This document shows, one piece after another, positions 1 through 64,000 of a DNA stretch of 64,000 nucleotides. The DNA lies in the IMG/VR virus record IMGVR_UViG_3300005805_009577, positions 96,001-160,000 of that record. One strand, given 5' to 3'. Made by a program: the position numbers and the translations under genes. The stretch is from a virus. How positions within the stretch are numbered: the stretch's first letter is position 1; each line of letters opens with the position of its first letter. Under the pieces are notes generated by a model. It was not told the DNA's origin. It was given only the letters and a program-made list of their open reading frames with translations, and did no database searches.

Positions 1-1
1 T

Positions 2-262
2 TTAGCATCTTTAGAAAATCCTATTGAAAAAATAGGATTAACAACGCTAGAACAAGAAATTAAGTTAGAGCCTGGACAACAAAATAAAACAATTGCAAAC
101 GTCCGTATAAAAATGAAGGTTAAAAGAATGATACCCAGCGTTATGGAAAAATATGCTCAAGAAAAGCTGGATTCTGCAGCAAACGATTATATAGAAAAAA
201 CAAAGCATATAATAGAATCTATGCCTGAAACCAAGACAGGGATATTTATACAATTCAAATGA
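2..262 (+). CDS. hypothetical protein, 5'-partial
   Basis: Open frame from the window edge (LASLENPIEK...) to TGA at 260-262, overlapping the next ATG. Confidence 0.6.
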   Translation, partial: LASLENPIEKIGLTTLEQEIKLEPGQQNKTIANVRIKMKVKRMIPSVMEKYAQEKLDSAANDYIEKTKHIIESMPETKTGIFIQFK

Positions 263-729
263 ATAAAGAACAAGATTTTATAGTAAAAAATAATATTCAT
301 AACAACTGGCAGGTTGTTCACCAGCACTTATTGCCAGAAGAAAAAGAAAAAAACTTTTGGAATCCTAAGACTTTTAATAAGTTAAGAGAATCAATATTTA
401 ATAGGTTTAAAAATAGTATTGATGAAGAAAAAGAAGAAGATTGGATAAAATATAAAAAGCTAAATAACATTACAGATGCAAACCCCAAAAGAATAAAGTT
501 TTGCTGGGAGACCGTTTTGCACAACGAGAAAATAAATAATAAAAATAAAATCGCTGGTGCTTCAGAGGTAGAGTTAGAATATTATGATGAAAGCAATAAA
601 CTTGTAATAATTAAAGATCCTGTTATTGGTATAAGTTGGGATTATGACGAGCCCAAAGAAGGTTTGTGGATTGGAATTCCAGAAAAGTTGGCAGAAAAAT
701 TTATAGCAATGGAAAGTTTTAAAAAATAA
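259..729 (+). CDS. hypothetical protein, paralog family A (C-terminal IPxKLA motif)
   Basis: Ends WIGIPEKLAEKFIAMESF; similar to 983, 19747, 26213. Confidence 0.8.
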   Translation: MNKEQDFIVKNNIHNNWQVVHQHLLPEEKEKNFWNPKTFNKLRESIFNRFKNSIDEEKEEDWIKYKKLNNITDANPKRIKFCWETVLHNEKINNKNKIAGASEVELEYYDESNKLVIIKDPVIGISWDYDEPKEGLWIGIPEKLAEKFIAMESFKK

Positions 730-744
730 ATACTATTTTAAAGC

Positions 745-993
745 ATGTATAAGCCATGCATATTAATAGTATCTTCCGCACTTTCTATTACGCCTTTAGA
801 AAAAAATCAACCAATTAATTTAAAGGGCGATTATAGTTTAGAAGCTAAAATATATTTGGAAAAAAATCAAGAAAATAAGACAAAAAATATTAATGATATA
901 CTTTATGAAATTATAGCAAAAGAAATTGAAGAAGGAATGCACGAAGAATCAATTGGTGAAGATTTAGAAGTTAAAAATAAAAATGAAAAATGA
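745..993 (+). CDS. hypothetical protein
   Basis: Co-directional ORF in a tightly packed run; hydrophobic N-terminus. Confidence 0.6.
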   Translation: MYKPCILIVSSALSITPLEKNQPINLKGDYSLEAKIYLEKNQENKTKNINDILYEIIAKEIEEGMHEESIGEDLEVKNKNEK

Positions 994-1519
994 ATTTTGG
1001 TCTACTGCTAATTTTAAAAGATTGAAAAATGCACTATGGCAATTATACTGGGATGATTTTTTAATCCCTGCCTTTACCCATCGGGGCAAGGGATTTTCAG
1101 CTTCAGCCTCAGCAAGATCAGATTTTAAACATGAAGACATAGCTGCTGGTTCTTTGGCATTTGCAAACTGGAAAAAATATAAAGAAAAAAATAATATAAA
1201 GCCATCCAAGCCAAAAGTAAGAATCGAGGCTATTTATTACCCAAACAGCATAAGTGTAACTGCTGACGAGTATCGAAGTGTGGAAGAAGAGTATTACAAT
1301 AGCCAAGATGACGTTGTTGTAATACAAAATCCTCTTTATGCTTCTTTATGCACCTTGCGTGGAGTATCTAATAAATATGCAGCCAATGAATTTTTTAATC
1401 CAAATTCAACATGGGCTGAAAATGCTATCTCCACTGATTTAAATGAAAAATATATAGAAATACCAGAAAAATTTGCTAGACAGATTTTGGTTTTAAAAAG
1501 TTTTAAAATTAAGATTTGA
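983..1519 (+). CDS. hypothetical protein, paralog family A
   Basis: WKKYKEKNNIKPSKP and IEIPEKFARQIL align with the 259 ORF. Confidence 0.8.
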   Translation: MKNEFWSTANFKRLKNALWQLYWDDFLIPAFTHRGKGFSASASARSDFKHEDIAAGSLAFANWKKYKEKNNIKPSKPKVRIEAIYYPNSISVTADEYRSVEEEYYNSQDDVVVIQNPLYASLCTLRGVSNKYAANEFFNPNSTWAENAISTDLNEKYIEIPEKFARQILVLKSFKIKI

Positions 1520-1550
1520 ATAATAAAAATTATATAATATAATAAACATT

Positions 1551-1823
1551 ATGGAACAAATAATTACATTGCAAATTAGTAGAAAAGACGACACCCCAGC
1601 AAACGAATATAATTGGGCCGAACTTTTAAAATTAAATGAAGACGAAAGTGTCACGGTCATAGATCATTGGATGATTAGAGGCACTTTGCCTCCTTCTTCC
1701 GAATGCCAGAATAAATGCAAAAAAGACGAAGGTTTTGTCTCCCAAAAAACCCAGATAATAAAATGCAAAAAAGAAGGCTGTAGTTTTAAATGCAAAAAAC
1801 TACATGGGGAAAGTGACTCTTAA
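1551..1823 (+). CDS. hypothetical protein
   Basis: ORF track; Cys-rich C-terminus. Confidence 0.6.
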   Translation: MEQIITLQISRKDDTPANEYNWAELLKLNEDESVTVIDHWMIRGTLPPSSECQNKCKKDEGFVSQKTQIIKCKKEGCSFKCKKLHGESDS

Positions 1824-1937
1824 TAAATATATGCTAAATTAAAAGACTTAATTACAAAATCCTTTTTTGAGTACGTCTTAGGATTGTAGCCGGTCGTGTG
1901 GCCGGAAGGATTATAACTCTTGATAATGAGGTGATTT

Positions 1938-2177
1938 ATGGCTCGTGTTGATGCTATGTCTTTTGTGGATGCGTGGGTTAAGATTTATGAGCAGGGTGGC
2001 TCGCAGAGTGATGTTGCTCGTGAAATTGGCACTTCGGCCGCCAATGTTTCTACTCGTGCTAAGAAGTTGCGTGAGGCCGGAGTTGATCTGCCTGAACTCA
2101 AGGTTACTCGTACTGGCACTACGATTGACGTTGATTCGCTTAACGAGCGTCTTTCGGCTCGACTTGCGAAGGCTTGA
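1938..2177 (+). CDS. small HTH DNA-binding protein, cassette family copy 1
   Basis: QSDVAREIGTSAANVSTRAKKLR fits an HTH pattern; GAGGTG RBS; motif at 1871; terminator downstream. Confidence 0.9.
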   Translation: MARVDAMSFVDAWVKIYEQGGSQSDVAREIGTSAANVSTRAKKLREAGVDLPELKVTRTGTTIDVDSLNERLSARLAKA

Positions 2178-2206
2178 ACTTAAAGGGTGTAAATTTCACC
2201 CGTCCA

Positions 2207-2243
2207 CAACCCTGGGTTTTAAAAACCCAGGGTTGTTTTTTTT
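2207..2243 (+). terminator. intrinsic terminator
   Basis: CAACCCTGGGTTT/AAACCCAGGGTTG stem followed by a T-run. Confidence 0.85.
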
Positions 2244-2258
2244 ATAAACATCAAACAT

Positions 2259-2573
2259 ATGAATAATCTACTAGAAAAATTTGCCAAAGTTAAAAAAATA
2301 TCTATATTTGGGAAAAGGTGGTTTCAAAAAACATATGGAAACACTTACCATAGTTCCGAAATATATGTGAACGATAAACTTGTTCATAAAATAGAATTTT
2401 GCTATGGCTATGGAAGTCAATATGAATGGAATTCATTTACCTGGTTGAAGCAAAATGGTTATATTAAATTGTCAGAAAAAGATAAGCATTATTGCTTAGG
2501 TCGTTACTGCAGAGAAAATAATATAGAGCTTTGCAACGATGTTGTTGACGTAAACAGAAAAAAAGATCTTTAA
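2259..2573 (+). CDS. hypothetical phage protein
   Basis: KRWFQKTYGNTYHS...YGYGSQY pattern; family not named. Confidence 0.75.
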   Translation: MNNLLEKFAKVKKISIFGKRWFQKTYGNTYHSSEIYVNDKLVHKIEFCYGYGSQYEWNSFTWLKQNGYIKLSEKDKHYCLGRYCRENNIELCNDVVDVNRKKDL

Positions 2574-2643
2574 AAGATTTAAGTGACGAGTCCTTTTTTG
2601 GGTACGCCCTCTCTTTACGCAGATGGTTTACTAGGAGACAAAT

Positions 2644-3015
2644 ATGTTTAAAGCCGCTCCGGTGATATTTTTATCATTATCTTTAATTGGAAATATTGAA
2701 GGTATAAAAGAAAATAACATCAACCAAGTTAATAATGTTAATAAAAAAACTATTAAATTTTTAAATAAAAAGGCTACTTTTAAGCAACATTTAAAGGACA
2801 TAGAAAATCAATTCAACATATCTATTAAAATTGACAAACAGTCCCTTCAAAAACATGGCATTTCAATTAATCAAAGCATAGTGATTGAAGAAAAAGAATA
2901 TACATTTTCTGAATCACTGGATTTATTGACTACAAAAATTTGTATTTTTAATCGACAAAAAGTTGTTTTTTGGTCTATTGACGAAGTTAACAACGTAATG
3001 ATTTTTGGCAAATAA
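2644..3015 (+). CDS. exported protein with STN-like domain
   Basis: Signal-like N-terminus; IKIDKQSLQKHGISINQSI..FSESLDLL resembles planctomycete STN-type modules; AGGAG RBS; motif at 2602. Confidence 0.55.
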   Translation: MFKAAPVIFLSLSLIGNIEGIKENNINQVNNVNKKTIKFLNKKATFKQHLKDIENQFNISIKIDKQSLQKHGISINQSIVIEEKEYTFSESLDLLTTKICIFNRQKVVFWSIDEVNNVMIFGK

Positions 3016-3029
3016 TCAAGGAGGTTAAA

Positions 3030-3296
3030 TTGGCTATTATTCAGTTGGTAGTTAGTACCTTGGGATTGCTTTGGTTTATTTTTGGCGATAACAGTATAGC
3101 AATTAAAAGAATGACGCCTATAAAGCAAACAAATTTGCAAATAGGAGTTATAAAACAGCCAATTCAAAATCAAAAAGCAGGAGTTCAGTGGATATACAGA
3201 GGAAGAGACAACTACTATTACTATTACAGTGATATTTCTAACACTTATTTATGCAGAGTAAATATAGTTACTGGTGCGGTTGACTATAAAATTTAG
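3030..3296 (+). CDS. membrane-anchored hypothetical protein, paralog of 41430
   Basis: TTG start after GGAGG; W-x-YRG-x-D...YYSD-x-S...RVNI shared with 41430. Confidence 0.75.
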   Translation: MAIIQLVVSTLGLLWFIFGDNSIAIKRMTPIKQTNLQIGVIKQPIQNQKAGVQWIYRGRDNYYYYYSDISNTYLCRVNIVTGAVDYKI

Positions 3297-3442
3297 TCTT
3301 TAGTTTTATTGGCCAGCCTAATAAATGCATATGCTATAGAAAGTTCTATAAACATTATAATTGGCCAGCAAACTAATATTGGGTAAATTTGTTGCATTGT
3401 ACAATAATATAGTGATCTGACTTAAATTTTTATAGGTGTAAA

Positions 3443-3733
3443 ATGAATAAAATTGTTTACGGAAAAGTTAGCGGAACAGGCGAATTTCCACTTGATATGC
3501 TTAGGTATGATGTTTGTTCTCCTGCTACAGAACAAGATAGTTATTTAATTTCACGCACATTTAATCTTGAATCAAGGTGTCGTGGTGTTTGGGAAATTTA
3601 TGTAAAAAGAATTCTTTTAGAGCATAAAAAAGGAATGAACACCTTCACTTATGATAGGTGGCGGAGTTTCGGCTGTAGAGTGGAAGAGACTAAGGATGGA
3701 ATTCACGGCCAACGTCAAGGAAACTTATTTTAA
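3443..3733 (+). CDS. hypothetical phage protein
   Basis: VSGTGEFPLDMLRYDVCSP; AGGTG RBS. Confidence 0.75.
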   Translation: MNKIVYGKVSGTGEFPLDMLRYDVCSPATEQDSYLISRTFNLESRCRGVWEIYVKRILLEHKKGMNTFTYDRWRSFGCRVEETKDGIHGQRQGNLF

Positions 3734-3743
3734 GGAAAAATAA

Positions 3744-3956
3744 ATGTTTTTTGCACCAGATCATCATGCTAATATAAAGATAATGAAGTGGGTTGAATCG
3801 GCCATGCAAAGTGCCATGATAATTCAGTATGAAGTTTCAATGGGCAAAATTAATAAATGTCATTTTCAAACAATGATAAACAGCGTTTCTTACAATGTGA
3901 CCAAAGAAATTATTAAAGAAAAGACTCTATTAAGGTGCGAACCCAGCGTTAATTAG
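3744..3956 (+). CDS. hypothetical protein
   Basis: AAGGA RBS, co-directional. Confidence 0.55.
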   Translation: MFFAPDHHANIKIMKWVESAMQSAMIIQYEVSMGKINKCHFQTMINSVSYNVTKEIIKEKTLLRCEPSVN

Positions 3957-3965
3957 CACACAGGC

Positions 3966-3993
3966 TTGAAAAATTTTCACAATCTTCTATAAT
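3966..3993 (+). promoter_or_regulatory. sigma70-like promoter
   Basis: TTGAAA-16-TATAAT just before the ATG at 4000. Confidence 0.55.
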
Positions 3994-3999
3994 ATTTTT

Positions 4000-4608
4000 A
4001 TGAATTCTGTTACTTTTTTAGGTGATGTTCATGGAAAGTATAAGAGACTCCATGAAATAATAAGAGAAAAAGAACGAAATCCTTTTATTGTTCAGGTTGG
4101 CGACTTTGGATTTGACTATGAAACTCTTAGAAATGTAGATCCAAAAAACTTCGTTATAGTAGGCGGAAATCACGATAATTATCAAAAAATAATTAACACT
4201 CCTCATTATTTAGGGGATTACGGATACACTAGTTTTAATGGGTTGGAATTTTTCTATTATCGGGGTGCTTATAGCATAGACAAACAATATCGAACTATTG
4301 GCATAGATTGGTGGAAAGAAGAACAGCTAAATATAGAGTTATTTATGAAAGCGAGAGAAGCATATAGAGAAATAAAACCCAAATTAATGGTAACGCATGA
4401 TTGTCCAGAATTTTTAGTAGGGCGGTATATAGGGCCGTATGGAAGAGTTTATCAAAATATTACCAACTGGGCTTTGCAAGAACTTTTTAATATACATCAG
4501 CCAGATACGTGGATTCATGGACACTATCATTTATCTAAAAAAACTATATATGATAAAACAACTTTTATATGTTTGGATGAATTAGAAGCATATAAAATGT
4601 CTTTTTAA
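4000..4608 (+). CDS. calcineurin-like metallophosphoesterase
   Basis: GDVHG, GDFG, GNHD, THDCP and HGHYH motifs. Confidence 0.9.
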   Translation: MNSVTFLGDVHGKYKRLHEIIREKERNPFIVQVGDFGFDYETLRNVDPKNFVIVGGNHDNYQKIINTPHYLGDYGYTSFNGLEFFYYRGAYSIDKQYRTIGIDWWKEEQLNIELFMKAREAYREIKPKLMVTHDCPEFLVGRYIGPYGRVYQNITNWALQELFNIHQPDTWIHGHYHLSKKTIYDKTTFICLDELEAYKMSF

Positions 4609-4637
4609 AAAATCTTTTTAAAAAATTTTTAAATTTT

Positions 4638-4668
4638 AAACCAACTTTGTAAAAAGTTGGTTTTTTTT
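4638..4668 (+). terminator. intrinsic terminator
   Basis: AAACCAACTT/AAGTTGGTTT stem plus T-run. Confidence 0.75.
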
Positions 4669-4714
4669 GTTACTTTAATTAATAAATAATATTAGAGTTA
4701 CATGGAGGTAAGTA

Positions 4715-5509
4715 ATGAAAAAACAATATATGTTATTTAGTTTTCCTCGTCAAGGAACTGACTTTTTTATGGATTGTCTCATTTCAAGCAATTCTAATTT
4801 GAAATATTATAGAGAGTTTTTTAATCCTATTTGTGCTGTGCCTAAATATACAAAAAAAATAAGTGAGGCATTCGGCAGCGAGAACAACTATAAAAAAATT
4901 TTTTTCTATAATGAAGATTTGTTAGAGGGTGTTTATTCCGATACTTGGAAGCTTGAAAATTTTAATATAACAAAAGAAGTTTTTAGTTTTTCTAAAATTT
5001 ATTTTTTTAAAAAACACTTTGAGCTATTTGCACTATACAGAAGTAGAAGAAATACGTTTCCGACAAGCAGACCAGATTTTATATTACCTATATTCAATTC
5101 TTTTATTGAAGAAAATTATTTTCATTTTGAAGTGAAAAATGAAATTAAAAATTATCTTAAGACTTTTTTCTTTAATAATATTGAAAAACAAGTCTTATCT
5201 CATATTTTTTGTTGGTTTTTGCAATTTCATGAAATTCAGAAAAGTGAAATAAAATTAATTCAATACTATCCTTTGATGAGCTTAGAAAAAGATGGATTAG
5301 ATGAATATTTAAATAAAAATATTCCAGAAGAATTATATAATAAAGCACTCTCAGAAAGTATAATTAAAAAAAGAAATAAAGAAATACAGCCAAAAAGATA
5401 TTGTGATTATAAAGACTTAAATGTTGAAAGTACATGTTTAAATTTTATTAAATTTTTAGAAAAGTTAAATACAGGATTAGAAGACAAATATTGGGATATG
5501 CTTGTTTAG
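4715..5509 (+). CDS. sulfotransferase-like protein
   Basis: N-terminal FSFPRQGTDF resembles the PRSGT PAPS-binding loop; YREFFNP; GGAGG RBS. Confidence 0.5.
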   Translation: MKKQYMLFSFPRQGTDFFMDCLISSNSNLKYYREFFNPICAVPKYTKKISEAFGSENNYKKIFFYNEDLLEGVYSDTWKLENFNITKEVFSFSKIYFFKKHFELFALYRSRRNTFPTSRPDFILPIFNSFIEENYFHFEVKNEIKNYLKTFFFNNIEKQVLSHIFCWFLQFHEIQKSEIKLIQYYPLMSLEKDGLDEYLNKNIPEELYNKALSESIIKKRNKEIQPKRYCDYKDLNVESTCLNFIKFLEKLNTGLEDKYWDMLV

Positions 5510-5587
5510 TTGTTTGAAAAAAATTATTTTTTTTGTATTATTTGTTTTGCCGACCCGCCAGAGGAAATAAATTTTCAAAGGACGAAA

Positions 5588-6025
5588 ATGAAAAAAGAAA
5601 ACTTTATTAATACAACTTTTAGTTTTATGTTTATTTTTGCGATATTGTTTGCTTTTGCCTTTGCTTATAGTTATTTTAAATATAATTTAATAGCAAATAA
5701 TAAAGGAGCATACGAAAACGAGGATAAAGAAAAACAATATCAAGAATATGAAGCTAAAATAGTTTATGAAAATTTTCCATCTTTAGAAAATGCTTCTTTA
5801 GAACAAAAAATATACTGGGAGTCGTATCAAAGAGGGAGAAAGGTGTTATTTGGACAAATGGGGGTAGAATTGAAAGATAAAAATGAAAAGCAGTTTGACT
5901 ATACTAGCATGATAAGTAAAGAAGGAATATCAGAAGAAGATAAGGCTAAATATGAAGAAATAAGGTCAAAGGCTTATGTTGACGGTTATCACAAAGCAGC
6001 AGATAGTTTTTATTGTCCTAGATAA
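5588..6025 (+). CDS. membrane-anchored hypothetical protein
   Basis: One N-terminal TM helix; ATG at 5588 preferred. Confidence 0.75.
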   Translation: MKKENFINTTFSFMFIFAILFAFAFAYSYFKYNLIANNKGAYENEDKEKQYQEYEAKIVYENFPSLENASLEQKIYWESYQRGRKVLFGQMGVELKDKNEKQFDYTSMISKEGISEEDKAKYEEIRSKAYVDGYHKAADSFYCPR

Positions 6026-6044
6026 AAGTATTAATAAATTTTTT

Positions 6045-6076
6045 AAAGCCTAGGCATTAATGCCTAGGCTTTTTTT
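6045..6076 (+). terminator. intrinsic terminator
   Basis: AAAGCCTAGGCA/TGCCTAGGCTTT plus T-run. Confidence 0.85.
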
Positions 6077-6100
6077 ATTTAAATTAAACTATATAATTTT

Positions 6101-7924
6101 ATGCTATTTAAAGACTGGCTCGTAATAAATGAAAATATAGAAAGTAATTTTGATTCTTGGGTTAGAAGTATACAAAAATATTCAAAACCATCTGAAGTTA
6201 TTCTGCTAAAATCTTTAGGAATATACGTTCCAGAAGATGAAAAATATCCTGGGCGAGGAGATATAGCGAACGAGTTTAATATAAGACTAAAAACTTTTAA
6301 AGAAATAATAATTAAAGTTCTTAAAAAGAAGAATCTAGAAAACTTAAATTGGTTGGCGTTTAGTGTAGGCTACTTAGTAGTCAAGACATTTCACGAAGAA
6401 GATTTGGAGCTAGCGATTGAAGTAACTAAACAAAGAATTGCCAGCGGGGAATTGCCAAAGTCAGAAATAGGATCTAAAGGATGGATGCAAATTGGAAATG
6501 AAGCTTTAGAACATGTTCAAGAGTACTTAAGACAACAACAGGAAATAAGCAATAGACAAAAAGAAAAATTGAAAAAATTAGGTGGAACTTTAGAAGAAGA
6601 TGAAAGTAAAGATTTAATACAATTGGTGGCCAAAGAAGTTTATGTAAAAGGAACTGTACGGGACGAATTAAAGTTATATAAACTTCCATCTTTAAATATA
6701 CACCCAGATTCAGTTGAACAGGCATATTCGCTGATAGCGGGAGTAATCTTGTCAAAGATAATCGCATCCCCAAAGTCTAAGATAGAATCTAGAAAAAGGT
6801 TGTTGTGTAAATACGGAAAAGGCACAGATTGGTGTACTGCAAATCCTTCTGGTGATTATGATCGATATTATATGAATAATGACATTTTTATAATGCATGA
6901 AAATAATCATCCTAAATATCAGTTTACTTCTTGTATAGACGATGGAAGAGCCGGTAGTGGCGGCAAACAATTTATGGATCCTTTAGATAGAAATGTTAGC
7001 AAAATAAAGTTAGAAGAAAAAGAGTTTTTAGAAAAGCACGCTTTAAAAGAAACCGAATGTTATATCCCTGGATTTAAAATAATTTTTTCAAGCTTAGAAA
7101 GTTATCTAAGCTCCGATGAAGATATTAAGAGAAAAATAGATCCAAAAAGTATAGTTGACTTGGTGAAAGATAAAAATTTTAAAAACGCTACAAAAAAACA
7201 ATTTATAGAACTTATATTAAACATCAACATAGACGACATACCTTCAAATGTTTTTAAGAGTTTTTTAAGAAATCTACCCGATAACTTTAATATTGACGCT
7301 TTAAATGATAAAAAAATATTTAATTCTATAGTTAAACTTCAATATGTGGACTATGAAGATTTAGATAAAAAAATAAGCAAAGAAAGACTAGAAAAGTTTT
7401 TAAACAACTATAAAAATGATTTATTTGACGATGAAATAAATCCTAAATACGAACAGGAAGTTCAGAATTCAAGAAAATCAACTATAAGAAATTTATTAAT
7501 TGCAGGGCACAGTTTAGAGTCAATGTTAAGTATATTATCTTTTTTAGTTAAAAAAATTAGCATAGGACCGGCAGAAGCCTATACCATATTCGATACAGTT
7601 ATAAGTCAAATACAAAGTGCTTTTTCTCAAAATTTAATATCGACTCCTACTGCCTTAAATTCTTTGGATTTATTTGCAAAAATTTTAGGCAAAGAAAATA
7701 TCAATAAAATTGATTTGAATAGATTTCAAGAAAGAATGAAAGTAAAACTAATACCAGAAGGAAATAAATTTAGAATAGATAAAACAGAAGATATAGGTGC
7801 AAAAAGAATCACTAAAAGTAGATTGTTGGCTTTGGGTTCTGCTAAAGATTTGATGATAAGGTTTTTAGAAAAACATGATGATAGAATAATTACTTCCTGG
7901 GAAGCAGAGTGGGATAAACAATAG
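6101..7924 (+). CDS. large hypothetical protein (LCKYGKGTDWCTAN family), paralog of 28414; candidate internal virion protein
   Basis: N-half aligns with 28414; N-terminus MLFKDWLVINE. Confidence 0.85.
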   Translation: MLFKDWLVINENIESNFDSWVRSIQKYSKPSEVILLKSLGIYVPEDEKYPGRGDIANEFNIRLKTFKEIIIKVLKKKNLENLNWLAFSVGYLVVKTFHEEDLELAIEVTKQRIASGELPKSEIGSKGWMQIGNEALEHVQEYLRQQQEISNRQKEKLKKLGGTLEEDESKDLIQLVAKEVYVKGTVRDELKLYKLPSLNIHPDSVEQAYSLIAGVILSKIIASPKSKIESRKRLLCKYGKGTDWCTANPSGDYDRYYMNNDIFIMHENNHPKYQFTSCIDDGRAGSGGKQFMDPLDRNVSKIKLEEKEFLEKHALKETECYIPGFKIIFSSLESYLSSDEDIKRKIDPKSIVDLVKDKNFKNATKKQFIELILNINIDDIPSNVFKSFLRNLPDNFNIDALNDKKIFNSIVKLQYVDYEDLDKKISKERLEKFLNNYKNDLFDDEINPKYEQEVQNSRKSTIRNLLIAGHSLESMLSILSFLVKKISIGPAEAYTIFDTVISQIQSAFSQNLISTPTALNSLDLFAKILGKENINKIDLNRFQERMKVKLIPEGNKFRIDKTEDIGAKRITKSRLLALGSAKDLMIRFLEKHDDRIITSWEAEWDKQ

Positions 7925-8006
7925 CATTGGGGTTAAAAGTCTTTCTTTGAGTACGCCCTCGTGTTGTCACCCGTGTTCTTTCTCACCTTAATTTAAAGGT
8001 ATAAAA

Positions 8007-8165
8007 ATGACGCTTGACAGAGCAGCAGAAATTGTTAAGGTTCTTCCTATGGGTAGTATGAAGTTAGAATTGTTTGACCATTTTTGCGGATTGTTCAATC
8101 TTAATGAAAATAAAATTCTTAGAGACAAGTTTGTTATTGATTGTGGTTATAAGTTGGAGGGCTGA
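8007..8165 (+). CDS. small hypothetical protein (52 aa)
   Basis: MTLDRAAEIVKVLPMG...; AAGGT RBS; motif at 7951; below the ORF-track cutoff. Confidence 0.65.
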   Translation: MTLDRAAEIVKVLPMGSMKLELFDHFCGLFNLNENKILRDKFVIDCGYKLEG

Positions 8166-8170
8166 AACAA

Positions 8171-8488
8171 ATGGAATGGAATAACTCTCATAAAAATCCC
8201 CCAACCGTTGGACAGAAGGTTTATTATTTTGGGGAGAATATCGGTATAGGGATTGGCCATTATTCATATGAAGAAAGAAGGATTATGGTTCCTTATACCT
8301 ACAATGATAAAAATGAAAAGGAATATACCAACAAAGAAATAGAACTCTGTCCCCATGTTTTTACTAATGTAAGTTTTGGAGTGGTGGATGCTTGTGATGC
8401 TCCTTTCTGGTATCCTTATGATGAAGAAAGAGCAAAAAGTTGGTGCCCTATTATTCCGAAAAAATATACAAAAGATTTGTATGATTGA
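8171..8488 (+). CDS. hypothetical protein
   Basis: GGAGG RBS, operon continuation. Confidence 0.75.
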   Translation: MEWNNSHKNPPTVGQKVYYFGENIGIGIGHYSYEERRIMVPYTYNDKNEKEYTNKEIELCPHVFTNVSFGVVDACDAPFWYPYDEERAKSWCPIIPKKYTKDLYD

Positions 8489-8519
8489 AACTATATAAAA
8501 ATAGTTTTAAGGGCTAAAA

Positions 8520-9308
8520 ATGGAAAGTTTTAAACAATTTTTAAAATCTAAAAAAGCAATTGTTTATCACGTTAGCCCTAATTCTTCTATAAAAAAATTA
8601 AGGCCAACTGGTTCTCATAAGGGCCAACAAAGCATTAAAATGGGACGTGGCGGCATATATGTTGCCCCAAAGTTTAAAGATGCTGTTGCTTGGGCTACAT
8701 CTTATGTTGGCGGCAAAAAATATCATACTCAAAAACCAAATGATAGACTTAAAGAGCGAGAGTCTGGTGGTGGTTGGCACGGAGACAAAGGTCCAAAAAA
8801 TTACAAAAATCTCACTATTTACGAACTAGAAGTTCCGGAAGAATTGTTAAAAAATTCTTGGAGTAATTCTTTCTGGGAACCAGAGTATTTCATTTCTGCA
8901 GAATACATGAATCATATTAAAGTAATTAAATCTACCACGTATTCTCTTGATGAATTAATGGTGCTAGACAGGGTGAACAGTCAAAAAAGAATGGAATTGA
9001 TATCTTCTAAAGAATTAATAGAAATAAAAAGAGCAAGCAAGACAAACCAGGCTGCTCGTTACTATTTGGAACTTTTAGATTCTTATAATCAGCACTTATT
9101 AAAAGGTAAAAACCCAATAATAAATCAAGATTCAGATATTAAAAATGATCATGTAATAAGACAAAAGACAGAAAAACTAAAAGACTATATATTTTATAGT
9201 GATAATAATTGGACTAGCTTAAAAATAATAGAAAAATTAAATAAAGATCAAAAAAGAGAAGCAGAACAAATATACCAAGATGTTAAGAAGTTAATACAAA
9301 GTCTTTAG
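8520..9308 (+). CDS. putative ADP-ribosyltransferase-fold protein
   Basis: IVYHVSP...GGIYVAP..DAVAWA...IYELEV matches the ART-fold strand pattern; N-terminus MESFKQFLK. Confidence 0.45.
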   Translation: MESFKQFLKSKKAIVYHVSPNSSIKKLRPTGSHKGQQSIKMGRGGIYVAPKFKDAVAWATSYVGGKKYHTQKPNDRLKERESGGGWHGDKGPKNYKNLTIYELEVPEELLKNSWSNSFWEPEYFISAEYMNHIKVIKSTTYSLDELMVLDRVNSQKRMELISSKELIEIKRASKTNQAARYYLELLDSYNQHLLKGKNPIINQDSDIKNDHVIRQKTEKLKDYIFYSDNNWTSLKIIEKLNKDQKREAEQIYQDVKKLIQSL

Positions 9309-9373
9309 ATTAAAACCTCTTTTTTGAGTACGCCCGTCTTTTGCCCCCTCGCTATATCTATAGGTAATATACA

Positions 9374-10789
9374 ATGCAAATTAAAGACGAAAACGGAAAA
9401 GTTATTGCAAGTATTGATCTTCAAGAAGGTTGCTCTATTTCCGACCTTTTAAAGAGTATTTCTTCTGGCAAGAAAGAAAAGAATTCTCTTAATACTCTCA
9501 AGGAAATTAAAGAAAGTGAAGACAAAAAGCAAATAGTTTTCAATTTTAACGATGGCTTTATATGTTATGATCTGCCTACAAAGACTTTTGTTAGGAAAAA
9601 TGGACTGAAAATTGGTGAAGGCTCCTTTAAGAGCATCAAGCTTAATCTTAAAAATAAGATTGTAACTCTAAATCATAGGGAAAGAGATACTTTCTGGCTT
9701 GAGTTAAAAGAAAAGACAGATGTTGTTTGGATTAAGACATTTTTTAGTCTTATAGACATATGGGCTAATAACAAGCATAAGCAAGGTCATTGGCAAAGTG
9801 TTAGAGATAGAAATGCCAAGAATAAAATTCAAGTCTTGACTAAAGACAAAAAGTTTTTTGACTCGCTAGAAGCATTTTCTAAGTTGACAAAAATTCAGTC
9901 TTTGAATGAAGACGATCTTAAGAGTCTTTATGATAATCTTCTTGAAATTAGCAACAAAGAAAATAAAGAAGACAAAAGTGCTCTAGGTTACAGCGTGAGA
10001 ATAAGTCCAAAAAGCACTATAGATAAATGGTTCATTGAAAGGTGTGACAAAGCTGTATCAGAAAACTATTCTAATGGCGAATCCTTAATTAATCACATGG
10101 GCGATTACATCAAGTGTAGTACGCATAAGGTAAAAGACTTATTTCAGTATGTATTTGAAGAGTACAATGGAGTGATTGCTTTTAAGCAAATAGAAAAAAT
10201 CAAGAAGTTAATTGGTTTTGGCTATGAGCCTAAAAGGTTGATGGACTATCTTTATAGAGACATTTATAATCAGGGCTTAGAATTAGATTTAGAAACTAGG
10301 TGGCATAATTCTGATTGTGCACTTTCTATGCTCTGTGATTATGCAAGCATGAATCAAGATATGAATCTAGTATATGAAAAGTATCCTAGGTATCTTTCTA
10401 CGTATCATGACGTTACGCAAAAGAATTATAAGATTGAAGAAGATAAAATAATTAAAGAAAAATTTCATAAAAGGGTTCTAGGGTTAAAAGAACAAGGATT
10501 AGAATATTCTGATAAGGAGTATTCTATTGTTCTTCCAAAGAATGGCGAAGAATTAGTTATCGAAGGACAAGATCTAAGTCATTGCGTTGCTAGTTACTAT
10601 AAACGAATGGCTTGTGGCGAAACTGCTGTCGTGTTTCTTAGAAAGAATAGCAGTATCAATCAAAGCCTTGTAACCATAGAAATTAAAGATAATGACATAG
10701 TACAAGCAAAAGGTAAAAACAACTCTAATCCGCAAGAAAAAGAAATAGAATTCATCAACAAGTATAAAAATTATTTACTAAAAAAGTAA
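9374..10789 (+). CDS. PcfJ-like domain protein
   Basis: C-terminal LPKNGEELVIEGQDLSHCVASY...FLRK...VTIEI...IVQAKG; motif at 9328. Confidence 0.85.
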   Translation: MQIKDENGKVIASIDLQEGCSISDLLKSISSGKKEKNSLNTLKEIKESEDKKQIVFNFNDGFICYDLPTKTFVRKNGLKIGEGSFKSIKLNLKNKIVTLNHRERDTFWLELKEKTDVVWIKTFFSLIDIWANNKHKQGHWQSVRDRNAKNKIQVLTKDKKFFDSLEAFSKLTKIQSLNEDDLKSLYDNLLEISNKENKEDKSALGYSVRISPKSTIDKWFIERCDKAVSENYSNGESLINHMGDYIKCSTHKVKDLFQYVFEEYNGVIAFKQIEKIKKLIGFGYEPKRLMDYLYRDIYNQGLELDLETRWHNSDCALSMLCDYASMNQDMNLVYEKYPRYLSTYHDVTQKNYKIEEDKIIKEKFHKRVLGLKEQGLEYSDKEYSIVLPKNGEELVIEGQDLSHCVASYYKRMACGETAVVFLRKNSSINQSLVTIEIKDNDIVQAKGKNNSNPQEKEIEFINKYKNYLLKK

Positions 10790-10810
10790 ATTATATAATT
10801 TAGATACAAT

Positions 10811-10842
10811 AAAAACCCTGCCAGAAATGGCAGGGTTTTTTT
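10811..10842 (+). terminator. intrinsic terminator
   Basis: AAAAACCCTGCCA-GAAA-TGGCAGGGTTTTT. Confidence 0.9.
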
Positions 10843-10867
10843 ATAAATATAACTAAATTATATATAA

Positions 10868-11599
10868 ATGTTATTTTTACAAGATTTGGATTATTTGATA
10901 TATTCTTCTCATAAAACAGCAACTCAATCTTTGCTTTCAATATTTAAAGCAAATGAAGTAAATTCTAAACATTGTCATTACATAGAGCATCTAAGAAGAG
11001 GAGATAAAAGTAAGATAAAAACATATGCAGAAATGAAAAAAGCTTTTATAGATGATTTAAACGAATACAAAAAATATTACAATAAAAAAATAAACATAGT
11101 TAGTATAATTAGAAATCCAATAGATAGATTGCCTAGTTCTTTTTTTCAAACACACCACACAGACGAAATTTCTTTTTTTAAAAAAGAAGAGCAGGAAACA
11201 ACCGTTTCAAAAAATACAATAGAAGAATTAATTCTTATATTCATTGATAAAATCAAAAATAAAAAATTAAGAGGAGGAGTAGAATCGATAGACGAAATGT
11301 CTCATATATTTCAAGTTGACATAATTTCAATGCTCAAATATAATAATTATTATTACTATTTTGAAAACGAATTAATTAATTTATTTGTATTAGATTTTAA
11401 TAAAATAATATCCGATAAAAATTTAGAGTATTTACATAAGTGTCTTGGGTTAAATTTGACTAAAAATTCAAGTGCAAACTTGTCTAGCCAAAAGATTTAC
11501 TACGAAAAATACAAAGAATTTAAAAAAGTTCTTCCAAGCATAGAAAATATATTAAAATCTAATTACAATATATTTTATTTTGAAGCATTTAATAAATAA
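10868..11599 (+). CDS. putative capsular-polysaccharide-synthesis / sulfotransferase-like protein
   Basis: YSSHKTATQSL and IVSIIRNPIDRLPSSFFQ. Confidence 0.55.
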   Translation: MLFLQDLDYLIYSSHKTATQSLLSIFKANEVNSKHCHYIEHLRRGDKSKIKTYAEMKKAFIDDLNEYKKYYNKKINIVSIIRNPIDRLPSSFFQTHHTDEISFFKKEEQETTVSKNTIEELILIFIDKIKNKKLRGGVESIDEMSHIFQVDIISMLKYNNYYYYFENELINLFVLDFNKIISDKNLEYLHKCLGLNLTKNSSANLSSQKIYYEKYKEFKKVLPSIENILKSNYNIFYFEAFNK

Positions 11600-11603
11600 A
11601 ATT

Positions 11604-11756
11604 ATGAAAGAAAAAGAAAATTATTTTAAAACCGAAGATGGATATTTTATAAAAGAAAATTCTAAGGGCTGGTGCTTTTTGCCTTTTGAAAAATTTTACG
11701 AAATATCAGAGATACTAAAAATAGCAGAAAAGTTAAAGGATCTCAATTCAGAGTAA
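11604..11756 (+). CDS. small hypothetical protein (50 aa)
   Basis: MKEKENYFKTEDGYFIKE...; fills the operon gap. Confidence 0.5.
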   Translation: MKEKENYFKTEDGYFIKENSKGWCFLPFEKFYEISEILKIAEKLKDLNSE

Positions 11757-11774
11757 AAAAGCATATATAATATT

Positions 11775-12656
11775 ATGAATTGTATAATGTATTCTGCTTT
11801 TTTGCCAAAACTATCAGATATAAATCACACCAACCAACAAATATTTTCTCAATTATATTATTCGATAGAAACACTAACAGATACAGGTTATTCTGGGAAG
11901 GTGTTTTTATTTTATGACGCAGATGTAGATATAAAAAACTTTTTATATAAAAAAAAATACAGTTTAAAAAAATTTAGCAACCTAGTGTGCGTGAGAGCTA
12001 ACTATGACGAGAACATCATAAAAAAAACAAAATGTGCATTTCATAAGTGGTATTATTTAAAGTTGTTTTATGATAAGTTTAAATTCAATAGAGTTTTATG
12101 TGTAGACAACGATACTATTTTTAATAAAAATCCAGAAATAATTTTTAATGAAAATAGCGATCTAGATGTTTTTTACGGAAAACAATATCGCTGGAATGAT
12201 GATTTAATTAAAGAAAAATTAAATATGGAGGCACAGTGTCTCAATACAGGACAATTTTTGGTTAGTAGCAAAATAATGCAAGTTTTGGGAGATAAATTTT
12301 TAGAAGACGTATTAGAAAATTATTTTTTAACATTAAAAATAACAAATGAATTTAAAAAAGACTTGGCTGGACATATGATTTGGATTGGAGAAGAATATGC
12401 GATTACAAAAACACTAGAAGAAAAAAAAATAAAAATAATAAATTTAAGCGATAAGTATGCAACATATTCTGGTGTTAATAAAAAGCCTGTTTTCTGTCAT
12501 TATTATTCTTGCAACACAAGAAATGCAGTTCCCGAAGAATATTGGTCTATACATACTTCTGAAAGAACCGTAACATGGTATAGTCATTTGGCGGAAAAAG
12601 AAACTAAAAAAATAGAAAAATTTCAGCCTATCTTAAATTTTTATAAAAAATCTTGA
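11775..12656 (+). CDS. GT-A fold glycosyltransferase (GT8-like)
   Basis: VLCVDNDTIF DxD motif, LNTGQFLV, FCHYYS. Confidence 0.7.
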   Translation: MNCIMYSAFLPKLSDINHTNQQIFSQLYYSIETLTDTGYSGKVFLFYDADVDIKNFLYKKKYSLKKFSNLVCVRANYDENIIKKTKCAFHKWYYLKLFYDKFKFNRVLCVDNDTIFNKNPEIIFNENSDLDVFYGKQYRWNDDLIKEKLNMEAQCLNTGQFLVSSKIMQVLGDKFLEDVLENYFLTLKITNEFKKDLAGHMIWIGEEYAITKTLEEKKIKIINLSDKYATYSGVNKKPVFCHYYSCNTRNAVPEEYWSIHTSERTVTWYSHLAEKETKKIEKFQPILNFYKKS

Positions 12657-12687
12657 CACTTAGAATTAAATTTGATAAATTAATTAA

Positions 12688-13539
12688 ATGAAAAGAATTT
12701 TTATTGGCGATGGAAAAGTAAGTAAAATTATTAGAAAAAAAAATGATATTGTATTAAATCATAAAGACATAGAAATAACTAGCTTAGATAGCGTAAATAA
12801 AGCTTTAAGTTTGATAATTGATGAAAACGCTGTAGTTATAAACACCGCCGCAGAAATAAACCTTGAGTCTTGTGAAAAAAATAAAAATAAAAGCTTTTTA
12901 GTTAATACGCTTGGCCCTTTAAATATAATAGAAGTTTGTTCTAATAATAAAGCGAAATTAGTTCACATAAGTAGTGGTTGCATATATGATGGAAATGAAA
13001 TAGAATTTAGCGAAAATACTATTCCAAAACCTGCCGCATGGTACACTAGAACAAAAACATGGGCAGACGAAGCTTTAATAAATTATGGATATGAAAATTT
13101 ACTTATATTAAGACCTAGACAACTTATAAGCAGCTATCCTTATAAAACTAATATGCTAACCAAATTTTTAAGTATAAAAAATCTAAAATGTATAGAAGAG
13201 CAAAATAGTTTAACTTGTATAGAAGACCTTGAAGAAATGTTAGACCATCTACTTTTTATTAATGCAAATGGTATTTATAATGTCGCCAACACAGGAACAA
13301 TCAGTCCATATGAAATAGCCTTAGAGCTAAAAAAGATAGACAAAGATTTAAGTGTAGAAAAGATTTCATATGATAAATATTTAAAAAATGTAGCTGTTAA
13401 AAGAGTAAACACCATTTTAGATTTAACAAAATTATTAGCTACAGGATACTCTCCTAGAAGTTGTCAAGAGGCATTAAAATATTGTGTTAAAAATTATGGC
13501 AAAAATATAGAAGGAAAAGTTTATGATTACACTTGCTAA
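12688..13539 (+). CDS. NDP-sugar reductase (RmlD-like extended SDR)
   Basis: VINTAA, VNTLGP, HISSGCIY, YxxxK (WYTRTK), LRPRQ. Confidence 0.85.
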   Translation: MKRIFIGDGKVSKIIRKKNDIVLNHKDIEITSLDSVNKALSLIIDENAVVINTAAEINLESCEKNKNKSFLVNTLGPLNIIEVCSNNKAKLVHISSGCIYDGNEIEFSENTIPKPAAWYTRTKTWADEALINYGYENLLILRPRQLISSYPYKTNMLTKFLSIKNLKCIEEQNSLTCIEDLEEMLDHLLFINANGIYNVANTGTISPYEIALELKKIDKDLSVEKISYDKYLKNVAVKRVNTILDLTKLLATGYSPRSCQEALKYCVKNYGKNIEGKVYDYTC

Positions 13540-13661
13540 GATTGCTATTGTTTTAATTGTTCTCTTTTTCGTATCATTTTTAACTTTATTTTGGTATTTC
13601 ATTATATCCACGGGCATACGATCTATAATTAAGTCTGTAAAAAATAAGAAAGGCAAATAAA

Positions 13662-14603
13662 TTGAAAATATTAATCACTGGTGCCTGCGGTTTTATTGGC
13701 GGGCATTTTTTAGACAAAATTTTAGAAGATTCTAATTATGAAGTATCAGTAATAGATAAAATCACCTACGCAGCAAATTCAGACAACTTAAAAAAAATAT
13801 TTACTAAAAATATTCCTTTTTTTCCTTTTGGAATAGAAGAAACAAAAAAAGTAAATGAAATTATTAAAAATTTAAATATAGACGTAATTTTAAACTTTGC
13901 TGCAGAAACACATGTCGATAATTCTATAAAAGATTTACGACCCTTTATTGCTTCTAACATAAATGGTGTATATTCTTTGTTGGAGTCTTGTCGAACTTTT
14001 GGCACAAAATTAATTCACATCAGCACAGATGAAGTTTACGGACCTGCTAATTGGGATCCATTTAAAGAAGATGATAAATTAAATCCATTAAATCCATATT
14101 CCGCCACCAAGGCTGCATCAGAACATCTAATACTAAGTTATTGCAATACATTTAAAATTGATTACTTAATAGTTAGGCCCAGCAATAATTATGGGCCAAG
14201 ACAAAATAAAGAAAAATTTATTCCAAAGTATATTAATTGTCTAAAAGAAAATAAAAAATTTCCTCTTTATGGCGATGGGTTACAAGTAAGAGAGTGGTTT
14301 TTTGTAAAAGATTGTGCAGATTCAATAAAAAGACTATTGCCACCCTCCAGAACATTAAATAATGTTTATAATATCGGTTGTCCGCGTAGCAAACAGTTTA
14401 ATATTGATGTTCTTAAAATAATCCATAGTTTTTATAATCCAAACAATACTGCATTTGAAAATACTATAGAATTTGTAGAAGACAGAAAAGGTCACGATAA
14501 AAAATATGCAATAAATATAGAAAGATTTTTTAAAGAATTTAAAAATTTAAACTCTACTCCTTTAGAAGAAGGATTAAAACAAACAATAGATTATTACAAG
14601 TAA
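13662..14603 (+). CDS. rmlB: dTDP-glucose 4,6-dehydratase
   Basis: ITGACGFIG, DKITYAA, NFAAETHVDNS, HISTDEVYG, YSATKA, NNYGPRQ, DRKGHD. Confidence 0.95.
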   Translation: MKILITGACGFIGGHFLDKILEDSNYEVSVIDKITYAANSDNLKKIFTKNIPFFPFGIEETKKVNEIIKNLNIDVILNFAAETHVDNSIKDLRPFIASNINGVYSLLESCRTFGTKLIHISTDEVYGPANWDPFKEDDKLNPLNPYSATKAASEHLILSYCNTFKIDYLIVRPSNNYGPRQNKEKFIPKYINCLKENKKFPLYGDGLQVREWFFVKDCADSIKRLLPPSRTLNNVYNIGCPRSKQFNIDVLKIIHSFYNPNNTAFENTIEFVEDRKGHDKKYAINIERFFKEFKNLNSTPLEEGLKQTIDYYK

Positions 14604-14736
14604 ACAATTGTGTGGGCAGCCCTTTTTTGGGTACGGTCGTAGGGGGAGCGGCTGAATAAGGGCGTGGAGTCGCCCCGAAAGATTTGCATTTATTCATTAT
14701 TTTTTTTAAAAATGCAAAACGAATAGGGGCGGAAAA

Positions 14737-14997
14737 ATGAAAACAGAATTTGATATTTATAGAGACAAGGTTTGGAATTATCTCAAAAGCGAATATAAAG
14801 AGTCAATGGATCTAATGTATGACCATTTATCTAAGGATCCATTAAACACTGTGTTAAGTAGAGAAACGGTAAACAACATTCTTCTCAATAACATTGAATA
14901 TCTTATCAAAGATTGCTATAAGGACGAAATTAGCATACCCTTTTGTGCAAACAAAGTGTTATTATTGTTTTCTTTTTGTGGAATGAAGAGAAAATAA
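14737..14997 (+). CDS. hypothetical protein, paralog family B
   Basis: DIYRDKVWNYLKSEY, like 20559 and more weakly 39619; motif at 14631. Confidence 0.75.
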   Translation: MKTEFDIYRDKVWNYLKSEYKESMDLMYDHLSKDPLNTVLSRETVNNILLNNIEYLIKDCYKDEISIPFCANKVLLLFSFCGMKRK

Positions 14998-15261
14998 TTG
15001 AATAAAGCCTTAGAGTTTTTTGAATTTTTTATTTATGTTTTTGTGTTGGTGATAGTTTATTTTATCTTAAAAAATTTATAAAGGATAATAAATGACAATT
15101 ATTAAAGTCAAGAGAGTTTTTCGAAATAATGTTTGTGGTTGCGGCAGCGGCAAAAAAAGTAAAATTTGTTGTAAAAGCGTAAATGAATACAATGTAATAA
15201 ATAATAGCAACATTGAAGAAAAGCCTATTGACAACAAAGATAATTCCGAGGATAATACCTA

Positions 15262-15905
15262 ATGTTCTTTCCAAATGAAGATAGTGATTTGAATATGTTT
15301 GTTGATACTTGGATGGAAGCAAGCATTCAAGATAAAGATAACATAGAAATTAATGTTTGCAAAATGCTTAAAATTAATATGAAAGAAGCAATTCGTAGGG
15401 CAAGTGCTATTAATAATCAAGGAATAAAGCTTCCTTATTATGATCGAAAGCATATGAAAAAATTGCGTAAGTTAACAGAAAAAGACATTTAATTTTAAGA
15501 TTGCCAAAAGGACAAAGTATGAAAAATTTTAGTGTTCCAAAATACACTGTAATAAAGTATCTTCGTGACAAGAAGCATAATCCAAGGGGAGTTCTTGTTG
15601 CAGTTAAACTTGCTAGCGGGGAAATTAGCATTCATTATAGTTATTGCAACAACAAACTTGATACTTTTAACAAGACCACTGCACTTAAAATTGCTGTAAA
15701 TCGTGCACTATCTAATAAACTTAACTCGTGTATTCCGCCTAGGCAGGTGATTAAAGAGATTGATCAATTTAACGACAGAGTAAGTCGTTATTATCGCGTA
15801 AATAAAAATGATCTTCTTACATGGTGGGGCGATGATGAATTTGTTAGAATGCCAGTTGACAAAGAGGCAATTGAAGAGTATAAACAAAGCTTCACAAGGC
15901 AATAA
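15262..15905 (+). CDS. two hypothetical proteins (15262-15492, 15501-15905)
   Basis: Co-directional ORFs; second has RGVLVAVK..YSYCN..DTFNK..ALKIA. Confidence 0.7.
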
Positions 15906-16110
15906 AAATGAAACTAACTTTATTTTTCTTAATCATTCTTGGTTTTTGTTTGTTTGTTAATTTTACTTGGTATCTATTTTTGCAATTGTTTAGGATGTTC
16001 GATAATTATATGATGGACAAACAATTCAAAAAAATTAATTATGAAAAAATGAAATGCGAGAATGGAAAAACTTGGTATGTAGGCTAGTTTTTCTTTGTCA
16101 ATAAAAAAGC

Positions 16111-16143
16111 AAAAAAGAGGAGAGAAATCTCCTCTTTTTTTTT
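16111..16143 (+). terminator. intrinsic terminator
   Basis: AAAAAAGAGGAGA-GAAA-TCTCCTCTTTTTT. Confidence 0.85.
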
Positions 16144-16148
16144 ATCTA

Positions 16149-16176
16149 TTGACAAAATATAAGTTTAAATTAAAAT
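16149..16176 (+). promoter_or_regulatory. sigma70-like promoter
   Basis: TTGACA-16-TAAAAT upstream of 16200. Confidence 0.55.
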
Positions 16177-16199
16177 AAAAAAGCAAAAGGAAAAACAAA

Positions 16200-16532
16200 A
16201 TGATAGAAAAAGCGATTCTTGAAAAAGGACAAACTAGTCCTGTAAACAAAATATCTTTGCTTGAAAAAACAAGCAAATTATATGAAATATTTAGTAAAAA
16301 AATAGATGATATAACTGAAAACTCTGGTTTTAACTCTGCCATTAAGCTTAAAGAATATTTAGACTCTTTGTTGCCGGATGTAGTAGATGCCTTTGAATTT
16401 GGAATGATACACTTAATAAACACCGGTCAGGCGGATAATTGCTATGCTATTATCAACCCTTATAATCCAAATAAAGTTTTATTAATAAAGAGAGATTACG
16501 CTGAAAATATAATTAAAAATGGTATTTTATAA
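16200..16532 (+). CDS. hypothetical protein
   Basis: AAGGA RBS, promoter upstream. Confidence 0.75.
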   Translation: MIEKAILEKGQTSPVNKISLLEKTSKLYEIFSKKIDDITENSGFNSAIKLKEYLDSLLPDVVDAFEFGMIHLINTGQADNCYAIINPYNPNKVLLIKRDYAENIIKNGIL

Positions 16533-16699
16533 TTTGAAATAATTTATTCATATCTTTAATATATAAAAGATATGAATGAAATAAATGACTTAGGACTAAT
16601 GAAAGACTATGGACAATTTATAATGTCCATAGTGCTTTTATTTTATGGTTTTCTTTATCAATATTTAGAAAATCAATATTTAGAAATAGAGGAATAAAA

Positions 16700-16933
16700 A
16701 TGAAATTTTCTTTATGGTTGGAAAAAAGAGTTAGAAATCAAAAAACCCAAACTAAAATGCCTAGAGTTAAAAACGGCACAGAAAGAGTTGTATCTGATGC
16801 TAACATGAGAATAAGCCAAATGGTCGGCCATGGTCAATATAAAACACATGGTAAGGCCGGAAAAATGAATTATAAAAAAGATAAAGGTTCTAGATCAGAA
16901 AAAAATAGACTAGCAATAACAGACCAGCAATAA
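16700..16933 (+). CDS. small basic hypothetical protein
   Basis: GAGGA RBS; N-terminus MKFSLWLE. Confidence 0.7.
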   Translation: MKFSLWLEKRVRNQKTQTKMPRVKNGTERVVSDANMRISQMVGHGQYKTHGKAGKMNYKKDKGSRSEKNRLAITDQQ

Positions 16934-16946
16934 TATAGGAGAATAC

Positions 16947-17246
16947 ATGAAAACATTTTACGAGTGGTTAATGATTGAGCAAAAAGAATTTTTATTATTT
17001 GAAGATGGTCAAAAAAAATTGTATAGAGAAGTGGTGTCAAAACTAAGAAAAGCAGGATTTGAATTTGTAAGAGTGGCAAATGATGCACACGACGTATGGA
17101 TAAAAGACGGAACTGAAGTGAATGTATTGAGAAATGTTAGAGGAAATCCAAATATAATATTTAATCAGACAATAAGAGCTTGGGAAAACACCAAAACAAG
17201 AAATCAAGAGTTAAAAAATAAAAGAGAAAAAGTTGCTTCTAAGTAG
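16947..17246 (+). CDS. HicA-like (mRNA interferase fold) protein with N-terminal extension
   Basis: YREVVSKLRKAGFEFVR...HDVW.KDG..V.V matches the HicA pattern; N-terminus MKTFYEWLMIE. Confidence 0.55.
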   Translation: MKTFYEWLMIEQKEFLLFEDGQKKLYREVVSKLRKAGFEFVRVANDAHDVWIKDGTEVNVLRNVRGNPNIIFNQTIRAWENTKTRNQELKNKREKVASK

Positions 17247-17270
17247 CAACACGGACTTGATTGTTTATTC

Positions 17271-17300
17271 TTGACAAAAATGCCACAACTCTGCTATAAA
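17271..17300 (+). promoter_or_regulatory. sigma70-like promoter
   Basis: TTGACA-18-TATAAA with TG extension. Confidence 0.5.
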
Positions 17301-17441
17301 CCATCTAGGAAATTTTATGATATTTTTCATGATATTTTTCTCTGGACTTTTGATAGGGTTTTTTCTTGGTTTTATTTACTCTATAGTTGCTACCTGCAAT
17401 ATGTTAGATGAATATAGCCAAGAAATAGATAGAAAAGAAAA

Positions 17442-18027
17442 ATGAAATATAAAAATTTAATTGGAAAAAAAGTTCAAATAATTGCCAAAAGAAAAGCGTG
17501 TGAATTTTTAACAAAATTAAACTTTGAATCTTACTCTTTTGAAGCAACGCTACAAGAAGTTAATAAAGATTATATTGTAATAAAAAAACAAAGCGGCATG
17601 ATAGGCTATTTTCCAATTGAAGACAAATATGTAGCTATTGAAAAAATAATTTTGGTTTAAAATGTCTAAAAAACCCAAAAAACATGTATGTAGTATTTGT
17701 GGTGCCAACACAGATATTTATACAAATGTGCATTCTAAAAATAAATTTATAGATAACAACTTTTACGACAAAGTTTGTTTTACATGTTATTTTGTTCCAA
17801 AAACAATCCATCAAACATATAATAGAGAAGGCCTAGTGGCAGAGGAAACAGAACTGGAGTATTGTAGTGAAAATTTACACACTCCAAAAGAGCTTGTTTT
17901 GGGAGGAAGTGCAGAAAATATTAAAGAAGCAAAAAGAAGTTATGAATCTATAGTTAATCTTTGCAAAAAAAAGAAAAAAAATAAAACTAAATTGTTAAGA
18001 CCAAAACCAGAGTGGCGTATAGTTTAA
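17442..18027 (+). CDS. two hypothetical proteins (17442-17660, 17662-18027; second has CxxC pairs)
   Basis: Abutting ORFs; CSIC and CFTC in the second. Confidence 0.7.
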
Positions 18028-18062
18028 AAATAAGGATTGTGTTATGAATAATATATAACAAC

Positions 18063-18871
18063 ATGAATGTTTTGTTTGTAAATGATACTTCTGCATATCA
18101 TTGTGGTAGTTTCTTAACCTGTAGAGTGTTGACTAGTTTGATTAAAAAAAAATGTAGCTCACTAGAAATATTAAGACGTAGCACCAAAAAAAAATGAGTT
18201 TTTATGATATAATAATTATAAATGGAGAGGGATCTTTTCATCATAACAAAACGCATAAACCAGCCCAAGGGATATATTATTGTGCTGAAGAGTTCAAGAA
18301 AATAGGCAAAAAAGTTTTTTTAATAAATACTGTAATTCATGAAATAACTTATGACTTGAGTATATTTGATGCTATTTTTACCAGGGAAAGTTTAAGTTCT
18401 CAGGGTGAACATAAAGTGGTTAATGATGCTTGTTTTTATAATATATTAGATAATTCAAAAAACAAAGAAAACTATGTTTTATTTTTAGACAGTGTATTGC
18501 CCGAAGTTAATAAAAAAATTTTAAAAGAATATGAAAGCTATGCTGGTGAAAAGAAATATATAAAAATGGATGAAAATAAATTTGACCTCGATAAGTTTAT
18601 AAAAGTTTGCCAGAATGCAAGTTGTATTATAACAGGAAGGTATCATGGTGTAGTTTTTTCTATTATGTGTGAAAAAAAGTTCATAGCACTTGAGTCAAAT
18701 ACTCATAAAATATCAGGGCTTTTAAAAGATTTAGATTTATTACAAAATTTAACAGATGACTTAAGCGATTTGGAAAAAAAAATATATTTATCTAAAAAAC
18801 CAAAAGTAGATATTCATAAAATAAAAAAAGATATAGAGGATATGATTGATTTTTGTTTGATGAAATTATAA
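18063..18871 (+). pseudogene. polysaccharide pyruvyl transferase family protein split by a frameshift in an A9 run
   Basis: 18063-18197 (MNVLFVNDTSAYHCG) joins 18194-18871 (INGEGSFHH...ITGRYHG) if one A is added at 18186-18194. Confidence 0.75.
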
Positions 18872-18974
18872 AGAGATATGAACAAACCATATGCCGTCTT
18901 ATGAAGAAGAATTTGTTAATAAATTAATTTCTATGCATCAAAATGTAAATATTATTAATAAGTAAATTTTTCCA

Positions 18975-19682
18975 ATGAATGAAATATTATTAAAAATAAA
19001 AGAAGTTAATCAAAATAAATGCTATGAAGAATGGCAAAAGCTTATATTTAATAAAAATGTTTGTATAGTTGGACAATCAAGTTACTTATTAAACCAAGAA
19101 CAAGGCTCAAAAATAGACGCTTATGACATCGTAGTCAGAATTAATGAGGCTTTTATTGATATTCAAGAATACAAAAAAGATTATGGAGAAAGATACGATA
19201 TATTATACATAACAAATGATCATAGAATGTATGATTCTGGATTTTTAATAAATAATTATGATAAAATCATTAATAAAATGGTGAGTTTATTCGGGGTTCC
19301 AGAATACCACTATACTTATAAAAGTTTTCAAAAATTTTACCAACTTTTAAGTAATAAAAATAGCATAATAAATAATGATGCAAAAAGAAAATTGGTAAAA
19401 GATTACTTGAATAATAAATTTCCTACTACTGGATTTTTTGCTATTTTAGATATTCTTTCGTTTGGGCCTGAATCTTTGTATATTCCAGGATTTTGTTTTT
19501 ATCTAGACTACACAAGAATTTTAAAAAGATTCGAAGGATATAACAAGCCGGTAAATTCCATACATAACTCTATAACAGAAATAAATATTTTTAAGAATCT
19601 TAGAAAAGAGCATAAAATAATAGTAGATGATTACACTGAAATAAAATTATCGGAATTTAAAAATAATTCTCTAAAAAATTAA
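18975..19682 (+). CDS. GT29 (sialyltransferase-like) glycosyltransferase
   Basis: VCIVGQS..L......IDAYDIVVRIN (sialylmotif L-like) and PTTGF (motif S-like). Confidence 0.75.
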   Translation: MNEILLKIKEVNQNKCYEEWQKLIFNKNVCIVGQSSYLLNQEQGSKIDAYDIVVRINEAFIDIQEYKKDYGERYDILYITNDHRMYDSGFLINNYDKIINKMVSLFGVPEYHYTYKSFQKFYQLLSNKNSIINNDAKRKLVKDYLNNKFPTTGFFAILDILSFGPESLYIPGFCFYLDYTRILKRFEGYNKPVNSIHNSITEINIFKNLRKEHKIIVDDYTEIKLSEFKNNSLKN

Positions 19683-19746
19683 AAGTGTATATGGGTACGC
19701 TTTTTAAGTGTTGTGACCGTATTGTAATCTTTAACAAATTATAAAA

Positions 19747-20184
19747 ATGAACTTAAATATAGATTTTGAAAACGAAGATGTTTGTAAAAAGCTTCAAAAG
19801 ATTTTTCTTGATAAGATACTAGAAATATCCGAGAACATTAAGAGTACAGGCAATAAAAAAGAAGATGAAAAAGCATTTCAAGAAGAATATTCTAAATATC
19901 TTTTTAAACACGGTATATTTGTAATGGGAATAAAACATGTTTACAAATATTGTAATTCTAAAACACCTCATTATATTTGTATAGAAAATCCCGAAGGCGA
20001 TCTTTTTGAAAAAACTAATTGGAATGTAGATCCGCCTACAGAAGAAAATGAGTTGAAATTTCTTTTAAACCGCTCAGATGGTAGTTTTAGAAAAATTCTT
20101 ACAGACAGAATAATTGATGATTTCTGGTATACTATTCCGACAAAACTTGCAGAAAAGGCACTTGCTTTAGGAAAATTGCCTTAA
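19747..20184 (+). CDS. hypothetical protein, paralog family A
   Basis: Ends YTIPTKLAEKALALGKLP; degenerate motif at 19695. Confidence 0.75.
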   Translation: MNLNIDFENEDVCKKLQKIFLDKILEISENIKSTGNKKEDEKAFQEEYSKYLFKHGIFVMGIKHVYKYCNSKTPHYICIENPEGDLFEKTNWNVDPPTEENELKFLLNRSDGSFRKILTDRIIDDFWYTIPTKLAEKALALGKLP

Positions 20185-20203
20185 TGCACACTAAGAATTT
20201 GTT

Positions 20204-20422
20204 ATGAAAAACAAAACAATTTTAGAAGAATTTAAACTTTGCATTTGTGGAAAGAAAAAAGTTTTCGAATTAGATGCTTTTGCATATTGTGACCCATCTT
20301 TTGCGATTGATGCAAATATAATAAAAATCAGATACTGTGGGAATAATGAGTGCTATAACAAACTAATTTCAGAAAATTTAAAAAACGAAGAAGCGTTTTA
20401 TATAAATATGCATGAATTTTAA
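20204..20422 (+). CDS. hypothetical protein
   Basis: ORF track, Cys pairs. Confidence 0.55.
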   Translation: MKNKTILEEFKLCICGKKKVFELDAFAYCDPSFAIDANIIKIRYCGNNECYNKLISENLKNEEAFYINMHEF

Positions 20423-20558
20423 AAAATGGTTTGTGGAATATAAAACATCTTAAAAAATAGGAATACAAAGTTACCGGACTTTTTTGGAGTACGCCCTCCT
20501 GTTATGGTCTGCGGTTTACGGCCAAGAAGTTTTTTTACTCTTACCTTTTAATATCAAA

Positions 20559-20813
20559 ATGAGCATTGATCTTGATACTTATCGTAAAAAGGTTTGGGAA
20601 TATATTAAATTAGAATATAATGAAACGACAGAGCGTTTTAATGAAACTGCTATGATAGCACATCAAAACTATGTAAGTGTTCTCAGAAGCAGCATAGATC
20701 AGTGTATAGAAGAGCATTATAGAATAAATGATAGTCTTGGAAATGTCGCAAGCATTATAACAAAAGTTTATTTGATTGATTTTATCGAAAACAGAGGCTA
20801 CTCAATAGGCTAA
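20559..20813 (+). CDS. hypothetical protein, paralog family B
   Basis: DTYRKKVWEYIKLEY; motif at 20489; ATG 20559 preferred. Confidence 0.75.
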   Translation: MSIDLDTYRKKVWEYIKLEYNETTERFNETAMIAHQNYVSVLRSSIDQCIEEHYRINDSLGNVASIITKVYLIDFIENRGYSIG

Positions 20814-20816
20814 ATC

Positions 20817-21626
20817 ATGCCCGTCCAATTTAATTATAAAATTTACGCTACTATCGAAAAACAAGACAAAACACTAGAGCCTTTTATCTCCAAAAGCAAT
20901 AAGAGTAGTTATGAATATTCTAAAAGGGTCTTAAACCGACGCTGGCGGCCAGCAGAAGATATTATTTTAGATTGCTGTAGTAATCATTGGGCATATTATG
21001 ATAGTGCCGAATATGTTTATTTATATGCCAAAAATGTGATCAAAAAACGCTGGCCAGAGGGCGAAAAAGCTTTAATTGATTTTTATTCTAAGAGTAGATA
21101 TACCAAAACTAAACCAGAAGCACTAACTCTTTATGCCAAATACGTAATTAAAGGCCGCTGGAGAGAAGTAGAGTCTTTTATTCTTCAAGGAAATCAAATT
21201 GGAAATTACCTTGGAATATTAAAAAATCCAACAGATATTAAAGAATTTCAAAATGCAATACAACTTCATGCTCTAAAAGGCGTCGAAGCCGCTATAAACT
21301 TTAATACTTGGAAGCCTAATTTTAGTTTTAAAATTCCAGGGAAAAAAGCATTTGATGTAATGGTGGTGCGAAACCTTTATAAAGATCATATACAAAGAAG
21401 TGACAGGTCTCCAGATTATTTGGTTTTTCAACAAACAGAATGGTTGGATTTAGCAAAAGCTTATCATAACAAGAATCATTGTAGAACTAAACTTGGCTGT
21501 CATAGTTTAATTGATTTAAATGCAGAAGAAATTAGCAAAAATGTAACTTGGAATAATAATAGAAGGTATTATTATACTCCAAAAGATAAGATTCCAAAGG
21601 TTGAATTAAAGGTTAGTTCAAAGTGA
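20817..21626 (+). CDS. helical-repeat hypothetical protein
   Basis: Repeats YSKRVLNRRWRPAE, YAKNVIKKRWPEGE, YAKYVIKGRWREVE. Confidence 0.8.
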   Translation: MPVQFNYKIYATIEKQDKTLEPFISKSNKSSYEYSKRVLNRRWRPAEDIILDCCSNHWAYYDSAEYVYLYAKNVIKKRWPEGEKALIDFYSKSRYTKTKPEALTLYAKYVIKGRWREVESFILQGNQIGNYLGILKNPTDIKEFQNAIQLHALKGVEAAINFNTWKPNFSFKIPGKKAFDVMVVRNLYKDHIQRSDRSPDYLVFQQTEWLDLAKAYHNKNHCRTKLGCHSLIDLNAEEISKNVTWNNNRRYYYTPKDKIPKVELKVSSK

Positions 21627-21940
21627 CTTACGAAGAGTTAATAAATTGGTTTGATCTTTTTGAAAATGAAATAGTAACAAAAAGAAAGTTACTTAGAGGA
21701 TATGTTTTTTCTGGAGCGAGAATTGAAGTTTTTTCAGATGGCGGAGTAAGTATTGTTTTGACCCCTGGGGTTAGAGGGAAAACTAAAGAGGAAAGAAGTT
21801 GGGATGCTTATCGCCAACTAACTGACGAAAGTCCAGACCGAGAACTTTTTATTGATCTTGAAAGAATTGAATTAGAAAAAGTGGTTCGCGGAGAAAGGAT
21901 TATTTCCGAAACAGATTGGACTTGGACAGACGAAGAATAA
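21623..21940 (+). CDS. hypothetical protein
   Basis: GTG start overlapping the previous stop. Confidence 0.7.
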   Translation: MTYEELINWFDLFENEIVTKRKLLRGYVFSGARIEVFSDGGVSIVLTPGVRGKTKEERSWDAYRQLTDESPDRELFIDLERIELEKVVRGERIISETDWTWTDEE

Positions 21941-21948
21941 ATGATAGA

Positions 21949-22173
21949 ATGTCATGGAAGACAAAAATGAAAGAAAAAGTATTAGATTTTTTGAGAAATA
22001 AATTTAATCAACCAATAGATGAAAACTCATTTCTTGCTGAATTTAGTGAAGACAGCATGAGTAGAGTGGAAATTCTTTTTGAACTAGAGCGGTTGATTGG
22101 CAAAAAATTAAACGAAGAAGATATTTTAAACATTGAAACAGTTCAAGATTTAATTAATGTGGTGAGCAAGTGA
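21949..22173 (+). CDS. acyl carrier protein-like
   Basis: EDSMSRVEILFELE (phosphopantetheine Ser motif) and IETVQDLINVV. Confidence 0.8.
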   Translation: MSWKTKMKEKVLDFLRNKFNQPIDENSFLAEFSEDSMSRVEILFELERLIGKKLNEEDILNIETVQDLINVVSK

Positions 22174-22336
22174 GCAAAAAATCTGAGAAAGAAATTTTTA
22201 TTTTAGGAATGGTTTTAATAGCATTGGCTATAGGTTCTTATATTTTGCAAATACAAATGGAATTAAGAAAAATTAGAGCCCAAAAAAATATTTCTTATTT
22301 CGAATATACCTTAACCAACTTAAAATAAATAAAAGC

Positions 22337-22921
22337 ATGCTTTTAGAAAATAAAAAGATAATATCTTTCAAAAAAGAAATTAGTGTTAAAGAGTTATGGG
22401 ATAGCATAAAAAATGAAGTTTACGAAATAGAAATTGAAACATATACAGTCGGAACTACTTATAATTTATATAAAATAAACAATTATAAAGTTAACAGAAT
22501 AGCAAGTAACTTTTTTAAATTAGATTATTTAAGTTTTCATTATAACTCTAATGGTGTAAATATTACCTGGGAATTTCCTTTAAACAGTATTGCAAAAAGA
22601 TCCGATGATGGCTTTATTTTAATTAATAGGCTTGATGGCGATGAATACTTTGTTAGTTTTTTTAAGAGAGAAAGAATTGTTGTTTAACTTAATATGAATT
22701 CAGATCTAAAAACTTTTATAAATCCAATAAAAGTGTCCGGAGCCGAAATTAAAGTCGGTGATATTTTCATACTAAACGAACATTTCCAAGCAAAAGTAAA
22801 AAGCATAAAAAGCTTATACCCAAAAGATTCAGAAATTATAATAAATTTTGAATTAGGTAGTGAAAATAATTTGCCTATAATAATTAACGGCAATGAATCT
22901 TATTCTATAAGGCCTTGTTAA
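22337..22921 (+). CDS. two hypothetical proteins (22337-22687, 22694-22921)
   Basis: Co-directional ORFs. Confidence 0.65.
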
Positions 22922-22988
22922 GTTTGATGGTCTTTTCGGGGTACGGCCGGTAGTTGGTAGTCGAGAGAACAATACAAGGAACATTAAA

Positions 22989-23204
22989 ATGGCGTCGGTT
23001 ATTGTTGGAGAAAATATTGACCGTTTTCGTCTCCTTACTATTGCTAGTGCTTTGCGACTTGAAAGCAAAGGGCTTAAGGGCAAGATTAAGGCAAGTGTAA
23101 TTGCTCGACAAATTCTTAAGGCTAACGGAATTGTTCCTGCTAAACTGCTGGTAGAACTTTGCGAGCAGTTTAAGAACTTTGTTGTTGAAAAGAACAAGGA
23201 ATAA
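22989..23204 (+). CDS. small basic hypothetical protein
   Basis: AAGGA RBS; motif at 22941; GC-richer codon usage. Confidence 0.8.
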   Translation: MASVIVGENIDRFRLLTIASALRLESKGLKGKIKASVIARQILKANGIVPAKLLVELCEQFKNFVVEKNKE

Positions 23205-23323
23205 AGAGTGAATAATAACATTGTTTTTTTACTTGATGAAATTTTTTACGTTCCCGGCTGGTTGCAGACCCTCTTGATCGAAAGTTTGATTGACGGTAAA
23301 ATGATTGTGGTTGATTAAAAAAC

Positions 23324-23396
23324 GGCCCCATAGTATAACGGTTCAGTATATCGGGCTTTCATCCCGAAGATCGGAGTTCGATTCTCCGTGGGGTCA
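23324..23396 (+). tRNA. tRNA-Glu(TTC)
   Basis: GGCCCCA/TGGGGTC acceptor, TCGGG-CT-TTC-AT-CCCGA, GTTCGA T-loop; no encoded CCA. Confidence 0.92.
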
Positions 23397-23522
23397 TTTT
23401 AAAAATTAAATTAAAAGGTTTAAACGAAAAGCCCTTTTCGGGGTACGGTCACTGGTTGACGATGGAAGGAAAGCCCGATATAATTAAAATTTTAAAGTAA
23501 AATAAAAACGACAAACAAAACT

Positions 23523-23595
23523 GGGTCATTAACTCAATTGGCAGAGTAGCTGGCTTTTAACCAGTAAGTTCTAGGTTCGAGTCCTAGATGACCCA
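23523..23595 (+). tRNA. tRNA-Lys(TTT)
   Basis: GGGTCAT/ATGACCC acceptor, GCTGG-CT-TTT-AA-CCAGT, GGTTCGAGTCC. Confidence 0.95.
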
Positions 23596-23711
23596 CTAAT
23601 TGAACCGCTGATTAAGTTCAGCGGAGTTTGTCGCGGGTATCAAACTATATTCAATAACCGTAGAGTTTATGGGGAAATTTCTGTAAGACTGAAATGTCCC
23701 TTTCTGGATAT

Positions 23712-24170
23712 ATGCGTAAAATAGTTTTTCTTGATGTTGATGGAGTTCTTAACGACCTTCATGTTCTTAGCACTAGAAGCGAACTAGGGACAGAACATCT
23801 TCTTAATTTTAAAAGCCTAGTACTTGCAACTAAGTGTGAAATTGTTTTAAGTAGTAGTTGACGAATAATTGAAGATTGGAAGCGAACTCTTAAACTTGCT
23901 TTTAAGGAACATAATATTCCTGTTTGGATAAGTGAAACTCCTAGATTAAACAGTACAGATTTCACAATAGTTCCAAGGCGAGATGAAATTTTACTTTGGA
24001 TAAATGAAAATATAACTGAACCTTCCAAAGTTATTGTATTGGATGATGAATGGGATGCTGATATAAATGGACACGGAATAAAGCATATAAAAGACAAATT
24101 TATACATACTAGCATGAACACTGGGTTGACACAAGATCACGTTAATATTGCTATAAGTTTTTTGTCATAA
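23712..24170 (+). pseudogene. HAD-superfamily (Swiss-army-knife RNA-repair-like) protein with in-frame TGA
   Basis: FLDVDGVLN...IVLSSS*R...RRDEI..W...VIVLDDE; TGA at 23859 sits at the family's conserved Trp (SSSWR). Confidence 0.85.
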
Positions 24171-24182
24171 GAAGAAAAAATT

Positions 24183-25335
24183 ATGAGCCATCCCGACCCA
24201 CTTTTTGATTATGAAAATTGTGAAGAAAACGATATTGAAGAAAGTGGAATAGACGGCATAGAAGGTTGCTACGACAAAAACGGATTATTTCACGAATACA
24301 TGAAAGAGGAAGGTTGGTACGGCCCTTTTGAGGAAAATAAATGAATTACTCTAACGAACACACAACAGATTGGGCTATTGGCGATAAAGATATGGAAACC
24401 ATCCTTTCTGCCCTTGAACATTATACAGAAAGCATGGTTAAGTTTCGTCATGTTCCCGGTATGCACGATTATATTACCTATGTTGAAGAATTGTGCCAAA
24501 GTATGGAAAATGCTTGGCATCCTAAACAAGAGGAAGAAAAATGAATACGAATGAAATTATTATTGATAAGATTATGGAAATCATTAAAGAAAACGATGAT
24601 TACACTGCTGCCGATGTAATCAAAAACATAATGCTTGAATTGGCAAGTGTTGGTGGAAATGTTGATCGAGAAGGCAGCGTCAATAGAACTATAGATATGG
24701 TTTGTGAAGAAACCTTTGGTTAAAAACATGGTTAAAATAAATTGGATAGGATTTGCTGGGGTAGAGAATATAAGAGACTTGTTGAATTATGGAACTAGAT
24801 TTAATAGTGGTGTGCCATATTCTTTTTTTCGAATTGGACCCATAATTATTAAAAAATATTTATAGGAAAAAACAATGACACGCGGAGAAATGATTGAGTT
24901 TGTTAATGACCAAACAGAAAAAACCGATAGAGAAAATGCTATCAGGCTGCTTGCGTATTTTCTTGAACACGACGACCCAGTAAATCCCGAGCTTTATTTT
25001 CAGCAAATGGTTGGCGGAGAATAATGGGAAATTATCACTACGATATATTACTTTTGCCGGTTATAGTCATGGCAATTATTGCATTGTTCACTAGCCTTAA
25101 TGATTATTAAATGAGAAATCCTAGTCAATTAATTAATATTCTAAATAATAGCAGCGGATCTGAGGGCTTTGAAAAGTTTGTCGATCAACTGACATTTGAA
25201 GAAATGACACAAATAATGATGATTGCAGAGTTGATTATCGAATGTCCTGAGTTGAGCAGTAAAAAGAATATTGATTTTAAAGAATTCTTAAATTATATGC
25301 AAAATAAGCGGAAAGCATTTATAGAAAAAAATTAG
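24183..25335 (+). CDS. run of small hypothetical ORFs (24183-24344, 24341-24544, 24541-24723, 25111-25335 and shorter ones)
   Basis: Overlapping ATGA start/stop junctions, co-directional. Confidence 0.65.
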
Positions 25336-25341
25336 ATAGCT

Positions 25342-25983
25342 TTGGTAATGATTAACAAAGGCATAAATCTATTCAAGAATAGAGTCAAAGACCCTCATGA
25401 ACTGGATTTGCTTTCTTCTCAAGAGAACATAAGCCTAGTCAAACAAATACTTGAGGGAGATAAACCAATAAGTTTTTTGGAAAGCATCATTGACATAGAT
25501 TATATAAGAAATAATGCTTTTGATGAAGACTTTATTGAAATGTTTGATGAAAACCGCACAGAAGAAATAGTGATTACTTTTTTCTCTTATGGCCATCCAA
25601 GTATTTATGGTTATTTTTTAAAAAGCAAAGATAACTTTAATAAGTACTTTAATCATATAAGTCATGAAAGAGTTCGAGAAATTAAAAGAATCTTTAAATA
25701 TTACAAAATAAATCCCAAAGAATTTGCTGTTAAAAATAATATAATTTTTCATACTTTGTTTGAAATTTGTTGTAAATATTTTAAAGATCTTGATGAAATT
25801 AACGGAGCCAAATATGAAGAATTACATGAATTGTGTAATTATTTTAAAATAAGTGTTAAAGATAGTTTTAAGGATGAAAATAGACTCTACAGGTGCAAAA
25901 TCTGTAGTGAAAGTTATAGAAATAAATTTCTTTTGGTTGAACATTTAGAAAAAAAACATAACTTAAAAATACTTAAAATTTAA
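25342..25983 (+). CDS. hypothetical protein with C-terminal C2H2-type zinc finger
   Basis: YRCKICSESYRNKFLLVEHLEKKH. Confidence 0.7.
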   Translation: MVMINKGINLFKNRVKDPHELDLLSSQENISLVKQILEGDKPISFLESIIDIDYIRNNAFDEDFIEMFDENRTEEIVITFFSYGHPSIYGYFLKSKDNFNKYFNHISHERVREIKRIFKYYKINPKEFAVKNNIIFHTLFEICCKYFKDLDEINGAKYEELHELCNYFKISVKDSFKDENRLYRCKICSESYRNKFLLVEHLEKKHNLKILKI

Positions 25984-26058
25984 TCTAAAATAAGAAAAGA
26001 TTTAAATATATGTTTATTTTAAATAAATTCAATCTAAATCTAGGTACGCTATAGCGTT

Positions 26059-26203
26059 GCATCAGGAATGTATGCCATTGAGCGTACAAGCAACCTGCCG
26101 ACGCAAGGCAAGGTGCTTTCAGTAACACTTGTTATTGAGATGTGCGTGAGAGGATTATCTCACGAACTATATTGCGTGGGTTATTATAACCCATTTCTGA
26201 TGC
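26059..26203 (+). ncRNA. candidate structured RNA
   Basis: Closing stem GCATCAGGA/TTCTGATGC enclosing three hairpins; starts at the G of the motif TTG. Confidence 0.55.
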
Positions 26204-26212
26204 GTTCCCGTT

Positions 26213-26569
26213 TTGGTGAATGCAATGATCAACCAAAAAGATTTATCTTTCCTAGAAGAATACTTTACTGATAAAGCTAATGAACGCCTTCCAGAAGGCA
26301 AATGGCCAATGTATATTTATAAAAATTCTATAATTGAATTCAAAGAAAATGATATACGAGTAGTAAACTTTTTAGAAGATCATGTAATAATAAAAATAAG
26401 TCCAAAAACTTATAACTGTTATCCCTCTTGTGCTGCATTTTGTGGTGGTGCATCAAAAGAAGTTATTGAAAAAACAAAAAGAACAATGAACCCAGAACCA
26501 ACAATATTGGCTGTGCCTAAAAAATTATCTAATACTATATTGTCTCTTAAAAATTTTAATAATAAATAA
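26213..26569 (+). CDS. hypothetical protein, paralog family A
   Basis: Ends LAVPKKLSNTILSLKNF; real start probably a downstream ATG. Confidence 0.7.
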   Translation: MVNAMINQKDLSFLEEYFTDKANERLPEGKWPMYIYKNSIIEFKENDIRVVNFLEDHVIIKISPKTYNCYPSCAAFCGGASKEVIEKTKRTMNPEPTILAVPKKLSNTILSLKNFNNK

Positions 26570-26801
26570 AAATAAAAAACGCTGAAATTCATATTTATAA
26601 AAACCTTTAATTATTAGTATCCATGCTTCCACTTCCGAATAAAATTACATTTTTTGAGCAAGAACTAACCAAAAAAACAAAAGAAGAGTTAGAAAAAATG
26701 ATCAAAGAAATAGAAGAGTATAAGCCCATTAATTGGCTCAGTGCTATCGCTAAAACGTCTCAATTAGAAATACTCAAAAAACTACATATAGAAAAATAAA
26801 A

Positions 26802-27316
26802 ATGAATAGTCAAAATATATTAGCGGCTGAGTTGGCAAATTATTTAATTAATAACTCTAAAGGAGAACGCTTGCTTGAAAGAACCGTAGCAATAATTGTT
26901 GCCTTAGAGTATGAGTCGGCTTGTATTTTCTTTAAAATAATAATGAGTGAAGGAAAAGAAGAAATAAAAACAAAAGCGTATCACAGTAAAATAATTGATA
27001 AGTGGATAAAAAAGAATAACAAAAAGATTACCGAGGATATTACTAATGGCAACGGAGTATTTGCAAGAGCAATTTAAGAAATACAATGGAAAAACCAGCT
27101 AAAAACACAAAAGGATATTTGCTATACAGTCCTTTTCGCAAAAAAGATCCATACTTTTTTAGAATTTATAATGAAGATGGTAGTTTTACTGACTATGATT
27201 TGAATATTGAAGAATTAGAAATAGAGATAATTTCAGAATTCGCTAGTTTTTATGAAGAAGGTGAAAACAAAAGAATAGATTGGAGTAGCGAAACTTTAGG
27301 CAAAAAAAATATTTAA
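26802..27316 (+). CDS. two hypothetical proteins (26802-27077, 27086-27316)
   Basis: Co-directional ORFs. Confidence 0.65.
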
Positions 27317-27354
27317 AAATAGTATAAATAAAATAAACACCAGAGGATTAAATC

Positions 27355-28191
27355 TTGATAAAAACTATAGGGATAATAGGACAGGGATTCGTTGGAAATG
27401 CAGTAAAAGAAGGAATGAAAAGTTTTTTTAAAATAGAGACTTTTGATATTATAAAAGAAAAGTCTACAGCAATTAGTGTCGATGAGCTTTTCAAAAAATC
27501 AGATGTTATATTTGTTTGCTTGCCTACTCCTATGAAAAAGTCTGGCGAGTGTGATATAAGTATAATAGAGCCAGTAGTATCAAATATAAACTCGCTAGGT
27601 TCTAAGACAGTAATTTTAAAATCTACAATTCCTCCAGGAACTTGTGATTATCTTCAAAATAAGTGTGAAAATTTAAAAATAATATTTAACCCAGAGTTTT
27701 TAACAGAAGCGGCAGCAGTACAAGATTTTATTAATCAAAATAGAATAGTCTTAGGCGGAAAAGACGACAATGCTCTAAATGATGTTGAAGAAATGTTTAA
27801 AAAAGCTTTTCCAAAAGCAAATATCATAAAGACCACAACCAAAATAGCAGAATCAGTAAAATATGTAACAAATTGCTTTTTATCATTAAAGGTTTCTTTT
27901 GCAAATCAGCTTTATGACTTGTGCAATACTTGCGGCATAAACTATAATGAAGTAGTAGAAATATCAAAACTAGATAATCGTTTAGGAAATAGTCATTGGA
28001 AAGTTCCTGGGCCGGATGGAGATAGAGGGTATGGCGGACATTGCTTTCCTAAAGACATGCAAGCTTTTTTAAAGTTTGCAAAAAATAATAATATAGACAT
28101 GTCTTTAATAGAAGAAGCCATAAAATATAATGACACTATTAGAAAAGACAGAGACTGGGAAAAAATGAAGGGCAGAGCAGTCTCGGAGTAA
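27355..28191 (+). CDS. UDP-glucose/GDP-mannose 6-dehydrogenase family (short form, no C-terminal UDP-binding domain)
   Basis: GIIGQGFVG, FVCLPTP, KSTIPPG, FNPEFL, GYGGHCFPKD; TTG start with GAGGA RBS. Confidence 0.9.
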   Translation: MIKTIGIIGQGFVGNAVKEGMKSFFKIETFDIIKEKSTAISVDELFKKSDVIFVCLPTPMKKSGECDISIIEPVVSNINSLGSKTVILKSTIPPGTCDYLQNKCENLKIIFNPEFLTEAAAVQDFINQNRIVLGGKDDNALNDVEEMFKKAFPKANIIKTTTKIAESVKYVTNCFLSLKVSFANQLYDLCNTCGINYNEVVEISKLDNRLGNSHWKVPGPDGDRGYGGHCFPKDMQAFLKFAKNNNIDMSLIEEAIKYNDTIRKDRDWEKMKGRAVSE

Positions 28192-28198
28192 AGCATTT

Positions 28199-28393
28199 AT
28201 GAAAGTCAATATTAAAGAAGAACTAGAAAAATTAGATAGGAATGATTTTAATAAAGTTTGCAACTTAGTTGACAAAATAATAAAAGACATTAAAGAAGTT
28301 ACTAGAGATGCAGATATGGGCAATGAAATTATTTTTGATATGGTCATAGACTATATGATCGAATTAATAAATCCAGAATTATTAAAATTTTAG
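28199..28393 (+). CDS. hypothetical protein
   Basis: Operon continuation. Confidence 0.6.
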   Translation: MKVNIKEELEKLDRNDFNKVCNLVDKIIKDIKEVTRDADMGNEIIFDMVIDYMIELINPELLKF

Positions 28394-28413
28394 TAAAATT
28401 GATAAATAAATTT

Positions 28414-30021
28414 ATGCCACTTAACTTTTACGAATTATATAACTTACTAAACGAAAATGTAGAAGAAAGCTTTGATAAGTGGCTAGAACTTGTATTTCAA
28501 TACACCAAAAAAAATACAGATGCCGAAAAAGTTTTAATGAAAATATCAGGAGTTCCTGTAAGAGCAGATCTTATAGGAAAAAATGCCAAAGATTGGCAGG
28601 ATTCAGAAAAAGCACAACTAAAATACATTATAGATGGACCACAAGAAGTATACATTAAACAAGTATTAAAAGAAAAAAACATTGAAAACTTTAATTGGTT
28701 TAGCTTTTGTATAGGTTATTTCAGCACAAAACCAAGCTTCTTTAAAGAAGATTTAGAATTAGCAATAGAAGTAACAAAAAATAGAATAGCCAGCAGAGAA
28801 CTTCCTAAAACTGAAATAGGGGGTAAAGGCTGGCTGCTGATTGGTTATGAATCTTTGGATCATGTTAAAAAGTATTTAAGACAACAGCAAGAACTTAGTA
28901 ATAGACAAAAACTAAAACTAAGAAAAAAGGGAGAAACACTAGAAGAAGACGAAAGTTTAATAAAATTATTAGATCAGAAAAATAACTTTAAACTTTATTT
29001 TTTACCCAGTATAGCAACTGATAAAGATAATAAATATCATGATAGTTGGAGTGCTGCTGAATACGTAAACAAAAGAGAAAGTAGAAAAAGATTACTGTGT
29101 AAATACGGAAAAGATACAGATTGGTGTACTGCTAATCCTACAGGCGGATATCATGAGTATTACGTTGATCAAGATATTTATATTTTACATGAAAATGATA
29201 AGCCAAAATATCAATTTACCGGGTGTCATAGAGGAATAAGACCTCAATTTATGAATGTTAAAGACGAAACAGTAGAAGCAATTTCTCAAAAAGAAATGGA
29301 ATTTTTATATTATCATCTTGGAAAATGTTATGAAGACATGGAAGTAAAATTAGAAGATCCAGAACAATATTTAAATTCAGAATTTAAAGAAAGAATAAGC
29401 TTAGAAGATATATTGGATTTGTGTCAAAATAAAGAAGCTTCTCCCGAAGTTTTAAAAGACATATATTCTCGTCATTCAAGAAAAGATTATAGAGGATCGG
29501 GATCGTGGAGCGGATTTGGGGGTATACTAGATTTATTATGTAAAAATCCTAACACACCAGAAGAAATATTAGTAGATATATATAAAAAAGATATTCCTCT
29601 GCCAGGGGGAACTAAAAAATCACTTGCAGAAAATCCTAGTACGCCAAAAGAAATATTAAAAGAAATATCTGAATTTATTCTAGATCCTGGGTCTGGCAAG
29701 AGCAAAAGATTATATACAGATATAGCAAATCCTTTGGCTAAAAACAAAAATTCAGACATTGAAGTTCTAAAAAATCTTCTTACATTCTTAAAAAGAGTAG
29801 ACAATAGAGATTATAAGGCTCGTTTTGGAGTAGATATATTAAAAAACCCAAACTCAAAAAAAGATCCGGAACTTGTAGAAGAAATAGTAAAAATAGTAAG
29901 AGGAATAATACTTGATCAAGAAACCTATGATTTTACTTTAACCTATTTAAGACAACAAGAAGATTTGCCAAGTGATTTATCCTCAGCCTTGTTGTTTGCA
30001 AGAAAAACTTCTTGGCGTTAA
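28414..30021 (+). CDS. large hypothetical protein, paralog of 6101, with C-terminal LRV-type helical repeats
   Basis: LCKYGKDTDWCTAN; CKNPNTPEEIL, LAENPSTPKEIL, LAKNKNSDIEVL repeats. Confidence 0.85.
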   Translation: MPLNFYELYNLLNENVEESFDKWLELVFQYTKKNTDAEKVLMKISGVPVRADLIGKNAKDWQDSEKAQLKYIIDGPQEVYIKQVLKEKNIENFNWFSFCIGYFSTKPSFFKEDLELAIEVTKNRIASRELPKTEIGGKGWLLIGYESLDHVKKYLRQQQELSNRQKLKLRKKGETLEEDESLIKLLDQKNNFKLYFLPSIATDKDNKYHDSWSAAEYVNKRESRKRLLCKYGKDTDWCTANPTGGYHEYYVDQDIYILHENDKPKYQFTGCHRGIRPQFMNVKDETVEAISQKEMEFLYYHLGKCYEDMEVKLEDPEQYLNSEFKERISLEDILDLCQNKEASPEVLKDIYSRHSRKDYRGSGSWSGFGGILDLLCKNPNTPEEILVDIYKKDIPLPGGTKKSLAENPSTPKEILKEISEFILDPGSGKSKRLYTDIANPLAKNKNSDIEVLKNLLTFLKRVDNRDYKARFGVDILKNPNSKKDPELVEEIVKIVRGIILDQETYDFTLTYLRQQEDLPSDLSSALLFARKTSWR

Positions 30022-30167
30022 TTATTTCATAGCACTCTAATGCGTTTATTGAAACATTTTAAAAAGCTAAATTAAAAATTATTCACGGTACGCTCAAGAT
30101 TTGTAGGGTAGCGGTGTAAATTTAAGAATTAAGTTATAATCTCAGCAAATAAAATCAGAACAGTTTT

Positions 30168-30590
30168 GTGGAACAAATTATGATCATTAAGTATTTTAAA
30201 ATTGATGTAAGTTTGAAAGAAATTAATTCTTATTTAAAAAAAGAATTAAAGTTATATTGCTTTAGAGATTTTCTAGAATTAATGATAAACGAATTAACAG
30301 AATTATATGAACTTTATAACTATAGTGAAGGCTTTGGAGAAAATTGGGTTTTTTCAGTAGCAGAAGGTGCAGATGTAATAAAAATAGAAATTCCCGATAA
30401 TAGTTTTACCAAATTTAAAAGCCACGATGCAGCAGTAAGAAAGTTTTTAGACTTATTGAAAGAAGAAGGAATTTACGAAGGATCATTAGACGGCACAAAT
30501 AGCACAGATAAGATGGGTTATGATTGGAACTATAAAATATTAGACGGAATAGAGTCTTTGTATTTAATAAGAAAAGAAAATAGATCATGA
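30168..30590 (+). CDS. hypothetical protein
   Basis: ORF track; degenerate motif at 30088 upstream. Confidence 0.65.
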   Translation: MEQIMIIKYFKIDVSLKEINSYLKKELKLYCFRDFLELMINELTELYELYNYSEGFGENWVFSVAEGADVIKIEIPDNSFTKFKSHDAAVRKFLDLLKEEGIYEGSLDGTNSTDKMGYDWNYKILDGIESLYLIRKENRS

Positions 30591-31294
30591 TCACAGACAC
30601 CAGAACTAAAAATCAAGATCTTCCAGATTATTTTTATTTAAAAATAATATTAGACTTTGAGACTTTAAGAAAAGAAGTAATAAAGTGTAAATTTAAAGGC
30701 AACAAAGAGTATAAAAGAAAAAGAAAAAATTATTGGCCCAGCCATCCAGAAAAAATATACAAGAATAAAGAATGGAAAGGTTGGTGCCATTTTTTAGGCA
30801 AAGAAGAACGTAAAAAATGGCCAAATTTTGAAAGCTTGAGAAAAGAAGTAAAATTAAAATTTAAAAATAAAAGAGATTATTTAAAAAACAGAAAAAAGAA
30901 TTGGCCAGGATGTCCGCAAATTGTTTACAAACAATGGAAAGGCTGGGAATATTTTCTAGGATATCATAAATTGAGTTTTGAAGAATGCAGAAAAGAAGTA
31001 ATAAAGTGTAAATTTAAAGGAAACAAAGAGTATAAAAGAAAAAGAAAGAAAAACTGGGCGGGTAATCCAGAGGTATTTTATGCTAAAGAATGGAAAGGTT
31101 GGTGCCATTTTTTAGGCAAAGAAGAACGTTTTAAACAATGGCCAGATTTTGAAAGCTTGAGAAAAGAAGTAATAAAACTTAAACTTAAAAGTATAGAACA
31201 ATACAAAGAAAAAAGAAAAAAGAATTGGCCTTATTGTCCGAACAGAACTTATAAAAAAAGCTGGAAAGGCTGGGAAGATTTTTTAGGCAAATAA
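30587..31294 (+). CDS. tandem-repeat protein (integrase-repeat-unit-like, four units)
   Basis: 4 x RKEV...Y...RKKNWP..P...Y..WKGW..FLG; repeat also visible in the DNA. Confidence 0.8.
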   Translation: MITDTRTKNQDLPDYFYLKIILDFETLRKEVIKCKFKGNKEYKRKRKNYWPSHPEKIYKNKEWKGWCHFLGKEERKKWPNFESLRKEVKLKFKNKRDYLKNRKKNWPGCPQIVYKQWKGWEYFLGYHKLSFEECRKEVIKCKFKGNKEYKRKRKKNWAGNPEVFYAKEWKGWCHFLGKEERFKQWPDFESLRKEVIKLKLKSIEQYKEKRKKNWPYCPNRTYKKSWKGWEDFLGK

Positions 31295-31296
31295 TC

Positions 31297-31494
31297 ATGA
31301 ATAACAAAGATTTTTTAAAAAGCTTTTCAGAATCATGTGAATTTTGTAATGAAAAAATAAAATATGTAAATAAAACTAAGTTTGTATGCAAACTTAATAA
31401 AGATTTTATATTAGATTTTAAACATGAAAGTGAATGCAAAAGACCATTTTACGGCACTTGTCTTTATAAGCCGCCGCCTATTTTTTCTAAATAG
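31297..31494 (+). CDS. small Cys-containing hypothetical protein
   Basis: ORF track. Confidence 0.5.
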   Translation: MNNKDFLKSFSESCEFCNEKIKYVNKTKFVCKLNKDFILDFKHESECKRPFYGTCLYKPPPIFSK

Positions 31495-31520
31495 TCGGCA
31501 AATAAAAACGTAACAGTTTT
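31469..31520 (-). repeat. dispersed ~55-bp intergenic repeat (copy E)
   Basis: Reverse complement reads AAAACTGTTACGTTTTTATTTGCCGACTATTTAGAAAAAATAGGCGGCGG, matching 50398, 50458, 50604, 53063. Confidence 0.75.
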
Positions 31521-31533
31521 TATAAATAACCTT

Positions 31534-31770
31534 ATGCCGCTTAACTTTTACGAATTATACCACTTACTAAATGAAAATACAGTAAGCCAAGAGCTTAAAA
31601 GCTTAAAAAAGAACTTCCCAAGGCTAAGCGGAGATATAATAGAAGCTAAAAAAGAAATGGCAAATGATCCAAACATAGTAAAAAACGTTAATGGAAATAA
31701 AATTAATGACCTTGCAAACTATGTAATAAGCCAAAGATTAGAAAGACAACATCTCGACCAGAATAATTAG
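31534..31770 (+). CDS. short protein sharing the N-terminus of 28414
   Basis: MPLNFYELYHLLNEN versus MPLNFYELYNLLNEN, also similar at DNA level. Confidence 0.7.
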   Translation: MPLNFYELYHLLNENTVSQELKSLKKNFPRLSGDIIEAKKEMANDPNIVKNVNGNKINDLANYVISQRLERQHLDQNN

Positions 31771-31872
31771 TTATAACAAGACAAACATGTTTCTTCGTGC
31801 TTATATTTGTTTTTGCACTTATATTTGTTATAATAAACTGCTGAATAACAAAACATTAAAAAGGATCTAAAA

Positions 31873-34211
31873 ATGGGATGGGAATATAGAATAAGCAAAG
31901 AAATTAGAACTCACAAATATCTTCATTATGATCCCAAGATAGTTTACGGCATCAGGCAGGTACACGTTAATGAAAACGGAGAAGTTGACTATAACAAAGC
32001 AAATCCGCTTTTTATTGCTGAAACATTAGAAGAATTAAAAGACAATATTCAGGAAATGATGAATTGTTTTGATAAACCAATTTTCGACGAATACGAAGAA
32101 AAAGAATAAACCGGCTTACTAAAAATATAATTTAAAAGTCAATAGTGGTAAGTAAAGGTCTTGATAGAGACATACTTTATAAAAGTTTAAAGAATTGTCT
32201 TTATAAAGAAGAAAATAATAACATATGAATAAGATTTTAGAAGATTTTGTAGAGCCTAAAAAGATTCTTGGCAAAGATTTAAGACAGGGATATTACTTTT
32301 ACTGTGCGTTTCCAAAAAAATACGGTGAGCCTAATATGGGTTATATAGAAATAATTAAAATCGAGTCTTGGGGAAAAGATCAAAAAATGCTATGGTTCAA
32401 TGAATTAAAACCGTCTCCTATGATTGTTAATGATTATGACTATTATTCTGTGAAATTATATGATATGCCTTGATAGCGGCCAATTAGCAGTATTTGAAAA
32501 AAATTCTGTCACTGACTATAATATTGTCAAGGAAACATAGCCAGAATGAAGGTATTTGTTAAATGGCGAGATAAAGATACTGTTCACGAAGAAATTACAG
32601 AATTAATTTACGAAGATCAGGTTTATATTAAAGGCACAGATATATCTTTTCCAATCGAAACGCTAGGCGATGATAAAATCATATTTGAAGATGAATATGG
32701 AATATGGGGAGTAGACAAAAAAGACATTGTTGAGATTAAAAAGGTTTAAAAAATGACTAAATTTATATTAATAGTTGAAGATGAAGACAAAAAAACAAGA
32801 TATTTTGGCCCATTTGATGACGGCGAAAAAGCATTAGATTGGGGAGAAAAACATTTCGATAGCGAAAATTACTTTTTAATGAGCACTACTCTTTACTATC
32901 CAACCGATAAGGAAAAGAATTGAAAAATATATTTGCACACTAATACTAGTATTTTAGATATATGTCTTAGAAGTTATACGGTGAAAAACAGTGATCAAGC
33001 AGGAATTTCTAAATTTACTAGAAGATTTAGTCATACAGTATGATAGAGCAAATGGTTCTTACGCAGAAAATGAATTTGAAGGACTTTGTTTTTATGAGTT
33101 TGTTTGTAAAAAATTAGAGATAAACCATAAAATAGAAGATATTGTTTCTTCAAATGAAGATGTTTATGGAAAATATAGAAAAAATCTTGAACGAGGTTGG
33201 TAAAAAGAGATAAAACAATGAGTAAAGCTAAAAATAAATTTAATTGTGATGTTAATGGCAGTATTATGGTTACCGCAGCATTACGATATGCTCTTGGACG
33301 AAATACTTATGTCCCCGGGGCAGTTATAGATTGGATAAACGCACATTGGGAAAATCTGGACGGTAATACTAAAACTGTAATTGTGCGTGATGTTTTTGAA
33401 TATCTTTATAAGGATTATTGTTTTAGAAACGATGCAAAGTTTACGGACGTTGCGGGAGATTACGACCTTAAAAATTGGGAAAAGTTTGGTATCGAAAATT
33501 ATTGGAAACTAGAGTACAATGAACGTAAAGATGTTGATCAACAAATCAACAGCAACAAAGAACGATCAGTTTGGTTCGTTGAAAAATTATACGGAACACA
33601 ACCAATATGAAAACGCAAAATGCTTTTACCAATGGTTTAGAACTACCCAGAATATCAGTGATGAGTTTAAAGCCAGAAGATGTGCTAGTATTTTCTACTG
33701 TTGATAAACTAAGTGCTGAAGTTTATCACAGAGTTGAACAAAAAATTATAGATTGGAAAAAAGATTGTAATATAAGCAACAAACATTTACTATTAACATC
33801 AGCAATAGAATTAAAGGTATTAAGACCAGAAGAAACGGAAAAAATGACACCTAATGAGAATCAAATTTTATGAATACCAACGACAAAATATTTGATAGTT
33901 ACGATGAAGCTCATAAGTATAGTTTAACCGTACCTTGGAAACTTGAAACTTGCAATACTGGAGAAACTTGTTGGTGCAGAATAATTCTTCCAACAGAAAC
34001 TATTAAATATAAAAGAATAAGAGATCTTGATAAGACAGAAGTAATAGACGAATTAGAATGGATAATTCCAGATGGTAGTATAGACAAAGAAACAGCTGAA
34101 TATTTCTTAGAATTACATCATGATTCGATTAATAAAAAGAAATATATTCATAATAATATGGAAAAGTTAGGACAAATAAACAGTCTTAAAGAACTTGATG
34201 GAAACCAGTAA
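31873..34211 (+). CDS. run of small hypothetical ORFs (31873-32109, 32225-32473, 32546-32749, 32991-33203, 33197-33610, 33607-33873, 33870-34211)
   Basis: Co-directional, overlapping start/stop junctions, several with RBS. Confidence 0.7.
32494..32522 (+). promoter_or_regulatory. sigma70-like promoter
   Basis: TTGAAA-17-TATAAT upstream of 32546. Confidence 0.6.
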
Positions 34212-34658
34212 TGAAATCAGTAATGAAAAAAACTATTATTAAAATTAAAACTTATAATCAAGAATCTAAAGAAAAAAGCTGGGTATTGACATATACACAG
34301 CAAGCAAAATTAAAAGGAAAATGGATAAAGACATACACAGAAGAAGCTAGAAAAGAAAGTTTTGTGGGTTGTTGACCCAATAAGGGGTGTATTAAGAAGA
34401 TATTTGTGGGAAATGTGCCCAAAACGGTGTTTTTATAATGTACATAAAAAACCATTATAAAACAAGTATTTAAGAGTTTTGATTAAAATGGGATTAAAAG
34501 GTAATTTAAAGTTGGCCTCGCCCCATCTTAATATAGCGTCTATTATTTCCGCGTATACGCTCTGAATTCACATTTATTAGTCTTTTCACATTATTTTAGT
34601 GCCTTATATCCCCTTATTAAATAAGGGTCTAGGAACGCATTTAAAACAATACTCGATA

Positions 34659-34835
34659 TTACTTCTTAGCGGCTAATTTACGCTTTAATTCTGCGTTTTC
34701 ATTTTGTAATACTTGAAGGCGATTAGTCAGATCATTGATTCCGTGTATTATACGGATGATTTGAGCAGCTTTATCATTTTCATATGTATTAGTGGCTAAT
34801 CTTCGTAATTCGCTTAAGTCTTCTTGATTTATCAT
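34659..34835 (-). CDS. small coiled-coil protein (58 aa)
   Basis: MINQEDLSELRRLAT...LQNENAELKRKL; below the ORF-track cutoff. Confidence 0.55.
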   Translation of the reverse strand: MINQEDLSELRRLATNTYENDKAAQIIRIIHGINDLTNRLQVLQNENAELKRKLAAKK

Positions 34836-34882
34836 AAAATAATATAGTATAAATATATTTTTATATATACTAAATTATTTTT

Positions 34883-35107
34883 ATGCAAGAAAAAGAATAT
34901 TTAGAAAAATGCTTTGAAGTCTTAAATAGTTTTAATGTCAGATACGATGCAGACACTATAAATCTAAACAGTGGGGATTATGGATGTATTCTAAATCCTA
35001 ATTTTAAATATTATGATCTTTTTGGAGGAGAAAGCATATATTCTATTGCAGAGTACGTAGCAAAAAAAACAAATAAAAAAATAATAATGGAGAATGAAAA
35101 CTACTAA
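34883..35107 (+). CDS. hypothetical protein
   Basis: ORF track; stop overlaps the next ATG. Confidence 0.65.
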   Translation: MQEKEYLEKCFEVLNSFNVRYDADTINLNSGDYGCILNPNFKYYDLFGGESIYSIAEYVAKKTNKKIIMENENY

Positions 35108-35676
35108 TGGAACATATTTGCCACAAAATACAAGGATATTTTAATTATCCTGATTTATACACAAAAATAGCCCAAGAATTACCAGACGGATTTAAATTTG
35201 CCGAAATAGGAGTGTGGAAAGGATGTAGTTTAAGTTATTTTGTGGTAGAAGCAATTAATGCTGGTAAAAACTTTACAGCATATGCTATAGACACATTTGA
35301 AGGTAGTATAGAGCATCAAAAAGGACAATGGTGCCACGACCCTATAGTAAATACTAAAGATGGATTATACAATCATTTTTTAAGTAATATTGAACCAATA
35401 AAAGATAAAATAAAAGTATTACGAGGTAAAAGCACAGATGTAGCCTTAAGTTTCCCAGATGAATACTTAGACACTTTATTCATAGATGGTGCTCATGATT
35501 ATGACAGTGTATTAGCAGATTTAAAAGCATATTATCCTAAAGTTAAACGTGGATCTCCGATATATGGCCATGATCTTGATTGGGCAAGTGTAAGACAAGC
35601 AGTAATTGATTTCCGCAAAGAAAAAAATCTAACGCTAACTCCAGTTAGTCGCAGCAGTTGGAAATTAAGTAATTAA
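35107..35676 (+). CDS. class I SAM-dependent methyltransferase (Methyltransf_24-like)
   Basis: FAEIGVWKGCS, AIDTFEGS, FIDGAHDYDSV..D, GHD. Confidence 0.9.
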   Translation: MEHICHKIQGYFNYPDLYTKIAQELPDGFKFAEIGVWKGCSLSYFVVEAINAGKNFTAYAIDTFEGSIEHQKGQWCHDPIVNTKDGLYNHFLSNIEPIKDKIKVLRGKSTDVALSFPDEYLDTLFIDGAHDYDSVLADLKAYYPKVKRGSPIYGHDLDWASVRQAVIDFRKEKNLTLTPVSRSSWKLSN

Positions 35677-35785
35677 AACATTATTTAATTATTAACCTTA
35701 AAAGGTGTTTTTGGGGTACGTCTTAGCGTTGTAAGCCGACACTGGTTCGGTAAAAGACTGGAATGATAAATTTAGAGGTGATAAT

Positions 35786-36016
35786 ATGGCTAAGGTTGAC
35801 GCTGCTTCGTTTGTGGATGCGTGGGTTAAGATTTATGAGCAGGGTGGCTCGCAGAGTGATGTTGCTCGTGAAATTGGCACTTCGGCTGCTAACGTGTCGA
35901 ATCGTGCTAAGAAGTTGCGTGATGCGGGAGTTGATCTTCCCGAACTGACGATTACGCGTGGTGTTAAGCTTGACGTTGAGTCGCTTAACGCTCGGCTGAA
36001 GGCTCGGATTGGTTGA
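35786..36016 (+). CDS. small HTH protein, cassette family copy 2 (recombinant)
   Basis: Motif at 35716; GAGGTG RBS; 5' part identical to copy 1, 3' part identical to the 40977 copy. Confidence 0.9.
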   Translation: MAKVDAASFVDAWVKIYEQGGSQSDVAREIGTSAANVSNRAKKLRDAGVDLPELTITRGVKLDVESLNARLKARIG

Positions 36017-36035
36017 AATTAATCAAAGGGAATAA

Positions 36036-36084
36036 TTAGTCCCCGGGTTTTCCGCAAGGAGAACCTGGGGCTAACCCTTTATTT
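36036..36084 (+). terminator. GCAA-loop hairpin / terminator
   Basis: TTAGTCCCCGGGTTTTCC-GCAA-GGAGAACCTGGGGCTAA; near-copy at 41223. Confidence 0.7.
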
Positions 36085-36166
36085 ATTGCTAAAATATAAA
36101 GACCTTCTCTGGGTACGGCAGTCTGTTGTCAGGGACGGTAATAACAAACATATAAGAGAACCTACT

Positions 36167-36268
36167 ATGGCTATTATGTTTAGTTGGATGCTTTTGATTG
36201 CTATTATGGCTACCGTGTTCGGTGCGGTTGATTTTGCCTTTAGCGTAATCGACCGATACTTATCCTAA
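36167..36268 (+). CDS. micro membrane protein (33 aa)
   Basis: MAIMFSWMLLIAIMATVFGAVDF...; motif at 36113. Confidence 0.6.
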   Translation: MAIMFSWMLLIAIMATVFGAVDFAFSVIDRYLS

Positions 36269-36426
36269 TCTTTATCAGTTTCTTTTACTGATAATAGTTT
36301 TTGGAGTTTTTCGTATAGTTGGCCTACAGCACTCATGTCGCTTGCTTTAAAACATCCGCGTTGTGAAGCAGCGTCAATAATAGCAATAATGTTTCCAATG
36401 TCCTGATCGTTTAGTTGATTTTCCAT
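36265..36426 (-). CDS. small hypothetical protein (53 aa)
   Basis: IIAIIDAASQRGCFKASDMSAVGQLYEKL, a pattern I recognise from small phage proteins; below cutoff. Confidence 0.65.
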   Translation of the reverse strand: MENQLNDQDIGNIIAIIDAASQRGCFKASDMSAVGQLYEKLQKLLSVKETDKD

Positions 36427-36448
36427 AAAATAATATAGTTAAAAATTT

Positions 36449-36519
36449 CCTAGGTGGAAACCGGTAGGCAAGTCACTCTTATAAGGTGACGACGCAAGGT
36501 TCGACTCCTTGACCTAGGA
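36449..36519 (+). tRNA. tRNA-Ile(TAT), atypical D-arm
   Basis: CCTAGGT/ACCTAGG acceptor, TCACT-CT-TAT-AA-GGTGA, CAAGG-TTCGACT-CCTTG; D-arm short and poorly paired. Confidence 0.7.
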
Positions 36520-36532
36520 CTTAATATTTAGC

Positions 36533-36730
36533 ATGGATACAGCCGCATATAAACAACTCTACGATCTTTATGTTGTTGCTAAGTCTGAAACAAATAATTT
36601 AGACTATATCAACGAACTGATTGACCAAATTTTATTTTTTGGAACTGAGACAAACAAGTTGACCAAAACCCATGTTCAAGAACGACTTAAAGATGTGCTT
36701 GAATCTATTGAACGATCGCTGCTAAAATAG
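36533..36730 (+). CDS. hypothetical protein
   Basis: ORF between two tRNAs. Confidence 0.65.
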   Translation: MDTAAYKQLYDLYVVAKSETNNLDYINELIDQILFFGTETNKLTKTHVQERLKDVLESIERSLLK

Positions 36731-36738
36731 TTTAATAT

Positions 36739-36811
36739 GGGAGTATAGTCCAACGGCAGAGACAAAGGACTTAAAATCCTTCAAGTTCAGGTTCGAATCC
36801 TGATACTCCTA
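36739..36811 (+). tRNA. tRNA-Leu(TAA), short variable loop
   Basis: GGGAGTA/TACTCCT acceptor, AAGGA-CT-TAA-AA-TCCTT, TCAGG-TTCGAAT-CCTGA. Confidence 0.9.
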
Positions 36812-37034
36812 CTTATGCTAGTTCATTTAGAAAACGGTAAAACTTATAAAATAGTAGAATCTTGGATTAAAGAAAAGAAAATCTACTATCCTGCCGACAT
36901 ATTAGGTATGAATCTGCCCGAACCAAAACCCAGGTTCAAATTAACGCCTAAAGGAATTAAAATAAAAGAATAAGACTCTTGAATCATAAATTTTTTTCTG
37001 ATATAATATTTTCAATTATAGGAGAAAAAAGTTT

Positions 37035-37619
37035 ATGATGATTACGTTTAATCCTGGTAAAAATGAATTATTTACCATGGAGTTTAATCGAAGAGAAGAT
37101 TGGAATCAATATGTAGAAAGTTTTAATAAAGTTGGTGAGTTGCAGCCTCTCAACCATCCAGATCGTTTTCCTTGTGTTATGATTTACGATAATAATATTC
37201 TTCCGATAGATGCAGAACATAATAAGTACTATAACTTTTTCTTGTATTATTATGCGAATGCTTAAGTTGAGTCCGAACGACAGGTTGGTAATACTTTTAA
37301 TATTGTGGAATATTTACTTCTTAATAGCATTAAAATGAACAGCATTGATGAACTTGTATCAAAGGTTCGTGAAGAAATCACCAACCGAGATATTAAAATC
37401 TCTCAGCTTAATAATACCATTGAAAATATGTATAAGGCTTTGGCCAAGATTAAAATAGATCTTGATCGAAGTCTACGAGGTAAAAAGGATGTATTAAACA
37501 ATGCAATAGCAGCAGTTGAACTTGCTAGAAGCGTTACACCTTATCATAATTATTCAACAGGTCAAAATACTATTGACCAACCATATTCAGAAGAAGAAAA
37601 GAGTAAGATTTTAGAATAA
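37035..37619 (+). CDS. two hypothetical proteins (37035-37265, 37305-37619)
   Basis: AGGAG RBS on the first; second is coiled-coil-like. Confidence 0.65.
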
Positions 37620-37695
37620 TAAAATTAGCAGCCCCTTTTCGGGGTACGGTCTGATAACGGCCCGATAACAACCATCCCTTTCCGCGAGGATACTT

Positions 37696-37896
37696 ATGTT
37701 TAATTTTGAAGGTAAGGATTACGAGTTGATCGACGGCAACATTGTTGACAGCCGTACTTATCTTTTGGTTTGCAACGAAGTTGCTACCAAGATTTGTGAA
37801 ACTTTCGGCGTTACGATGAAGCAAGAGCAAACTTCGCGGGAAAACATCGACGTTGCTTTTCTGAACAGTCGGATTAAGAACAAGATTGGTGCTTAA
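37696..37896 (+). CDS. small hypothetical protein
   Basis: GAGGA RBS; motif at 37644; GC-richer codons. Confidence 0.8.
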   Translation: MFNFEGKDYELIDGNIVDSRTYLLVCNEVATKICETFGVTMKQEQTSRENIDVAFLNSRIKNKIGA

Positions 37897-37898
37897 TC

Positions 37899-38972
37899 AT
37901 GGATAACAAGTTCACACTATCATCTGAAAAACTTGAATCACGACGGCTGTGTAGTGTAACTAGAGACTTGCTTTATGTTCGGGTGCGGTTTAGCGATCAG
38001 GCTAACGCACCTGAAACTATAGAGACAAGCAACTTTATTGTGAACAAAACGGCAACTGCTATTCGAGATTTTAGTGGAGGACAAGTTAATCTTTCCACTA
38101 CTATACGAGATGTAACATTGCCGTATAGGGCAAGTTATTATGGCACTAATACTTACACAATTTCTAATCACGCTCAAAATATACTTCGTCAATCTGGACT
38201 GAACCTGAATAATTACGAACATAGTAATTTCAGGTACAACAGTCGTGCAGGATTTTTTGTAGGTTTAGGAGAAGTAGGCGGTAAGATTACTTGGACTAAA
38301 GACTCTGATCCGGGTACGCTTATTCATGAAATTGGACATAATTTAGGATTGCGTCATAGCAGTTTTGTTAATCCAAATAATAATGCTCATCCTTTTGGGC
38401 CAGGACGAACTTTTGAATATGGCGATGTATTTTCCAATATGGGTAATGCTCGTTATACCGATTGGAACGCAACTCAAAAGTGGGCTTTAGGTTACATTTC
38501 AAACAACAGTGTTAGAGCTGTAAATGCTAATAGTTTTAATATCGTTGTTAGCTCTCATGACAATGCAGCGTTTTACAATAAAAGCGAAGTATATCTAGTT
38601 AATATTCCTATTGGTGGTAACAATTCAATATATGCAAGTTACAGGCGTGATGCCGGCGGTGTTGTGATTCATGTTGGCAATAGTTTTAGGCCAACCGGCG
38701 ATACTTTAATTGACGGCAATCCGCAAACTGAATTGAGTACAGACGCTGCTCTTAAACTTGGACAGTCAATTACCAATTTTAGAAGGCCGGGAGTTAGCGA
38801 CGATATTAGAATTACTGTAACGAGCATTGTGGGCAATCGTGCAACCATTAATGTGAACTTCGGTGCAGTCGTACCTAAAATAGCTCATAATGCAAACTTG
38901 ATTGCTGCATTTGCAAGCATGGCAAACGAACCTGTAGAAAGATGCAAAATCAGATACCCTGTTAGGTTGTAG
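37899..38972 (+). CDS. secreted metzincin metalloprotease (M11/gametolysin-like) with planctomycete-type N-terminal motif
   Basis: HEIGHNLGLRH zinc motif, YGDVFSNMG Met-turn; EKLESRRLCS resembles the planctomycete extracellular motif. Confidence 0.85.
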   Translation: MDNKFTLSSEKLESRRLCSVTRDLLYVRVRFSDQANAPETIETSNFIVNKTATAIRDFSGGQVNLSTTIRDVTLPYRASYYGTNTYTISNHAQNILRQSGLNLNNYEHSNFRYNSRAGFFVGLGEVGGKITWTKDSDPGTLIHEIGHNLGLRHSSFVNPNNNAHPFGPGRTFEYGDVFSNMGNARYTDWNATQKWALGYISNNSVRAVNANSFNIVVSSHDNAAFYNKSEVYLVNIPIGGNNSIYASYRRDAGGVVIHVGNSFRPTGDTLIDGNPQTELSTDAALKLGQSITNFRRPGVSDDIRITVTSIVGNRATINVNFGAVVPKIAHNANLIAAFASMANEPVERCKIRYPVRL

Positions 38973-39062
38973 GTTTAAAACTTAAATAAAATTTCAAGAA
39001 AACTTAAAGCCCCTTTTCGGGGTACGCTCTTGAAATGTCGGAGAGTTTACAGGGAGATAACA

Positions 39063-39578
39063 ATGCAACGTAGAAACTTTATCAAAGGCTTACTTGCAAG
39101 TACAGTTGCAGGAACTTTTCCAGCAACGGCAGATGCAAGTGATAACGTTCAACTTAATCAAAGAATTGTAAATATTGCCCGTGGTGCGATTGGCAAGCCC
39201 GGTGGCAATCGTTACAATAGTTGGCTTTTTGGTTATAATGTTATGATGGCTGCTGGTGGTCGTGGGCCTTATCATGGCCCGCAAAACCAATATGCTTGGG
39301 GTAGACCAATAGGTTGGAATGAACTTGGCCCGGGCGATTATATTCAAATTGAATCGCCAACTGTTTTTAAAACCCCTCCGCCTAATTGTCGTGCATATTG
39401 GGGTTGTAGTGGACGTTGCACTTGGATTGTTTTAAACAGACAAAATGGTCGAGCACCTGGAAGCGTACTTAACATAGCGTATATGTATCGTGTGAACAGG
39501 GTGCAGGCTGCTAGGATTGACGTTTGGGATAGAACTTGTGGAAACCAAATATATCTTTACAGACCACAATTACGGTAA
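39063..39578 (+). CDS. Tat-signal protein, NlpC/P60/CHAP-like fold, catalytic residues apparently altered
   Basis: MQRRNFIKGLLA..ADA Tat signal; NQRIVNIAR..IG...AAGG..YAWGRPI....PGDYIQ; motif at 39022. Confidence 0.6.
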   Translation: MQRRNFIKGLLASTVAGTFPATADASDNVQLNQRIVNIARGAIGKPGGNRYNSWLFGYNVMMAAGGRGPYHGPQNQYAWGRPIGWNELGPGDYIQIESPTVFKTPPPNCRAYWGCSGRCTWIVLNRQNGRAPGSVLNIAYMYRVNRVQAARIDVWDRTCGNQIYLYRPQLR

Positions 39579-39618
39579 TTTTTAAATAATTTTAATAAAT
39601 AGTTCAAGGAGGATATTA

Positions 39619-39849
39619 ATGAGCGACCGTGATAGTGACAACCAAGAAAAAGAAAAGAAAAAAGTAAAGTTTAACAGCCGCTTTGCTCGTGCTGTTTTGT
39701 TCTATGTTGAGAATGAATATGAAATCGTAATTGAAGAAAAGAGCATTGAAATACAAAGAGCAGCGTTAAAGCTGCTTAAAGAACTAAAGGCAGGCGGAAA
39801 TAACGTTCCTAACACGGCACATGTGATTGCTTATAATATTCCCTTGTAA
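39619..39849 (+). CDS. hypothetical protein, distant paralog family B
   Basis: GGAGG RBS; FARAVLFYVENEY...NVPNTAHVI. Confidence 0.7.
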   Translation: MSDRDSDNQEKEKKKVKFNSRFARAVLFYVENEYEIVIEEKSIEIQRAALKLLKELKAGGNNVPNTAHVIAYNIPL

Positions 39850-40059
39850 TTACCAATGATGAATTATATTGGCTATTACAAATCCGCAAGTTATAAAATT
39901 AACTAGAACTATTATGAATCTGATACCTAGACTTATCAAAGCCATTTCTACGCTTAAAATAGGAATATCAGGTGTATCACTATCATTAGTTCCTATTCTA
40001 TAATCTATTGTTCTGGCTAATAATAATACAAATTTACTAGATACTAATTTTCTTAACAT
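39850..40059 (-). CDS. small membrane protein
   Basis: GGAGG RBS and a TATAAATA box upstream on the minus strand; C-terminal TM. Confidence 0.75.
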   Translation of the reverse strand: MLRKLVSSKFVLLLARTIDYRIGTNDSDTPDIPILSVEMALISLGIRFIIVLVNFITCGFVIANIIHHW

Positions 40060-40178
40060 AAATCCTCCTTGAATATTAGCTTCCTAATAGTATTTATAAA
40101 AAAGAAATAATAAAATTCAATCATCCTTTTCGGGGTACGGCTCTAGGATACTAGCCGGTAAAACCTGAGAGAAAAAAA

Positions 40179-40427
40179 ATGAACACTATTTATCCAAAAG
40201 GTGCATGGAACGTACGGATTAAGGCAAACATTGAAACTTTTCTTGATGCCTATTTGACGGTACTTAACAACGGTGGTAATTACGGCGATGTTGCTCGAAT
40301 TATCGGCTGTGAAATCATTGATGTTCAATTTGCAGAAGTGCGAATCCGTGCAAGCGGAGTTAAACTTCCTAGGCTGAATTTTACTGAGGAAAATGATGAT
40401 CGAGTTGTTATGCTGATGCAGTCATAA
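40179..40427 (+). CDS. small HTH protein, divergent cassette-family member
   Basis: FLDAY....NGGNYGDVARIIG....RASGVKLPRL; motif at 40135. Confidence 0.85.
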   Translation: MNTIYPKGAWNVRIKANIETFLDAYLTVLNNGGNYGDVARIIGCEIIDVQFAEVRIRASGVKLPRLNFTEENDDRVVMLMQS

Positions 40428-40465
40428 AAATAAATAAAAGACTATCACATTATATACCGATTATC

Positions 40466-40500
40466 AAATACACCCGGTCTTTCGACCGGGTGTATTTTTT
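40466..40500. terminator. intrinsic terminator, possibly bidirectional
   Basis: AAATACACCCGGTC-TTTC-GACCGGGTGTATTT plus T-run, between convergent genes. Confidence 0.85.
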
Positions 40501-40507
40501 TGTTTAT

Positions 40508-40852
40508 TTAAAAGTTTTTTGGGGTACGGTGTATTGACCAATTTTTATTAAACAAAAAAAGAAAAATTAATCCAGTGATTAAAAACAAGGTCGAATTAGG
40601 TTCAGGTACTGGCGTGGGTACCGGTTCTGGTTCTGGTGTTCTTAATATCATTGCTAAAAAATACATGCTTTGATCGCTGGCTACAACAGAAGTATCAGCA
40701 GTATAATTAAAACTTTCGCCAAGAAGTTCTAAAAAATGATCTACGTTATACTCAGAATATAAATCAAAAGGATCGCTATACCAATGATAGCCGTTAATAT
40801 ATGATCCTGATGCGTAGCCTATATTAAGCAAATCTATTTCGGCAGTTTCCAT
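40508..40852 (-). CDS. PEP-CTERM sorting-domain protein (start uncertain)
   Basis: PEPEPVPTPVPEPNSTLFLITGLIFLFLFNKNW: VPEP, TM helix, basic tail. Confidence 0.75.
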   Translation of the reverse strand: METAEIDLLNIGYASGSYINGYHWYSDPFDLYSEYNVDHFLELLGESFNYTADTSVVASDQSMYFLAMILRTPEPEPVPTPVPEPNSTLFLITGLIFLFLFNKNWSIHRTPKNF

Positions 40853-40976
40853 AGCCCACTCCAATAATATTATACAAAAAAATAAATTAATTAAAAGATA
40901 GAAATAAAGCCTCCTTTTTGGGGTACGTTTTGGGGTTGTGGTTCGATTGGTTCTAATAAACAGGAGACTGGTTAAA

Positions 40977-41204
40977 ATGCGAGTTGATGCTGCTACTTTC
41001 GTCGATGCTTGGGTCAGTGCTTTCGAAGCCGGTGGCAATCAGAGTGACGTTGCCCGTACGCTTGGTTGTAGTGCTGCTAACGTGTCGAATCGTGCTAAGA
41101 AGTTGCGTGATGCGGGAGTTGATCTTCCCGAACTTACCGTGACTCGTGGTGTTAAGCTTGACATTGAGTCGCTTAACGCTCGGCTTAAGGCTCGGATTGG
41201 TTGA
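40977..41204 (+). CDS. small HTH protein, cassette family
   Basis: AGGAGA RBS; motif at 40923. Confidence 0.9.
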   Translation: MRVDAATFVDAWVSAFEAGGNQSDVARTLGCSAANVSNRAKKLRDAGVDLPELTVTRGVKLDIESLNARLKARIG

Positions 41205-41222
41205 AATTAATATAGGGAATAA

Positions 41223-41262
41223 TTAACCCCTGGGTTTTCCGCAAGGAGAACCTGGGGGTTAA
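41223..41262 (+). terminator. GCAA-loop hairpin / terminator
   Basis: TTAACCCCTGGGTTTTCC-GCAA-GGAGAACCTGGGGGTTAA; near-copy of 36036. Confidence 0.7.
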
Positions 41263-41429
41263 CCCTTAATATTAAAAATACTTTTTGGGGTACGGAGGCC
41301 GTGTGCGGCCGGTTAAGGGGATCGTCAAGGGTGACCCGTGCGGCCGATATACCCCTTGACTTTTAATATAACTTAATTAATCAAAAATAATATGATTTAA
41401 TAAAATAATCAAAACTCAAGGATGGAGCA

Positions 41430-41792
41430 ATGATTAGTTTACCAAAGTTTGCAAGGAGGGGAATTTTGTTATATTTACAAATTGCGGCGGCTGTTGTTAG
41501 TCTTTTGCTTGGGCTTGCCCAAATGACAAAAGAATCACAACCATTAATTCAAAAGATGCAACAAAACCATCAACAGGCCGTTGCACAAAAACAAACAGAA
41601 AAAGCATGTCGCAAAGCATGTGAAATTGCAAACATGCAGATAGCATGGCAGTTTAGGGGGTACGATAGCAATTGGAGATATTATAGCGATCCTAGTGGAA
41701 GGTTTTGGGCTAGAGTTAATATTCAAGGCATATATGAGTATTGTGAAAGCCCGAATTATCAAATTGCAAATAACCCTATAACAATTCGTTAA
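41430..41792 (+). CDS. membrane-anchored hypothetical protein, paralog of 3030
   Basis: TM helix, Gln-rich linker, WQFRGYD..WRYYSDPSG..RVNI. Confidence 0.8.
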   Translation: MISLPKFARRGILLYLQIAAAVVSLLLGLAQMTKESQPLIQKMQQNHQQAVAQKQTEKACRKACEIANMQIAWQFRGYDSNWRYYSDPSGRFWARVNIQGIYEYCESPNYQIANNPITIR

Positions 41793-41793
41793 A

Positions 41794-42235
41794 ATGAAAA
41801 CTAAAAGCGAATATACAGTTCAATTTGATGAACATACGTTAAATCCCGAAGGACATTATTATATCCTTAAGGACGGCGAAACTTTAATGCTTCCAAAAAG
41901 CGATGGAAGCAAGTTACTTCCTACCTTTCCAACTAGAGCGGAAGCAGAAGAGTATATTCAATTAGTCAAAATACTAAGTTAAAATGACCATTGCTGAAAT
42001 TATATACCAACTGAGCAAGTTTGACCCGAACACTAGGGTTGTTGTTGATGGTTACGAGGGAGGTTTCGATGATCCTAGAATCGTTGAAGAAACTGCCATC
42101 ATTGACGCTAACTGGACTGTTGTTGATAAAGGGCGTGGAACCGAAGGCAAACGGCATAATTGGAATGGCCGTCATGATTACGGTACTTGTTACACTGAAT
42201 GTCATAATACTAAAGTAATTCTTATAGGAAGATAA
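41794..42235 (+). CDS. two small hypothetical proteins (41794-41982, 41984-42235)
   Basis: Abutting ORFs; second has LSKFDPNTRVVVDGYEGGFDD. Confidence 0.75.
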
Positions 42236-42291
42236 ATCAAGAATCATGCTGGTTTAAATAAAGAATCCTTTTCGGGGTACGGTATTGAGTT

Positions 42292-42505
42292 GCGGCTGGT
42301 TAAGAGACTCTTGACTCCCGCTAATTTTTAATTATAATAAGAAGATATTCAGTTATGACCACGTAACGGAGGGTACGTTAGAAGTTAAGGACTATGGGCC
42401 TTACACGAACTCCTACTGAATATCCTGCAATACAAAGTTAATAAAACGCCACCGCCAACACTCCGAAAGCACTAACCAACAGTTGCGATTAGGGGTGACA
42501 GGCGT
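42292..42505 (+). ncRNA. candidate structured RNA region
   Basis: Hairpin 42292-42321; GATATTCAGT/ACTGAATATC stem (42344-42424) with inner hairpins; element 42446-42505; no ORF. Confidence 0.5.
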
Positions 42506-42607
42506 AAAAAAATAATAAATTAAATTAACCAGTATCATTAAAAAGTCTTTTGGGAGTACGTCCTAAGGTTGTGGTGGTTACGACCCGCGAAACCGGAGCA
42601 TAAAACA

Positions 42608-42832
42608 ATGCAACTTACATTCGAAGAAAAGACCCTGAAGTATCTTGATGGCGTGAACATCAACATTGACCTTGGAACTTTCATTGACGAATATATGAAG
42701 GCTTACAAGGCCGGTCAGACTAAGGCTGAACTTGGCGAGACGCTTGGCATCAATCATATTGAAGTTGCGATTATTGTTGACAAGATGGCTAGTTTCGGTG
42801 TGAAACTTCCCCAACTTCGGATTCAGATTTAG
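42608..42832 (+). CDS. small HTH protein, divergent cassette-family member
   Basis: TFIDEYMKAYKAGQTKAELGETLG....SFGVKLPQL; GGAG RBS; motif at 42556. Confidence 0.8.
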   Translation: MQLTFEEKTLKYLDGVNINIDLGTFIDEYMKAYKAGQTKAELGETLGINHIEVAIIVDKMASFGVKLPQLRIQI

Positions 42833-42847
42833 TTTAACAAAACCCCA

Positions 42848-42892
42848 ACGCCAACACCCCGAAAGCACTAAGTTACAGTGCGACTAGGGGTG
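42848..42892 (+). repeat. second copy of a structured element (first at 42452-42497)
   Basis: CGCCAACACYCCGAAAGCACTAA...AG(T)TGCGAYTAGGGGTG in both. Confidence 0.75.
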
Positions 42893-42924
42893 GAAAACAC
42901 TTGTGAAAGGGTTTGTGAAGCAAA

Positions 42925-43134
42925 ATGAATCAAACCTATAGCATTCGTATCATTTTCGATGGAAGCAAATATGATACTACGCTTATCTCAGGGTTTACTT
43001 ATAAGCAAGCATTCGAATATGCTCGTAAGTGTGTAACAAAAGAGATTAATTATCTCTTGTTCTCTGGTCGGAATGTGAACATATACGTTGAAAATGATTT
43101 GGGAAAAAGGCTTGCAACTTACTACGTATATTAA
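42925..43134 (+). CDS. small hypothetical protein
   Basis: ORF flanked on both sides by TTGTGAA pairs. Confidence 0.7.
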   Translation: MNQTYSIRIIFDGSKYDTTLISGFTYKQAFEYARKCVTKEINYLLFSGRNVNIYVENDLGKRLATYYVY

Positions 43135-43165
43135 ACTTTTTGTGAAAACATTTGTGAAGAGTCAG

Positions 43166-43263
43166 TAAAAACACTAAAAAAAGCCTAAAAAACACTAAAA
43201 AAAGCCTAAAAAAGCTTAAAAAAAGCCAAAAATAAGCTAAAAAACAAGCCAAAAAATGAAAAA
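43166..43263. repeat. phased A-tract tandem repeat (about 10-11 bp period)
   Basis: AAAAACACT-AAAAAAAGCCT-AAAAAACACT-AAAAAAAGCCT-AAAAAAGCTT-AAAAAAAGCC... Confidence 0.85.
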
Positions 43264-43437
43264 TATACTCAATATACTTGCTATTTTAAGTACATTAACA
43301 CTCAATGGAAGTGAATTTGGATGTACTCTTTGGGCAAATTTAACATTGTTTAGGTTCTAATTGAAAGTTAACCGCACCTTTTAGCGGTACGGTAACTGGG
43401 TGTGACGGTTGGAACTAACCCCTAGGAGAAGGTTAAC

Positions 43438-43665
43438 ATGCGAGTTGATGCCAACACTTTCATCGACACTTGGTGCGACGTTTACGACAACGGTGGAAAT
43501 CAAAGTGACGTTGCAAGGCGTTTAGGTTGCAGTGCGGCTAACGTAAGTAATCGTGCAAAGAAACTGCGTGATGCCGGAGTTGATTTGCCTGAATTGACAG
43601 TTACTCGTGGTGTGAAACTTGATATTGAAAGTCTAAACGCAAGGCTGCGTGAACGAATCGGTTAA
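43438..43665 (+). CDS. small HTH protein, cassette family
   Basis: AGGAGA RBS; motif at 43387; near-duplicate of 44304. Confidence 0.9.
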   Translation: MRVDANTFIDTWCDVYDNGGNQSDVARRLGCSAANVSNRAKKLRDAGVDLPELTVTRGVKLDIESLNARLRERIG

Positions 43666-43842
43666 ATAAATATACCGAAAGTTATACCCGGAGTAAAATC
43701 CGGGTATAACCGTTTATATTAAAAATCCTTTTAGAGGTACGGCAGGATAGAACAAGTTTGTGAACTTACTTGTGAAGGTTAAAACAAACTTGTGAAACCT
43801 TTTCGGAGTACGGCTACGGGTTAACCCCGGAGAAATATACCA

Positions 43843-44031
43843 ATGAGCCAGCGAGTTAAAGAGCAAATGAAACGTGATGCTGAAATTCACGCTAACGGCC
43901 GGTTTACTCCACGAGATAGAGAAGATGTTAATCGTATTGTGGAGATACTTGTGAACCGGCAATTTGCCGTTAGGGTATCATCAGAAGTTGAAACCCAAGT
44001 AAACGAAACGATCAAAGAAATAATTAATTGA
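43843..44031 (+). CDS. small hypothetical protein
   Basis: GGAGA RBS; motif at 43808; palindrome downstream. Confidence 0.8.
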   Translation: MSQRVKEQMKRDAEIHANGRFTPRDREDVNRIVEILVNRQFAVRVSSEVETQVNETIKEIIN

Positions 44032-44108
44032 GAGAAAAGATTATACCTAGGTTAAACTGGGTATAATCGTTATAATTACAAATTGTTTTTGGGGTACGGC
44101 AAAAGGTT

Positions 44109-44227
44109 GCTAAGCCGCCTATGAATAGCACTCGTTAGGTAGTTCGGATGGGCGACAACTAACGATAAAAGCGGATAGTTATATTACTTGTTTCTCCGTG
44201 AGTAATATAATGAAATATAACGGAGAC
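44109..44227 (+). ncRNA. candidate structured RNA
   Basis: TCGTTAG/CTAACGA and TTATATTACT/AGTAATATAA stems; alternative TCTCCGT/ACGGAGA pairing; follows motif 44094; no ORF. Confidence 0.45.
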
Positions 44228-44303
44228 TATATTTTAAAAATTAAAAGTTAATTTTGGGGTACGGTAACTGGGTGTGATCGGTTAACCCTTGGAGATAACA
44301 ATC

Positions 44304-44534
44304 ATGGCACGAGTTGACGCTGGCAATTTCATCGAAGTGTGGTGCGACGTTTACGACAACGGTGGAAATCAAAGTGACGTTGCCCGTAAACTGGGTTGCA
44401 GTGCGGCTAACGTAAGTAATCGTGCAAAGAAACTGCGTGATGCCGGAGTTGATTTGCCTGAATTGACAGTTACTCGTGGCGTTAAACTTGACATTGAAAG
44501 TTTGAATGCCCGGCTGCGTGAACGAATCGGTTGA
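44304..44534 (+). CDS. small HTH protein, cassette family
   Basis: GGAGA RBS; motif at 44259. Confidence 0.9.
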   Translation: MARVDAGNFIEVWCDVYDNGGNQSDVARKLGCSAANVSNRAKKLRDAGVDLPELTVTRGVKLDIESLNARLRERIG

Positions 44535-44620
44535 AAAAAGTGTGAACGCGAGTTATACCCGGAGTAAAATCCGGGTATAACCGTTTATATTAAAAAACCT
44601 TTTAGGGGTACGGCTATAGG

Positions 44621-44650
44621 TTGACAATTTGATTGGTAATAAAGTATAAT
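44621..44650 (+). promoter_or_regulatory. consensus sigma70 promoter fused to a motif copy
   Basis: TTGACA-18-TATAAT; its TTG is the N8-spaced TTG of motif 44608. Confidence 0.6.
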
Positions 44651-44715
44651 TAAAAAAAAGATTACTATTGGCTTTTAGGGGTACGGTAGGTTGACGTCTC
44701 ACAGGAGAAAACGAA

Positions 44716-44784
44716 ATGTATAGGTATTACGTTGATTGCCTTGGTCGAGTTTACGATATACAGACGGGATTAAGAATCAAGTAA
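44716..44784 (+). CDS. micro-protein (22 aa)
   Basis: AGGAGA RBS; MYRYYVDCLGRVYDIQTGLRIK; motif at 44681. Confidence 0.7.
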   Translation: MYRYYVDCLGRVYDIQTGLRIK

Positions 44785-44867
44785 AGTAGGCAAAACTTTT
44801 TTGCCGACGACAGTTGTCTTTTTGGGGTACGTTGAGACGGTGGGTTCAGTCGTCCAGGAGAAACATC

Positions 44868-44942
44868 GTGCGAAATGCAGATAAGGCGATTTTGGCGGTT
44901 TCATTCATCATGGGCATTATCGTCGCTATTATAATCGCCTAA
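44868..44942 (+). CDS. micro membrane protein (24 aa)
   Basis: AGGAGA RBS, GTG start; MRNADKAILAVSFIMGIIVAIIIA; motif at 44827. Confidence 0.7.
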   Translation: MRNADKAILAVSFIMGIIVAIIIA

Positions 44943-45058
44943 AAGAAGTTATACCCTAGGATAAGCCTAGGGTATAACCGTTGATACTACGAAACCTTTT
45001 TTGGGTACGTTATCGGGGTGTCGCCGGTTGAGAGCGACAAACTAACGGAGAAAAAGAA

Positions 45059-45289
45059 ATGGCACGGGTTGACGCTGGTAGTTTCGTCGATGCTTGGATG
45101 GATGCTTATGACAAGGGTGGCAATCAGAGCGACGTTGCTCGTACGCTTGGTTGCTCTGCCGCGAACGTTTCGAACCGTGCTAAGAAACTTCGGGAAGCCG
45201 GGGTTGACCTGCCTGAACTTCAGGTTGTGCGGGGCGTCAAGTTGGATATTGAAAGCCTGAACGCTCGTCTTAAGGCGAGGATCGGCTGA
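45059..45289 (+). CDS. small HTH protein, cassette family
   Basis: GGAGA RBS; motif at 45005; near-duplicate of 46098. Confidence 0.9.
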   Translation: MARVDAGSFVDAWMDAYDKGGNQSDVARTLGCSAANVSNRAKKLREAGVDLPELQVVRGVKLDIESLNARLKARIG

Positions 45290-45368
45290 TAACAAAAGTT
45301 ATACCCGGGGTAAAACCCGGGTATAACCCTTTACACACATATACCTTTTTGGGGTACGGCAAGAGGGC

Positions 45369-45452
45369 ATGGATACTATCATCGCTATTACGTTTGCTTT
45401 CGTCGGTGCCGGGTTTATAGGCAAGTATCTTTGGAACGAAATGGAATATTAA
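45369..45452 (+). CDS. micro membrane protein (27 aa)
   Basis: MDTIIAITFAFVGAGFIGKYLWNEMEY; ATG begins 11 nt after motif core 45354. Confidence 0.65.
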   Translation: MDTIIAITFAFVGAGFIGKYLWNEMEY

Positions 45453-45522
45453 ACGAACGGCTACAGCCGCCAAGGCGATGCCGGTCTTTTCGGGGTACGG
45501 CGGACATGAGGAGGGCAAAGCG

Positions 45523-45645
45523 ATGCCTCTAGTAAGTGCAATCGTCTTCTTATTAATCCGTAGCGTATCTGCTAGGCTATATCGGATTAGCCAGGTTCGT
45601 TCTGAACCGGTTTATCCAGTTCTTATCGGAGCAAAAGGAAGGTAG
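45523..45645 (+). CDS. micro-protein (40 aa)
   Basis: GAGGAGG RBS; motif at 45495. Confidence 0.55.
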   Translation: MPLVSAIVFLLIRSVSARLYRISQVRSEPVYPVLIGAKGR

Positions 45646-45649
45646 ACCC

Positions 45650-45757
45650 ATGACTATAGATGAAGCAATGGCATTTAGTTTCGTTCGTTATGGCATTATG
45701 TCTTACGAAGAATTCCTAGTATGGCTAGCAAAACAGCAGATAGTAAAGGCTAGCTAG
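45650..45757 (+). CDS. micro-protein (35 aa)
   Basis: AAGGAAGG RBS; MTIDEAMAFSFVRYGIMSYEEFL...; palindrome follows. Confidence 0.6.
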   Translation: MTIDEAMAFSFVRYGIMSYEEFLVWLAKQQIVKAS

Positions 45758-45854
45758 GTAGATTACACCCTAGAGAAAATCTAGGGTGTAATCCTAACAA
45801 TCCCCTGAGCTTTTTGGGGTACGTTACAGGGTTGTCTCAAGGAGGATGACAACA

Positions 45855-46019
45855 ATGGAAACAGCAGTTAGCATCGCGGTTATGATGGGAGTTGGATTTG
45901 CGGCTGCCCTTGCACAAGTTATTTCGGACATGATGGAAGAAAAGGCCATTGTCCGAAACAACGAAGACAAGGCTAGGATCATCATGGAAGAATACGAAGA
46001 ATATACGGAGGGGGTATAA
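45855..46019 (+). CDS. small membrane protein (54 aa)
   Basis: GGAGGA RBS; TM helix plus acidic tail; motif at 45819. Confidence 0.7.
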   Translation: METAVSIAVMMGVGFAAALAQVISDMMEEKAIVRNNEDKARIIMEEYEEYTEGV

Positions 46020-46097
46020 CATACCCTTATCTGACCTAGAACCTTTTTGGGGTACGTTACAACATCGTGGTCGATAACACTAACTGGAGAAAAAGAA

Positions 46098-46328
46098 ATG
46101 GCACGAGTTGACGCTGCTAACTTCGTCGATGCTTGGATGAACGCGTATGAGAACGGTGGCAATCAGAGTGACGTTGCCCGTGACCTTGGTTGTAGTGCTG
46201 CGAACGTCAGCAACCGGGCTAAGAAACTTCGGGATGCCGGGGTTGACCTGCCTGAACTGACCGTCACGCGGGGCGTCAAGTTGGATATTGAAAGCCTGAA
46301 CGCTCGACTGAAGGCTAGGATCGGTTGA
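46098..46328 (+). CDS. small HTH protein, cassette family
   Basis: GGAGA RBS; motif at 46052. Confidence 0.9.
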   Translation: MARVDAANFVDAWMNAYENGGNQSDVARDLGCSAANVSNRAKKLRDAGVDLPELTVTRGVKLDIESLNARLKARIG

Positions 46329-46436
46329 ACCTAAGTTATACCCTAGGGAAACCTAGGGTATAACCCTTTACATGCATATACCTTTTCGGGGTACGGCAAG
46401 GGTATGTGGATCGGTTAACCCTAGGAGAAAAGAATC

Positions 46437-46679
46437 ATGCGGACACGAAAGAGTCGTATCAGCGTTCAGCGTTTCGTTTCGACTTGGTGCCGGGTGTATC
46501 GTCAGGGTGGCAATCAGGATATGGTTGCAAAGGCTCTGCATTGCACCGGTGCTAACGTCAGTATTCGTGCCAAGGCTTTGCGTAAGAGTGGCGTGAAGTT
46601 GCCACCGCTGAATCCCGGTCGGGTTTATGACACGGCTGTTGTGAGAATGAACAAAGACATTGCGGAAATGATTGGATAG
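46437..46679 (+). CDS. small HTH protein, divergent cassette-family member
   Basis: GGNQDMVAKALHCTGANVSIRAKALRKSGVKLP; AGGAGA RBS; motif at 46391. Confidence 0.9.
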   Translation: MRTRKSRISVQRFVSTWCRVYRQGGNQDMVAKALHCTGANVSIRAKALRKSGVKLPPLNPGRVYDTAVVRMNKDIAEMIG

Positions 46680-47008
46680 TTCCTAGGGTGGTAACGGTGC
46701 CGGGGTAACTAAGGCAACCGTTACTAACTCATAACATTAAGGAAAAATAAAAAGCAAAATTAAAAAATAAATAAAATAATTTTACAAAGTTAAATAAAAA
46801 AATCAAAACTAAGAAAAAACCTGGAGCTATTAGGGGTACAGGGACCCCGGAACTGCCATTACAGCCTTTCTTTTTATTAAACCCTATCTTTTTTCGTCCA
46901 CACCCTATATTGGCTTGTAATGAATTTCTATTGCGTTTATTACAAAATTAATCTAAATGGTCGCCTGCACAAGTCCCTACAACCTAAAAAAATTAGAAAA
47001 TCGTTTTT

Positions 47009-47246
47009 AAAAAAATCGCGGCGGCCTATTTTTTAATTATACTAAAAGGTTAATTTGTCATAAGTCTATATTTATCAAATACTTACGGCGAGCAGGAAAA
47101 ACTATCTTGTCGTAAGTCTATATTTCACAGCACTTTACGTAAAATTAATCAAAAAGTTCAATAAAAACCGCTACACAACCGTCCAGAAACTGAAAAAAAC
47201 ATAAAATCAAATTTCAAAAAATCGCGGCGGAGGATTTTTTAATTAT
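47009..47246. repeat. nested repeats in a non-coding junction
   Basis: AAAAAATCGCGGCGG-NNN-ATTTTTTAATTAT at ~47010 and ~47215, enclosing TTGTCRTAAGTCTATATTT...ACTT(T)ACG at ~47055 and ~47107. Confidence 0.75.
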
Positions 47247-47261
47247 ATGCCAGGGTTTAAT

Positions 47262-47723
47262 CTAAATAAATTTTTCAGCTCGTTCATTAAAACAAATTCC
47301 GTTTAAATGGTCGAATTCGTGTTGAAAAACCCTAGCCAGATAACCATTTAATTTACTGTTTGTCCACTCACCTTTTATATCTTGATAAGATACTTCTATA
47401 GAATCATATCTTTTAATTTTTAACATTAAATTTGGAAAGCTTAAACAACCTTCATAGTCCGTATTCTTTTTTACGCTAACCTTTGTAATTATTGGATTAA
47501 AAAATGCTTGAGGTTTAATAAATCCCGGTATTTCATTTGACCCTATTATAAATACTTGAGAATTTAATCCTATTTGATTTGCAGCAATACCAATTCCATT
47601 ATGTTTTAACATAATTTCTATCATTAATCTTTCAGTTTCCACAGGATCAATTTTTCCATTAAATTCAAAAGGATCTACTGATTTGTGCAGCATATCAAAA
47701 GGTTCGTATTTTAATTCATACAT
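47262..47723 (-). CDS. def: peptide deformylase
   Basis: GIGIAANQIG, EGCLSFP, QHEFDHLNG. Confidence 0.95.
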   Translation of the reverse strand: MYELKYEPFDMLHKSVDPFEFNGKIDPVETERLMIEIMLKHNGIGIAANQIGLNSQVFIIGSNEIPGFIKPQAFFNPIITKVSVKKNTDYEGCLSFPNLMLKIKRYDSIEVSYQDIKGEWTNSKLNGYLARVFQHEFDHLNGICFNERAEKFI

Positions 47724-47856
47724 AAATTATATAATATACTTTCTAACTAAAACATTATTTAAATTATCTAGAGTTAAAAACCAAAATTAACCTTTGACAA
47801 AAAAAAATAAAACCTTAAGATCATCTAGGTGTTCTACATAACCAAAAGGAAATGAA

Positions 47857-48057
47857 ATGAAGAATCTTGGAAACGTTTGTTTTGTGGCCGGATTTGTAAG
47901 CAACGTTTGTTTTGTGGCCGGATTTGTAAGCATAGTCGCCAGCATTGCTATTTGGTTTCTTGCCAAAACACCAGATCCAGCTCATGGTGAAAGATTTGGA
48001 ATATTTGTTGGGTTATGGGCACCTACTTTCTTTGCCCTTAGCAACAGATTAAAATAA
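47857..48057 (+). CDS. small membrane protein with an in-frame 30-bp tandem duplication
   Basis: HGERFGIFVGLWAPTFF; NVCFVAGFVS twice (47872-47931). Confidence 0.8.
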   Translation: MKNLGNVCFVAGFVSNVCFVAGFVSIVASIAIWFLAKTPDPAHGERFGIFVGLWAPTFFALSNRLK

Positions 48058-48081
48058 ATTCAGATAAAGTTTAATCTTCAT

Positions 48082-48112
48082 AAAATACCAGGGGCAACCC
48101 TGGTATTTTTTT
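48082..48112 (+). terminator. intrinsic terminator
   Basis: AAAATACCAGGG-GCAA-CCCTGGTATTTT plus T-run. Confidence 0.9.
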
Positions 48113-48135
48113 ATTTATACCGCATAAATAACATT

Positions 48136-49467
48136 GTGAATTTTTATAATCTATCTAATGTTATTGATAAACAATACGACGAAGCTTTCTTAGACAGTCT
48201 TAAAAAGGGATATTCTAGTGGTTATAATTCTGCTCAACAAAACGTTGATCAGGATTATGAAAAATATGCCGATGTTGCCCAAAAAGCTTTAGCTAAAGCT
48301 GGCAGTAATGCACAAACTCTTTCTCGAAAAACTGGTGTTCCGCTGCCTTTGGCTACTGCATTAATAGCAGCCGGTATAACAGGAGGTCCTACTGCTATTC
48401 CTTTTGCAGCTTTATTATACTTTGTTAAACAACCTCTTATGAAAGGTGCTAATCGTGCATTTGATGCTACTTGGGATGCAGGAGCAGCTGCAGCAGGTAA
48501 AATTAAACAATCAGTCAAACAATCAGTTGGTTCTCAGCAACCAGTCCTTCAACCAGAATCATTTCGAGCTTTTATAGAATCAGATTCTTGGTCAGATTGG
48601 GCAGGAGAAAAAATAGGCGGTGCTGCAGGCAGAACAGTTGGCAATGTTTCGGGCTATGCCAGTAAAATAGCAGGATCGTTAGGTCAAAGAGCCAAAGAAA
48701 TAGGTCAATGGGCCAAAGGTAATCCTAAAGAAGTAGCCAGAATGTTATTTTTAGTAGGTGCAGGTGCTGCTATAGGTGCTGGTGTCGGTAAGGTTACCCA
48801 TGAAGTTAAAGATTTTATAATTCAAAAGATAAAAGATCAAGGAATAGATCCTCAAGTACTTAGTTGGGTAAAACAGAATATAGTTTTAGATGATAGTGGT
48901 AAATCATCTAGTGGAGATACATTGACTTCTAAGGGAGGCAAAGAAGTAAATCATCCTTATTTTATCAATGATGACGGACATAAAGTTTCTGGAGATCAAA
49001 CTGTTTCTGTCTCAAATAAATTAATGAAAAACACTGGTGCAAGCGATTTATCTCCAAGCGACCTTCATGCCCACGGCACTGGCATAGGAGGCACTACTTC
49101 TGTTTCTAGTACTGGTGGTACTGAAAATCTTACTAGAGTAAGTGTTCCTAGCAGTCCTGACTTAAGAGATACATATAGAGACGCTGCAAGAGTTCTTCAA
49201 GGAGAGTATAAACCTGGTGTTTTAGGAGGTGTTTTTGGAGGAACTGTTGATAGAAGTGATGCAACAAATGCAATGCTTCAATCTTCTCCTACTCCTTTGC
49301 ATGCTCGTGTAGATTTAAAACATTATGGACATAGTGCTTCTGCTGAAGTTGCCAAAAGACTTGCTGCTGCTAAAGATCAATTTTCTCCTGATACATATAC
49401 TGTTCCTGCTGCTGTGGCTGGTGGTTTAGTTGGTGGAACTGGCAATCGTAGAAAAAGAGTTAGTTAA
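48136..49467 (+). CDS. Gly/Ala-rich hypothetical protein with hydrophobic segments (candidate virion-internal protein)
   Basis: GTG start after CATAAATA; hydrophobic stretches; internal ESFRAFIES. Confidence 0.8.
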   Translation: MNFYNLSNVIDKQYDEAFLDSLKKGYSSGYNSAQQNVDQDYEKYADVAQKALAKAGSNAQTLSRKTGVPLPLATALIAAGITGGPTAIPFAALLYFVKQPLMKGANRAFDATWDAGAAAAGKIKQSVKQSVGSQQPVLQPESFRAFIESDSWSDWAGEKIGGAAGRTVGNVSGYASKIAGSLGQRAKEIGQWAKGNPKEVARMLFLVGAGAAIGAGVGKVTHEVKDFIIQKIKDQGIDPQVLSWVKQNIVLDDSGKSSSGDTLTSKGGKEVNHPYFINDDGHKVSGDQTVSVSNKLMKNTGASDLSPSDLHAHGTGIGGTTSVSSTGGTENLTRVSVPSSPDLRDTYRDAARVLQGEYKPGVLGGVFGGTVDRSDATNAMLQSSPTPLHARVDLKHYGHSASAEVAKRLAAAKDQFSPDTYTVPAAVAGGLVGGTGNRRKRVS

Positions 49468-50135
49468 GTTAAATTTATTTTATAGTTTCCTGCCATCATA
49501 TTTCTTCTTAAATTTTTAATTGTTGCTGAAAAGCTAGAATAACCGCTTCCCATAAAGTGTTTAGAAAATACGCACATATATAAATCTATAATTGCATCTT
49601 TTAACGAAGTTTGTCTTAATCCATTTAATTTTTCATGATATTCAAATTTAACACGTTCATTATATTTATTTTTAAAAATGTTATATGAATCTAAGTTATC
49701 TGTTGCTATGTATAAGTTTTTATCTTTAATGTATGCTTCAATCCATCTAAAGAATTTTTCGTCTTCTGTATAAATATTATGGCTTTTTGCAAGATTTATA
49801 TGATCTGTTCTTCTAACATGAATGCTTATATAATCTTTTAATAAACTTTTTTTTTCATTTATAATAAACTTTATTTCTGGTAATAATTTTAAATCTTTAT
49901 AATTTGGATAGTATGGCACATCACATCCACGATAATTTATATCTAAGTTATCTTTATTATCTTTTAAAAAAGTTATTCCTTCTATTGGTTCAAAATAATC
50001 TAAAAAGAATCCATTACATGCATTTGTTACATTCCATATTACAAATAGATTTTCTTTTTTCTCTTTTGCTTCTTGATAATAATAAAAAATTACTCTTAGA
50101 TAATTGCACAAACCACCCGTAGGCATTATTACCAT
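49464..50135 (-). CDS. fucosyltransferase-like (NodZ/POFUT-type GT-B) glycosyltransferase
   Basis: GGLCNYLR, SIHVRRTDH, YIATDN, DLYMC...SSFS. Confidence 0.7.
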   Translation of the reverse strand: MVIMPTGGLCNYLRVIFYYYQEAKEKKENLFVIWNVTNACNGFFLDYFEPIEGITFLKDNKDNLDINYRGCDVPYYPNYKDLKLLPEIKFIINEKKSLLKDYISIHVRRTDHINLAKSHNIYTEDEKFFRWIEAYIKDKNLYIATDNLDSYNIFKNKYNERVKFEYHEKLNGLRQTSLKDAIIDLYMCVFSKHFMGSGYSSFSATIKNLRRNMMAGNYKINLT

Positions 50136-50147
50136 ATTTTACCTTTT

Positions 50148-50384
50148 TTAATTATTGCTATTATTTTTATCTTGTAACCATTCTTTAAATGTCTTTATTT
50201 TTTTCTTTTTCTTTTTAACTCGATTGGGTAGTTTTTTATGTTTAGTGCTGGCAAAGTCTTTTGCACTTTCTTTGCTTATACCTTTTGCTATTTTTTCTAT
50301 ATTCTTTCCGGCACAATTTCCTGTTTTTTTGCATTGATAGACCATGCCGAAAAGTCTTTGTTGTGATCGTGATCTGCTTGGCAT
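50148..50384 (-). CDS. DUF3008-like small basic protein
   Basis: MPSRSRSQQRLFGM...AKDFASTKHKKLP. Confidence 0.6.
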   Translation of the reverse strand: MPSRSRSQQRLFGMVYQCKKTGNCAGKNIEKIAKGISKESAKDFASTKHKKLPNRVKKKKKKIKTFKEWLQDKNNSNN

Positions 50385-50397
50385 ATTGTTATATATC

Positions 50398-50656
50398 AAA
50401 ACTGTTATGTTTTAATTTGGTAACCTGAGAGAAACTTTTCCGCCGCCGCCGGTTTTCAAAACTGTTAACGTTTTATTTGCCGACCATTAGAGAAAGAGTA
50501 CCGCCCGATTTAATGGAGAAGATGGGACTCAAACCCACAACCTCCGCGTTGCAAACGCGAAGCTCTATCAATTGAGCTACTTCCCCTTTTTAATAATATA
50601 ATAAAAACTGTTAATTTTTAATTTGGTGACTATTAGAGAAAAAGTTCCGCCGGCGG
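50398..50656 (+). repeat. dispersed ~55-bp repeat, copies A-C (50398-50452, 50458-50507, 50604-50656)
   Basis: AAAACTGTTA..TTTT.ATTTG..GAC.ATTAGAGAAA.AG.TCCGCCG flanking tRNA-Ala. Confidence 0.8.
50514..50586 (-). tRNA. tRNA-Ala(TGC)
   Basis: GGGGAAG/CTTCTCC acceptor, CGCGT-TTGCAAC region with TGC anticodon, GTGGG-TTTGAGT-CCCAT. Confidence 0.9.
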
Positions 50657-50687
50657 TTTTTGAAGAATTTATAATAAATAAAATTAA

Positions 50688-51383
50688 ATGTATGATATAT
50701 CTTTTGTAACTTTTGCAGATAGTAAGTATGCCAATACTTTAGAGAGAATTAAAAAAGAGGCATCAAATCTGGATATATTTAAAGATGTTTTTGCTTGGAA
50801 TCAAAAAATACTAGATAACTCATTTTTAATAAAACATCAAAACTTTATAATCAGAAAAAGAAGAGGATATGGATATTGGATATGGAAACCATATGTTATA
50901 AAAAAGGCTTTACAAAGTATATCTAAGAATTCTATTTTAGTATACTGCGATGCGGGTTGTACTTTGAACCCACTAGCTAAAGATTTGCTTTTTGAATTTG
51001 GAAGATTGGCAAAAGAATCAGAACCAGGAATTTTAGCAGCCCAAATGAGATATATAGAATCACATTACACAAAAATGGATTTAATGGTACATTTAAACTT
51101 TACAGAATATGAATCCAAGCAAATTCAGGCCGGTGTGAGCTTTTGGTGCCACACAGAAAATGCTTTGTCTTTTTTAGACGAATGGCAAAATTTATGTTCA
51201 GAAAATAATTATCATTTTTTAGATGACACTGCTTCTATCGCTCCTAATGTTAAAGAATTTATAGAGCATCGCCACGATCAGAGTATTTTTAGTTTGCTTA
51301 TGAAAAAATACAAAGGATATCTAGTTAACAAGTGGCCTGACAATGAGTCTTATCCCATTTGGACTTCTCGTCTTAAATTTTAA
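50688..51383 (+). CDS. putative glycosyltransferase
   Basis: GYGYWIWKP, YCDAG, EHRHDQSIFSLL. Confidence 0.6.
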   Translation: MYDISFVTFADSKYANTLERIKKEASNLDIFKDVFAWNQKILDNSFLIKHQNFIIRKRRGYGYWIWKPYVIKKALQSISKNSILVYCDAGCTLNPLAKDLLFEFGRLAKESEPGILAAQMRYIESHYTKMDLMVHLNFTEYESKQIQAGVSFWCHTENALSFLDEWQNLCSENNYHFLDDTASIAPNVKEFIEHRHDQSIFSLLMKKYKGYLVNKWPDNESYPIWTSRLKF

Positions 51384-51396
51384 CTATTATAAATAG

Positions 51397-52239
51397 TTAA
51401 AATTTAATTATATTTTTTAAAATTTTGTCAGCCCAGTAACTGGCCGTAAGAAATTCAATTGGAGCAAATTTTTTTTCCGAAATACTATTTGGTATTTCTT
51501 CTGGATTTTTTACAAATATTACACACTCAGATATATCTTGAAACATGCATTTTGTATTATCTGTTTCGTGGATGATAGGAATTACATTCAATGCAAGACA
51601 ATTCCAAGCACATGGATTAGGATCTGTTCCATTTCCATGAGGACAAAGAGCATATTTGTAGGTTGATAAAATTTTTAAATATTCCTCAAGTGTTTTATCT
51701 GGCGTGTGTATATCAAATATTTTTAGATGGTTTGACGCATACTCCAAGTATTTACTTCTAACATTGAACTGTGGTCCCAAATCATTATGCGTTCTACATC
51801 TAGAACACGAAAATATTCTTTCTTTTCTTGATGTTTCTTTTGTTGCTTCTCTTAAATCTAATAGAAACTTTTCAGATTCTAATGAGTGAGTTGCTAAGCC
51901 AACGGGTAAAGATCTTATTTTTTCATATTTAAAAGCCATATTTTCCATATACCAAATTTTTAAAAAATTATTATTATATATTATTTCAAATTCTCTGCTA
52001 AAATTAATTTGAGGAGAAAAGTCACTACAACCCGATATCAGCACAAAAGGATTAAAAATTTTTGGAAGAACATGACTACAAAAATAACCAAGACTTTCTG
52101 TTTTTAAATAAATAGATTTAGGAACATAGTTTTTTTTAATTATTCTATTTTGGACAATAACCCAGTCAAAATTTTTTGAAAAATCACATCCATCACCTTC
52201 AATCATGGCAATTCCATTGTGTGCAATAAAATACTCCAT
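51397..52239 (-). CDS. exostosin (GT47)-like protein
   Basis: YKYALCPHGNG.D....W.CLALNVIPII. Confidence 0.6.
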   Translation of the reverse strand: MEYFIAHNGIAMIEGDGCDFSKNFDWVIVQNRIIKKNYVPKSIYLKTESLGYFCSHVLPKIFNPFVLISGCSDFSPQINFSREFEIIYNNNFLKIWYMENMAFKYEKIRSLPVGLATHSLESEKFLLDLREATKETSRKERIFSCSRCRTHNDLGPQFNVRSKYLEYASNHLKIFDIHTPDKTLEEYLKILSTYKYALCPHGNGTDPNPCAWNCLALNVIPIIHETDNTKCMFQDISECVIFVKNPEEIPNSISEKKFAPIEFLTASYWADKILKNIIKF

Positions 52240-52284
52240 AAATCAATTCCTTATTTCAATCTTTCTTCAATACAAAAATATCTT

Positions 52285-53031
52285 TTAGTATGTTGACTCT
52301 ATTATAGCTTCGACCAAATTGTCAATTTCGTATTTGTAAGAAGAGTATGGTCTTAAAGAATGACAATCATAAAATTCGTGAATATAAGATTTATGCCAGC
52401 TCCATTTAGATCTGTCTATTCTTCTATAATTTGATTCACCTTCTCTAAATATTTTGACAATTCTATTTTGATCAAAATTATTAATCATTTTGCTAGACCA
52501 AATTTCATCTGCACTCCAGTGTTTTAAAGATTTATTTAAACCATTTGGTTTGTGGTTGTTACTAATCTGTTTCCAGCAGTTTTCTGCTATAAACTCTTCC
52601 CAGGTTTCTTTCAATTTTAAAACTTCTTTAAAAACTTTACCTTTTGCAACATTGTAGCAACAAGGATAATGAGAATTTTTTTTTATATAATTTAAATTTA
52701 CAAATTTATCGTCTACTATTTCTTTTATTTGATCAATAAAATACCATTTAGATATTGGAAACATGTCTATATCAGATGTTATAAAAGTTGTATTTTCTTC
52801 TGTTACAGGGTGCCAATATCTTGAAAGCTGACAACATGTATTTATAGGAACATTTTCAATGGTTTTCATTTTAATAACTTCGCCGTACTGTTCATCTATT
52901 TTTGATTCACCAAAATAAAGAAGAATTGGAGTTATCCCAAATTTTAATTTCCACACTTTTGAAACTAATGGCCAAAAGTCTAAGTAAAATGGCTCGTCGT
53001 TGGAAGAATGTATTGCTTTTTCTATTTTCAA
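52285..53031 (-). CDS. putative GT-A glycosyltransferase
   Basis: ITSDIDMFPIS DxD motif, YPCCY, HSLRPY; TTG start with GGAGG RBS. Confidence 0.55.
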   Translation of the reverse strand: MKIEKAIHSSNDEPFYLDFWPLVSKVWKLKFGITPILLYFGESKIDEQYGEVIKMKTIENVPINTCCQLSRYWHPVTEENTTFITSDIDMFPISKWYFIDQIKEIVDDKFVNLNYIKKNSHYPCCYNVAKGKVFKEVLKLKETWEEFIAENCWKQISNNHKPNGLNKSLKHWSADEIWSSKMINNFDQNRIVKIFREGESNYRRIDRSKWSWHKSYIHEFYDCHSLRPYSSYKYEIDNLVEAIIESTY

Positions 53032-53062
53032 ATTTACCTCCTTGTTTTATTTTATATATAAT

Positions 53063-53112
53063 AAAACTGTTAATTTTTGATTTGGTGACTATTAGAGAAA
53101 AAGTTCCGCCGG
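53063..53112 (+). repeat. dispersed ~55-bp repeat, copy D
   Basis: Nearly identical to 50604-50654. Confidence 0.85.
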
Positions 53113-53145
53113 TAATATTTTGTTGCATTGCTTATAAATAACCTT

Positions 53146-53631
53146 ATGCAAAGTTTTAAACAATATTTAAATGAATGGAAACATGTTGGCGAGAATTCAT
53201 GTTTTTGTGGACATTGCGAATCTAATTTAAAAGTTTCCGAAGTTATAATTGGAAAACATATGTACCCAATAGGTCAATTGCTAATTTGTGGTTGTAAAAA
53301 GTCTAGAATATTTACCAATACTATTAGAAATGTAAATAGTTTTATAGAATATTGTGAGGGCGAAAAACATAATTATACTAACGGTTTTTGTAATGATAAA
53401 AAGTGTGGTTATTGTTTTAGTTATATAAACCCTATTCTTAATGGGGTAAATATTTTGAATTTTCGGGCCGACAAGTATGGTTGTTCTAAAAATTGCAAAG
53501 ACAATCAAGAACTACTTTTAGTTAGCAAGCTTAATCTTCCTGAAAATGATGATACTAATAATTCTTTTATTGATTTTTATAAAAAGAATTTAGAAAAAGT
53601 TAAAGAACTATATAAAATGTTTAGTCTTTAA
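53146..53631 (+). CDS. Cys-rich hypothetical protein
   Basis: TATAAATA 5 nt upstream; N-terminus MQSFKQYLNE. Confidence 0.75.
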   Translation: MQSFKQYLNEWKHVGENSCFCGHCESNLKVSEVIIGKHMYPIGQLLICGCKKSRIFTNTIRNVNSFIEYCEGEKHNYTNGFCNDKKCGYCFSYINPILNGVNILNFRADKYGCSKNCKDNQELLLVSKLNLPENDDTNNSFIDFYKKNLEKVKELYKMFSL

Positions 53632-53657
53632 AATTTTTACTCTATTTTAAGATAATC

Positions 53658-53744
53658 CCCCAAGTGATGAAATTGGCAACCATAGCGGACTCAAAATCCG
53701 CCGGGCCTTGAAAGCCCTTGTCGGTTCAAGTCCGACCTTGGGGA
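53658..53744 (+). tRNA. tRNA-Leu(CAA)
   Basis: CCCCAAG/CTTGGGG acceptor, GCGGA-CT-CAA-AA-TCCGC, long variable arm. Confidence 0.93.
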
Positions 53745-53783
53745 TTAATTTCTTCTATAAAATCTCGTATCTAAAAAATTTGT

Positions 53784-54242
53784 TCAGTCGCTGTCTGCTG
53801 GGGCGTAGAACATACCTTCTTTTTGATCCCATACAATTGGTCCTTCGTAGCCCACTGATAAGGTTCCAGTTTCATGTACACGGAAAGGATATACTATACC
53901 GCTTAATGGAGGAAACATTAAGTGACCTGACATTCTGACACCTACTGCTTCTTTAAGATGATCTGGATACCATGCTCCCATATGTTCTTTTCCAACTTTT
54001 TCTTTTGTTCCGTTAGGGCGATCTGTAACAAATATTCCGACAAACTTTTTGCCGCCGTATACAGAATACATCCTGTCTCCATTTTTTGGTTCTTTGAACA
54101 CTGAGAAAGATTTTAGTTGTTCTTGATTTTTATATTGGTTATCGTTTCCTTTTTCTCCAGCATTCTTATTGTGATATTTACTATTAAGGTTATTGTCTCC
54201 AAATTCGGTGTTTTCGGCAACCCAATCTTTAAATTTTTTCAT
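53784..54242 (-). CDS. hypothetical protein
   Basis: N-terminus MKKFKDWVAE; GGAG RBS. Confidence 0.8.
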   Translation of the reverse strand: MKKFKDWVAENTEFGDNNLNSKYHNKNAGEKGNDNQYKNQEQLKSFSVFKEPKNGDRMYSVYGGKKFVGIFVTDRPNGTKEKVGKEHMGAWYPDHLKEAVGVRMSGHLMFPPLSGIVYPFRVHETGTLSVGYEGPIVWDQKEGMFYAPADSD

Positions 54243-54274
54243 AATTTCTCCATTAATACATTTATATATTACAA

Positions 54275-54745
54275 TTAATTAAATTTTTTTAATATTTTCC
54301 AACCAAAACCTTCAATATCATTTTTTATTTGTTCCGTCACAAATCCTTCTTGCACATATGGTTCCCGAGCCTCTATGCCAGAGCAATACCAGTTTATATA
54401 ATCGCCTTTTTGATTAAGACTAGCTACTATTCCGCCGGCATGTCTCCATGAACAATGCCATTTTATTTTGTCTTTAAAAAAGTCATTGTTGCATAGTGCT
54501 GCGTATAAATTTTGACTATAAACTTTTGAGTCTTGACATTTTTTAGAAACATCTTCCGAAGATCTTAAATCTTTTTCTAAGGATGTATCTTTTTCAGGCG
54601 TTAGATCTTTTATCCTTGCATCATCCCACATTTTTTTTAATGATTCAAATGTTTCTTTGCTTAGATTGCCACTTTCATACATTTTTTCTTGATTGTTTTT
54701 TTGAAAGGTATATCTTTCTGGACTTGTTGCGTAAAATTTATTCAT
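54275..54745 (-). CDS. hypothetical phage protein
   Basis: LYAALCNN...WHCSWRHAGGIVA...YINWYCSG. Confidence 0.8.
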   Translation of the reverse strand: MNKFYATSPERYTFQKNNQEKMYESGNLSKETFESLKKMWDDARIKDLTPEKDTSLEKDLRSSEDVSKKCQDSKVYSQNLYAALCNNDFFKDKIKWHCSWRHAGGIVASLNQKGDYINWYCSGIEAREPYVQEGFVTEQIKNDIEGFGWKILKKFN

Positions 54746-54747
54746 AA

Positions 54748-55197
54748 TTAAACAAGCTTTATTATTTGTTGAGGAGAAGAACAACAACTGACGCCGCATT
54801 TTTCAGGAGCAAGACACGCAGTATGATTTTCGCCAGCATAAAATTTTATTATGCCTTCTGTTATTTCGTATTTATCTATAGGGTATTGTGAAACCGAATC
54901 TTTTTCATACTCAATAAAAACATTGGGAATATCATGCTCAAACAAGCTTTCGCCAAGATCAATGATCTTCAACATTTTATCCGAGTCTACTCGATGATCA
55001 AAATCGTTTGCAACCCAAATTTGCAGAACACACTTTTCTGTTTTTCTTTTTACGCCTCCGCAATCTATGAAAACCCTACTTTCCCTCCCAATCTCTGTTA
55101 TATGAAAATGTAGCGGTATAATTTCATTTTGAAGATGAAAAGACAAATTTTTCTTTTGGTTTTTTAATAATATTTCTTTAAGTTGTTTTAAATTCAT
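54748..55197 (-). CDS. DUF6428-like protein
   Basis: HFHITEIG...FIDCGG...LQIWVANDFDHR...HTACLA..KCG..CC. Confidence 0.75.
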   Translation of the reverse strand: MNLKQLKEILLKNQKKNLSFHLQNEIIPLHFHITEIGRESRVFIDCGGVKRKTEKCVLQIWVANDFDHRVDSDKMLKIIDLGESLFEHDIPNVFIEYEKDSVSQYPIDKYEITEGIIKFYAGENHTACLAPEKCGVSCCSSPQQIIKLV

Positions 55198-55200
55198 AAG

Positions 55201-55273
55201 AGCGGGCGACCGGGTACGATCCGGCGACATTTTGATTGGAAATCAAATACTCTACCAACTGAGTTACACCCGC
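55201..55273 (-). tRNA. tRNA-Gly(TCC)
   Basis: GCGGGTG/CGCCCGC acceptor, TTTGA-TT-TCC-AA-TCAAA; T-loop reads ATCGTAC. Confidence 0.88.
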
Positions 55274-55353
55274 AATTATTTTAATATAGTTTGTATCTTT
55301 TAATATTCTTCCAAATTCTTTATTTTTAACTAAATTATATTGAAGGAAAAATT

Positions 55354-56045
55354 ATGACAAAGCCAATAAATTTAAAAGATTTACCTGATTATCTTAAGAA
55401 CATTAAAGAAAATAATTCTTATGGTGAAAACGTAGTTGTTGATATGGGCAATATAGTTGTAGAGCCTGCTGGAAAAAATTACTTTTCATTTTTGGCCATT
55501 GGTTTGCTTTTTATTTTATTTTTTGGCGGACTAACAGCCTACAACTTTTCTTTAAAAAACACAGAAACTATAATTTTAAGTTCAAGTAATAAAGAAGATA
55601 TAAAGACAATATCTGATATTTTGATAAACAATGGTGTAAAAATTGTCTCAATAAAACAAAAAGAAGATGATACCTTTGAAATAAAATTTAATAAGCTAAA
55701 AGATTTAAACTCTTTTTTGGAAAATCTGCGTAAAAACAAACAACTAAAAAAAATAGAATTAAAAAATTAATAGCCCTTGACGATTTTTTGTTTTTTGAGA
55801 CAATTTTTTTCTTGTTGTTTTGCCCGGCGTCCTTGTAAAAATAAAAAATGAAAAGACAAAGTTGTTGTGCAATTATTTATTGCGATTATGGCAATCAAAA
55901 AACAAAAAAGCCGATAAGACTAAGCTATAGTCAAATTTCTGCAGCTAATAGCTGGAAAAAGTTTCATAAAAACTTTAGCAAAAATGGGTGGAGATGTTGG
56001 CAAGAAGATACTGAAGGAAATATTATAAACGATTCTAAAAAATAA
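55354..56045 (+). CDS. two hypothetical proteins (55354-55770 membrane-anchored; 55848-56045)
   Basis: ORF track; TM helix in the first. Confidence 0.65.
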
Positions 56046-56053
56046 CTTTTTTA

Positions 56054-56752
56054 TTAAATGTGAAATAAGAAATCTGGGCCGCCAATATGATCTATCTCAT
56101 ACCCCAGGCTCAATAAGTCTGCAAACTGTTCTTTGGTATATTCGATATCAACTGTTCCTGCATCGTCTTTCCAATTTTCAAGAGTAATAGTTGGCTTGAA
56201 CTTTTTAATAGTGTTAATCGCACCTTTAATAGCTAACACTTCATATCCTTCTACATCTAGTTTTATAAAATCTAATTTTTCTAAATTTAAAGAATCTATT
56301 GTTACTAGTTCGCATTCAAATTCTTTGCCATCGTCATTTTTGGCGATGACGGCTCCTCCCGGATTACCGCCTGTTATAGATTTGTAACTTTTTTGTTCTT
56401 TTCTGTCAGACAAACCTTTTTTATAAATTTTAACATTATTTAAGTTGTTTAATGTTACATTATTTTTTAAAAGATCAAAAGAGTGGCTTAATGGCTCAAA
56501 ACAATGTAGTTCTCTACAAATTTTTGCCAATTTAATCGAATGTGTGCCTATATGACAACCACCTTCTAAAACAATGCTATTTTTATTTACATATTTTTCA
56601 AAAACTTTATGAAGGTGTGGTTCCCAAAATTCATTTTTTTTTAAAGTTTCACATATACAACAATTTTTATATAACTTAAAGAAGGCAGATTCTTCTTGAT
56701 TATAATTTTTAAATTCTATCACATCCTCTAGATAATCATATTTATCGATCAT
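56054..56752 (-). CDS. FkbM-family methyltransferase
   Basis: VLEGGCHIGTH, FEPL, IDSLNL..LDFIKLDVEGYE. Confidence 0.92.
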   Translation of the reverse strand: MIDKYDYLEDVIEFKNYNQEESAFFKLYKNCCICETLKKNEFWEPHLHKVFEKYVNKNSIVLEGGCHIGTHSIKLAKICRELHCFEPLSHSFDLLKNNVTLNNLNNVKIYKKGLSDRKEQKSYKSITGGNPGGAVIAKNDDGKEFECELVTIDSLNLEKLDFIKLDVEGYEVLAIKGAINTIKKFKPTITLENWKDDAGTVDIEYTKEQFADLLSLGYEIDHIGGPDFLFHI

Positions 56753-56886
56753 ATAATAAACGAGTAAGTATATTTTAATTTAAATTATACTTTTCTTTCT
56801 ATCGGCTGCGGCGACTACTTTTCAAAAATAGACTTTTTAAAAAGCTGCGGTACTTGGTTTATTTAATACACTTCATATATATCTAT

Positions 56887-58272
56887 ATGTCAGGTAAATA
56901 TTTAAGAGAATATTTTGGAGACACAGATTTTTATACTCCGTGTTTAGGTCTAGCCAGATCAAGCCTACCTGTTTATAGTGAATATATTCATATTCACGCA
57001 AAGTTGTTCTTCAATGTTTTAAATAAATTTAATTTAGAATTTTATGTATTTGCCGGCACGGGCGTTGGATATGTTAGAAATAAATCTAATATTCCTTGGG
57101 TAGAAGACTACGATATACTAATTTTTGAAAAAGATATTAAACTTTTTGAAAAATTTATTATACCTGATTTAAAAAAATATGGATTTATTTTAAAAAGACC
57201 TTGGCGTAAAAGTGGCTGGTATGTGCTATCTGATAGAGAAAAAAAACATTTTCAGTGCGATGTGTTTTATTCTAAAGTTTGTAAAAATAATATAGTTAGA
57301 AACTTAAATGGATGGGGTCTTTATCATAAAAAAAATATAAGCTATGATATTGTTTCCCCACCTAGAACTTTAAAAATAGATGACTTAGAATTGCCTTTTT
57401 TTAACAAAGTAGAAGAAGATATACTTATAGAGTACGGAGATGTTATAAACAATGTTTGTATACATATAAACCATAAAAACAAAAAAACAATAAATCAAAA
57501 TTTTAATATTGTTTATAATGAATTTTATGAACTTTTAGAAAATCCTAAAAATAATACTTTAAAATACATTTTAACAAATAAAGAATATAAATATCAAAAC
57601 AAGTGTATTTTAAATAGCGATATTAATTTTACATCTATATTTGATATACTTAATTATATAAGTCAAAATAATGTGAAAGATCTTCACATCGTAGACCAGA
57701 AATTTCTACAATATTGTTTAAGCATAAAATATTATTTTAAGGAAATAAAAATAATATTTTATTTGTTAGAAGATATTGATAAAAGCAATTTAATATTTTT
57801 AAATTATATTGATTTTGTAAAATGTAGAAAAGATTTATCAATAAAGTATGAAGAAGATAAATTAATATATGTAAAAAATAAACCTACTTTTTTGCCTATA
57901 AATATTATAACTTTTGGCACTTATGATTTATTTCATGATGGGCATTATAATATATTAAAAAGAGCCAAAAGCCTAGGAGACAAATTAATAGTAGGTGTAT
58001 CAAGCGACGAACTTAATAATAAAAAAGGAAAATCTTCTATAAATAGTCTCCAAACAAGAATAAAAGACGTAGAAAAAACAGGATTTGTTAATTATTGTTT
58101 TATAGAAGAATCTTTAGATAAAAAAGATGAATATATTAATACTCACCAAGCAGATATATTAATAATGGGTGACGATTGGAAGAACAAATTTGATTGGGTG
58201 TCTTGTCCTTGTATTTATTTGCCTAGGACGCCAGGAATATCAACTACGGAATTAAAAAAAAATTATAATTAA
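56887..58272 (+). CDS. LicD-like phosphotransferase fused to a glycerol-3-phosphate cytidylyltransferase (TagD-like) domain
   Basis: FAGTGVGYVR....IPWVEDYDI (LicD-like); ITFGTYDLFHDGH...GVSSDE...MGDDW...RTPGISTT (HxGH cytidylyltransferase). Confidence 0.85.
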   Translation: MSGKYLREYFGDTDFYTPCLGLARSSLPVYSEYIHIHAKLFFNVLNKFNLEFYVFAGTGVGYVRNKSNIPWVEDYDILIFEKDIKLFEKFIIPDLKKYGFILKRPWRKSGWYVLSDREKKHFQCDVFYSKVCKNNIVRNLNGWGLYHKKNISYDIVSPPRTLKIDDLELPFFNKVEEDILIEYGDVINNVCIHINHKNKKTINQNFNIVYNEFYELLENPKNNTLKYILTNKEYKYQNKCILNSDINFTSIFDILNYISQNNVKDLHIVDQKFLQYCLSIKYYFKEIKIIFYLLEDIDKSNLIFLNYIDFVKCRKDLSIKYEEDKLIYVKNKPTFLPINIITFGTYDLFHDGHYNILKRAKSLGDKLIVGVSSDELNNKKGKSSINSLQTRIKDVEKTGFVNYCFIEESLDKKDEYINTHQADILIMGDDWKNKFDWVSCPCIYLPRTPGISTTELKKNYN

Positions 58273-58392
58273 ATCCATTTTATTGGAGCAGTGTTTAGAA
58301 GACACTATAGCCTATGAAATATACTAGACAGAGCTATCTCAGGATGACGTAATAAGATAAAACAACATATTTTGAGGAAAATAAATAATATT

Positions 58393-58803
58393 ATGCCTTT
58401 ATTCTTAAAAAATAAACTTGTTTCTATCGAAGACAAGATAAATCTACTAAAGAACCAGTATATAGGAGATGGCTCTGGACCTTCATTAAATAAAGAGATA
58501 ATCTATGAATAATATAAAAATTTAATTGAAAAATTGTCTTATCTTAATAATACATATAATATTGTAGGGGTAAAACAATCGTTTGAATACGGAAGGAGTT
58601 GTTTTTAATGATGTAGTCACCAGCATAACCGAGTTATGCGACTTATCTTCTGATTTAATCTGCGAGAATATTTAGAGTACAACAACTATTTTGCAATATA
58701 CTTTTCTTAATATCATAAAAAAGATAGAGGTAGTAGTTTATATGAAACTAATAGTAGGAAACTCGTCGCAAATATCAAAAGATATCTTTAATTTAAATTT
58801 ATA
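58393..58803 (+). pseudogene. decayed gene fragments
   Basis: Short broken frames: MPLFLK..GSGPSLN*, NIVGVKQSFE/EGVVFNDVVT (aldolase-like, frameshifted), MKLIVGNSSQI (SDR-like start). Confidence 0.45.
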
Positions 58804-58806
58804 AAG

Positions 58807-59604
58807 ATGAATATAGTTTACACACTAACGGTAGATTTTTTAAATACATTATCTGCTGATATGAATCTTGTTTCAGTTTGGTCTCTTCGGCACTCCAATC
58901 CCACAAACAGGATCATACTAGTTTGCGATCACACATCTCTTGGTATATTAAAAGAAGTTAAACATAAAATACTAGACGAGATAGACTCTATAGTAGATGC
59001 GGGACAAATCAAGGGAGAAACAAACTATATAAATAGATTTATAAAAACATCATTAATTAATTATATAGATGGTGATTTTTTATATTTAGACGCTGACACA
59101 TTTGTACGGAATGGCTTAGAGGGTTTTTATAATATAAAAGAAGACTTAGTAGGAGTGGCTAATCATAATAATGTTGATCCTAGTATCATTACATGCGAGG
59201 AATTAGAAAAAATTAAGCATTTAGATTGGACTGTTCCTAAATTTTATATAAACGGTGGGGTTTTATTCATAAAAAATAGTACTAATACTAGAAAATTTTA
59301 TGAAATTTATCACAACAAATGGCAACAAAGTTGCAATAAACTAAGAGAACACAAAGACCAACACTGTTTAAATAGCACCATAGAAGACAGTGGGGTCATT
59401 CTCAAAATCCTTTCTGATATATATAATATGCAAGGTTATAATAATTCGAGCAAAATAATAAAGCCACACCATCCAAAAGATACTATTATACATCATGTTT
59501 ATGGGGATTTTTGGAAAGATTCTATATTTAGTAGTATATTAAATTATGAAGATATAAATAATATTTTTGAAACACATAATAATATATGGAAACAAACAAC
59601 ATGA
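58807..59604 (+). CDS. GT8-like glycosyltransferase
   Basis: FLYLDADTFV, INGGVLF, DQHCLN, YNMQ, IHH. Confidence 0.8.
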   Translation: MNIVYTLTVDFLNTLSADMNLVSVWSLRHSNPTNRIILVCDHTSLGILKEVKHKILDEIDSIVDAGQIKGETNYINRFIKTSLINYIDGDFLYLDADTFVRNGLEGFYNIKEDLVGVANHNNVDPSIITCEELEKIKHLDWTVPKFYINGGVLFIKNSTNTRKFYEIYHNKWQQSCNKLREHKDQHCLNSTIEDSGVILKILSDIYNMQGYNNSSKIIKPHHPKDTIIHHVYGDFWKDSIFSSILNYEDINNIFETHNNIWKQTT

Positions 59605-59657
59605 AGATATTAGTTACAGGAGGGATTTTTTAATCTTTCAAACAAAGGCGGCAATAG

Positions 59658-59861
59658 CAATACAGAAGAAAAGCAACTAGACCAACAAAAGAAGAGTTAA
59701 TGAAGTGGATATGGGAAGAGCCTACAACAAAAATTGCGAAAAAACTTGGTGTATCAGATAAGTCTGTTGAAAAATGGACTAAATATTATGAAATTAAAAA
59801 ACCACCAAGAGGCTATTGGTCTAAACGCAATAAAATGCCCGAAGAGGAGTCGAACCTCTAA
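59658..59861 (+). pseudogene. C-terminal HTH fragment of an HNH-type homing endonuclease
   Basis: RPTKEELMKWIWEEPTTKIAKKLGVSDKSVEKWTKYYEIKKPPRGYWSK; no nuclease domain upstream (stop at 59655). Confidence 0.65.
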
Positions 59862-60124
59862 CCTAGGGAACCACATACCACTATAACTTTCGTTACCCTT
59901 TCGGTTTAGTGGTCTGGACTTTACCTTCACCTTGGCCTTTCGGCTTTAGGCACCTCCCGTCAAGTCTCTACACCTTCCTATTGCTAGGCTTGGCTCGGTA
60001 TTGGGTCACTTCTTGCAAAGTAGGCCGTTCACCGAATTTGAGAGGTTCTACTTCCAAAATTTCTTTTGGAGCATTCTGTTTTTTTAGGTCAAATCCCTTG
60101 CTCTACCAGTTAAGCTATCGGGCA
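59835..60124 (-). tRNA. tRNA-Gln(TTG), intron-containing (exons 60091-60124 and 59835-59873)
   Basis: TGCCCGA/TCGGGCA acceptor (U1-A72); spliced loop AGGGA-TT-TTG-GT-TCCCT; AGAGG-TTCGACT-CCTCT. Confidence 0.85.
59874..60090 (-). mobile_element. group I self-splicing intron (IC3-like, 217 nt, no ORF)
   Basis: P AAATTCGGTGAA, Q AATACCGAGC, R AGAGACTTGACGG, S AAGGTAAAGTCC; terminal G; exon AUUU pairs with GAAU giving the U.G splice pair. Confidence 0.88.
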
Positions 60125-60136
60125 ATTTGTATTTCT

Positions 60137-60164
60137 ATTATAGTAAGGAAAAAAAATTTGTCAA
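60137..60164 (-). promoter_or_regulatory. sigma70-like promoter for tRNA-Gln
   Basis: TTGACA-16-TATAAT ending 13 nt before the tRNA 5' end. Confidence 0.7.
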
Positions 60165-60172
60165 TTGCACTC

Positions 60173-60882
60173 CTATATAAATCCTTTTGTTTTTTCATTA
60201 TAGATGCCATAAGATAAATTCCTGCTCTTGATCAGATACAGGTGTCTATCCTTGCATTCTTTCAGAGGTAAATAATTTACTTTAATTTCAGTCATTGCTT
60301 TACTACTATTCCTATTCAATAATTCCAAGTTCTTTGTTGGCGTGATTGGATGCTTCTTCAATTGTGTCAAATGGCCCGTTGACAAAACTTTGGGAAAGTC
60401 CTCTGTTATACCGTTTCGCCATCCCGGAAAGAAAATTTATTATATCGATAAATAAATTTTATTTCAAATTATTTAAATTTTCTATTTCAACTTTATCAAT
60501 AAATATTTTATCAATTCTGCCTCCTTGTAGAATTTCTATTGGTTTTCCGTAAATCCATTTGGGATTATCCTCCCACCAATGCCTCCAAGATATTTTTAAA
60601 CTTTTAAAAACTTCTATGCAATCTATATTTTTATCAAAAATTTCACCTTCAATAACAATTTTTATCTCTTTTTTAAACTTCATTTTAACTCTTGTTTAAA
60701 ATGTTAATAATTTCTTGTAATATTTTTTCTAGCTTATTTTTTTGAATTGTTTTATTTTTTTGTTCAAAACTATATTTGCCAAACTCTTCAACAATCTCTA
60801 TTGTATTTATATTGCATAAATCTTTATCAAATACATCTGGTTTGATTTCAATAGAAGAGTATTTTCCAAGAAGTTTGAACAT
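60173..60882 (-). CDS. small hypothetical ORFs (60173-60385, 60459-60683, 60685-60882)
   Basis: Co-directional minus-strand run. Confidence 0.6.
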
Positions 60883-60891
60883 ACATTTTAA

Positions 60892-60919
60892 ATTATATTC
60901 ATTTTAAATTATTTGTCAA
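60892..60919 (-). promoter_or_regulatory. sigma70-like promoter
   Basis: TTGACA-16-TATAAT upstream of 60882. Confidence 0.6.
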
Positions 60920-61135
60920 ACCTCAAAATTGTCTTCTAAACATTGCTCTAATAAAATGAATTTAATTATTTTTTTCCTATCCAATCTGGCCTGTTATAGA
61001 GTAAATTATTTGAAGAATCTACAAATAGAACTAGTGTGTATTTGTTGGATCCATAGCATTGTTCTAATTTTTCTAATACTAGTTGAAGTATGTCGAGTTT
61101 CACAAAACATTGGATGCCTATAACAAAATTATTTT

Positions 61136-62590
61136 TCATAAATCATACTCTAATTTAGTAAAATTAATATTCGGATCAAAATCCCAAAAATAATTTGGAT
61201 TCTTATTTTGGTTTAATTCAAGAAGTTTACTTTTAGACAAACAGTTTTCTTTTAATAAAGAATATAGCTCTTCATGAGATAGATGTTTATCAAATAGTGC
61301 GGATTGTCCGTCGTGGGAAACTTTTTGAAAGTTAGTTGCACTCCACCCGTATATTCCTATGTGACCATGACGATTGGTTTCTGGGGCTATGGTGGTCATA
61401 TTACGATTTTTTAAAATATTGTTTATCATATGATCATTATCTTTAATACTCCATACGGGGTCAAAGTCTTGTCTATTTTTTTGTTCTTCTACCCATTTCT
61501 TTATAGTTTCAAATTTTTTTCTATTGATTAGAATAGACCTACTGGACGCTCCGCTTCTAACTATTTTATTAGGATTTCCTTTTGGTTTTTCCCATGCTCC
61601 TGCATGAAAATACAATATATTATCATCTTTTGAAAGGGCTCCATCATGCAAAGATAATTGCTCGCACATTCTTAAATAATCTTTGCTGATTAACACATCG
61701 TCTTCTATGGTTATCACATACTCATAATCTGTATTATCAAATATATATTTTACACTATCATACCAGCTATACTTACCACTATTTTTAGTCCAATTTATTC
61801 TTTTGTATTCATCTGTTATTACCTTGTCATAGTCTGACACTATTCCGTGTTCCTTATGAGGATCAACAAAAATATAAGTTTCAAATTTATCAGAATGCTC
61901 TGCTTCTTTTTGATACTCCAAAGACAACTGCAACATTGCTGATCTATCATAGTATGTTGGTCTAACTACTACAATAGTATTATTATAGCAATTGCCATAT
62001 TGATTATAAAAATTAGCATATTCACCTAAAACGTTGGTCTCAATCAAATCTGAATCTTTGGCATTTTGAAATGCTAGTGTGAACTCTTTTTTTGGAGCAT
62101 ATATTTTTAAATTATCAAAATATATTTTTTCTGTACAGTCCATTTTATATGTGTCTAGTATTTGTTTAATGCTTTTTCTATGAATTAGTATACCATGAGT
62201 ACCAAACATCATAGAAGATAAGAGACATGTATGATCAGATATATTTTCTGTCAGTGACTTGTAGCAGTGTAGACTAAATACGCCCCAATCATATGGTAGT
62301 TCAGATACATACCGTATTAATTTCGAATTAAAGTTTTTAGCTAGAATGGTATCGTCTTCTAAAATCAGTACATATGGATAATTATTATCATATGCATGTT
62401 GAAGCAATGCCAAATGGCTCATTGAACATGCTAAAACGGATGGGGTAATATTATTTTGTTTATGGTCAACAGCTGACCACCTGCGTACATTGTATAAATT
62501 ATGTTTTTTAAATTCTTCTTGCATTGCAGACCACCGATCTGGTCTACGATCAAGATTAATACAAAAGATAGATATATCAGCAATGTTCAT
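61136..62590 (-). CDS. two-domain glycosyltransferase (GT25 N-terminal plus a second GT-A domain)
   Basis: CINLDRRPDRW...ACSMSH...LILEDD; second ITIEDDV. Confidence 0.85.
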   Translation of the reverse strand: MNIADISIFCINLDRRPDRWSAMQEEFKKHNLYNVRRWSAVDHKQNNITPSVLACSMSHLALLQHAYDNNYPYVLILEDDTILAKNFNSKLIRYVSELPYDWGVFSLHCYKSLTENISDHTCLLSSMMFGTHGILIHRKSIKQILDTYKMDCTEKIYFDNLKIYAPKKEFTLAFQNAKDSDLIETNVLGEYANFYNQYGNCYNNTIVVVRPTYYDRSAMLQLSLEYQKEAEHSDKFETYIFVDPHKEHGIVSDYDKVITDEYKRINWTKNSGKYSWYDSVKYIFDNTDYEYVITIEDDVLISKDYLRMCEQLSLHDGALSKDDNILYFHAGAWEKPKGNPNKIVRSGASSRSILINRKKFETIKKWVEEQKNRQDFDPVWSIKDNDHMINNILKNRNMTTIAPETNRHGHIGIYGWSATNFQKVSHDGQSALFDKHLSHEELYSLLKENCLSKSKLLELNQNKNPNYFWDFDPNINFTKLEYDL

Positions 62591-63257
62591 AATTTTCTGG
62601 TGGACTGCCGTAGTAATGTGGATGTTCGGTTTTTTTTATTTCATAATATTTATTATTTGGATAATAATATAGTATCCATCTTTCACATAGCCAATATCTG
62701 TGTTCAATAGAGAGGTCAGTATAATCTTCTCTTATTTTAGGTAAAGTTCTAATATACGATGTTTTTGACCACCAAAAATTACCACTAAAATGCATTTTGT
62801 GGTTTTCGTTTACTAATTTATCAGCTGTGCCTATATCAGTTAGATTGATACCCACTATATCATAGTTATTAAGATAATTTATGCATTGTTTATAATTTCT
62901 AATTAGATAATGCTCAAGCATTTTTCTCCATAGCCATACATTATGATTATGAGGATGTGATACCCCTTTGGTATGTATGTATAAAATATTAGATTCGTTA
63001 GTTTGAGACCACTCTAAAAGCTTATGTAAGCACGGTCTTTCGTATTCTTTATATTTATTGGTATAATTAATTAATTGAATTTTATTATGTTTATTAAGTA
63101 AAAAATTAATATTTTCTTTATTTGCACCAGTATAACATACGTAAACTCGCTCGATATTATCAAGCAGTCCAGATTCATACAACGATTCGTACTGGTCTAT
63201 TACTATGTCTCTAAAATTATTTAGTTCACATATATGCCAAAAGATATTAGTATTCAT
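62577..63257 (-). CDS. glycan-related hypothetical protein
   Basis: ILYIHTKGVS, HFSGNFWWSK, ERWI. Confidence 0.65.
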   Translation of the reverse strand: MNTNIFWHICELNNFRDIVIDQYESLYESGLLDNIERVYVCYTGANKENINFLLNKHNKIQLINYTNKYKEYERPCLHKLLEWSQTNESNILYIHTKGVSHPHNHNVWLWRKMLEHYLIRNYKQCINYLNNYDIVGINLTDIGTADKLVNENHKMHFSGNFWWSKTSYIRTLPKIREDYTDLSIEHRYWLCERWILYYYPNNKYYEIKKTEHPHYYGSPPENYEHC

Positions 63258-63301
63258 TTTTATTAATTATTTCTGTTAAGATAGTCATCTTCTAATCTAA
63301 T

Positions 63302-64000
63302 TTAGTCACCTAAACCTCTATATAAAGCTTCGAGACGAGATCTTCCACGCACCATATCTGGTTCAAGAAAAGCACCTTCTGCCCACTCATTCCAAGCATT
63401 AATAAACATGAATTCTTTTTTGTTGTCTAGTGTTTGTTTTTTAGCCTCTCTAACCCAATTTTCAAAAATATTTATTGCTGAGTTGTCTTGATGATATATG
63501 ACAGCGTCCGACATTAGCCTGGGAGTATTGTCCCAGGCTGGACAAACTGTTTTAAATTGACATGTCTGGTCAGCAATACAGTGTTCGTAAAGCGTGGAGT
63601 AGTCTTTAATCCGACCTACAAAATTATTTTTTGTGATTAATGACGTATTTATATTTGGATTGTTCCACGTTCTATGAGGAGGAAACTGAATAACGCCTTC
63701 AAGCCCCATATCTTGATAATTATAATGCTCAAAGCTTCCGCAGCCTAATAATAAAACTCTGCTACCTAAATAAGTTTTTAGTCGATGAACAAACTCAATA
63801 CTTTCTTGACTTTCGTGTGGTCTATAAATGATAAATAATGGTCTATCATTATCATCTTTTATATAATGACAATTGTTAAAATGTTCTTTTTGCAAATATT
63901 CTGCTAAATCATAAGGGTTCGAATATAATTGTTTAATCAAACATTCTCCCTTACTATCATCTCCGTCCCATCTTCTAGTCCAAGATTCATTAGCCCAACA
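63302..64000 (-). CDS. WbsX / GH99-like domain protein, 5'-partial
   Basis: Frame stays open to the window edge (CWANESWTRRWDG); PAWDNTPR, FINAWNEWAEGAFLEPD. Confidence 0.85.
   Translation of the reverse strand, partial: CWANESWTRRWDGDDSKGECLIKQLYSNPYDLAEYLQKEHFNNCHYIKDDNDRPLFIIYRPHESQESIEFVHRLKTYLGSRVLLLGCGSFEHYNYQDMGLEGVIQFPPHRTWNNPNINTSLITKNNFVGRIKDYSTLYEHCIADQTCQFKTVCPAWDNTPRLMSDAVIYHQDNSAINIFENWVREAKKQTLDNKKEFMFINAWNEWAEGAFLEPDMVRGRSRLEALYRGLGD

Follow-up and report, generated by a model that had tools for sequence, protein, structure and literature searches.

An uncultured giant T4-related phage carries about 60 repeats of a short signal before its non-structural genes, and this locus raises the question of whether the signal is a promoter and, if so, which polymerase reads it. 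In the window, by which we mean the whole 64,000-nt stretch of DNA analyzed, all 37 copies of GRGTACG lie on the + strand; the expectation was 2.51, and none of 100 shuffles gave more than 7. The first-pass annotation had counted 35 copies, all on the + strand, and we found exactly this number between 1869 and 46395, although many copies in this island are paralogous cassette duplicates and are therefore not independent observations. The extended form GRGTACG-N8-KTG was found 18 times in the window (0.10 expected), with 13 TTG and 5 GTG, and the 15 TTG and 6 GTG tallied earlier are recovered when three variant cores are included, at 26042 (AGGTACG), 30086 and 43385 (both CGGTACG). Across the whole 181-kb contig, the + and - strand counts were 46 and 0 for GRGTACG, 66 and 11 for RGTACG, and 76 and 20 for GTACG, and the true core of the motif is RGTACG. 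Non-coding DNA makes up 19.5% of the contig but holds 52 of the 66 + strand RGTACG copies (binomial p = 4.5e-25). When the background was an order-2 Markov model built from the intergenic sequence, no 6-mer there was more over-represented than GGTACG (42 vs 2.1 expected, with no reverse-complement copy), and GGGTACG reached 31 vs 0.47, so the enrichment survives the comparison with a shuffled intergenic background that had been set in advance as its test.

The box is a single conserved block followed by a fixed downstream signature. Among the 52 non-coding RGTACG copies, 44 carry a pyrimidine-purine step exactly 10 nt 3' of GTAC (+14/+15 from its G; background 23%). The step is mostly TG, which occupies this offset in 30 of the 52 copies (background 5.8%) and is found no more than 10 times at every other offset from 8 to 23 nt. 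Conservation in the position weight matrix spans -8 to +17, with the consensus cCTTTTyG-(G/N)RGTACG-ky in this phage and A/T-rich upstream flanks in all lineages. The box has no -35 word upstream and no associated RNA structure or 5' stem; the stems previously described as starting at the G of TTG do not generalize. The absence of a -35 had been remarked on in the first-pass annotation and is borne out here, whereas the link it drew to the GGGTAW elements of SigB/SigF-type factors rests on a superficial likeness, since relatives use GGTACG or TGTACCCTA and only GTAC is conserved.

Ribosome sites begin 0-5 nt past TTG, and no -10 element lies at a fixed distance 3' of it, which confirms that TTG cannot generally serve as a -35. 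At the box at 45817-45834, AAGGAGG begins 5 nt past TTG, ahead of ORF 45855-46019. At 44679-44696, where TTG is displaced and the start position is CG, AGGAG lies 17 nt past the core, matching the roughly 18 nt noted before; GGAG lies equally far past the core at 43806-43823 (5' of ORF 43843-44031), and the ribosome site of the box at 45493-45510 lies 13-15 nt past the G of GTAC (5' of ORF 45523-45645). The box at 45352-45369 places its predicted +1 on the A of an ATG, as previously proposed, and this ATG opens a 27-codon hydrophobic ORF (45369-45452), making it a candidate leaderless mRNA. In related phages, five copies in contig G002 have a ribosome site beginning at +15, earlier beginnings being rare, and the 5' end of the tRNA-Ile(UAU) of G001 coincides with the TTG of its box within 1 nt. 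The pyrimidine-purine signature, typical of the start sites of multisubunit bacterial polymerase, recurs at the same exact offset in three phages. Together, these findings suggest that transcription quite likely starts at the TG, probably at the G of TTG as the first-pass annotation had put it, with GTAC in the -10 region. Counted from such a start, GTAC would span about -15 to -12, and the T-tract would lie further upstream, at about -25 to -19.

Boxes in the window, all on the + strand, precede both protein genes and tRNA genes. HTH-family genes follow the boxes at 1869-1886 (T-tract plus GAGTACG, N9, TG; gene 1938-2177), 35714-35731 (35786-36016), 40921-40938 (40977-41204), 44257-44274 (44304-44534), 45003-45020 (45059-45289) and 46050-46067 (46098-46328), as well as the variant CGGTACG...TG at 43385-43402 (43441-43662), while distant HTH paralogues follow those at 40133-40150 (start position TA; about 40178-40427) and 46389-46406, the last of the island (paralogue ending near 46679). 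Other protein genes lie behind 2600-2617 (GGGTACG, start position TA; ORF 2644-3015), 7949-7966 (GAGTACG...TG; small ORF 8007-8165), 9326-9343 (PcfJ-like gene 9374-10789, whose orthologue in G001 is likewise preceded by a box), 22939-22956 (ORF 22989-23204), 37642-37659 (start position CG; ORF 37696-37896 and a metallopeptidase-like gene, 37899-38972), 39020-39037 (ORF 39063-39578), 41288-41305 (a GC-rich structured leader and ORF 41430-41792), 42554-42571 (GAGTACG...TG; ORF ending at 42832) and 44825-44842 (GTG; small ORF). The box at 36111-36128 has a hairpin 5' of it and a small ORF, then tRNA-Ile and tRNA-Leu (36449-36812), downstream.

The box at 23441-23458, 5' of tRNA-Lys (23523-23596), shares its TTG with a sigma-70-type promoter (TTGACG-N17-TATAAT, 23456-23484), and the TTG at 44606-44623 likewise opens a consensus TTGACA-N18-TATAAT (44621-44650). 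ORF-less units are headed by the boxes at 44092-44109 and 42275-42292, the latter with a sigma-70-type promoter (42311-42338) downstream, and the variant AGGTACG...TG at 26042-26059 heads a unit almost or entirely devoid of ORFs. The island shows no excess of sigma-70-type sites (38 vs 34.7). Further copies lie at 14629-14646 (3' of the epimerase gene 13662-14603, start position GG, no clear ORF directly downstream), 19693-19710 (GGGTACG...TG, no T-tract), 20487-20504 (GAGTACG, start position TA) and 30086-30103 (CGGTACG...TG, 3' of gene 28399-30021), and a weak AGGTACG variant with AA at the start position (43735-43752) stands in tandem with the box at 43806. The atypical GGGTACG at 42371-42388, inside an ORF-less unit, has neither T-tract nor pyrimidine-purine step and is probably non-functional, and three of the 35 copies (35051, 38312 and 41658) are intragenic, lack both T-tract and TG, and look like chance occurrences.

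To place the box in a wider context, we compared this phage's contig (G000) with the related contigs G001-G005 and an L-series, all incomplete (CheckV estimates of 29-79%; the G002 type spans 381 kb or more). GGTACG occurs 26 times on the gene strand and twice on the other in G001, with the same TG offset, and L042, L157 and L165 carry 3-5 intergenic copies each. G002 and G005 hold 71-76 copies of aaTAAT-TGTACCCTA-N5-kTG on one strand, and this form shares the GTAC-N10-TG spacing with the GGTACG-bearing relatives. No GTAC box was found in G003, G004, L158-L160, L166 or L167 (sigmas 33-50% identical), most of which are seen only as 10- to 20-kb pieces. Both members of an orthologous pair are preceded by the box in at least 10 cases for G000 and G001 and in 3 cases for G000 and G002, among them rIIA, an ATPase, DNA ligase and the PcfJ-like gene, and in three diverged phages its distance to the orthologous core genes behind it stays within 30-55 nt. 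The first-pass annotation had postulated a third promoter class beside sigma-70-like and TATAAATA boxes. The GTAC box behaves as a promoter class, being strand-specific, intergenic, placed after terminators and conserved before orthologues, whereas TATAAATA is spread evenly over both strands of this contig (30 vs 31), which leaves its standing as a class here unsupported. Judged from sequence and its conservation, the box very probably functions as a promoter. We consider it probable that it represents a -35-independent phage class, read by the host core polymerase with a phage factor, for which an RpoD-like sigma is a candidate.

The strongest competing explanation, in our view an unlikely one, is an early promoter read by the host housekeeping sigma holoenzyme, in which a -35-less -10 region and a UP-like A/T tract would suffice with no phage factor. 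The box is TAnnnT-like (TACCCT in G002, TACGKY in this phage), G002's TACCCT keeps T-12, A-11 and T-7 if transcription starts 7 nt downstream, and the A/T-rich flanks occur in all lineages. The sigma operon itself sits behind a box, and the motif-driven cassette islands resemble the hyperplastic regions of T4-like phages, which are built of units of a PeSL terminator and an early promoter (PMC4122927). On the other hand, the invariant non-consensus bases (a G before TA, and behind it C and G in this phage but CCC in G002) differ by lineage. To our knowledge, housekeeping sigma specificity is nearly universal. Moreover, T is found at -7 in only 16 of 39 copies in G000 and is unconserved in G001, the inferred start lies 8-9 nt past the hexamer rather than 7, and near-consensus TTGACA-N16-18-TAnAAT promoters form a separate class in the same genomes.

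It is improbable that the box is not a promoter at all, serving instead as an RNA site for endonuclease processing or stabilization that sets mRNA 5' ends, or as a DNA site for regulator binding or cassette recombination, such as an operator of the multi-copy HTH family or a PeSL-like shuffling junction. Since all genes are co-oriented, strand specificity alone cannot separate DNA from RNA signals, and HTH-family genes with a common recognition helix lie directly behind about 9 copies. Against this, G005 has 75 copies and no HTH-family member, the site lacks the structure or stem already mentioned, and the spacing before orthologous core genes fits an expression signal. Some copies also lie directly 3' of intrinsic terminators with no space for another promoter, as at 40522-40539 (start position CC), 25 nt past a canonical terminator (40466-40497 plus T-run), and next to abutting terminators in G002. 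A secondary role in recombination is possible.

Similarly improbable is a promoter of a phage-encoded single-subunit or two-barrel RNA polymerase, perhaps virion-delivered and either too divergent to recognize or encoded in the unsequenced part. In its favor, the contiguous block of about 17-26 nt with a fixed start and no -35 resembles phage polymerase promoters, and the contigs are incomplete. Against it, the start signature points to multisubunit polymerase, no beta, beta-prime or T7-like family matched over cut-off in G000, G001 or the 381-kb G005, and no ORF of at least 250 aa has a DxDGD-type motif. A weak PF00940 match (E = 0.011) falls in a 4404-aa G005 ORF, but this ORF matched nothing in Pfam, PHROG or PDB, and its language-model neighbors are tape-measure proteins. 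The T4-related group 2 jumbo phages characteristically encode RpoD-like sigmas and no polymerase (PMC7824862).

For a class read by the host core with a phage factor, as we favor, the contig offers a candidate at its positions 23328-24230, a 300-aa RpoD-like sigma whose regions 2 and 4 pass Pfam cut-offs but which lacks the W433/W434 dyad and most of region 3. Of the phage-encoded sigma or RNA polymerase once suggested as reader, only the sigma-70-family gene was thus found. Orthologues occur in every genome carrying the box (52% identity in G001), and no MotA, AsiA or gp55 was detected. The sigmas of phiEco32 and 7-11, which read single-block promoters and whose genes sit behind their own promoters (PMC4331800), provide a precedent for a sigma-read GTAC box. 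In this phage and G001, the first promoter-like signal met when moving upstream from the sigma operon is a GTAC box, an arrangement that requires the sigma to be autoregulated or a different reader to act first. Counting against this sigma, its region 4.2 is well conserved (S-K-E-R-I-R-Q-I, like sigma-70), so -35 reading would be expected, yet the box has no -35; in addition, the residues reading the -12/-10 region show no clean covariation with the motif variant, and several contigs, listed above, encode a sigma of 33-50% identity but show no box. Since the contigs are incomplete, another sigma or an unrecognized polymerase could be encoded elsewhere; G005 has three sigma-region-2 ORFs. We name the RpoD-like sigma only tentatively as the reader.

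Altogether, we propose that this phage and its box-bearing relatives use a promoter class with one conserved block and no -35, from which transcription would start at a pyrimidine-purine step, mostly T-G, exactly 10 nt past GTAC. The enzyme would most probably be the host multisubunit RNA polymerase core joined to a phage-encoded specificity factor, for which the RpoD-like sigma is the leading candidate and to which a further factor from the missing part of the genome could contribute. The class would drive rIIA, DNA ligase, the ATPase, the PcfJ-like gene, tRNAs and dozens of small cassette genes; since these are non-structural, it would be an early or middle class rather than a late one.

In the window, we counted 37 copies of GRGTACG on the + strand, where 2.5 are expected, and none on the − strand; the whole source contig (G000) holds 46 and 0 copies, respectively. 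The first-pass annotation had listed 35 copies of this repeated promoter-like motif, hereafter the GTAC box, all on the + strand; that number and orientation were confirmed over 1869-46395, and most of the listed copies stand, although three intragenic ones without both flanks look like chance and 42371 is atypical. The 15 TTG and 6 GTG trinucleotides reported at a spacing of exactly 8 nt were reproduced once three variant-core copies were added, and GRGTACG-N8-KTG was seen 18 times in the window against 0.1 expected. The true core is shorter than the motif first described. Among intergenic 6-mers, GGTACG stands far ahead in over-representation, with 42 copies against 2.1 expected under an order-2 model of the contig's own intergenic DNA and 0 copies of its reverse complement, which bears out the enrichment over random intergenic background; further copies in the first 90 kb carry TGGTACG, CGGTACG, AGGTACG, and TAGTACG variants. 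On the + strand, 52 of 66 RGTACG copies are non-coding, although non-coding DNA makes up 19.5% of the contig (p = 4.5e-25), and the position matrix reads cCTTTTyG-GGGTACG-gc-N5-gtTG with no conservation further upstream. Depletion of GTAC, as a sign of restriction avoidance, was not notable. An exact search of IMG/VR for CCTTTTYGGGGTACG returned 25 single matches, all due to chance or to the terminator hairpins of unrelated phages, and searching the literature for the motif strings yielded no description of the motif.

Counting from the G of GTAC, 44 of the 52 non-coding copies have a pyrimidine-purine step at +14/+15 (background, 23%) and 30 have TG there (background, 6%), with at most 10 TG at any other offset from 8 to 23. 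Bacterial multisubunit polymerases prefer to start at a purine (+1) that follows a pyrimidine (−1), and this pattern makes it reasonably likely that transcription starts at the TG. Ribosome sites, previously placed as near as ~18 nt past the core, were seen 17 nt past it at 43806 and 44679 and 5 nt past the TTG at 45817; in the more distant relative G002, ribosome-site starts peak at precisely +15, with five copies there and only two earlier. In G001, the nearest metagenomic relative, the 5' end of a tRNA-Ile(UAU) gene (L126:3384-3474, − strand) lies within one base of the start predicted from GGGTACG-N8-TTG. The primary transcript of this tRNA may have a mature 5' end as soon as it is made, leaving RNase P no leader to remove. 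The ATG noted earlier at 45369 opens a 27-codon hydrophobic ORF (45369-45452) without a usable ribosome site, and its A is the predicted +1 of box 45352, making the ORF a candidate leaderless mRNA. Since the start is bounded by ribosome sites, the tRNA, and this ORF, TTG is not a general −35 element, and the −10 region is where the GTAC block falls. The stem proposed to start at the G of TTG did not generalize, as the predicted +1 is no richer in stems than other offsets. Leaders after boxes (1886-46420) recurrently carry CGGTTAA(C/G) or GCCGGT a few bases past the predicted start (GCCGGT, 14 seen versus 3.3 expected), G002 leaders have TGTTCGATCC...CCCCAACGGAG instead, and such shared words may be 5'-UTR elements.

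With ribosome sites starting 0-5 nt after TTG, we agree with the first-pass annotation that TTG is not generally a sigma-70 −35 box, and we rejected this reading for all but two or three dual promoters (23441, 44606). In boxes 23441 (before tRNA-Lys) and 44606, TTG doubles as the start of a −35 TTGAC(A/G), and near-consensus sigma-70-type promoters lie right behind boxes at 23456-23484, 44621-44650, and 42311-42338; judging by these overlaps, 23441 and 44606 are possible dual-class promoters. Near-consensus TTGACA-N16-18-TAnAAT promoters form a separate, rarer class, and the island, the dense run of small gene cassettes with many boxes, shows no enrichment of sigma-70-type sites (38 versus 34.7 expected).

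Box 40522 lies directly behind an intrinsic terminator (40466-40497), and boxes of G002 abut terminators too. Since such copies directly follow terminators and leave no room for another promoter, they argue for a promoter rather than another signal, and we consider it highly likely that the box is one. Downstream of the boxes lie tRNA genes, ORF-less units, and protein genes. T4 late promoters (TATAAATA) are recognised by gp55 together with gp33 and the gp45 clamp; TATAAATA occurs 30 versus 31 times by strand in the contig, with no bias. Because TATAAATA is found before structural genes of G001 and the GTAC box is essentially absent there, the box does not appear to be the late class. Many island copies have hairpins 15-25 nt upstream, and terminator-like sites number 19 in the island versus 9.2 expected. 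Hairpins of 12-14 bp, GTTATACCC...GGGTATAAC, follow HTH-family genes ~20 nt before the next box at 43681-43710, 44552-44581, 44947-44979, and similar places; they may not be terminators because they lack a good T-run. The ORF at 39063-39578, behind box 39020, has a start, MQRRNFIKGLLAS, that resembles a twin-arginine export signal.

The source contig, an IMG/VR phage sequence of which the window covers positions 96001-160000, is linear, with 181,145 bp, 30.5% GC, and an estimated CheckV completeness of 78%, and its + strand holds almost all genes up to ~143 kb. It encodes rIIA, rIIB, DNA and RNA ligases, sugar-modifying enzymes, a PcfJ-like protein, and several tRNAs, and an Rfam search found nothing beyond tRNAs. 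An alternative genetic code was rejected as the reason for the scarcity of large ORFs, as the standard code is used. No close cultured relatives were found among GenBank phages by nucleotide search with the island or protein search with rIIA. The 135.8-kb G001 carries T4-type baseplate wedge and clamp-loader genes, and G002 belongs to the phage represented by G005 (381 kb or more), since the two have an identical sigma protein. The T4-type genes of G001 and the size of G002/G005 therefore indicate an uncultivated T4-related jumbo phage as the source. It matches the "group 2" jumbo phages, which encode sigma factors but no RNA polymerase (PMC7824862).

Between lineages of relatives, core, spacing, and position of the box persist while flanks vary. 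G001, whose sigma is 52% identical, has GGTACG 26 times on the gene strand and 2 times on the other, with the T and G kept at the same offset and the T-tract absent. Contigs L042, L157, and L165 (sigmas 50-68% identical) hold 3-5 intergenic GGTACG copies each, and all 5 copies in L165 read tTTCTTTtG-GTACGG-N8-YR. G002 and G005 use a variant word, aaTAAT-TGTACCCTA-N5-kTG, with the GTAC-N10-TG spacing unchanged; TGTACCCTA-type copies number 76 in G002 and, in G005, 71 forward versus 4 reverse, and a single 50-kb block with a dense small-cassette island at its end holds nearly all of them, as in the window. Boxes precede both members of at least 10 orthologous gene pairs between G000 and G001, including rIIA, an ATPase, and the PcfJ-like gene, and of three between G000 and G002 (the ATPase, DNA ligase, and one unknown gene). 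No such box was visible in more distant sigma-bearing contigs (G003, G004, and others). At G002 83264-88771 (L137), four TGTACCCTA copies on the reverse strand each have a forward copy ~15-25 nt away, forming inverted pairs (TAGGGTACAA ... TTGTACCCTA) with a strong hairpin next on the − strand in each; these could be divergent promoters for short antisense RNAs or long AT-looped hairpins. Together, strand bias, terminator context, and conservation before orthologous genes support the earlier proposal of a further promoter class beside the sigma-70-like one.

Of the readers proposed earlier, which included a phage-encoded sigma or polymerase, a sigma is available: the contig has a single gene for a sigma-70-family protein, and no polymerase gene was detected. 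This 300-aa candidate sigma (contig position 23328-24230) exceeds the Pfam cut-offs for Sigma70_r2 and Sigma70_r4 and is closest to group 1/2 sigmas. Compared with Escherichia coli RpoD, it retains the residues of region 2.3 that surround the base-flipping pocket (FDYRxGFKFSTY) as well as the helix of region 4.2 (SKERIRQI), but W433/W434 are replaced by N/V and most of region 3 is missing. An orthologue is present in 6 of 6 box-bearing lineages, and distant homologues also occur without a visible box. In G000 and G001, the sigma operon itself lies behind a GTAC box, and G005 has two further ORFs with sigma region 2; both observations weaken the link between sigma and box. It is further weakened because the recognition-helix residues show no clean covariation with the motif variant and because a conserved region 4.2 is odd for a −35-less promoter. 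We thus regard the RpoD-like sigma as a plausible though rather doubtful reader of the box. L159 carries two adjacent sigma genes, and relatives encode an 85-90-aa protein matching the RNA polymerase alpha C-terminal domain, usually right after a ClpX-like gene (L158:3729-3992, L159:7266-7523, L166:4465-4731, L167:6196-6462, and G005:C1:169538-169705).

A multi-copy HTH family lies behind about nine boxes, but was rejected as the general reader because G005 has 75 boxes and no member. MotA, AsiA, and gp55 homologues were not detected. Searches of G000, G001, and the 381-kb G005, contigs that are incomplete, turned up no beta, beta-prime, or T7-like polymerase and no DxDGD-type motif in ORFs of 250 aa or more, and PF00940 had no match in G000 or G001. 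A 4404-aa ORF of G005 (G005:C1:348024-361238, from L161:13024 to L162:6238) has a marginal match to this T7-polymerase family (PF00940, E = 0.011); as a virion polymerase it is unsupported, with no Pfam, PHROG, or PDB match to sustain that reading, a tape-measure-like character, and tape-measure proteins as its language-model neighbours. An XRE-type ORF with weak region-4 matches (contig 45851-46594) is an ordinary HTH protein, not a sigma.

Among known promoter forms, a TAnnnT −10 element fits in part: TACCCT of G002 matches and TACGKY of G000 ends in T in 16 of 39 copies, but G001 lacks the final T and the inferred start of the box lies 8-9 nt downstream rather than ~7. Extended −10, −35-independent promoters (TGnTATAAT), such as the middle and late promoters of Thermus phage P23-45, likewise have no −35 recognition and hold all information beside the −10 region; unlike in these, the TG is not at the canonical place and the C/G within the hexamer is invariant. 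At −15/−14, where that TG is expected, G000 has G-(G/A)-G before TA and the TG of G002 is off by one base, and the H455/E458 region, whose region 3.0 residues would read it, is missing from the candidate sigma. The noted likeness to SigB/SigF-type promoters of Firmicutes (GGGTAT/GGGTAW) holds for the GGGTA shared with the commonest variant of the source phage, but GGG is not conserved, the relatives having GGTACG or TGTACCCTA instead, and the phage sigma is group 1/2-like. In place of the GTTTAA-type −35 that SigB/SigF-type promoters carry, with a spacer of 12-15 nt before the −10, there is only a weak A/T bias upstream, with GTTTAA-N17 in 2 copies. No conserved word that could serve as the −35 of a canonical sigma-70-type promoter, 16-18 nt upstream of the −10, was found at −45 to −12 in G000 or G002, and a −35-like word with variable spacing was rejected, as the enriched words stem from paralogous hairpins. 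The sigma-54 −24/−12 form (GG and GC exactly 10 nt apart, with a start ~12 nt past GC) does not agree with GG-N13-TG and ribosome sites directly after TG.

The closest parallels are functional, since the box fits none of the sequence definitions of phiEco32/7-11, T4 late, or PeSL promoters. By analogy, it would work like the single-block promoters of phage-encoded sigmas. Those of phiEco32 and Salmonella phage 7-11 are single blocks (TAATGTATA and TGTGATGTTATA), their sigma genes lie behind promoters of their own type, and the sigmas are described only as distantly related to the sigma-A family (PMC4331800). The GTAC box shares with them a short block in the −10 region, no −35, intergenic over-representation, and a sigma gene behind such a promoter. 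However, its sequence is unrelated, theirs are small podoviruses and not a T4-related jumbo phage, and the candidate sigma is RpoD-like with regions 2 and 4; their promoters are read by phage sigma with host core polymerase, as the GTAC box would be here. T4 late promoters also combine a T4-related phage, a single −10-region block without a −35, and host core with a phage factor, as proposed here; unlike them, the box drives non-structural genes, differs in sequence, comes with no detected gp55 homologue, and would be read by a sigma that has region 4. Early transcription of T4 relies on the host's sigma-70 holoenzyme. PeSLs are composite terminator and early-promoter cassettes of T4-like hyperplastic regions (PMC2839356, PMC4122927), and the island likewise repeats a hairpin and then a promoter between small variable genes, although its promoter half is the non-canonical GTAC box instead of an early sigma-70 promoter. 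By this likeness, the box would act as the promoter half of a PeSL cassette (PMC4122927), and box cassettes, like PeSLs, could double as recombination junctions.

Altogether, these findings suggest that the GTAC box is very probably a clade-specific, −35-independent promoter class with a start ~11 nt past the GTACG core, serving early/middle non-structural genes. More tentatively than for the sigma as reader, we propose that it might be the cognate promoter code of the RpoD-like sigmas of T4-related group 2 jumbo phages, in which a two-domain sigma without the tryptophan dyad and region 3 would initiate from a single −15 to −8 block with no −35 contact and a start precise enough to yield leaderless mRNAs as well as a tRNA whose 5' end is mature from the outset. 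T4-related jumbo phages, which are abundant in metagenomes, encode RpoD-like sigmas whose promoters are not known, and no RNA polymerase (PMC7824862). If true, the proposal would provide the first promoter specificity for a widespread, uncharacterised family of phage sigmas, and a clade-wide promoter with an exact predicted start makes the pairing of sigma, core polymerase, and template directly testable. The box also offers annotators of uncultivated phages a marker of transcription units and of temporal classes in their genomes and, for engineering, a compact, orthogonal, −35-less promoter. For the phages themselves, it would mean that hyperplastic islands are wired by a private promoter, where T4-like PeSLs instead use host-type early promoters.

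Follow-up and report, generated by a model that had tools for sequence, protein, structure and literature searches.

Lineage-specific expansions of DNA-binding transcription factors have been described in jumbo phages, with a Myb-type HTH expansion and about 35 zinc-ribbon copies in Bacillus phage G as examples, and two options have been raised for such families, namely that the members act as specific transcription factors or that they bind DNA in a structural role (Iyer et al. 2021, Viruses 13:63, PMC7824862). The locus reported here resembles these expansions in that many paralogues of one small DNA-binding domain are found in a large phage (12 in a 181-kb contig), and differs from them in that the domain is of winged-helix type, resembles HTH_24 and carries a G-V-x-L-P tail, and the phage group is uncultivated. 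This multigene family of predicted regulators in one large uncultivated phage is real and of a sort reported before from big phages; what sets it apart is that the paralogues are old, are orthologous across phages and differ in their surfaces by subtype while their reading helix is invariant.

In sequence and in structure the family comes closest to the HTH_24, Lrp/AsnC and BirA N-terminal types, which share its three-helix core and in which the helix 3 to beta-strand junction matches the 'helix 3 - L-R-x-x-G-V-x-L' arrangement seen here. Unlike these types, the family proteins have no ligand or oligomerisation domain and no predicted wing; helix 3 is followed instead by an extended linker and an amphipathic helix at the C-terminus. 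Aca/Cro-type auto-repressors (e.g. Aca2, PMC6765145) are likewise small HTH proteins of phages, and their genes, too, lie among very small genes of early type that have strong promoters; auto-repression of such promoters is the working mode proposed below. Unlike Aca, the copies here are monocistronic with their own terminator rather than placed in an operon behind a partner gene, no inverted repeat was seen in their promoters, and a set of twelve paralogues is not Aca-like. The setting, rather than the protein, recalls the PeSL (promoter-early stem-loop) cassettes of T4-type phages (PMC2839356, PMC4122927), in which a stem-loop is followed by a promoter-like element among small genes of a plastic region and the modules are more similar than the genes they flank. 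Here, too, a stem-loop immediately followed by a promoter-like motif flanks small genes, although the motif is not a sigma-70 consensus promoter. Finally, the plasmid HTH repressors KorA and ArdK (PDB 7bca, 7bbq) are comparable in size and likewise combine an N-terminal HTH with a helical C-terminal part, and ArdK binds DNA with direct repeats, which the family might conceivably do at the TTGTGAA repeats described below. ArdK chains in the PDB matched the family profile at E 0.04 with a Foldseek probability of 0.3-0.5, Pfam KORA (PF16509) matched none of the window copies, and KorB matched weakly (E 0.005 or worse).

A family of small HTH genes

The window, by which we mean the whole stretch of 64,000 nucleotides that was analysed and from whose first letter positions are counted, contains the following family genes, given with the subtype or subfamily of each protein and the position of the upstream motif:

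1938..2177, + strand, core copy, 79 aa, subtype VKI/REIT; sister to L006_3840 in the tree
35786..36016, + strand, core copy, 76 aa, subtype VKI/REIT; motif 35709-35720
40179..40427, + strand, subfamily B copy, 82 aa, acidic (pI 5.2), helix 3 net charge -1; motif 40128-40139
40977..41204, + strand, core copy, 75 aa, subtype VSA/RTLC; motif 40916-40927
42608..42832, + strand, subfamily C copy, 74 aa; motif 42549-42560
43438..43665, + strand, core copy, 75 aa, subtype CDV/RRLC; motif 43380-43391
44304..44534, + strand, core copy, 76 aa, subtype CDV/RKLC; motif 44252-44263
45059..45289, + strand, core copy, 76 aa, subtype MDA/RTLC; motif 44998-45009
46098..46328, + strand, core copy, 76 aa, subtype MNA/RDLC; motif 46045-46056; copy used for the AlphaFold model
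46437..46679, + strand, subfamily D copy, 80 aa, net charge +12, pI 11.2; motif 46384-46395

All ten ORFs were recovered at the starts given by the first-pass annotation, each on the + strand, 74-82 aa long and preceded by a GGAG-type ribosome-binding site. A search of the whole phage contig (181,145 bp, rated 78% complete) returned 12 family members of 74-108 aa (E 2e-47 to 4e-3), two of which lie outside the window at contig positions 92992-93318 and 7172-7423. The seven core copies are 64-92% identical to one another, and the 32-residue block that the annotation had quoted as common to seven copies, QSDVAR-x-[LI]G[CT]SAANVS[NT]RAKKLR[DE]AGVDLPEL, is exact in 7/7; the single helix-2 position said to vary among them was read identically, as E/E/T/R/K/T/D. 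No homologue was found in cultured phages, and no family in Pfam, PHROG, NCBIfam or PADLOC matched these proteins at threshold. Related contigs carry arrays of their own (10 copies in 11 kb in L001 and 5 copies in 4 kb in L024), and the orthologue of the 1938 copy is found in the L006-L008 contigs in the same gene order (HTH, ~105-aa gene, Metallophos, 264-aa gene, PcfJ); the 1938 locus is the syntenic and probably the ancestral position of the family.

Fold, age and surface subtypes

The AlphaFold model of the 46098 copy (pLDDT 85.7) contains helices at residues 6-18, 23-30, 34-46 and 64-75, the first three forming an HTH core at pLDDT >90 and the fourth a C-terminal helix, and the HTH fold assumed earlier was thereby borne out. 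The structural neighbours are all winged-HTH DNA-binding domains, but weak ones (Z up to 5.5): the BirA N-terminal domain (Z 5.0, rmsd 2.5 over 55 residues), IdeR, NiaR, SpoIIID, Lrp, LsrR, the GcrA DNA-binding domain and ArdK. Foldseek gave no match with E <1e-3, the structural likeness being generic for a 50-residue HTH, and the neighbours of the three-helix core are DNA-binding domains of the Lrp/AsnC, BirA, DtxR and SorC types. No strand of a beta-hairpin wing is predicted after helix 3, residues 47-63 being coil (pLDDT 73-76). HTH_24 (PF13412) was the most frequent sub-threshold Pfam match (16-22 bits), with the 1938 and 35786 copies at 21.8 and 21.5 bits against a gathering cut-off of 21.9, other copies at 16-20 bits and three copies without any match. 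Sigma70_r4 and Sigma70_r4_2 stayed at E 0.03-0.19 (12-14 bits against cut-offs of 24-26), and HTH_3, Cro and P22_Cro at E 0.1 or worse.

Helix 3 (S-A-A-N-V-S-N/T-R-A-K-K-L-R) is basic (+3) in proteins that are near neutral overall (pI about 8). It shows no variation among 18 core copies of six contigs (G000, L001, L003, L006 and L020-L026) and is near-invariant over 72 distinct core-type proteins, and Ser38 is retained despite a TCN/AGY codon switch, so that the description of a frozen recognition helix stands. Pairwise NG86 comparison among the copies gave dS values from 0.38 (43438 against 44304) to saturated and dN/dS of 0.05-0.34, in agreement with the purifying selection suggested before; by region, pN/pS was 0.46 in the N-terminal part, 0.21 in the HTH and 0.28 in the C-terminal part. 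The variation does concentrate, as had been remarked, near the N-terminus and at a helix-2 site, and these positions map to the exposed face of helix 1 (7, 8, 14-16, 18, 19) and the end of helix 2 (28, 29); the core copies also differ in the linker and the C-terminal helix.

In the tree, every paralogue of this genome (G000) pairs with an orthologue from another contig that is closer to it than any copy in the same genome. Surface subtypes recur among the 72 distinct sequences (VKI/REIT, VNA/RELC, MDA/RTLC, MNA/RDLC and CDV/RRLC), and the seven core copies fall into about five such conserved classes. Taken together, the great age of the copies, their orthologues in other contigs and the recurring subtypes point to paralogues that are non-redundant. 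A changing host partner, which the first-pass annotation had offered to explain the variable surface, would be expected to leave an arms race; at the variable sites pN is close to pS and not above it, so that positive selection is not shown, and the residues are conserved inside subtypes, which weakens that explanation. A pN close to pS at this patch also fits unconstrained surface residues, which subtype conservation counters only qualitatively.

The three remaining copies are divergent, as had been stated, but they belong to conserved subfamilies with orthologues elsewhere and keep the fold; we therefore rejected decay of these copies. The subfamily B copy (E 1.5e-9 against a core copy) clusters with P0175 and L001_3536, and the alignment places an L024 copy in this type too. 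The subfamily C copy (E 1.6e-5) is sister to L001_8083 (support 96), and its AlphaFold model (pLDDT 77; helices 22-35, 39-46 and 50-62) has an extra N-terminal helix, a non-basic helix 3 and no C-terminal helix. The subfamily D copy (E 1.4e-13) is sister to P0089 (support 99), and a second family member is also very basic (+14, pI 10.5). The divergent subfamilies have probably taken on other roles: B and C, which lost the basic residues of helix 3 yet kept the fold, may bind protein, and the two very basic members may bind nucleic acids more generally.

Transcription units and candidate DNA words

A 12-nt motif, TTTNGGGGTACG, in which a C-T-rich run is followed by GGGGTACGG, is found with at most one mismatch 40-66 nt upstream of the ATG in 9/10 window copies. 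The earlier statement that each copy has its own motif thus holds for nine, the 1938 copy having only a variant with 2 mismatches. The motif occurs 29 times in the window (0.5 expected) and 35 times in the contig, always on the + strand, and is not specific to the family, most sites lying before unrelated small genes (about 25 such genes). It bears no likeness to TTGACA/TATAAT, and sites resembling a sigma-70 promoter show no enrichment (37 found, 31 expected). The motif core, GGTACG, is fixed and strand-specific in all array-carrying lineages (strand counts 49:3 in G000, 27:0 in L001, 20:0 in L003 and 18:2 in L024), and only the more 5' bases of the motif differ. One complete sigma-70 factor, with both region 2 and region 4, is encoded on the contig, in which no RNA polymerase gene was found; presumably, therefore, host RNA polymerase transcribes the phage units. 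A sigma factor could read the motif without help from the HTH proteins, and GGTACG and the HTH family may co-occur merely as lineage traits.

The copies are interleaved with unrelated small genes, and each is monocistronic with its own terminator. The following hairpins were recorded 3' of family genes:

2206..2243, + strand, intrinsic-terminator-like hairpin and T-run 3' of the 1938 copy, from reading the sequence
43681..43710, + strand, terminator-type hairpin GTTATACCCGG / CCGGGTATAAC 3' of the 43438 copy, from reading the sequence and covariation
44552..44581, + strand, hairpin 3' of the 44304 copy, identical to that at 43681-43710
45298..45327, + strand, hairpin 3' of the 45059 copy, from reading the sequence and covariation
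46335..46364, + strand, hairpin 3' of the 46098 copy, from reading the sequence and covariation

A matching hairpin and T-run also lie 3' of the L006 orthologue of the 1938 copy. The covarying hairpin is followed by a T-rich run, and the next motif begins 16-20 nt after the hairpin end (16 nt in the case of 43681..43710). The palindrome GGGTATAAC, proposed earlier as a binding target, is a covarying RNA-type terminator hairpin rather than a fixed operator: compensatory changes are found in 10/12 of its pairs across lineages in which helix 3 is unchanged, which makes an operator role unlikely. No other strong inverted repeat was seen.

Besides GGTACG, a second short word stands out near the copies:

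42901..42919, + strand, TTGTGAA direct repeat with a 12-nt period just upstream of the 42925 ORF, a candidate protein-binding word
43140..43158, + strand, TTGTGAA direct repeat with a 12-nt period
43758..43796, + strand, TTGTGAA three times within a unit that has no ORF and lies between two motifs

TTGTGAA is enriched on the + strand in the arrays of G000 and in L001, L003 and L024, and pairs 10-12 nt apart were seen 3 times in G000 against ~0.06 expected by our own calculation. The TTGTGAA clusters span only about 1 kb in G000, and some of the words adjoin ribosome-binding sites or fall within coding sequence.

Proposed function and rival explanations

We give about an even chance to the reading that the family is a set of phage regulators that share a DNA address and present different surfaces to their partners, working on the small-gene cassettes of the phage. 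Each gene has its own unit of promoter-like motif, leader with ribosome-binding site, gene and terminator hairpin, and the core copies would act as sequence-specific regulators of the motif-driven cassettes, in the manner of Cro-type or Aca-type early auto-regulators. All core copies would bind one DNA word through the shared reading helix and would differ in their partner, be it one another or the RNA polymerase of the host together with the sigma factor of the phage. The best candidate words, chosen because, like the helix, they do not change from one phage lineage to another, are GGTACG and TTGTGAA direct repeats spaced 10-12 nt. A more specific version, in which the invariant helix docks on either word and the roughly five subtypes recruit or block partners or hetero-oligomerise, is a long shot; were it true, the phage would programme its dozens of mini-cassettes in time, and hetero-oligomers would be a split-gene equivalent of bacterial proteins with 5-12 tandem HTH units.

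The first-pass annotation had offered dosage as one option, and it is conceivable, although we consider it unlikely, that many copies simply supply an abundant nucleoid-binding or silencing protein to coat the DNA of host or phage. There are twelve copies, each with its own strong-looking unit, and two of them are very basic (+12, pI 11.2 and +14, pI 10.5); the closest detectable non-phage relatives include the bacterial proteins of 5-12 tandem HTH units of the same type, which suggests multivalent binding, and structural DNA binding has been raised for the expanded zinc-ribbon family of phage G (PMC7824862). Copies kept for dosage should, however, be recent or homogenised, and here they are old (dS 0.38 to saturated), have copy-specific orthologues in other phages that are closer than the other copies of the same genome, and fall into about five recurring surface subtypes, which disfavours simple dosage; core proteins that are near neutral are also at odds with coating. 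Rather improbable is the proposal that the proteins bind no DNA and use the HTH-like fold, as T4 AsiA does, to latch on to sigma, to RNA polymerase or to a defence protein of the host, with a target that differs by subtype. It would account for variation confined to one exposed patch and conserved within subtypes, for the conservation and like folding of subfamilies B and C without a basic helix 3, and for the weak, sub-threshold likeness to sigma region 4. Against it, conservation in the core copies is highest in the basic helix 3 (N36, S38, R40, K42, K43, R45), the usual DNA-reading face, and the structural neighbours are all DNA-binding domains.

Very little probability attaches to the view that the family is a by-product of cassette shuffling, in which hairpin-plus-promoter repeats drive unequal recombination and copy number has no function, even though the hairpin-plus-motif modules after the 43438 and 44304 copies differ at only 2/~62 nt while the coding sequences differ at 28/228 nt, the architecture fits the PeSLs (PMC2839356, PMC4122927) and copy number differs between related contigs. 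All copies are intact with dN/dS of 0.05-0.34 and the paralogues are kept as orthologous lineages in several phages; shuffling could explain the origin of the copies, not their retention.

A helix-turn-helix family of uncultivated phages

All ten helix-turn-helix (HTH) copies listed by the first-pass annotation are present in the window as + strand open reading frames (ORFs) of 74-82 amino acids. The seven said to share a 32-residue block (core copies 1938, 35786, 40977, 43438, 44304, 45059 and 46098, named by their start positions) do so at mutual identities of 64-92%, and the helix-2 position reported as E/E/T/R/K/T/D reads exactly so in these seven. A six-frame search of the whole phage contig (G000) brought the family to 12 members by adding two copies:

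Contig 7172-7423, family copy of 83 amino acids
Contig 92992-93318, family copy of 108 amino acids

Pfam returned sub-threshold HTH matches only, most commonly with HTH_24 on top (scoring 16-22 bits where the cut-off is 21.9), and PHROGs, NCBIfam and PADLOC gave no usable match to the family. Among 50,697 records of cultured phages there were zero matches, either by blastn of the array (the cluster of HTH copies and small cassette genes) or by tblastn of one core copy. A pattern scan of IMG/VR matched G000 alone, a scan of metagenome contigs yielded just 7 short loci, and ESM Atlas matches were to unnamed viral clusters only. Close homologues, at 64-91% identity, fell into 64 clusters, every one of them metagenomic and most of them on short contigs. 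Arrays also occur in related metagenomic contigs: L001 has 10 copies within 11 kb and L024 has 5 within 4 kb. Searching 1.84 billion representatives with a full HMMER profile gave 1,859 matches, of which the small single-domain ones are the phage HTH family, a form seen only in uncultivated phage contigs and metagenomes. This is a genuine, previously unnamed HTH family, and one family among the many unnamed small genes of large uncultivated phages is thereby clearly defined.

The best-scoring profile matches were proteins of 300-1,100 amino acids composed of 5-12 tandem HTH units, which carry the same signature as the family ('...IS-x-R-I-K-K-M-R-E-R-G-V-D-I-P') and, in the bacterial proteins P0065, P0066, P0067, P0071 and P0078, a common conserved C-terminal tail. 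Two tandem-unit genes lie adjacent at L018:8001-9908 in an ordinary bacterial chromosome context (ThrRS, NAD synthase; 28% G+C). Per-unit scores of 14-34 bits against the family profile and ~22 bits against HTH_24 point to relatives at the HTH_24 level, with orthology unproven.

The predicted HTH fold was supported by AlphaFold2 and by structural comparison at the level of the class, not of a named family. The core-copy model, built on a 48-sequence family alignment, is confident (pLDDT 85.7) and has helices at residues 6-18, 23-30 and 34-46, followed by a less certain linker and an amphipathic C-terminal helix (64-75). Foldseek found nothing at E 1e-3 or better in the PDB and BFVD, and its weak matches were all HTH DNA-binding domains. 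An exhaustive aligner scored the model at Z 4-5.5 against the winged-HTH domains at the N termini of IdeR, BirA, NiaR, MntR, LsrR and Lrp (for BirA, rmsd 2.5 Å over 55 residues) and, in the same range, against SpoIIID and the DNA-binding domain of GcrA. From Pfam and PDB alignments, we read the conserved 'L-R-x-x-G-V-x-L-P' after helix 3 as the probable counterpart of the point where helix 3 meets the strand in winged helices of Lrp/AsnC and BirA type; no wing is predicted.

The three remaining copies had been described as divergent throughout; by tree and by alignment to copies elsewhere they are members of conserved subfamilies (40179 of B, 42608 of C and 46437 of D). In the AlphaFold model of the 42608 type (pLDDT 77) the core of three helices is retained, with an extra N-terminal helix and without the C-terminal one. 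Helix 3 carries +3 in the core copies, which are near-neutral overall. In types 40179 and 42608 it is non-basic (net -1) and the proteins are acidic (pI 5.2); the 46437 type (+12) and the 7172 copy (+14) are strongly basic (pI 10.5-11.2).

Age, selection and surface subtypes

Purifying selection, suspected from synonymous differences between near-identical copies, was confirmed for the seven core copies (dN/dS 0.05-0.34), with pairwise dS running from 0.38 to saturated and dN from 0.05 to 0.37. By region, pN/pS was 0.46 in residues 1-21, 0.21 in the HTH and 0.28 in the C-terminal part. Ser38 is invariant, yet it is encoded by TCN as well as AGY codons, evidence that the copies diverged long ago under constraint. 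The G000 copies are scattered across a maximum-likelihood tree of 105 family members, each nearer to a partner from another contig.

Tree partners of G000 copies (L, related metagenomic contigs; P, homologous proteins)
1938: syntenic L006 copy
40179: P0175 and L001_3536
42608: L001_8083, support 96
43438 and 44304: P0021, P0018 and P0051, support 96
46437: P0089, support 99
7172 copy: P0169, support 99
92992 copy: P0095, support 100

Among 72 distinct core-type proteins, residues 14-16 of helix 1 covary with residues 28-32 of helix 2, and the combinations recur as subtypes (VKI/REIT, VNA/RELC, MDA/RTLC, MNA/RDLC and CDV/RRLC) with helix 3, the reading helix, almost unchanged. G000 has 1-2 copies of every subtype except VNA/RELC, and 40977 is of a related VSA/RTLC type. 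Variable sites 7, 8, 14-16, 18 and 19 follow a helical periodicity opposite conserved F9, W13 and Y17, which in the model would place the variable helix-1 sites on the solvent face, adjoining residues 28 and 29.

Identical reading helices had been taken to mean that amplification serves dosage, as in coating or silencing of DNA, or that the variable surface follows a changing host partner. The invariant reading helix itself stands; taken with the conserved surface subtypes and a transcription unit for each copy, this pattern of evolution argues against dosage and for non-redundant regulators. As to the changing partner, codon by codon pN roughly matches pS at the variable sites of the patch, with synonymous sites saturated, and no positive selection on the patch was demonstrated. 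Conservation of the variable sites within subtypes speaks for a specialisation that is fixed, not for a race still under way. Overall, the family has the behaviour of old paralogues that are not redundant and that combine a single reading helix with several conserved surfaces.

Candidate DNA words and the likely role

Every copy in the window is preceded by a GGAG ribosome-binding site and, 40-66 nt upstream, by a 16-nt promoter-like motif (c-C-T-T-T-T-n-G-G-G-G-T-A-C-G-g), which occurs 35 times in the contig, always on the + strand (~0.5 expected in the window). The motif is not specific to the family, as most instances precede unrelated small genes, and 8-mer enrichment in the array returned only the motif, coding repeats and a hairpin. 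Across lineages GGTACG is constant and strand-specific (49:3 in G000, 27:0 in L001, 20:0 in L003 and 18:2 in L024), and the 5' half of the motif varies (...C-T-T-T-T-n-G-G in G000, A-C-T-G-G-G-T-T in L001, C-T-G-T-C-G-G in L024). The arrays of G000, L001, L003 and L024 show + strand enrichment of TTGTGAA, which forms direct repeats 10-12 nt apart (in G000, at window 42895-42925 and 43752-43797); by our calculation from their positions, three close pairs are seen in G000 against ~0.06 expected. GGTACG or TTGTGAA could be the one site to which the invariant helix is directed in all copies; the motif may equally be a plain promoter read by a sigma factor.

The GGGTATAAC palindromes, put forward earlier as a possible binding site of the family, occur in the array only; they immediately follow core copies, except at two sites where they lie a short way upstream of one. 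Alignment with their equivalents in L001, L024 and L026 reveals a stem of 12 bp with compensatory double changes at 10 pairs and essentially no broken pair, closed by a GTAAAA or GAAA loop and followed by a T-rich run, features by which we recognise a terminator or stabiliser hairpin. We set the palindrome aside as a poor operator candidate because its stem sequence varies by compensatory pairs where the reading helix is identical. The outcome is a short list of candidate DNA words from which the palindrome is struck off.

Two hairpin-plus-motif modules (43681-43742, after the 43438 copy, and 44552-44613, after the 44304 copy) differ at 2 of ~62 nt (~97% identical), whereas genes 43438 and 44304 differ at 28 of 228 nt (88% identical, dS 0.38), which suggests that the non-coding module is under conversion or strong selection; recombination at such modules may be the origin of copies. 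Two motif-bounded units, with the second motif 71-73 nt after the first, contain no ORF of at least 40 amino acids and might encode small RNAs or serve as regulatory spacers:

Window 43730-43812, ORF-less unit with three TTGTGAA words
Window 44601-44685, ORF-less unit

In L024, four motifs follow one another at a spacing of exactly 70 nt (2849-3059). An A-rich tandem repeat with units like AAAAACACTAAAAAAAGCCT occupies window 43166-43250, between the 42925 ORF and the 43438 copy.

Most likely, the HTH paralogues would regulate the phage's own cassette genes through a common DNA word, a role for which we infer target, timing and partners. The order of hairpin, promoter-like motif and small gene resembles that of the PeSL cassettes of T4-type phages (PMC2839356, PMC4122927). 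Expansions of one DNA-binding domain are documented in jumbo phages, where the choice between specific factor and structural binder is open (PMC7824862), and the same question applies here. The closest working analogy is with the small HTH auto-repressors of Aca and Cro type (PMC6765145), from which the present genes differ in being monocistronic and in that no inverted repeat was found in their promoters. Should the GGTACG-driven cassettes prove to be under the control of these proteins, the family would give access to how transcription is programmed in an entire clade of huge phages for which no culture is yet possible.

Genome setting

G000 (an IMG/VR virus record of 181,145 bp, ~30% G+C, 78% complete by CheckV), of which the window covers bases 96001-160000, encodes several PcfJ-like proteins, a CobT-like protein, an M32 carboxypeptidase and many tRNAs, seven of them in the window. 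Its closest cultured relatives by one marker are 350-390-kb jumbo coliphages at ~26-29% identity, and its source is therefore an uncultivated large phage. It also encodes a MoxR-type ATPase paired with a DUF2201 VWA protein (contig 33383-35801); a distant single-copy family member at L015:10001-10261, on a 385.6-kb contig of 48% G+C, lies directly 3' of the same pair. L015 has three GGTACGGC words clustered 500 bp upstream of a gene near this member. Neither RNA polymerase subunits nor a T7-type polymerase were found in G000, the T7-type search being equally silent in control genomes. The single sigma factor of the contig has regions 2 and 4, which rules out the HTH proteins as an in-trans source of a missing region 4.

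Contig 23328-24230 (L010:3328-4230), complete sigma-70-family factor
Window 36449-36520, tRNA-Ile(UAU), just past the 35786 copy at the array edge
Window 36739-36812, tRNA-Leu(UAA), likewise
Window 37899-38972, 357-amino-acid protein, directly 3' of a motif
Window 39030-39578, 182-amino-acid protein, directly 3' of a motif

The last two are larger genes within the array: the 182-residue protein has a twin-arginine-type signal peptide (RRNFIK...), the 357-residue protein has a HExxH metallopeptidase signature with weak Reprolysin_3 and M66 matches, and the G+C content of both genes is above the phage level.

Follow-up and report, generated by a model that had tools for sequence, protein, structure and literature searches.

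What is the function of a short motif that recurs between the small genes of a large phage, and are the units headed by it exchangeable modules? The question arises from a window of 64,000 nucleotides, part of a 181-kb contig of an uncultured phage (30 % GC) that encodes rIIA/rIIB and 14 tRNAs and lacks about 22 % of the phage genome. Probable early genes seem to be packed here as a dense row of small units, with a promoter-like motif at the head and an RNA hairpin at the close (Table 1). A sequence-only reading had regarded each unit as an autonomous promoter-gene-terminator module that recombination can add, delete and swap. Our analysis makes it fairly probable that this is a hyperplastic early region of PeSL-like (promoter-early stem-loop) terminator-promoter cassettes whose signal is other than sigma70.

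Motif and unit structure

The motif is bipartite: a T-tract, GGTACG, 8 nt and KTG. Twenty-nine exact GGGTACG copies were present in the window (1.3 expected), all on the plus strand; the contig has 36 on the plus and none on the minus strand. A PWM scan of the contig detected 50 sites, again exclusively on the plus strand. At 24 of these, KTG follows GTACG after exactly 8 nt (background 3 %), in agreement with the proposed spacing. Motif density was 2.3 per kb at 35.7-46.4 kb vs 0.18 per kb elsewhere. The twenty copies originally counted between 40100 and 46730 were recovered as 18 exact copies, of which those at 41658 (within an ORF) and 42371 (without T-tract) look like chance occurrences, plus four one-mismatch variants (42554, 43385, 43735, 43806); the PWM placed 21 sites. 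Single cassettes at 1.9 and 35.7 kb were also confirmed. Unit lengths in this region had been underestimated (71-831 nt instead of 70-500 bp), and the leader described as frequent, CGGTTAACCC..GGAGA, was present in full just twice.

Although coding sequence makes up 70 % of the arm, none of 35 strong motif sites lies inside a plus-strand ORF of at least 80 aa. Start codons follow at a median distance of 43 nt; an SD sequence can start 8 nt past the motif and, in one unit, an ATG 10 nt past it. Motif sites stand also before tRNA genes and, elsewhere on the contig, before rIIA. ORF-less units had been considered as structured RNAs, but only the unit at 41288 attains a fold z of -2, and two hold near-perfect sigma70-type promoters instead. 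Canonical sigma70 promoters are present as well (32 near-consensus vs about 14 expected), thus the motif is a separate signal class.

Table 1 Features of the cassette array and motif sites in the window
Feature	Position	Strand	PWM	Remark
Motif site	1861..1875	+	27.9	variant GAGTACG, heads HTH gene 1938-2177
HTH paralog, 79 aa	1938..2177	+		classical terminator next, ~2208-2245
Motif site	2592..2606	+	35.7	heads 1.39-kb four-gene block (~2580-3965), absent from relative L034
Motif site (variant)	7941..7955	+	24.3	
Motif site (variant)	9318..9332	+	26.6	5' of PcfJ-like gene 9374-10789
Motif site	14621..14635	+	35.3	
Motif site (variant)	20479..20493	+	25.3	
Motif site	22931..22945	+	37.5	
Motif site	23433..23484	+	46.6	downstream TTG = -35 of sigma70-like promoter (TTGACG-17-TATAAT) before tRNA-Lys 23523-23596
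Dense cassette array	35663..46880	+		26 motif sites, ~2.3 per kb; from 35.7-kb cassette to conserved array-end element
Motif site	35706..35720	+	35.5	heads HTH gene 35786-36016
HTH paralog, 76 aa	35786..36016	+		
Hairpin, 13 bp	36041..36070	+		GCAA loop, 3' of HTH gene 35786-36016
Motif site	36103..36117	+	39.2	downstream tRNA-Ile 36449, tRNA-Leu 36739
Motif site	37634..37648	+	35.5	heads 66-aa gene 37696-37896 and 357-aa metallopeptidase-like gene
Motif site	39012..39026	+	39.4	heads genes 39063-39578, 39619-39849
Motif site	40125..40139	+	33.1	
Divergent HTH paralog, 82 aa	40179..40427	+		
Bidirectional intrinsic terminator (predicted), 14 bp	40466..40497	.		between convergent genes
Weak motif copy	40514..40528	+	18.0	overlaps 3' end of minus-strand ORF 40508-40852; function doubtful
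Motif site	40913..40927	+	40.7	
HTH paralog, 75 aa	40977..41204	+		
Hairpin, 18 bp	41223..41262	+		GCAA loop, 28 nt 5' of GTACG
Motif site	41280..41294	+	38.9	then 80-nt GC-rich leader (fold z = -2.05), operon 41430-42235 (120, 62, 83 aa)
Motif site	42267..42281	+	44.7	ORF-less unit
Near-consensus sigma70-type promoter	42311..42338	+		11/12, within ORF-less unit of motif 42267
Motif site	42546..42560	+	32.6	variant GGAGTACG
Divergent HTH family member, 74 aa	42608..42832	+		hhalign probability 96%
ORFan, 69 aa	42925..43134	+		
Phased A-tract array	43167..43254	.		period 10-11 nt, ~8 copies
Motif site	43377..43391	+	29.5	variant GCGGTACG
HTH paralog, 75 aa	43438..43665	+		
Hairpin, 12 bp	43681..43710	+		dG -20.5 kcal/mol, z = -5.1; 27 nt 5' of GTACG
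Motif site (variant)	43727..43741	+	23.5	first of tandem pair
Motif site (variant)	43798..43812	+	27.3	heads 62-aa gene 43843-44031
Hairpin, 12 bp	44039..44068	+		26 nt 5' of GTACG
Motif site	44084..44098	+	36.2	165-nt ORF-less unit
Motif site	44249..44263	+	33.1	
HTH paralog, 76 aa	44304..44534	+		
Hairpin, 12 bp	44552..44581	+		identical to 43681-43710
Motif site	44598..44612	+	42.6	73-nt ORF-less unit
Perfect sigma70 consensus promoter	44621..44650	+		12/12; -35 = downstream TTG of motif 44598
Motif site	44671..44685	+	28.1	heads 22-aa ORF 44716-44784
Motif site	44817..44831	+	29.6	heads 24-aa hydrophobic ORF 44868-44942
Hairpin, 13 bp	44948..44978	+		27 nt 5' of GTACG
Motif site	44995..45009	+	44.8	
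HTH paralog, 76 aa	45059..45289	+		AF2 model pLDDT 86: tri-helical HTH + C-terminal helix
Hairpin, 12 bp	45298..45327	+		dG -22.7 kcal/mol, z = -5.0
Motif site	45344..45358	+	42.3	27-aa hydrophobic ORF 45369-45452 begins 10 nt past motif
Motif site	45485..45499	+	26.6	SD 8 nt past motif; ORFs 45523-45645 (40 aa), 45650-45757 (35 aa)
Hairpin, 14 bp	45761..45793	+		26 nt 5' of GTACG
Motif site	45809..45823	+	38.7	heads 54-aa membrane-type ORF 45855-46019
Motif site	46042..46056	+	34.1	
HTH paralog, 76 aa	46098..46328	+		
Hairpin, 13 bp	46335..46364	+		GAAA loop, 27 nt 5' of GTACG
Motif site	46381..46395	+	44.6	
Divergent HTH paralog, 80 aa	46437..46679	+		array's last gene
Array-end element	46745..46880	+		AT-rich stretch, then GTAC-containing block and T-run; kept in three lineages

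Cargo genes

The window contains ten HTH paralogs, each behind a motif copy. The eight reported between 40100 and 46730 were verified as seven close members and one divergent member. They are old and under purifying selection (dN/dS 0.05-0.33, pS mostly saturated). Other cargo are membrane micro-peptides, ORFans and tRNAs; the micro-ORFs of 22-54 aa exist as described, most with an SD sequence and several hydrophobic. The higher GC content of the cargo also held (0.446 vs 0.299 in bulk genes). Motif-headed genes avoid AGA, TTA, ATA and AAA, for which the phage itself encodes tRNAs. The codon split from bulk genes (index 0.30 vs 0.61, p = 7e-8) matches the phage tRNA set and suggests that host tRNAs serve these genes, either before those of the phage or irrespective of them; the preference for GC-rich codons may also have reasons other than timing.

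The association of HTH genes and motif allows a different explanation: the motif may mainly be an operator by which the ten-member HTH family switches early units off or on, while weaker flanking sequences read by the host sigma70 polymerase would be the true promoters. The recognition helix is nearly invariant in 51 family members of all four related lineages, alongside the near-invariant GGTACG core, and the predicted fold is that of a generic DNA-binding HTH. At three places the motif adjoins a consensus sigma70 promoter and shares the -35 TTG, a typical position for an activator or repressor. However, a recognisable -10 box at suitable spacing is missing from most sites, just 23 of 50 have a T where -7 would fall, and the SD sequence may begin 8 nt past the motif. 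Beyond GTAC the motif is not palindromic, and its binding by the HTH proteins is putative. An operator as main function is possible but doubtful; it would be compatible with the cassette explanation.

Candidate readers of the motif

If the motif is the promoter of a cassette, its most likely reader would be the host RNA polymerase together with a phage or virion factor; alternatively, it could be read by the sigma factor of the contig, or by a polymerase whose gene lies in the missing 22 %. A T7-like RNA polymerase was not detected in the 181 kb by a search whose control also missed its target, and the contig search found no beta or beta' RNA polymerase subunit and no MotA. The contig has a single sigma gene, which groups by codon usage with the AT-rich bulk genes and is not headed by a motif. 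The lack of a phage polymerase match and a sigma gene resembling non-early genes would fit a motif recognized by a host factor, an alternative sigma or transcription factor that wires the early genes to a host regulon. Against this, the four lineages keep the hairpin-motif geometry and an invariant GGTACG, while the upstream motif half is lineage-specific even between close phages, which looks like co-evolution on the phage side. None of the known sigma consensuses fits; the motif spacing differs from the textbook sigma54 consensus by 3-4 nt. A host-factor site is thus an unlikely explanation.

The hairpin

A hairpin of 12-14 bp with a GNRA-type loop ends 26-28 nt upstream of GTACG, an offset fixed in four lineages. 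Compensatory changes were found at 12 of 12 pairs, and the stability is high (dG about -21 kcal/mol, z about -5). GNRA loops and covariation indicate selection as RNA. The tails contain only about three T, thus termination may be weak, and the hairpin could be a leaky terminator or stabilise 3' ends.

Selection as RNA, the position of all elements on the transcribed strand and canonical sigma70 promoters that could feed long transcripts would also agree with a role in RNA only. Polycistronic early transcripts would then be cut or stabilised at the elements, with the motif as processing or 5'-UTR signal. RNase III sites between the early genes of T7 are a model for such processing. But the motif is conserved as sequence, without covarying structure, and its two rigid boxes with 8-nt spacing are typical of protein-DNA recognition. 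It heads units past convergent terminators and ahead of tRNA genes, and tandem ORF-less copies 46-73 nt apart make poor sense as processing sites. We consider this role improbable.

For the cassette explanation, the anatomy proposed for an autonomous module was thus found: a strand-specific intergenic motif, an SD leader and a covarying hairpin at constant spacing in four lineages. Promoter activity, terminator activity and early timing we infer from sequence. Transcription would start at, or just beyond, the 3' edge of GTACG, and each element would drive a single small gene or short operon with strong SD.

Exchange of units

Two unit duplications noted before are real (85.1 % identity over 363 nt, 84.9 % over 324 nt); about 46 nt across hairpin and spacer are identical. 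Conversion-like identical tracts of 62-86 nt occur between cassettes (p < 0.0005). A precise 432-bp unit indel separates relatives of about 99 % identity, its junction a 144-nt repeat of the hairpin-motif block; it could be an assembly collapse of this repeat in relative L040. The motif-headed 1.39-kb block is a further indel between relatives, and gene order is mosaic among them in contrast to the colinear flank. The addition, deletion and swapping of modules is therefore supported. The expected breakpoints at motif or hairpin were seen in the 432-bp junction, but one inter-lineage junction falls after a hairpin without motif, and the statistic for homology-block ends was not significant. As dispersed repeats, elements and HTH genes allow units to be reshuffled by homologous recombination; as recombination substrates, the paralogous HTH genes are at least equal to the motif. 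Sites of a site-specific recombinase in an integron-like system are hardly credible: the array layout with imperfect palindromes between small genes and, in our reading, hairpin arms loosely like attC core sites recall such cassettes, but tyrosine and serine recombinases were not found in the 181 kb by a search with working controls, every cassette has its own promoter-like signal, the stems are perfect, lack extrahelical bases and have loops of RNA type, and the observed indel junction is a 144-nt homology.

Relation to known phage systems

Well known early regions are the SPO1 host-takeover module and those of T7 and T5, with host sigma-A/sigma70 consensus promoters. They share with the array very small early genes with strong SD on one strand and frequent promoters and terminators; they are not known to have a conserved hairpin-promoter composite or a multi-copy HTH family. 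Single-subunit phage RNA polymerases (T7, T3, SP6) use long, highly conserved promoters abutting the start site. Like the motif, these are strand-specific, invariant in the core and different between lineages in their upstream part; in sequence they are not similar to it.

The closest system are the PeSL cassettes of T4-type phages (Arbiol et al. 2010, PMC2839356; Comeau et al. 2014, PMC4122927). Their promoters fit the E. coli sigma70 consensus, and the stem-loop varies in its place, inside the promoter or around it (PMC2839356, PMC4122927). Both systems have tens of copies of composite terminator/promoter elements, about 50-80 nt long, in hyperplastic regions 5' of small ORFans, with indels or replacements between close relatives whose junctions lie in the elements, and both phages carry rIIA/rIIB and tRNAs. 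The array differs by its non-sigma70 bipartite motif (GGTACG, 8 nt, KTG), the fixed hairpin offset of 26-28 nt, a motif version specific to each phage lineage and a cargo in which a single HTH family dominates; the phage is not demonstrably T4-type. The PeSL analogy is therefore apt in function, while motif and cargo are, as stated earlier, not those of PeSL.

The region would thus represent a hyperplastic early arm, similar to host-takeover regions, of an uncultured large phage. It would be made of composite regulatory elements in which the hairpin is followed, after 26-28 nt, by a bipartite promoter specific to the phage (T-tract, GGTACG, 8 nt, KTG). By homologous recombination among the elements and the HTH genes, units may be converted, deleted, duplicated and reshuffled.

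Genome context and related lineages

The viral contig that contains the window, an IMG/VR record, has 181,145 bp, a GC content of 30.5 % and a completeness of ~78 % (CheckV), with ~22 % of the genome missing. The phage has no close cultured relative. Its best protein matches were 25-40 % identical, e.g., to the RNA ligase of a 735-kb uncultured phage, and zero of 50,697 phage records matched the array in blastn. The contig encodes rIIA, an rIIB-like protein, an HNH endonuclease, RNA and DNA ligases, PcfJ-like proteins, sugar-modifying enzymes, 14 tRNAs and one sigma70-family protein. As to a T4-type affiliation, rIIA/rIIB, the RNA ligase and the tRNAs are present, and T4 core structural or replication genes were not seen among the 181 kb. 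The contig is compatible with the standard genetic code, the short ORFs are explained without stop-codon recoding and the largest ORF has 736 aa. Rfam recognized only tRNAs in the window.

The HTH protein encoded repeatedly in the array had 63 cluster-level homologues in a large protein collection, all of them metagenomic, and contigs of related phage lineages (designated by L numbers) were obtained via these homologues in the protein database. These phages occur in the samples ERR149493xx-94xx, SRR289263xx, ERZ23496317, JGI 3300001533 and 33000775xx. An IMG/VR search for related loci with one HTH protein found nothing. A scan of IMG/VR with the 16-mer motif retrieved only single chance matches in unrelated contigs, and the metagenome-wide scan gave single chance matches among the matches listed. 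All related lineages had the same architecture of many same-strand sites ahead of small genes and tRNAs.

Positions of the features in the window, the whole contig and contigs of related lineages
Feature	Sequence	Position	Remark
Window	contig	96001-160000	
Sigma70-family gene	contig	23328-24230	
tRNA genes	window	23324, 23523, 36449, 36739, 50514, 53658, 55200	
Dense motif array	window	35.7-46.4 kb	
Cassette region of the sequence-only reading	window	40100-46730	
Motif site heading the 41288 unit	window	41280-41294	
ORF convergent with first HTH gene	window	40508-40852	minus strand
Gene after orthologous HTH gene	L043	1206-1535	minus strand
Phased A-tracts	window	43167-43254	intergenic gap inside the array
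Array-end element	window	46745-46880	
Array-end element	L038	11375-11560	
Array-end element	L039	2815-3000	
Array-end element	L046	7700-7834	
31-nt deletion before tRNA gene	L038 / L039	10169-10260 / 1579-1700	deleted in L038
60-nt tandem repeat	L038 / L039	14733-14949 / 6173-6509	copy number differs
~46-nt indel	window / L034	3920-4000 / 4497-4564	extra in window; before gene 4000-4608
30-nt tandem duplication	window	47872-47931	perfect
77-nt direct repeat pair	window	46965-47247	

A strand-specific intergenic motif

The motif consists of a T-tract (CCTTTT), one free base, GGGGTACGG and a KTG located exactly 8 nt past GTACG. GGGTACG occurred 29 times in the window, where 1.3 copies were expected, and always on the plus strand; the whole contig had 36 copies on the plus strand and none on the minus strand. 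A position weight matrix (PWM) built from the sites found 50 plus-strand and 0 minus-strand sites in the contig. KTG at the exact spacing was present in 24 of these 50 sites against a background of 3 %. Not one of 35 strong sites was located inside a plus-strand ORF of at least 80 aa, though 70 % of that arm is coding. The site density reached 2.26/kb in the dense array, was 0.18/kb elsewhere on the plus arm and zero beyond it. Upstream of the motif, the A content was 0.43 versus 0.37.

The sequence-only reading had described about 20 motif copies delimiting units of 70-500 bp. Twenty-one sites were present in the cassette region, and the repeated spacing was confirmed over a wider range of 71-831 nt. 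Both proposed unit duplications are real, with ~85 % identity. The common leader CGGTTAACCC was overstated, being complete in two cases only. Likewise overstated were the ORF-less structured RNAs: folding of the ORF-less units revealed no significant structure with the weak exception of the 41288 unit, and two such units carry near-perfect sigma70 promoters. In three lineages, ORF-less motif copies stand in tandem, 46-73 nt apart.

The strict strand and intergenic placement, the median distance of 43 nt to the start codon and the rigid two-box layout argue for a function of the motif as a putative promoter, as does its occurrence ahead of tRNA genes and rIIA and behind a bidirectional terminator. 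The closest gene signals downstream were an SD from 8 nt and one ATG at 10 nt past the motif, thus any start must be at the 3' edge of GTACG. GGTACG was invariant among the lineages, while the upstream motif version differed from lineage to lineage; strand bias was observed as well, e.g., GTACG was present 30 times on the plus and once on the minus strand of L038. A 31-nt deletion in this contig, seen in comparison to L039, takes out the upstream motif half before a tRNA gene and is a natural knockout variant of the putative promoter. These relatives are ~99 % identical and differ also in the copy number of a 60-nt tandem repeat.

A hairpin at fixed distance to the motif

In the window and four related lineages, a hairpin of 12-14 bp ends 26-28 nt before GTACG, a near-constant offset. 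The stems are perfect, the loops mostly of the GNRA type, and a short TTT follows just after the stem. An alignment of 22 distinct elements revealed compensatory changes at 12 of 12 stem pairs, and two tested hairpins had folding energies of -20.5 and -22.7 kcal/mol with z about -5. These features suggest a hairpin that functions in RNA, where it may terminate transcription leakily or stabilise 3' ends, and that directly abuts the control signal of the next unit. At the array end, a non-coding element is conserved in three lineages, comprising an AT-rich stretch followed by a block with GTAC, GGGACCC and a T-run. It has no stable RNA fold and may therefore be a terminal terminator or a DNA site.

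Two codon classes

The array genes had a GC content of 0.446 and a GC3 of 0.388, the bulk genes 0.299 and 0.227, in agreement with the visibly GC-richer cargo of the sequence-only reading. From bulk to array genes, the share of AGA among Arg codons decreased from 0.69 to 0.11, of TTA among Leu codons from 0.45 to 0.13, of ATA among Ile codons from 0.50 to 0.14 and of AAA among Lys codons from 0.79 to 0.39. The phage possesses tRNAs for these codons: Arg-TCT, Leu-TAA (two genes), Ile-TAT and Lys-TTT. Genome-wide, the median codon index was 0.30 for motif-headed genes versus 0.61 for others (p = 7e-8); the bulk class includes the sigma gene and genes behind sigma70-type promoters. The codon/tRNA split is clean, and the simplest reading is that the motif-headed genes rely on the tRNA pool of the host, i.e., are translated early.

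Cargo of the cassettes

Eight members of one HTH family, as counted before, are located in the cassette region and ten in the window. The paralogs have 75-82 aa, and the AF2 model (pLDDT 86) presented a tri-helical HTH with a C-terminal helix, for which Foldseek found generic HTH regulators only (E at least 0.07). dN/dS ratios of 0.05-0.33 and mostly saturated synonymous sites show the paralogs to be of old age and subject to selection. Variability is higher in the N-terminal helix than in the remainder (pN/pS 0.46 vs 0.22). The recognition helix is near-invariant in 51 members from all lineages and parallels the invariant GGTACG core, a pattern compatible with the family as a putative motif binder. 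The predicted micro-proteins of 22-54 aa were recovered as hydrophobic micro-ORFs of 24-54 aa, accompanied by ORFans; PHROGs and Pfam assigned no family to the cargo.

The first HTH gene is faced by a convergent ORF on the minus strand, both having a common bidirectional terminator, and a weak motif copy there would drive antisense RNA through this ORF. L043 has a similar gene in the corresponding place. An intergenic gap inside the array contains about eight phased A-tracts with a period of 10-11 nt, the classic signature of intrinsically bent DNA.

Possible readers of the motif

The signal is not sigma70-like, lacking a -35/-10 pair. Near-consensus sigma70 promoters form a separate class in this phage, with 32 occurrences versus ~14 expected and six perfect ones; immediately downstream of three motif copies is a sigma70 promoter for which the motif TTG serves as -35. 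The sole phage sigma factor might be made first and then read the motif, however its gene is AT-rich, of the bulk codon class, inside an operon and without a motif of its own, which weakens this model. We consider it improbable that the HTH family is a minimal sigma-region-4-like factor which would steer host RNA polymerase to GGTACG, with ~10 copies that promote their own expression in a self-amplifying early circuit. A beta or beta' subunit or a MotA homologue was not found in the contig. A T7-like single-subunit RNA polymerase (PF00940) had no match in the contig, in a search whose control was also without match and with ~22 % of the genome outside the contig. TACGNT, a part of the motif, was considered as a -10 box of sigma70 type and dropped, the T at -7 being present in just 23 of 50 sites. 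Sigma54 promoters have GG and GC boxes at a strict -24/-12 spacing; KTG, 8 nt past GTACG, is located 3-4 nt beyond what that consensus permits.

Plasticity of the array

Gain and loss of cassettes at the motif or hairpin had been proposed, and comparison with relatives supported this in part. Exactly one unit of 432 bp, made up of motif, leader, an 82-aa HTH gene and hairpin, distinguishes L040 from L038 and L039, to which it is ~99 % identical. The breakpoint falls within a direct repeat of 144 nt with the order hairpin-motif-spacer-motif; assembly collapse could account for this indel. A motif-headed block of four genes (1.39 kb) is present in the window and absent from L034, a contig colinear with the first 13.5 kb of the window. 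The left junction of this block is ~20 nt upstream of the motif and has a 6-nt microhomology. In L043, L033 and L046, the array region is mosaic. As caveats to this plasticity, one inter-lineage junction follows a hairpin without motif, and a global test for enrichment of homology-block ends at motif edges was not significant, paralog cross-matches being dominant. Cassette pairs in the window have identical tracts of 62-86 nt in common (p < 0.0005), one pair being 34 kb apart, which indicates ongoing gene conversion. A further caveat is that the HTH genes are themselves good recombination substrates.

In comparison to L034, the window has ~46 nt extra with a sigma70-like promoter (TTGAAA-16-TATAAT), a small promoter-sized indel. 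Just past the array, a tandem duplication and a direct repeat pair are located in an AT-rich strand-switch region. The cumulative GC skew peaks there, and the region may be an origin or genome end.

Comparison with known cassette systems

The closest known system is the PeSL (promoter-early stem-loop) cassettes of T4-type myoviruses. PeSLs combine a promoter of host sigma70 -35/-10 consensus and AT-rich upstream region with a stable stem-loop acting as terminator or attenuator, they cluster in hyperplastic regions upstream of small ORFans, indels and replacements between close relatives have their junctions in the elements, and recombination between elements yields encapsidated mini-circles (PMC2839356). 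The array resembles PeSLs in its proposed function, i.e., composite terminator/promoter elements that would insulate small early genes and allow the modules to be shuffled. It is likewise hyperplastic and upstream of small ORFans, as reflected in site density, cargo without PHROG family and mosaic order, and here too, the 432-bp indel has its junction in the hairpin-motif repeat and the 1.39-kb indel is motif-headed, with a possible assembly collapse and the one junction without motif as caveats. Of the promoter part, only the A-rich upstream region is common to both. The array motif is bipartite, non-sigma70 and without a -35/-10 pair, the hairpin offset is fixed, motif versions are lineage-specific and HTH proteins dominate the cargo. 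Lacking the defining sigma70 consensus promoter, the array is not a member of the PeSLs; the analogy drawn by the sequence-only reading, with a motif and cargo unlike PeSLs, was appropriate. Overall, the earlier observation is confirmed and its interpretation partly supported.

Integrons have IntI next to an array of promoterless cassettes ending in attC with extrahelical bases, whereas here every unit is headed by a promoter-like motif of its own, the stems are fully paired and capped by GNRA-type loops, and an IntI-type tyrosine recombinase is absent: the site-specific recombinase families PF00589 and PF00239 had no match in the ~78 % complete contig, while the controls matched.

Documented cases of modular shuffling by composite terminator-promoter elements have so far come from T4-type phages using the host sigma70 consensus. 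The large phages studied here belong to an uncultured and apparently unrelated clade, and their use of the same plasticity strategy, with a different control signal, rigid geometry and lineage-specific versions, suggests that the strategy is generally applicable and was reached by convergence in the evolution of early-gene repertoires. The motif is tightly linked to a GC-rich, host-like codon usage and to the phage tRNA set, which offers a way to separate temporal gene classes of uncultured phages from sequence only. If the HTH family were the specificity factor, the motif versions of the lineages would represent promoter dialects in co-evolution, keeping related phages apart at the level of transcription. 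The motif defines a putative regulon of ~50 sites and is a concrete, testable way into what may be a new mode of transcription takeover.

Follow-up and report, generated by a model that had tools for sequence, protein, structure and literature searches.

A predicted group I intron in the anticodon of a phage tRNA-Gln(UUG) gene and its relatives in other viral tRNA genes

A large uncultured phage carries a tRNA-Gln(UUG) gene with 217 extra nucleotides inside the anticodon, after nucleotide 34. The best explanation as a whole is a group I intron that would splice in tRNA-Gln(UUG) and belongs to a selfish mobile lineage; we put the probability of this reading at about 0.88. The gene lies on the minus strand (60124..59835) of the stretch of DNA analysed, which is 64,000 nucleotides long and is called the window hereafter. 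The window comprises bases 96001–160000 of a 181,145-bp IMG/VR virus record with a completeness of about 78% according to CheckV and a GC content of 30.5%. No match was found when 19 kb of the window was compared by megablast with deposited phages, and a search of viral contigs with a neighbouring glycosyltransferase as the query revealed no relative of the phage.

The split gene was missed both by ARAGORN in its default mode and by the Rfam tRNA model at gathering thresholds; its detection required the intron mode of ARAGORN and the E-value mode of Rfam. With introns allowed, ARAGORN placed a tRNA-Gln(ttg) at c[59835,60124], interrupted at 34/35 by a 217-nt intron, the same insertion and the same junction that the original prediction had proposed. 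The Infernal search recommended there also agreed: RF00028 matched 60101..59891 over the full model (positions 1–253) with an E-value of 9.2e-9 in an 801-nt scan and of 5e-10 against the whole 181-kb record, where it was the sole match. The score of this match, 40.4 bits, is lower than the curated gathering score of RF00028 (50), and two homologues, L005 and L006, reach 78 bits and 69 bits, respectively. Beside this match, the window contains a U.G pair in P1, a terminal omega G with P10, and a P3–P9 core with the P3/P7 pseudoknot (Table 1). As standard tRNA finders miss the gene, annotation would wrongly give a phage without tRNA-Gln, and the same gap applies to dozens of large uncultured phages and to unannotated tRNA-Leu genes in deposited genomes, e.g., that of Agrobacterium phage Atu_ph07. 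A further interrupted tRNA of this phage, called by ARAGORN in intron mode, is located some 69.5 kb ahead of the window (G000:C1:26411-26546). Its insert in the anticodon loop is 62 nt long, far below the size of a group I intron.

Table 1. Features of the split tRNA-Gln(UUG) locus (window coordinates) and P10 guides of the intron lineage in its tRNA hosts.
Feature	Position	Strand	Remarks
Sigma-70-type promoter (predicted)	60137..60164	-	TTGACA 60164-60159, 16-nt spacer, TATAAT 60142-60137; 12/12 consensus
5′ exon of tRNA-Gln(UUG), nt 1–34	60091..60124	-	Acceptor 5′ strand, D arm, anticodon-stem 5′ strand, U32 U33 U34
Group I intron	59874..60090	-	217 nt, ends in omega G 59874; RF00028, 58/58 pairs, covariation
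Internal guide sequence	60073..60079	-	GAAU 60076-60073 forms P1 with exon A31–U34; ACA 60079-60077 for P10
P2 hairpin	60049..60073	-	RNAalifold and pair counts; 7/7 outer-helix pairs with compensatory changes
P3	60045-60040 with 59958-59953	-	Compensatory changes in 5/6 pairs
P4	60035-60030 with 60000-59995	-	Enclosed by P3; nearly invariant
P5, extended	inside P3	-	Extension common to the window and L220 only
P6/P6a	59994-59972	-	Inside P3
P7	59966-59962 with 59921-59917	-	Pseudoknotted with P3; cells 100% paired; 3/5 pairs compensatory
P8	59952-59928	-	Enclosed by P7; covaries
P9 region	59878..59912	-	Outer helix 59912-59909/59881-59878 and GAAA-capped hairpin 59896-59883
3′ exon of tRNA-Gln(UUG)	59835..59873	-	U35 G36 G37 U38, anticodon-stem 3′ strand, variable loop, T arm, acceptor 3′ strand
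Remnant of free-standing HNH homing-type endonuclease gene	59624..59861	+	Convergent with the tRNA gene, overlaps its last 27 nt
P10 guide, Leu host			3′ exon AAA, guide UUU
P10 guide, Lys host			3′ exon UUA, guide UAA
P10 guide, Arg host			3′ exon CUA, guide UAG
P10 guide, Ile host			3′ exon AUA, guide UAU
P10 guide, Gln host			3′ exon UGG, guide CUG, CCG, UCG, CCA, CUA or ACA (window, ACA)

ORFs overlapping the intron gave no Pfam match, and the intron was thus regarded as ORF-less. Its fold was analysed in an alignment of 32 introns that included 10 nt of flanking exon at either end. RNAalifold yielded the anticodon stem, P2, P3, P4, P5, P6, P8, and P9, and P7 was written in as a pseudoknot before the pairs were counted. 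Consensus pairs were formed in 97.6% of cells across the 32 introns vs. 29–43% in slid controls, and none of 500 shuffles reached the observed pairing values. Both-sided (compensatory) changes occurred in 38 of 58 pairs, with P3, P7, and P8 all covarying, and the intron of the window formed every one of the consensus pairs. The P5 extension in L220 varies from that of the window by compensatory changes, as judged by eye. P/Q and R/S elements noticed in the original prediction correspond to P4 and P7, respectively; by analogy, P7 would be the guanosine-binding helix. The pre-tRNA folded alone gave the tRNA arms together with P2, P3, P4–P6, and P8 (z = −2.9). As judged from sequence comparison, a chance origin of the insertion is excluded by the covariation counts and by 45 homologous loci described below.

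The near-consensus promoter claimed upstream of the gene proved to match the sigma-70 consensus in full, and the end of its −10 element is located 12 nt upstream of the first tRNA base. Loci L267, L278, and L245 have a TTGATT/TATAAT promoter-like pair (found by eye) with the −10 end 10–13 nt before the tRNA. A second 12/12 sigma-70 match is present in the window at 60892-60919 (minus strand), about 750 nt upstream of the tRNA promoter; it precedes a run of small minus-strand ORFs of 65–74 aa without a family match. A terminator call at 59855..59837 was disregarded, as it sits within the T arm and the acceptor stem of the tRNA.

The state of the locus bears on the possibility that the gene is dead, that is, that the intron no longer splices and the tRNA-Gln is a relic kept by chance. 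The decayed HNH neighbour indicates that the locus has seen deletions, and the low RF00028 score would also suit a relic. However, the complete set of consensus pairs is intact, P1, its U.G pair, omega G, and P10 are all in place, and a full-consensus promoter stands in front of the only tRNA-Gln seen in the record. Moreover, the T arm of the near-identical loci L267 and L278 shows compensatory changes. A dead gene is therefore very unlikely, and we infer that the intron splices.

Removal of the intron restores a clean tRNA-Gln, as had been predicted: the insertion lies in the anticodon loop, and the joined exons form the stem AGGGA/UCCCU with a standard 7-nt loop UUUUGGU. Nine uninterrupted tRNA-Gln genes of viruses have exactly this anticodon arm. 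The predicted spliced tRNA is identical to that of L205, and its 5′ exon is the same in L205, L220, L267, and L278. Differences from the tRNAs of L267/L278, L220, and L245 are mainly paired changes in the T arm, which shows selection on the folded tRNA. The discriminator is U, position 37 is G, and CCA is not encoded. The pair U1-A72, typical of bacterial tRNA-Gln, is present in the tRNA of the window and in all of about 26 distinct intron-split relatives. In tRNA-Gln of E. coli, the discriminator is not U and position 37 is A; hence, charging with glutamine is suggested here by the anticodon and U1-A72 only. G36-G37, the context recognised by the m1G37 methylase TrmD, was observed in every split tRNA-Gln found and in the nine uninterrupted homologues, with a search pattern that also allowed A37.

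The spliced tRNA would read CAA. In long ORFs, CAA occurs 742 times vs. 162 for CAG and thus makes up 82% of glutamine codons. No other tRNA-Gln was found among the 14 plain tRNAs of the 181-kb record (nine of them with U at the wobble position); given the estimated completeness of about 78%, the missing part could hold a second tRNA-Gln without an insertion.

The closest relatives of the intron were found in tRNA-Leu(UAA) genes of phages. Its 3′ half is 84% identical to the sequence of a 735-kb uncultured phage (LR756501), in which tRNA-Leu(UAA) is split at 34/35; the likeness of the insertion position to the Leu(UAA) site, pointed out from the outset, is thus borne out by the nearest relatives. 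Motif scans of IMG/VR revealed well over a hundred loci with the intron core, many in tRNA genes and some in protein genes. Among the tRNA hosts in viral contigs, Leu(UAA) predominated, and smaller numbers of Lys(UUU), Arg(UCU), Ile(UAU), and Gln(UUG) were also present. The insertion follows U33-U34 in every resolved tRNA locus (L007 was left out). ARAGORN calls of Phe(gaa), Tyr(ata), SeC(tca), Val(aac), and a stop-tRNA among the relatives were rejected as false, the intron having been misplaced; in the corrected calls, the intron had to follow a U, to end in G, and to leave a paired anticodon stem.

A pattern of the Gln 3′ junction gave 13 more Gln cases in viral contigs, and 31 of 33 matches to it in JGI metagenome contigs were Gln cases. 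Together with the window and L245, which was found via its HNH protein, tRNA-Gln(UUG) genes split at 34/35 amount to 46 loci, not all of them independent, since some JGI contigs are apparently the same records as IMG/VR contigs. They contain 31 distinct introns of 194–225 nt and the mature tRNA-Gln sequences mentioned above. In 185,579 bacterial and archaeal species genomes, no Gln-type case was detected with this pattern, which is specific to this intron subfamily and would let a divergent bacterial Gln intron escape; two matches, both without a tRNA, were due to chance. No Gln-type case was found in deposited phages with the pre-tRNAs of the window and of three other Gln-type loci as queries.

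Several observations were made on individual relatives. Three contigs carry more than one tRNA split by this lineage: Leu, Arg, and Gln tRNAs in a 251-kb contig (L046, L124, L225), Lys and Gln tRNAs in a 188-kb contig (L024, L205), and Leu and Gln tRNAs in a 230-kb contig (L033, L171). The cultured jumbo phage Atu_ph07 carries a 278-nt member of this lineage at 34/35 of a tRNA-Leu(UAA) gene (L004:553-913, corresponding to about 112,900–113,250 of MF403008.1), in a region without any annotated feature. The putative split tRNA-Leu(UAA) genes of L012, L019, L020, L023, L027, L034, and L050 have the anticodon UAA, but their variable region is short, whereas a long variable arm is the norm for tRNA-Leu in bacteria. 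A match to the 3′ end of the L225 intron occurs at positions 84861-84920 of OR578706.1, annotated as tRNA-Arg of Microcoleus phage My-WqHQDG; this gene of a cultured cyanophage may likewise be a tRNA split by an intron. The capsid gene contains an intron with this type of core in Pelagibacter phage HTVC120P and in a deep-sea Autographiviridae contig (L003:519-701 and L005:519-699). Both capsid genes are annotated as two CDSs with the group I intron between them, and this split annotation is probably an artefact of the intron.

The intron is probably a selfish passenger of a lineage that in these searches was found only in viral and metagenome contigs. Alternatively, the intron could benefit the phage by gating or timing the supply of tRNA-Gln or by hiding the DNA or RNA of the anticodon loop from a host nuclease until splicing. 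The lineage indeed occurs only in tRNAs with U34 that read A-ending codons, heavily used by the phage, and it persists in copies without any endonuclease, e.g., L278. Yet the restriction to U33-U34 follows from the requirement for U at −1 and for few guide changes, and intron-free genes are present among the close homologues of this tRNA. In addition, identical tRNAs with introns of different lineages and endonuclease genes beside many copies are marks of a mobile parasite. A benefit to the phage thus seems improbable, and a selfish passenger remains the preferred reading.

The junction is best documented by the guide sequences. P1 in the window consists of four pairs out of four with U34.G60076 as the wobble pair at the splice site, so that both the P1 U.G pair and the terminal G of the original prediction were recovered. 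For P10, the guide ACA extended by AA is opposite the 3′ exon UGGUU (U-A, G-C, a G-A mismatch, U-A, U-A), scoring 2/3 plus two further pairs. Between the window and sister introns in Leu(UAA), Lys(UUU), Arg(UCU), and Ile(UAU) tRNAs, the guides differ exactly where the exons differ (Table 1 for P10). On the 5′ side, exon ACUU is accompanied by guide GAGU, and exon AUUU by GAAU (window) or GGAU (L205, L220). All 31 distinct Gln-type introns have the U.G pair, 3–4 of four P1 pairs and 2–3 of three P10 pairs in the same register. That the guide follows the exons is the strongest evidence for the predicted junction.

All junctions displaced by up to 7 nt were also considered if U preceded the intron and G ended it; among these, a recognisable tRNA was obtained at shift 0 alone. 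Another junction giving another anticodon (e.g., GUG if both sites shift by one base) can hardly be correct: the Rfam alignment does put the conserved P1 U one base earlier, at U33, but this register has three P1 mismatches, leads to a 6-nt loop or to an intron not ending in G, lacks the combination specific to shift 0, and is used by none of the Gln-type introns. The natural guide/exon pairs represent a ready-made series for studies on ribozyme retargeting.

With the junction after U34, the following course of events can be proposed. The host RNA polymerase would begin transcription from the consensus promoter that precedes the tRNA by a few bases. In the transcript, the exons would pair as the acceptor, D, and T arms and a 5-bp anticodon stem, while the intron would fold into P2–P9. 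GAAU with A31–U34 would form P1, and free guanosine bound in P7 would attack after U34. The segment upstream of GAAU would then hold the 3′ exon in P10, G 59874 would replace the cofactor, and the exons would be joined. The product would be a 73-nt tRNA with the loop U-U-U-U-G-G-U, to which CCA would be added afterwards. The lineage would have moved among U33-U34 tRNA genes by changing about seven guide nucleotides, so that its guide sequence would keep a record of each change of the host gene.

A single origin of the Gln-type introns was rejected by a tree test on the intron core (p-AU 0.0002). In the tree, the intron of the window pairs with that of L220, and the intron of L205, which interrupts the same tRNA as in the window, clusters with one intron each from Gln, Arg, and Ile tRNAs. 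The alignment comprises 188 columns, and recombination among introns could give the same result. Repeated moves between tRNA genes or recombination among introns are therefore suggested only tentatively, because the alignment is short.

A further element of the locus is the HNH endonuclease gene, of which the window contains a remnant and no intact copy beside the intron-bearing gene. A 53-aa ORF (59700-59861) keeps only the C-terminal helix-turn-helix, and the segment 59624-59673 matches codons about 32–49. The ORF matched the last 37 profile positions of the HNH endonuclease family phrog_15471 (E 3e-6) and is 86% identical to residues 184–226 of the 231-aa protein P0003, which has, besides a helix-turn-helix, a weak Pfam HNH match at residues 108–151 (20.7 bits, below the cut-off of 21.4). 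P0003 is encoded intact in L245, a 58-kb metagenome contig, where its stop codon abuts a split tRNA-Gln with a 220-nt intron about 85% identical to the locus of the window. Compared to L245, about 367 bp is deleted in the window, including the stretch with the weak HNH match.

HNH homologues detected by tblastn are convergent with and abut the 3′ end of the tRNA in 7 of 13 Gln loci, the remnant of the window counted. Near-full-length matches abut the tRNA in L171, L187, L197, and L225, the match in L206 is cut by the end of the locus, only a trace of the gene is present in L220, and none in L278. HNH homologues also abut the tRNA in several Leu and Ile loci. A strict restriction of HNH genes to intron-bearing alleles was not clean: in four of nine intron-less homologues, a weak HNH-like match (E 0.002) lies on the same strand, some 200 nt downstream. 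A convergent abutting HNH gene was found in none of these nine homologues. The arrangement suggests that the nuclease and the intron have spread together and that the nuclease then decays; in this phage, the intron would probably have moved together with the adjoining HNH gene, which was later destroyed by the deletion. The neighbouring HNH proteins are candidate nucleases recognising tRNA genes.

The intron and the convergent HNH gene may further constitute a mobile cassette for U33-U34 tRNA genes, seen here only in viral and metagenome contigs. The nuclease would open intron-less tRNA genes of co-infecting phages, the ORF-less intron would ride along and make the insertion harmless, and hops between Leu, Lys, Arg, Ile, and Gln genes would need about seven guide nucleotides. 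We offer this as a tentative model with the odds somewhat against it. If it is true, tRNA genes would be a main homing arena in large phages, contrary to the textbook picture of protein genes.

All phage introns known by 2014 were in protein genes, despite the many tRNA genes of phages (Hausner et al., 2014, PMC3984707). Devoto et al. (2019, PMC6784885) stated that introns in phage tRNAs had not been reported before, and their own cases were not group I. Our search of the literature on group I introns together with tRNA-Gln or phage tRNA found no description of such a case. The earlier supposition that a phage tRNA-Gln intron is undescribed fits the literature consulted, but the intron is not unique, given the 45 further loci. 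The present data extend the host range of tRNA group I introns to tRNA-Gln(UUG), and phage tRNA genes, treated as intron-free in the 2014 review, hold a diversified intron lineage. Among bacteria, four classical and 21 reported sites of tRNA introns are given by Williams (2020); the seed file has no Gln entry, and a bacterial Gln site may already be included in its 21 site types.

Other group I introns of phages, those of T4 td and nrdB and of the SPO1 and Bastille DNA polymerase genes, differ from the intron described here in interrupting mRNAs, as do the capsid-gene introns of HTVC120P and its deep-sea relative, which have core motifs in common with this lineage. In collaborative homing, a free-standing endonuclease is located beside an ORF-less intron, as in cyanophage S-PM2 with its psbA intron and F-CphI. 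Relatives of the window resemble this system in having an ORF-less intron with a separate HNH gene abutting the interrupted gene. In contrast to S-PM2, the HNH gene of the window has lost the segment described above.

The introns of Azoarcus tRNA-Ile(CAU), Agrobacterium tRNA-Arg(CCU), and cyanobacterial tRNA-fMet (IC3) are compact self-splicing elements of the anticodon loop, the kind to which the present intron is predicted to belong. They differ from the present intron in their location on bacterial chromosomes and in the sites, designated Ile2.5Ug, Arg.5Ug, and fMet.2Ug vs. Leu.3Ug here by Williams (2020). Homology of the window's intron was demonstrated with introns that occupy this position in Leu, Lys, Arg, and Ile tRNAs of phages. 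The intron of cyanobacterial tRNA-Leu(UAA) is similar to that of the window in being small and ORF-less, in its position between U34 and 35, in its terminal G, in the P1 U.G pair contributed by the anticodon stem-loop, and in exons paired as the anticodon stem. Such pairing of the exons is needed by the Anabaena tRNA-Leu intron (Zaug, 1993, cited in PMC3984707). The direct sequence comparison covered phage tRNA-Leu introns (LR756501, Atu_ph07, and IMG/VR contigs). The intron of the window is distinguished from its cyanobacterial counterpart by a tRNA-Gln(UUG) host, by its presence in a phage, and by the guide GAAU + ACA instead of GAGU + UUU.
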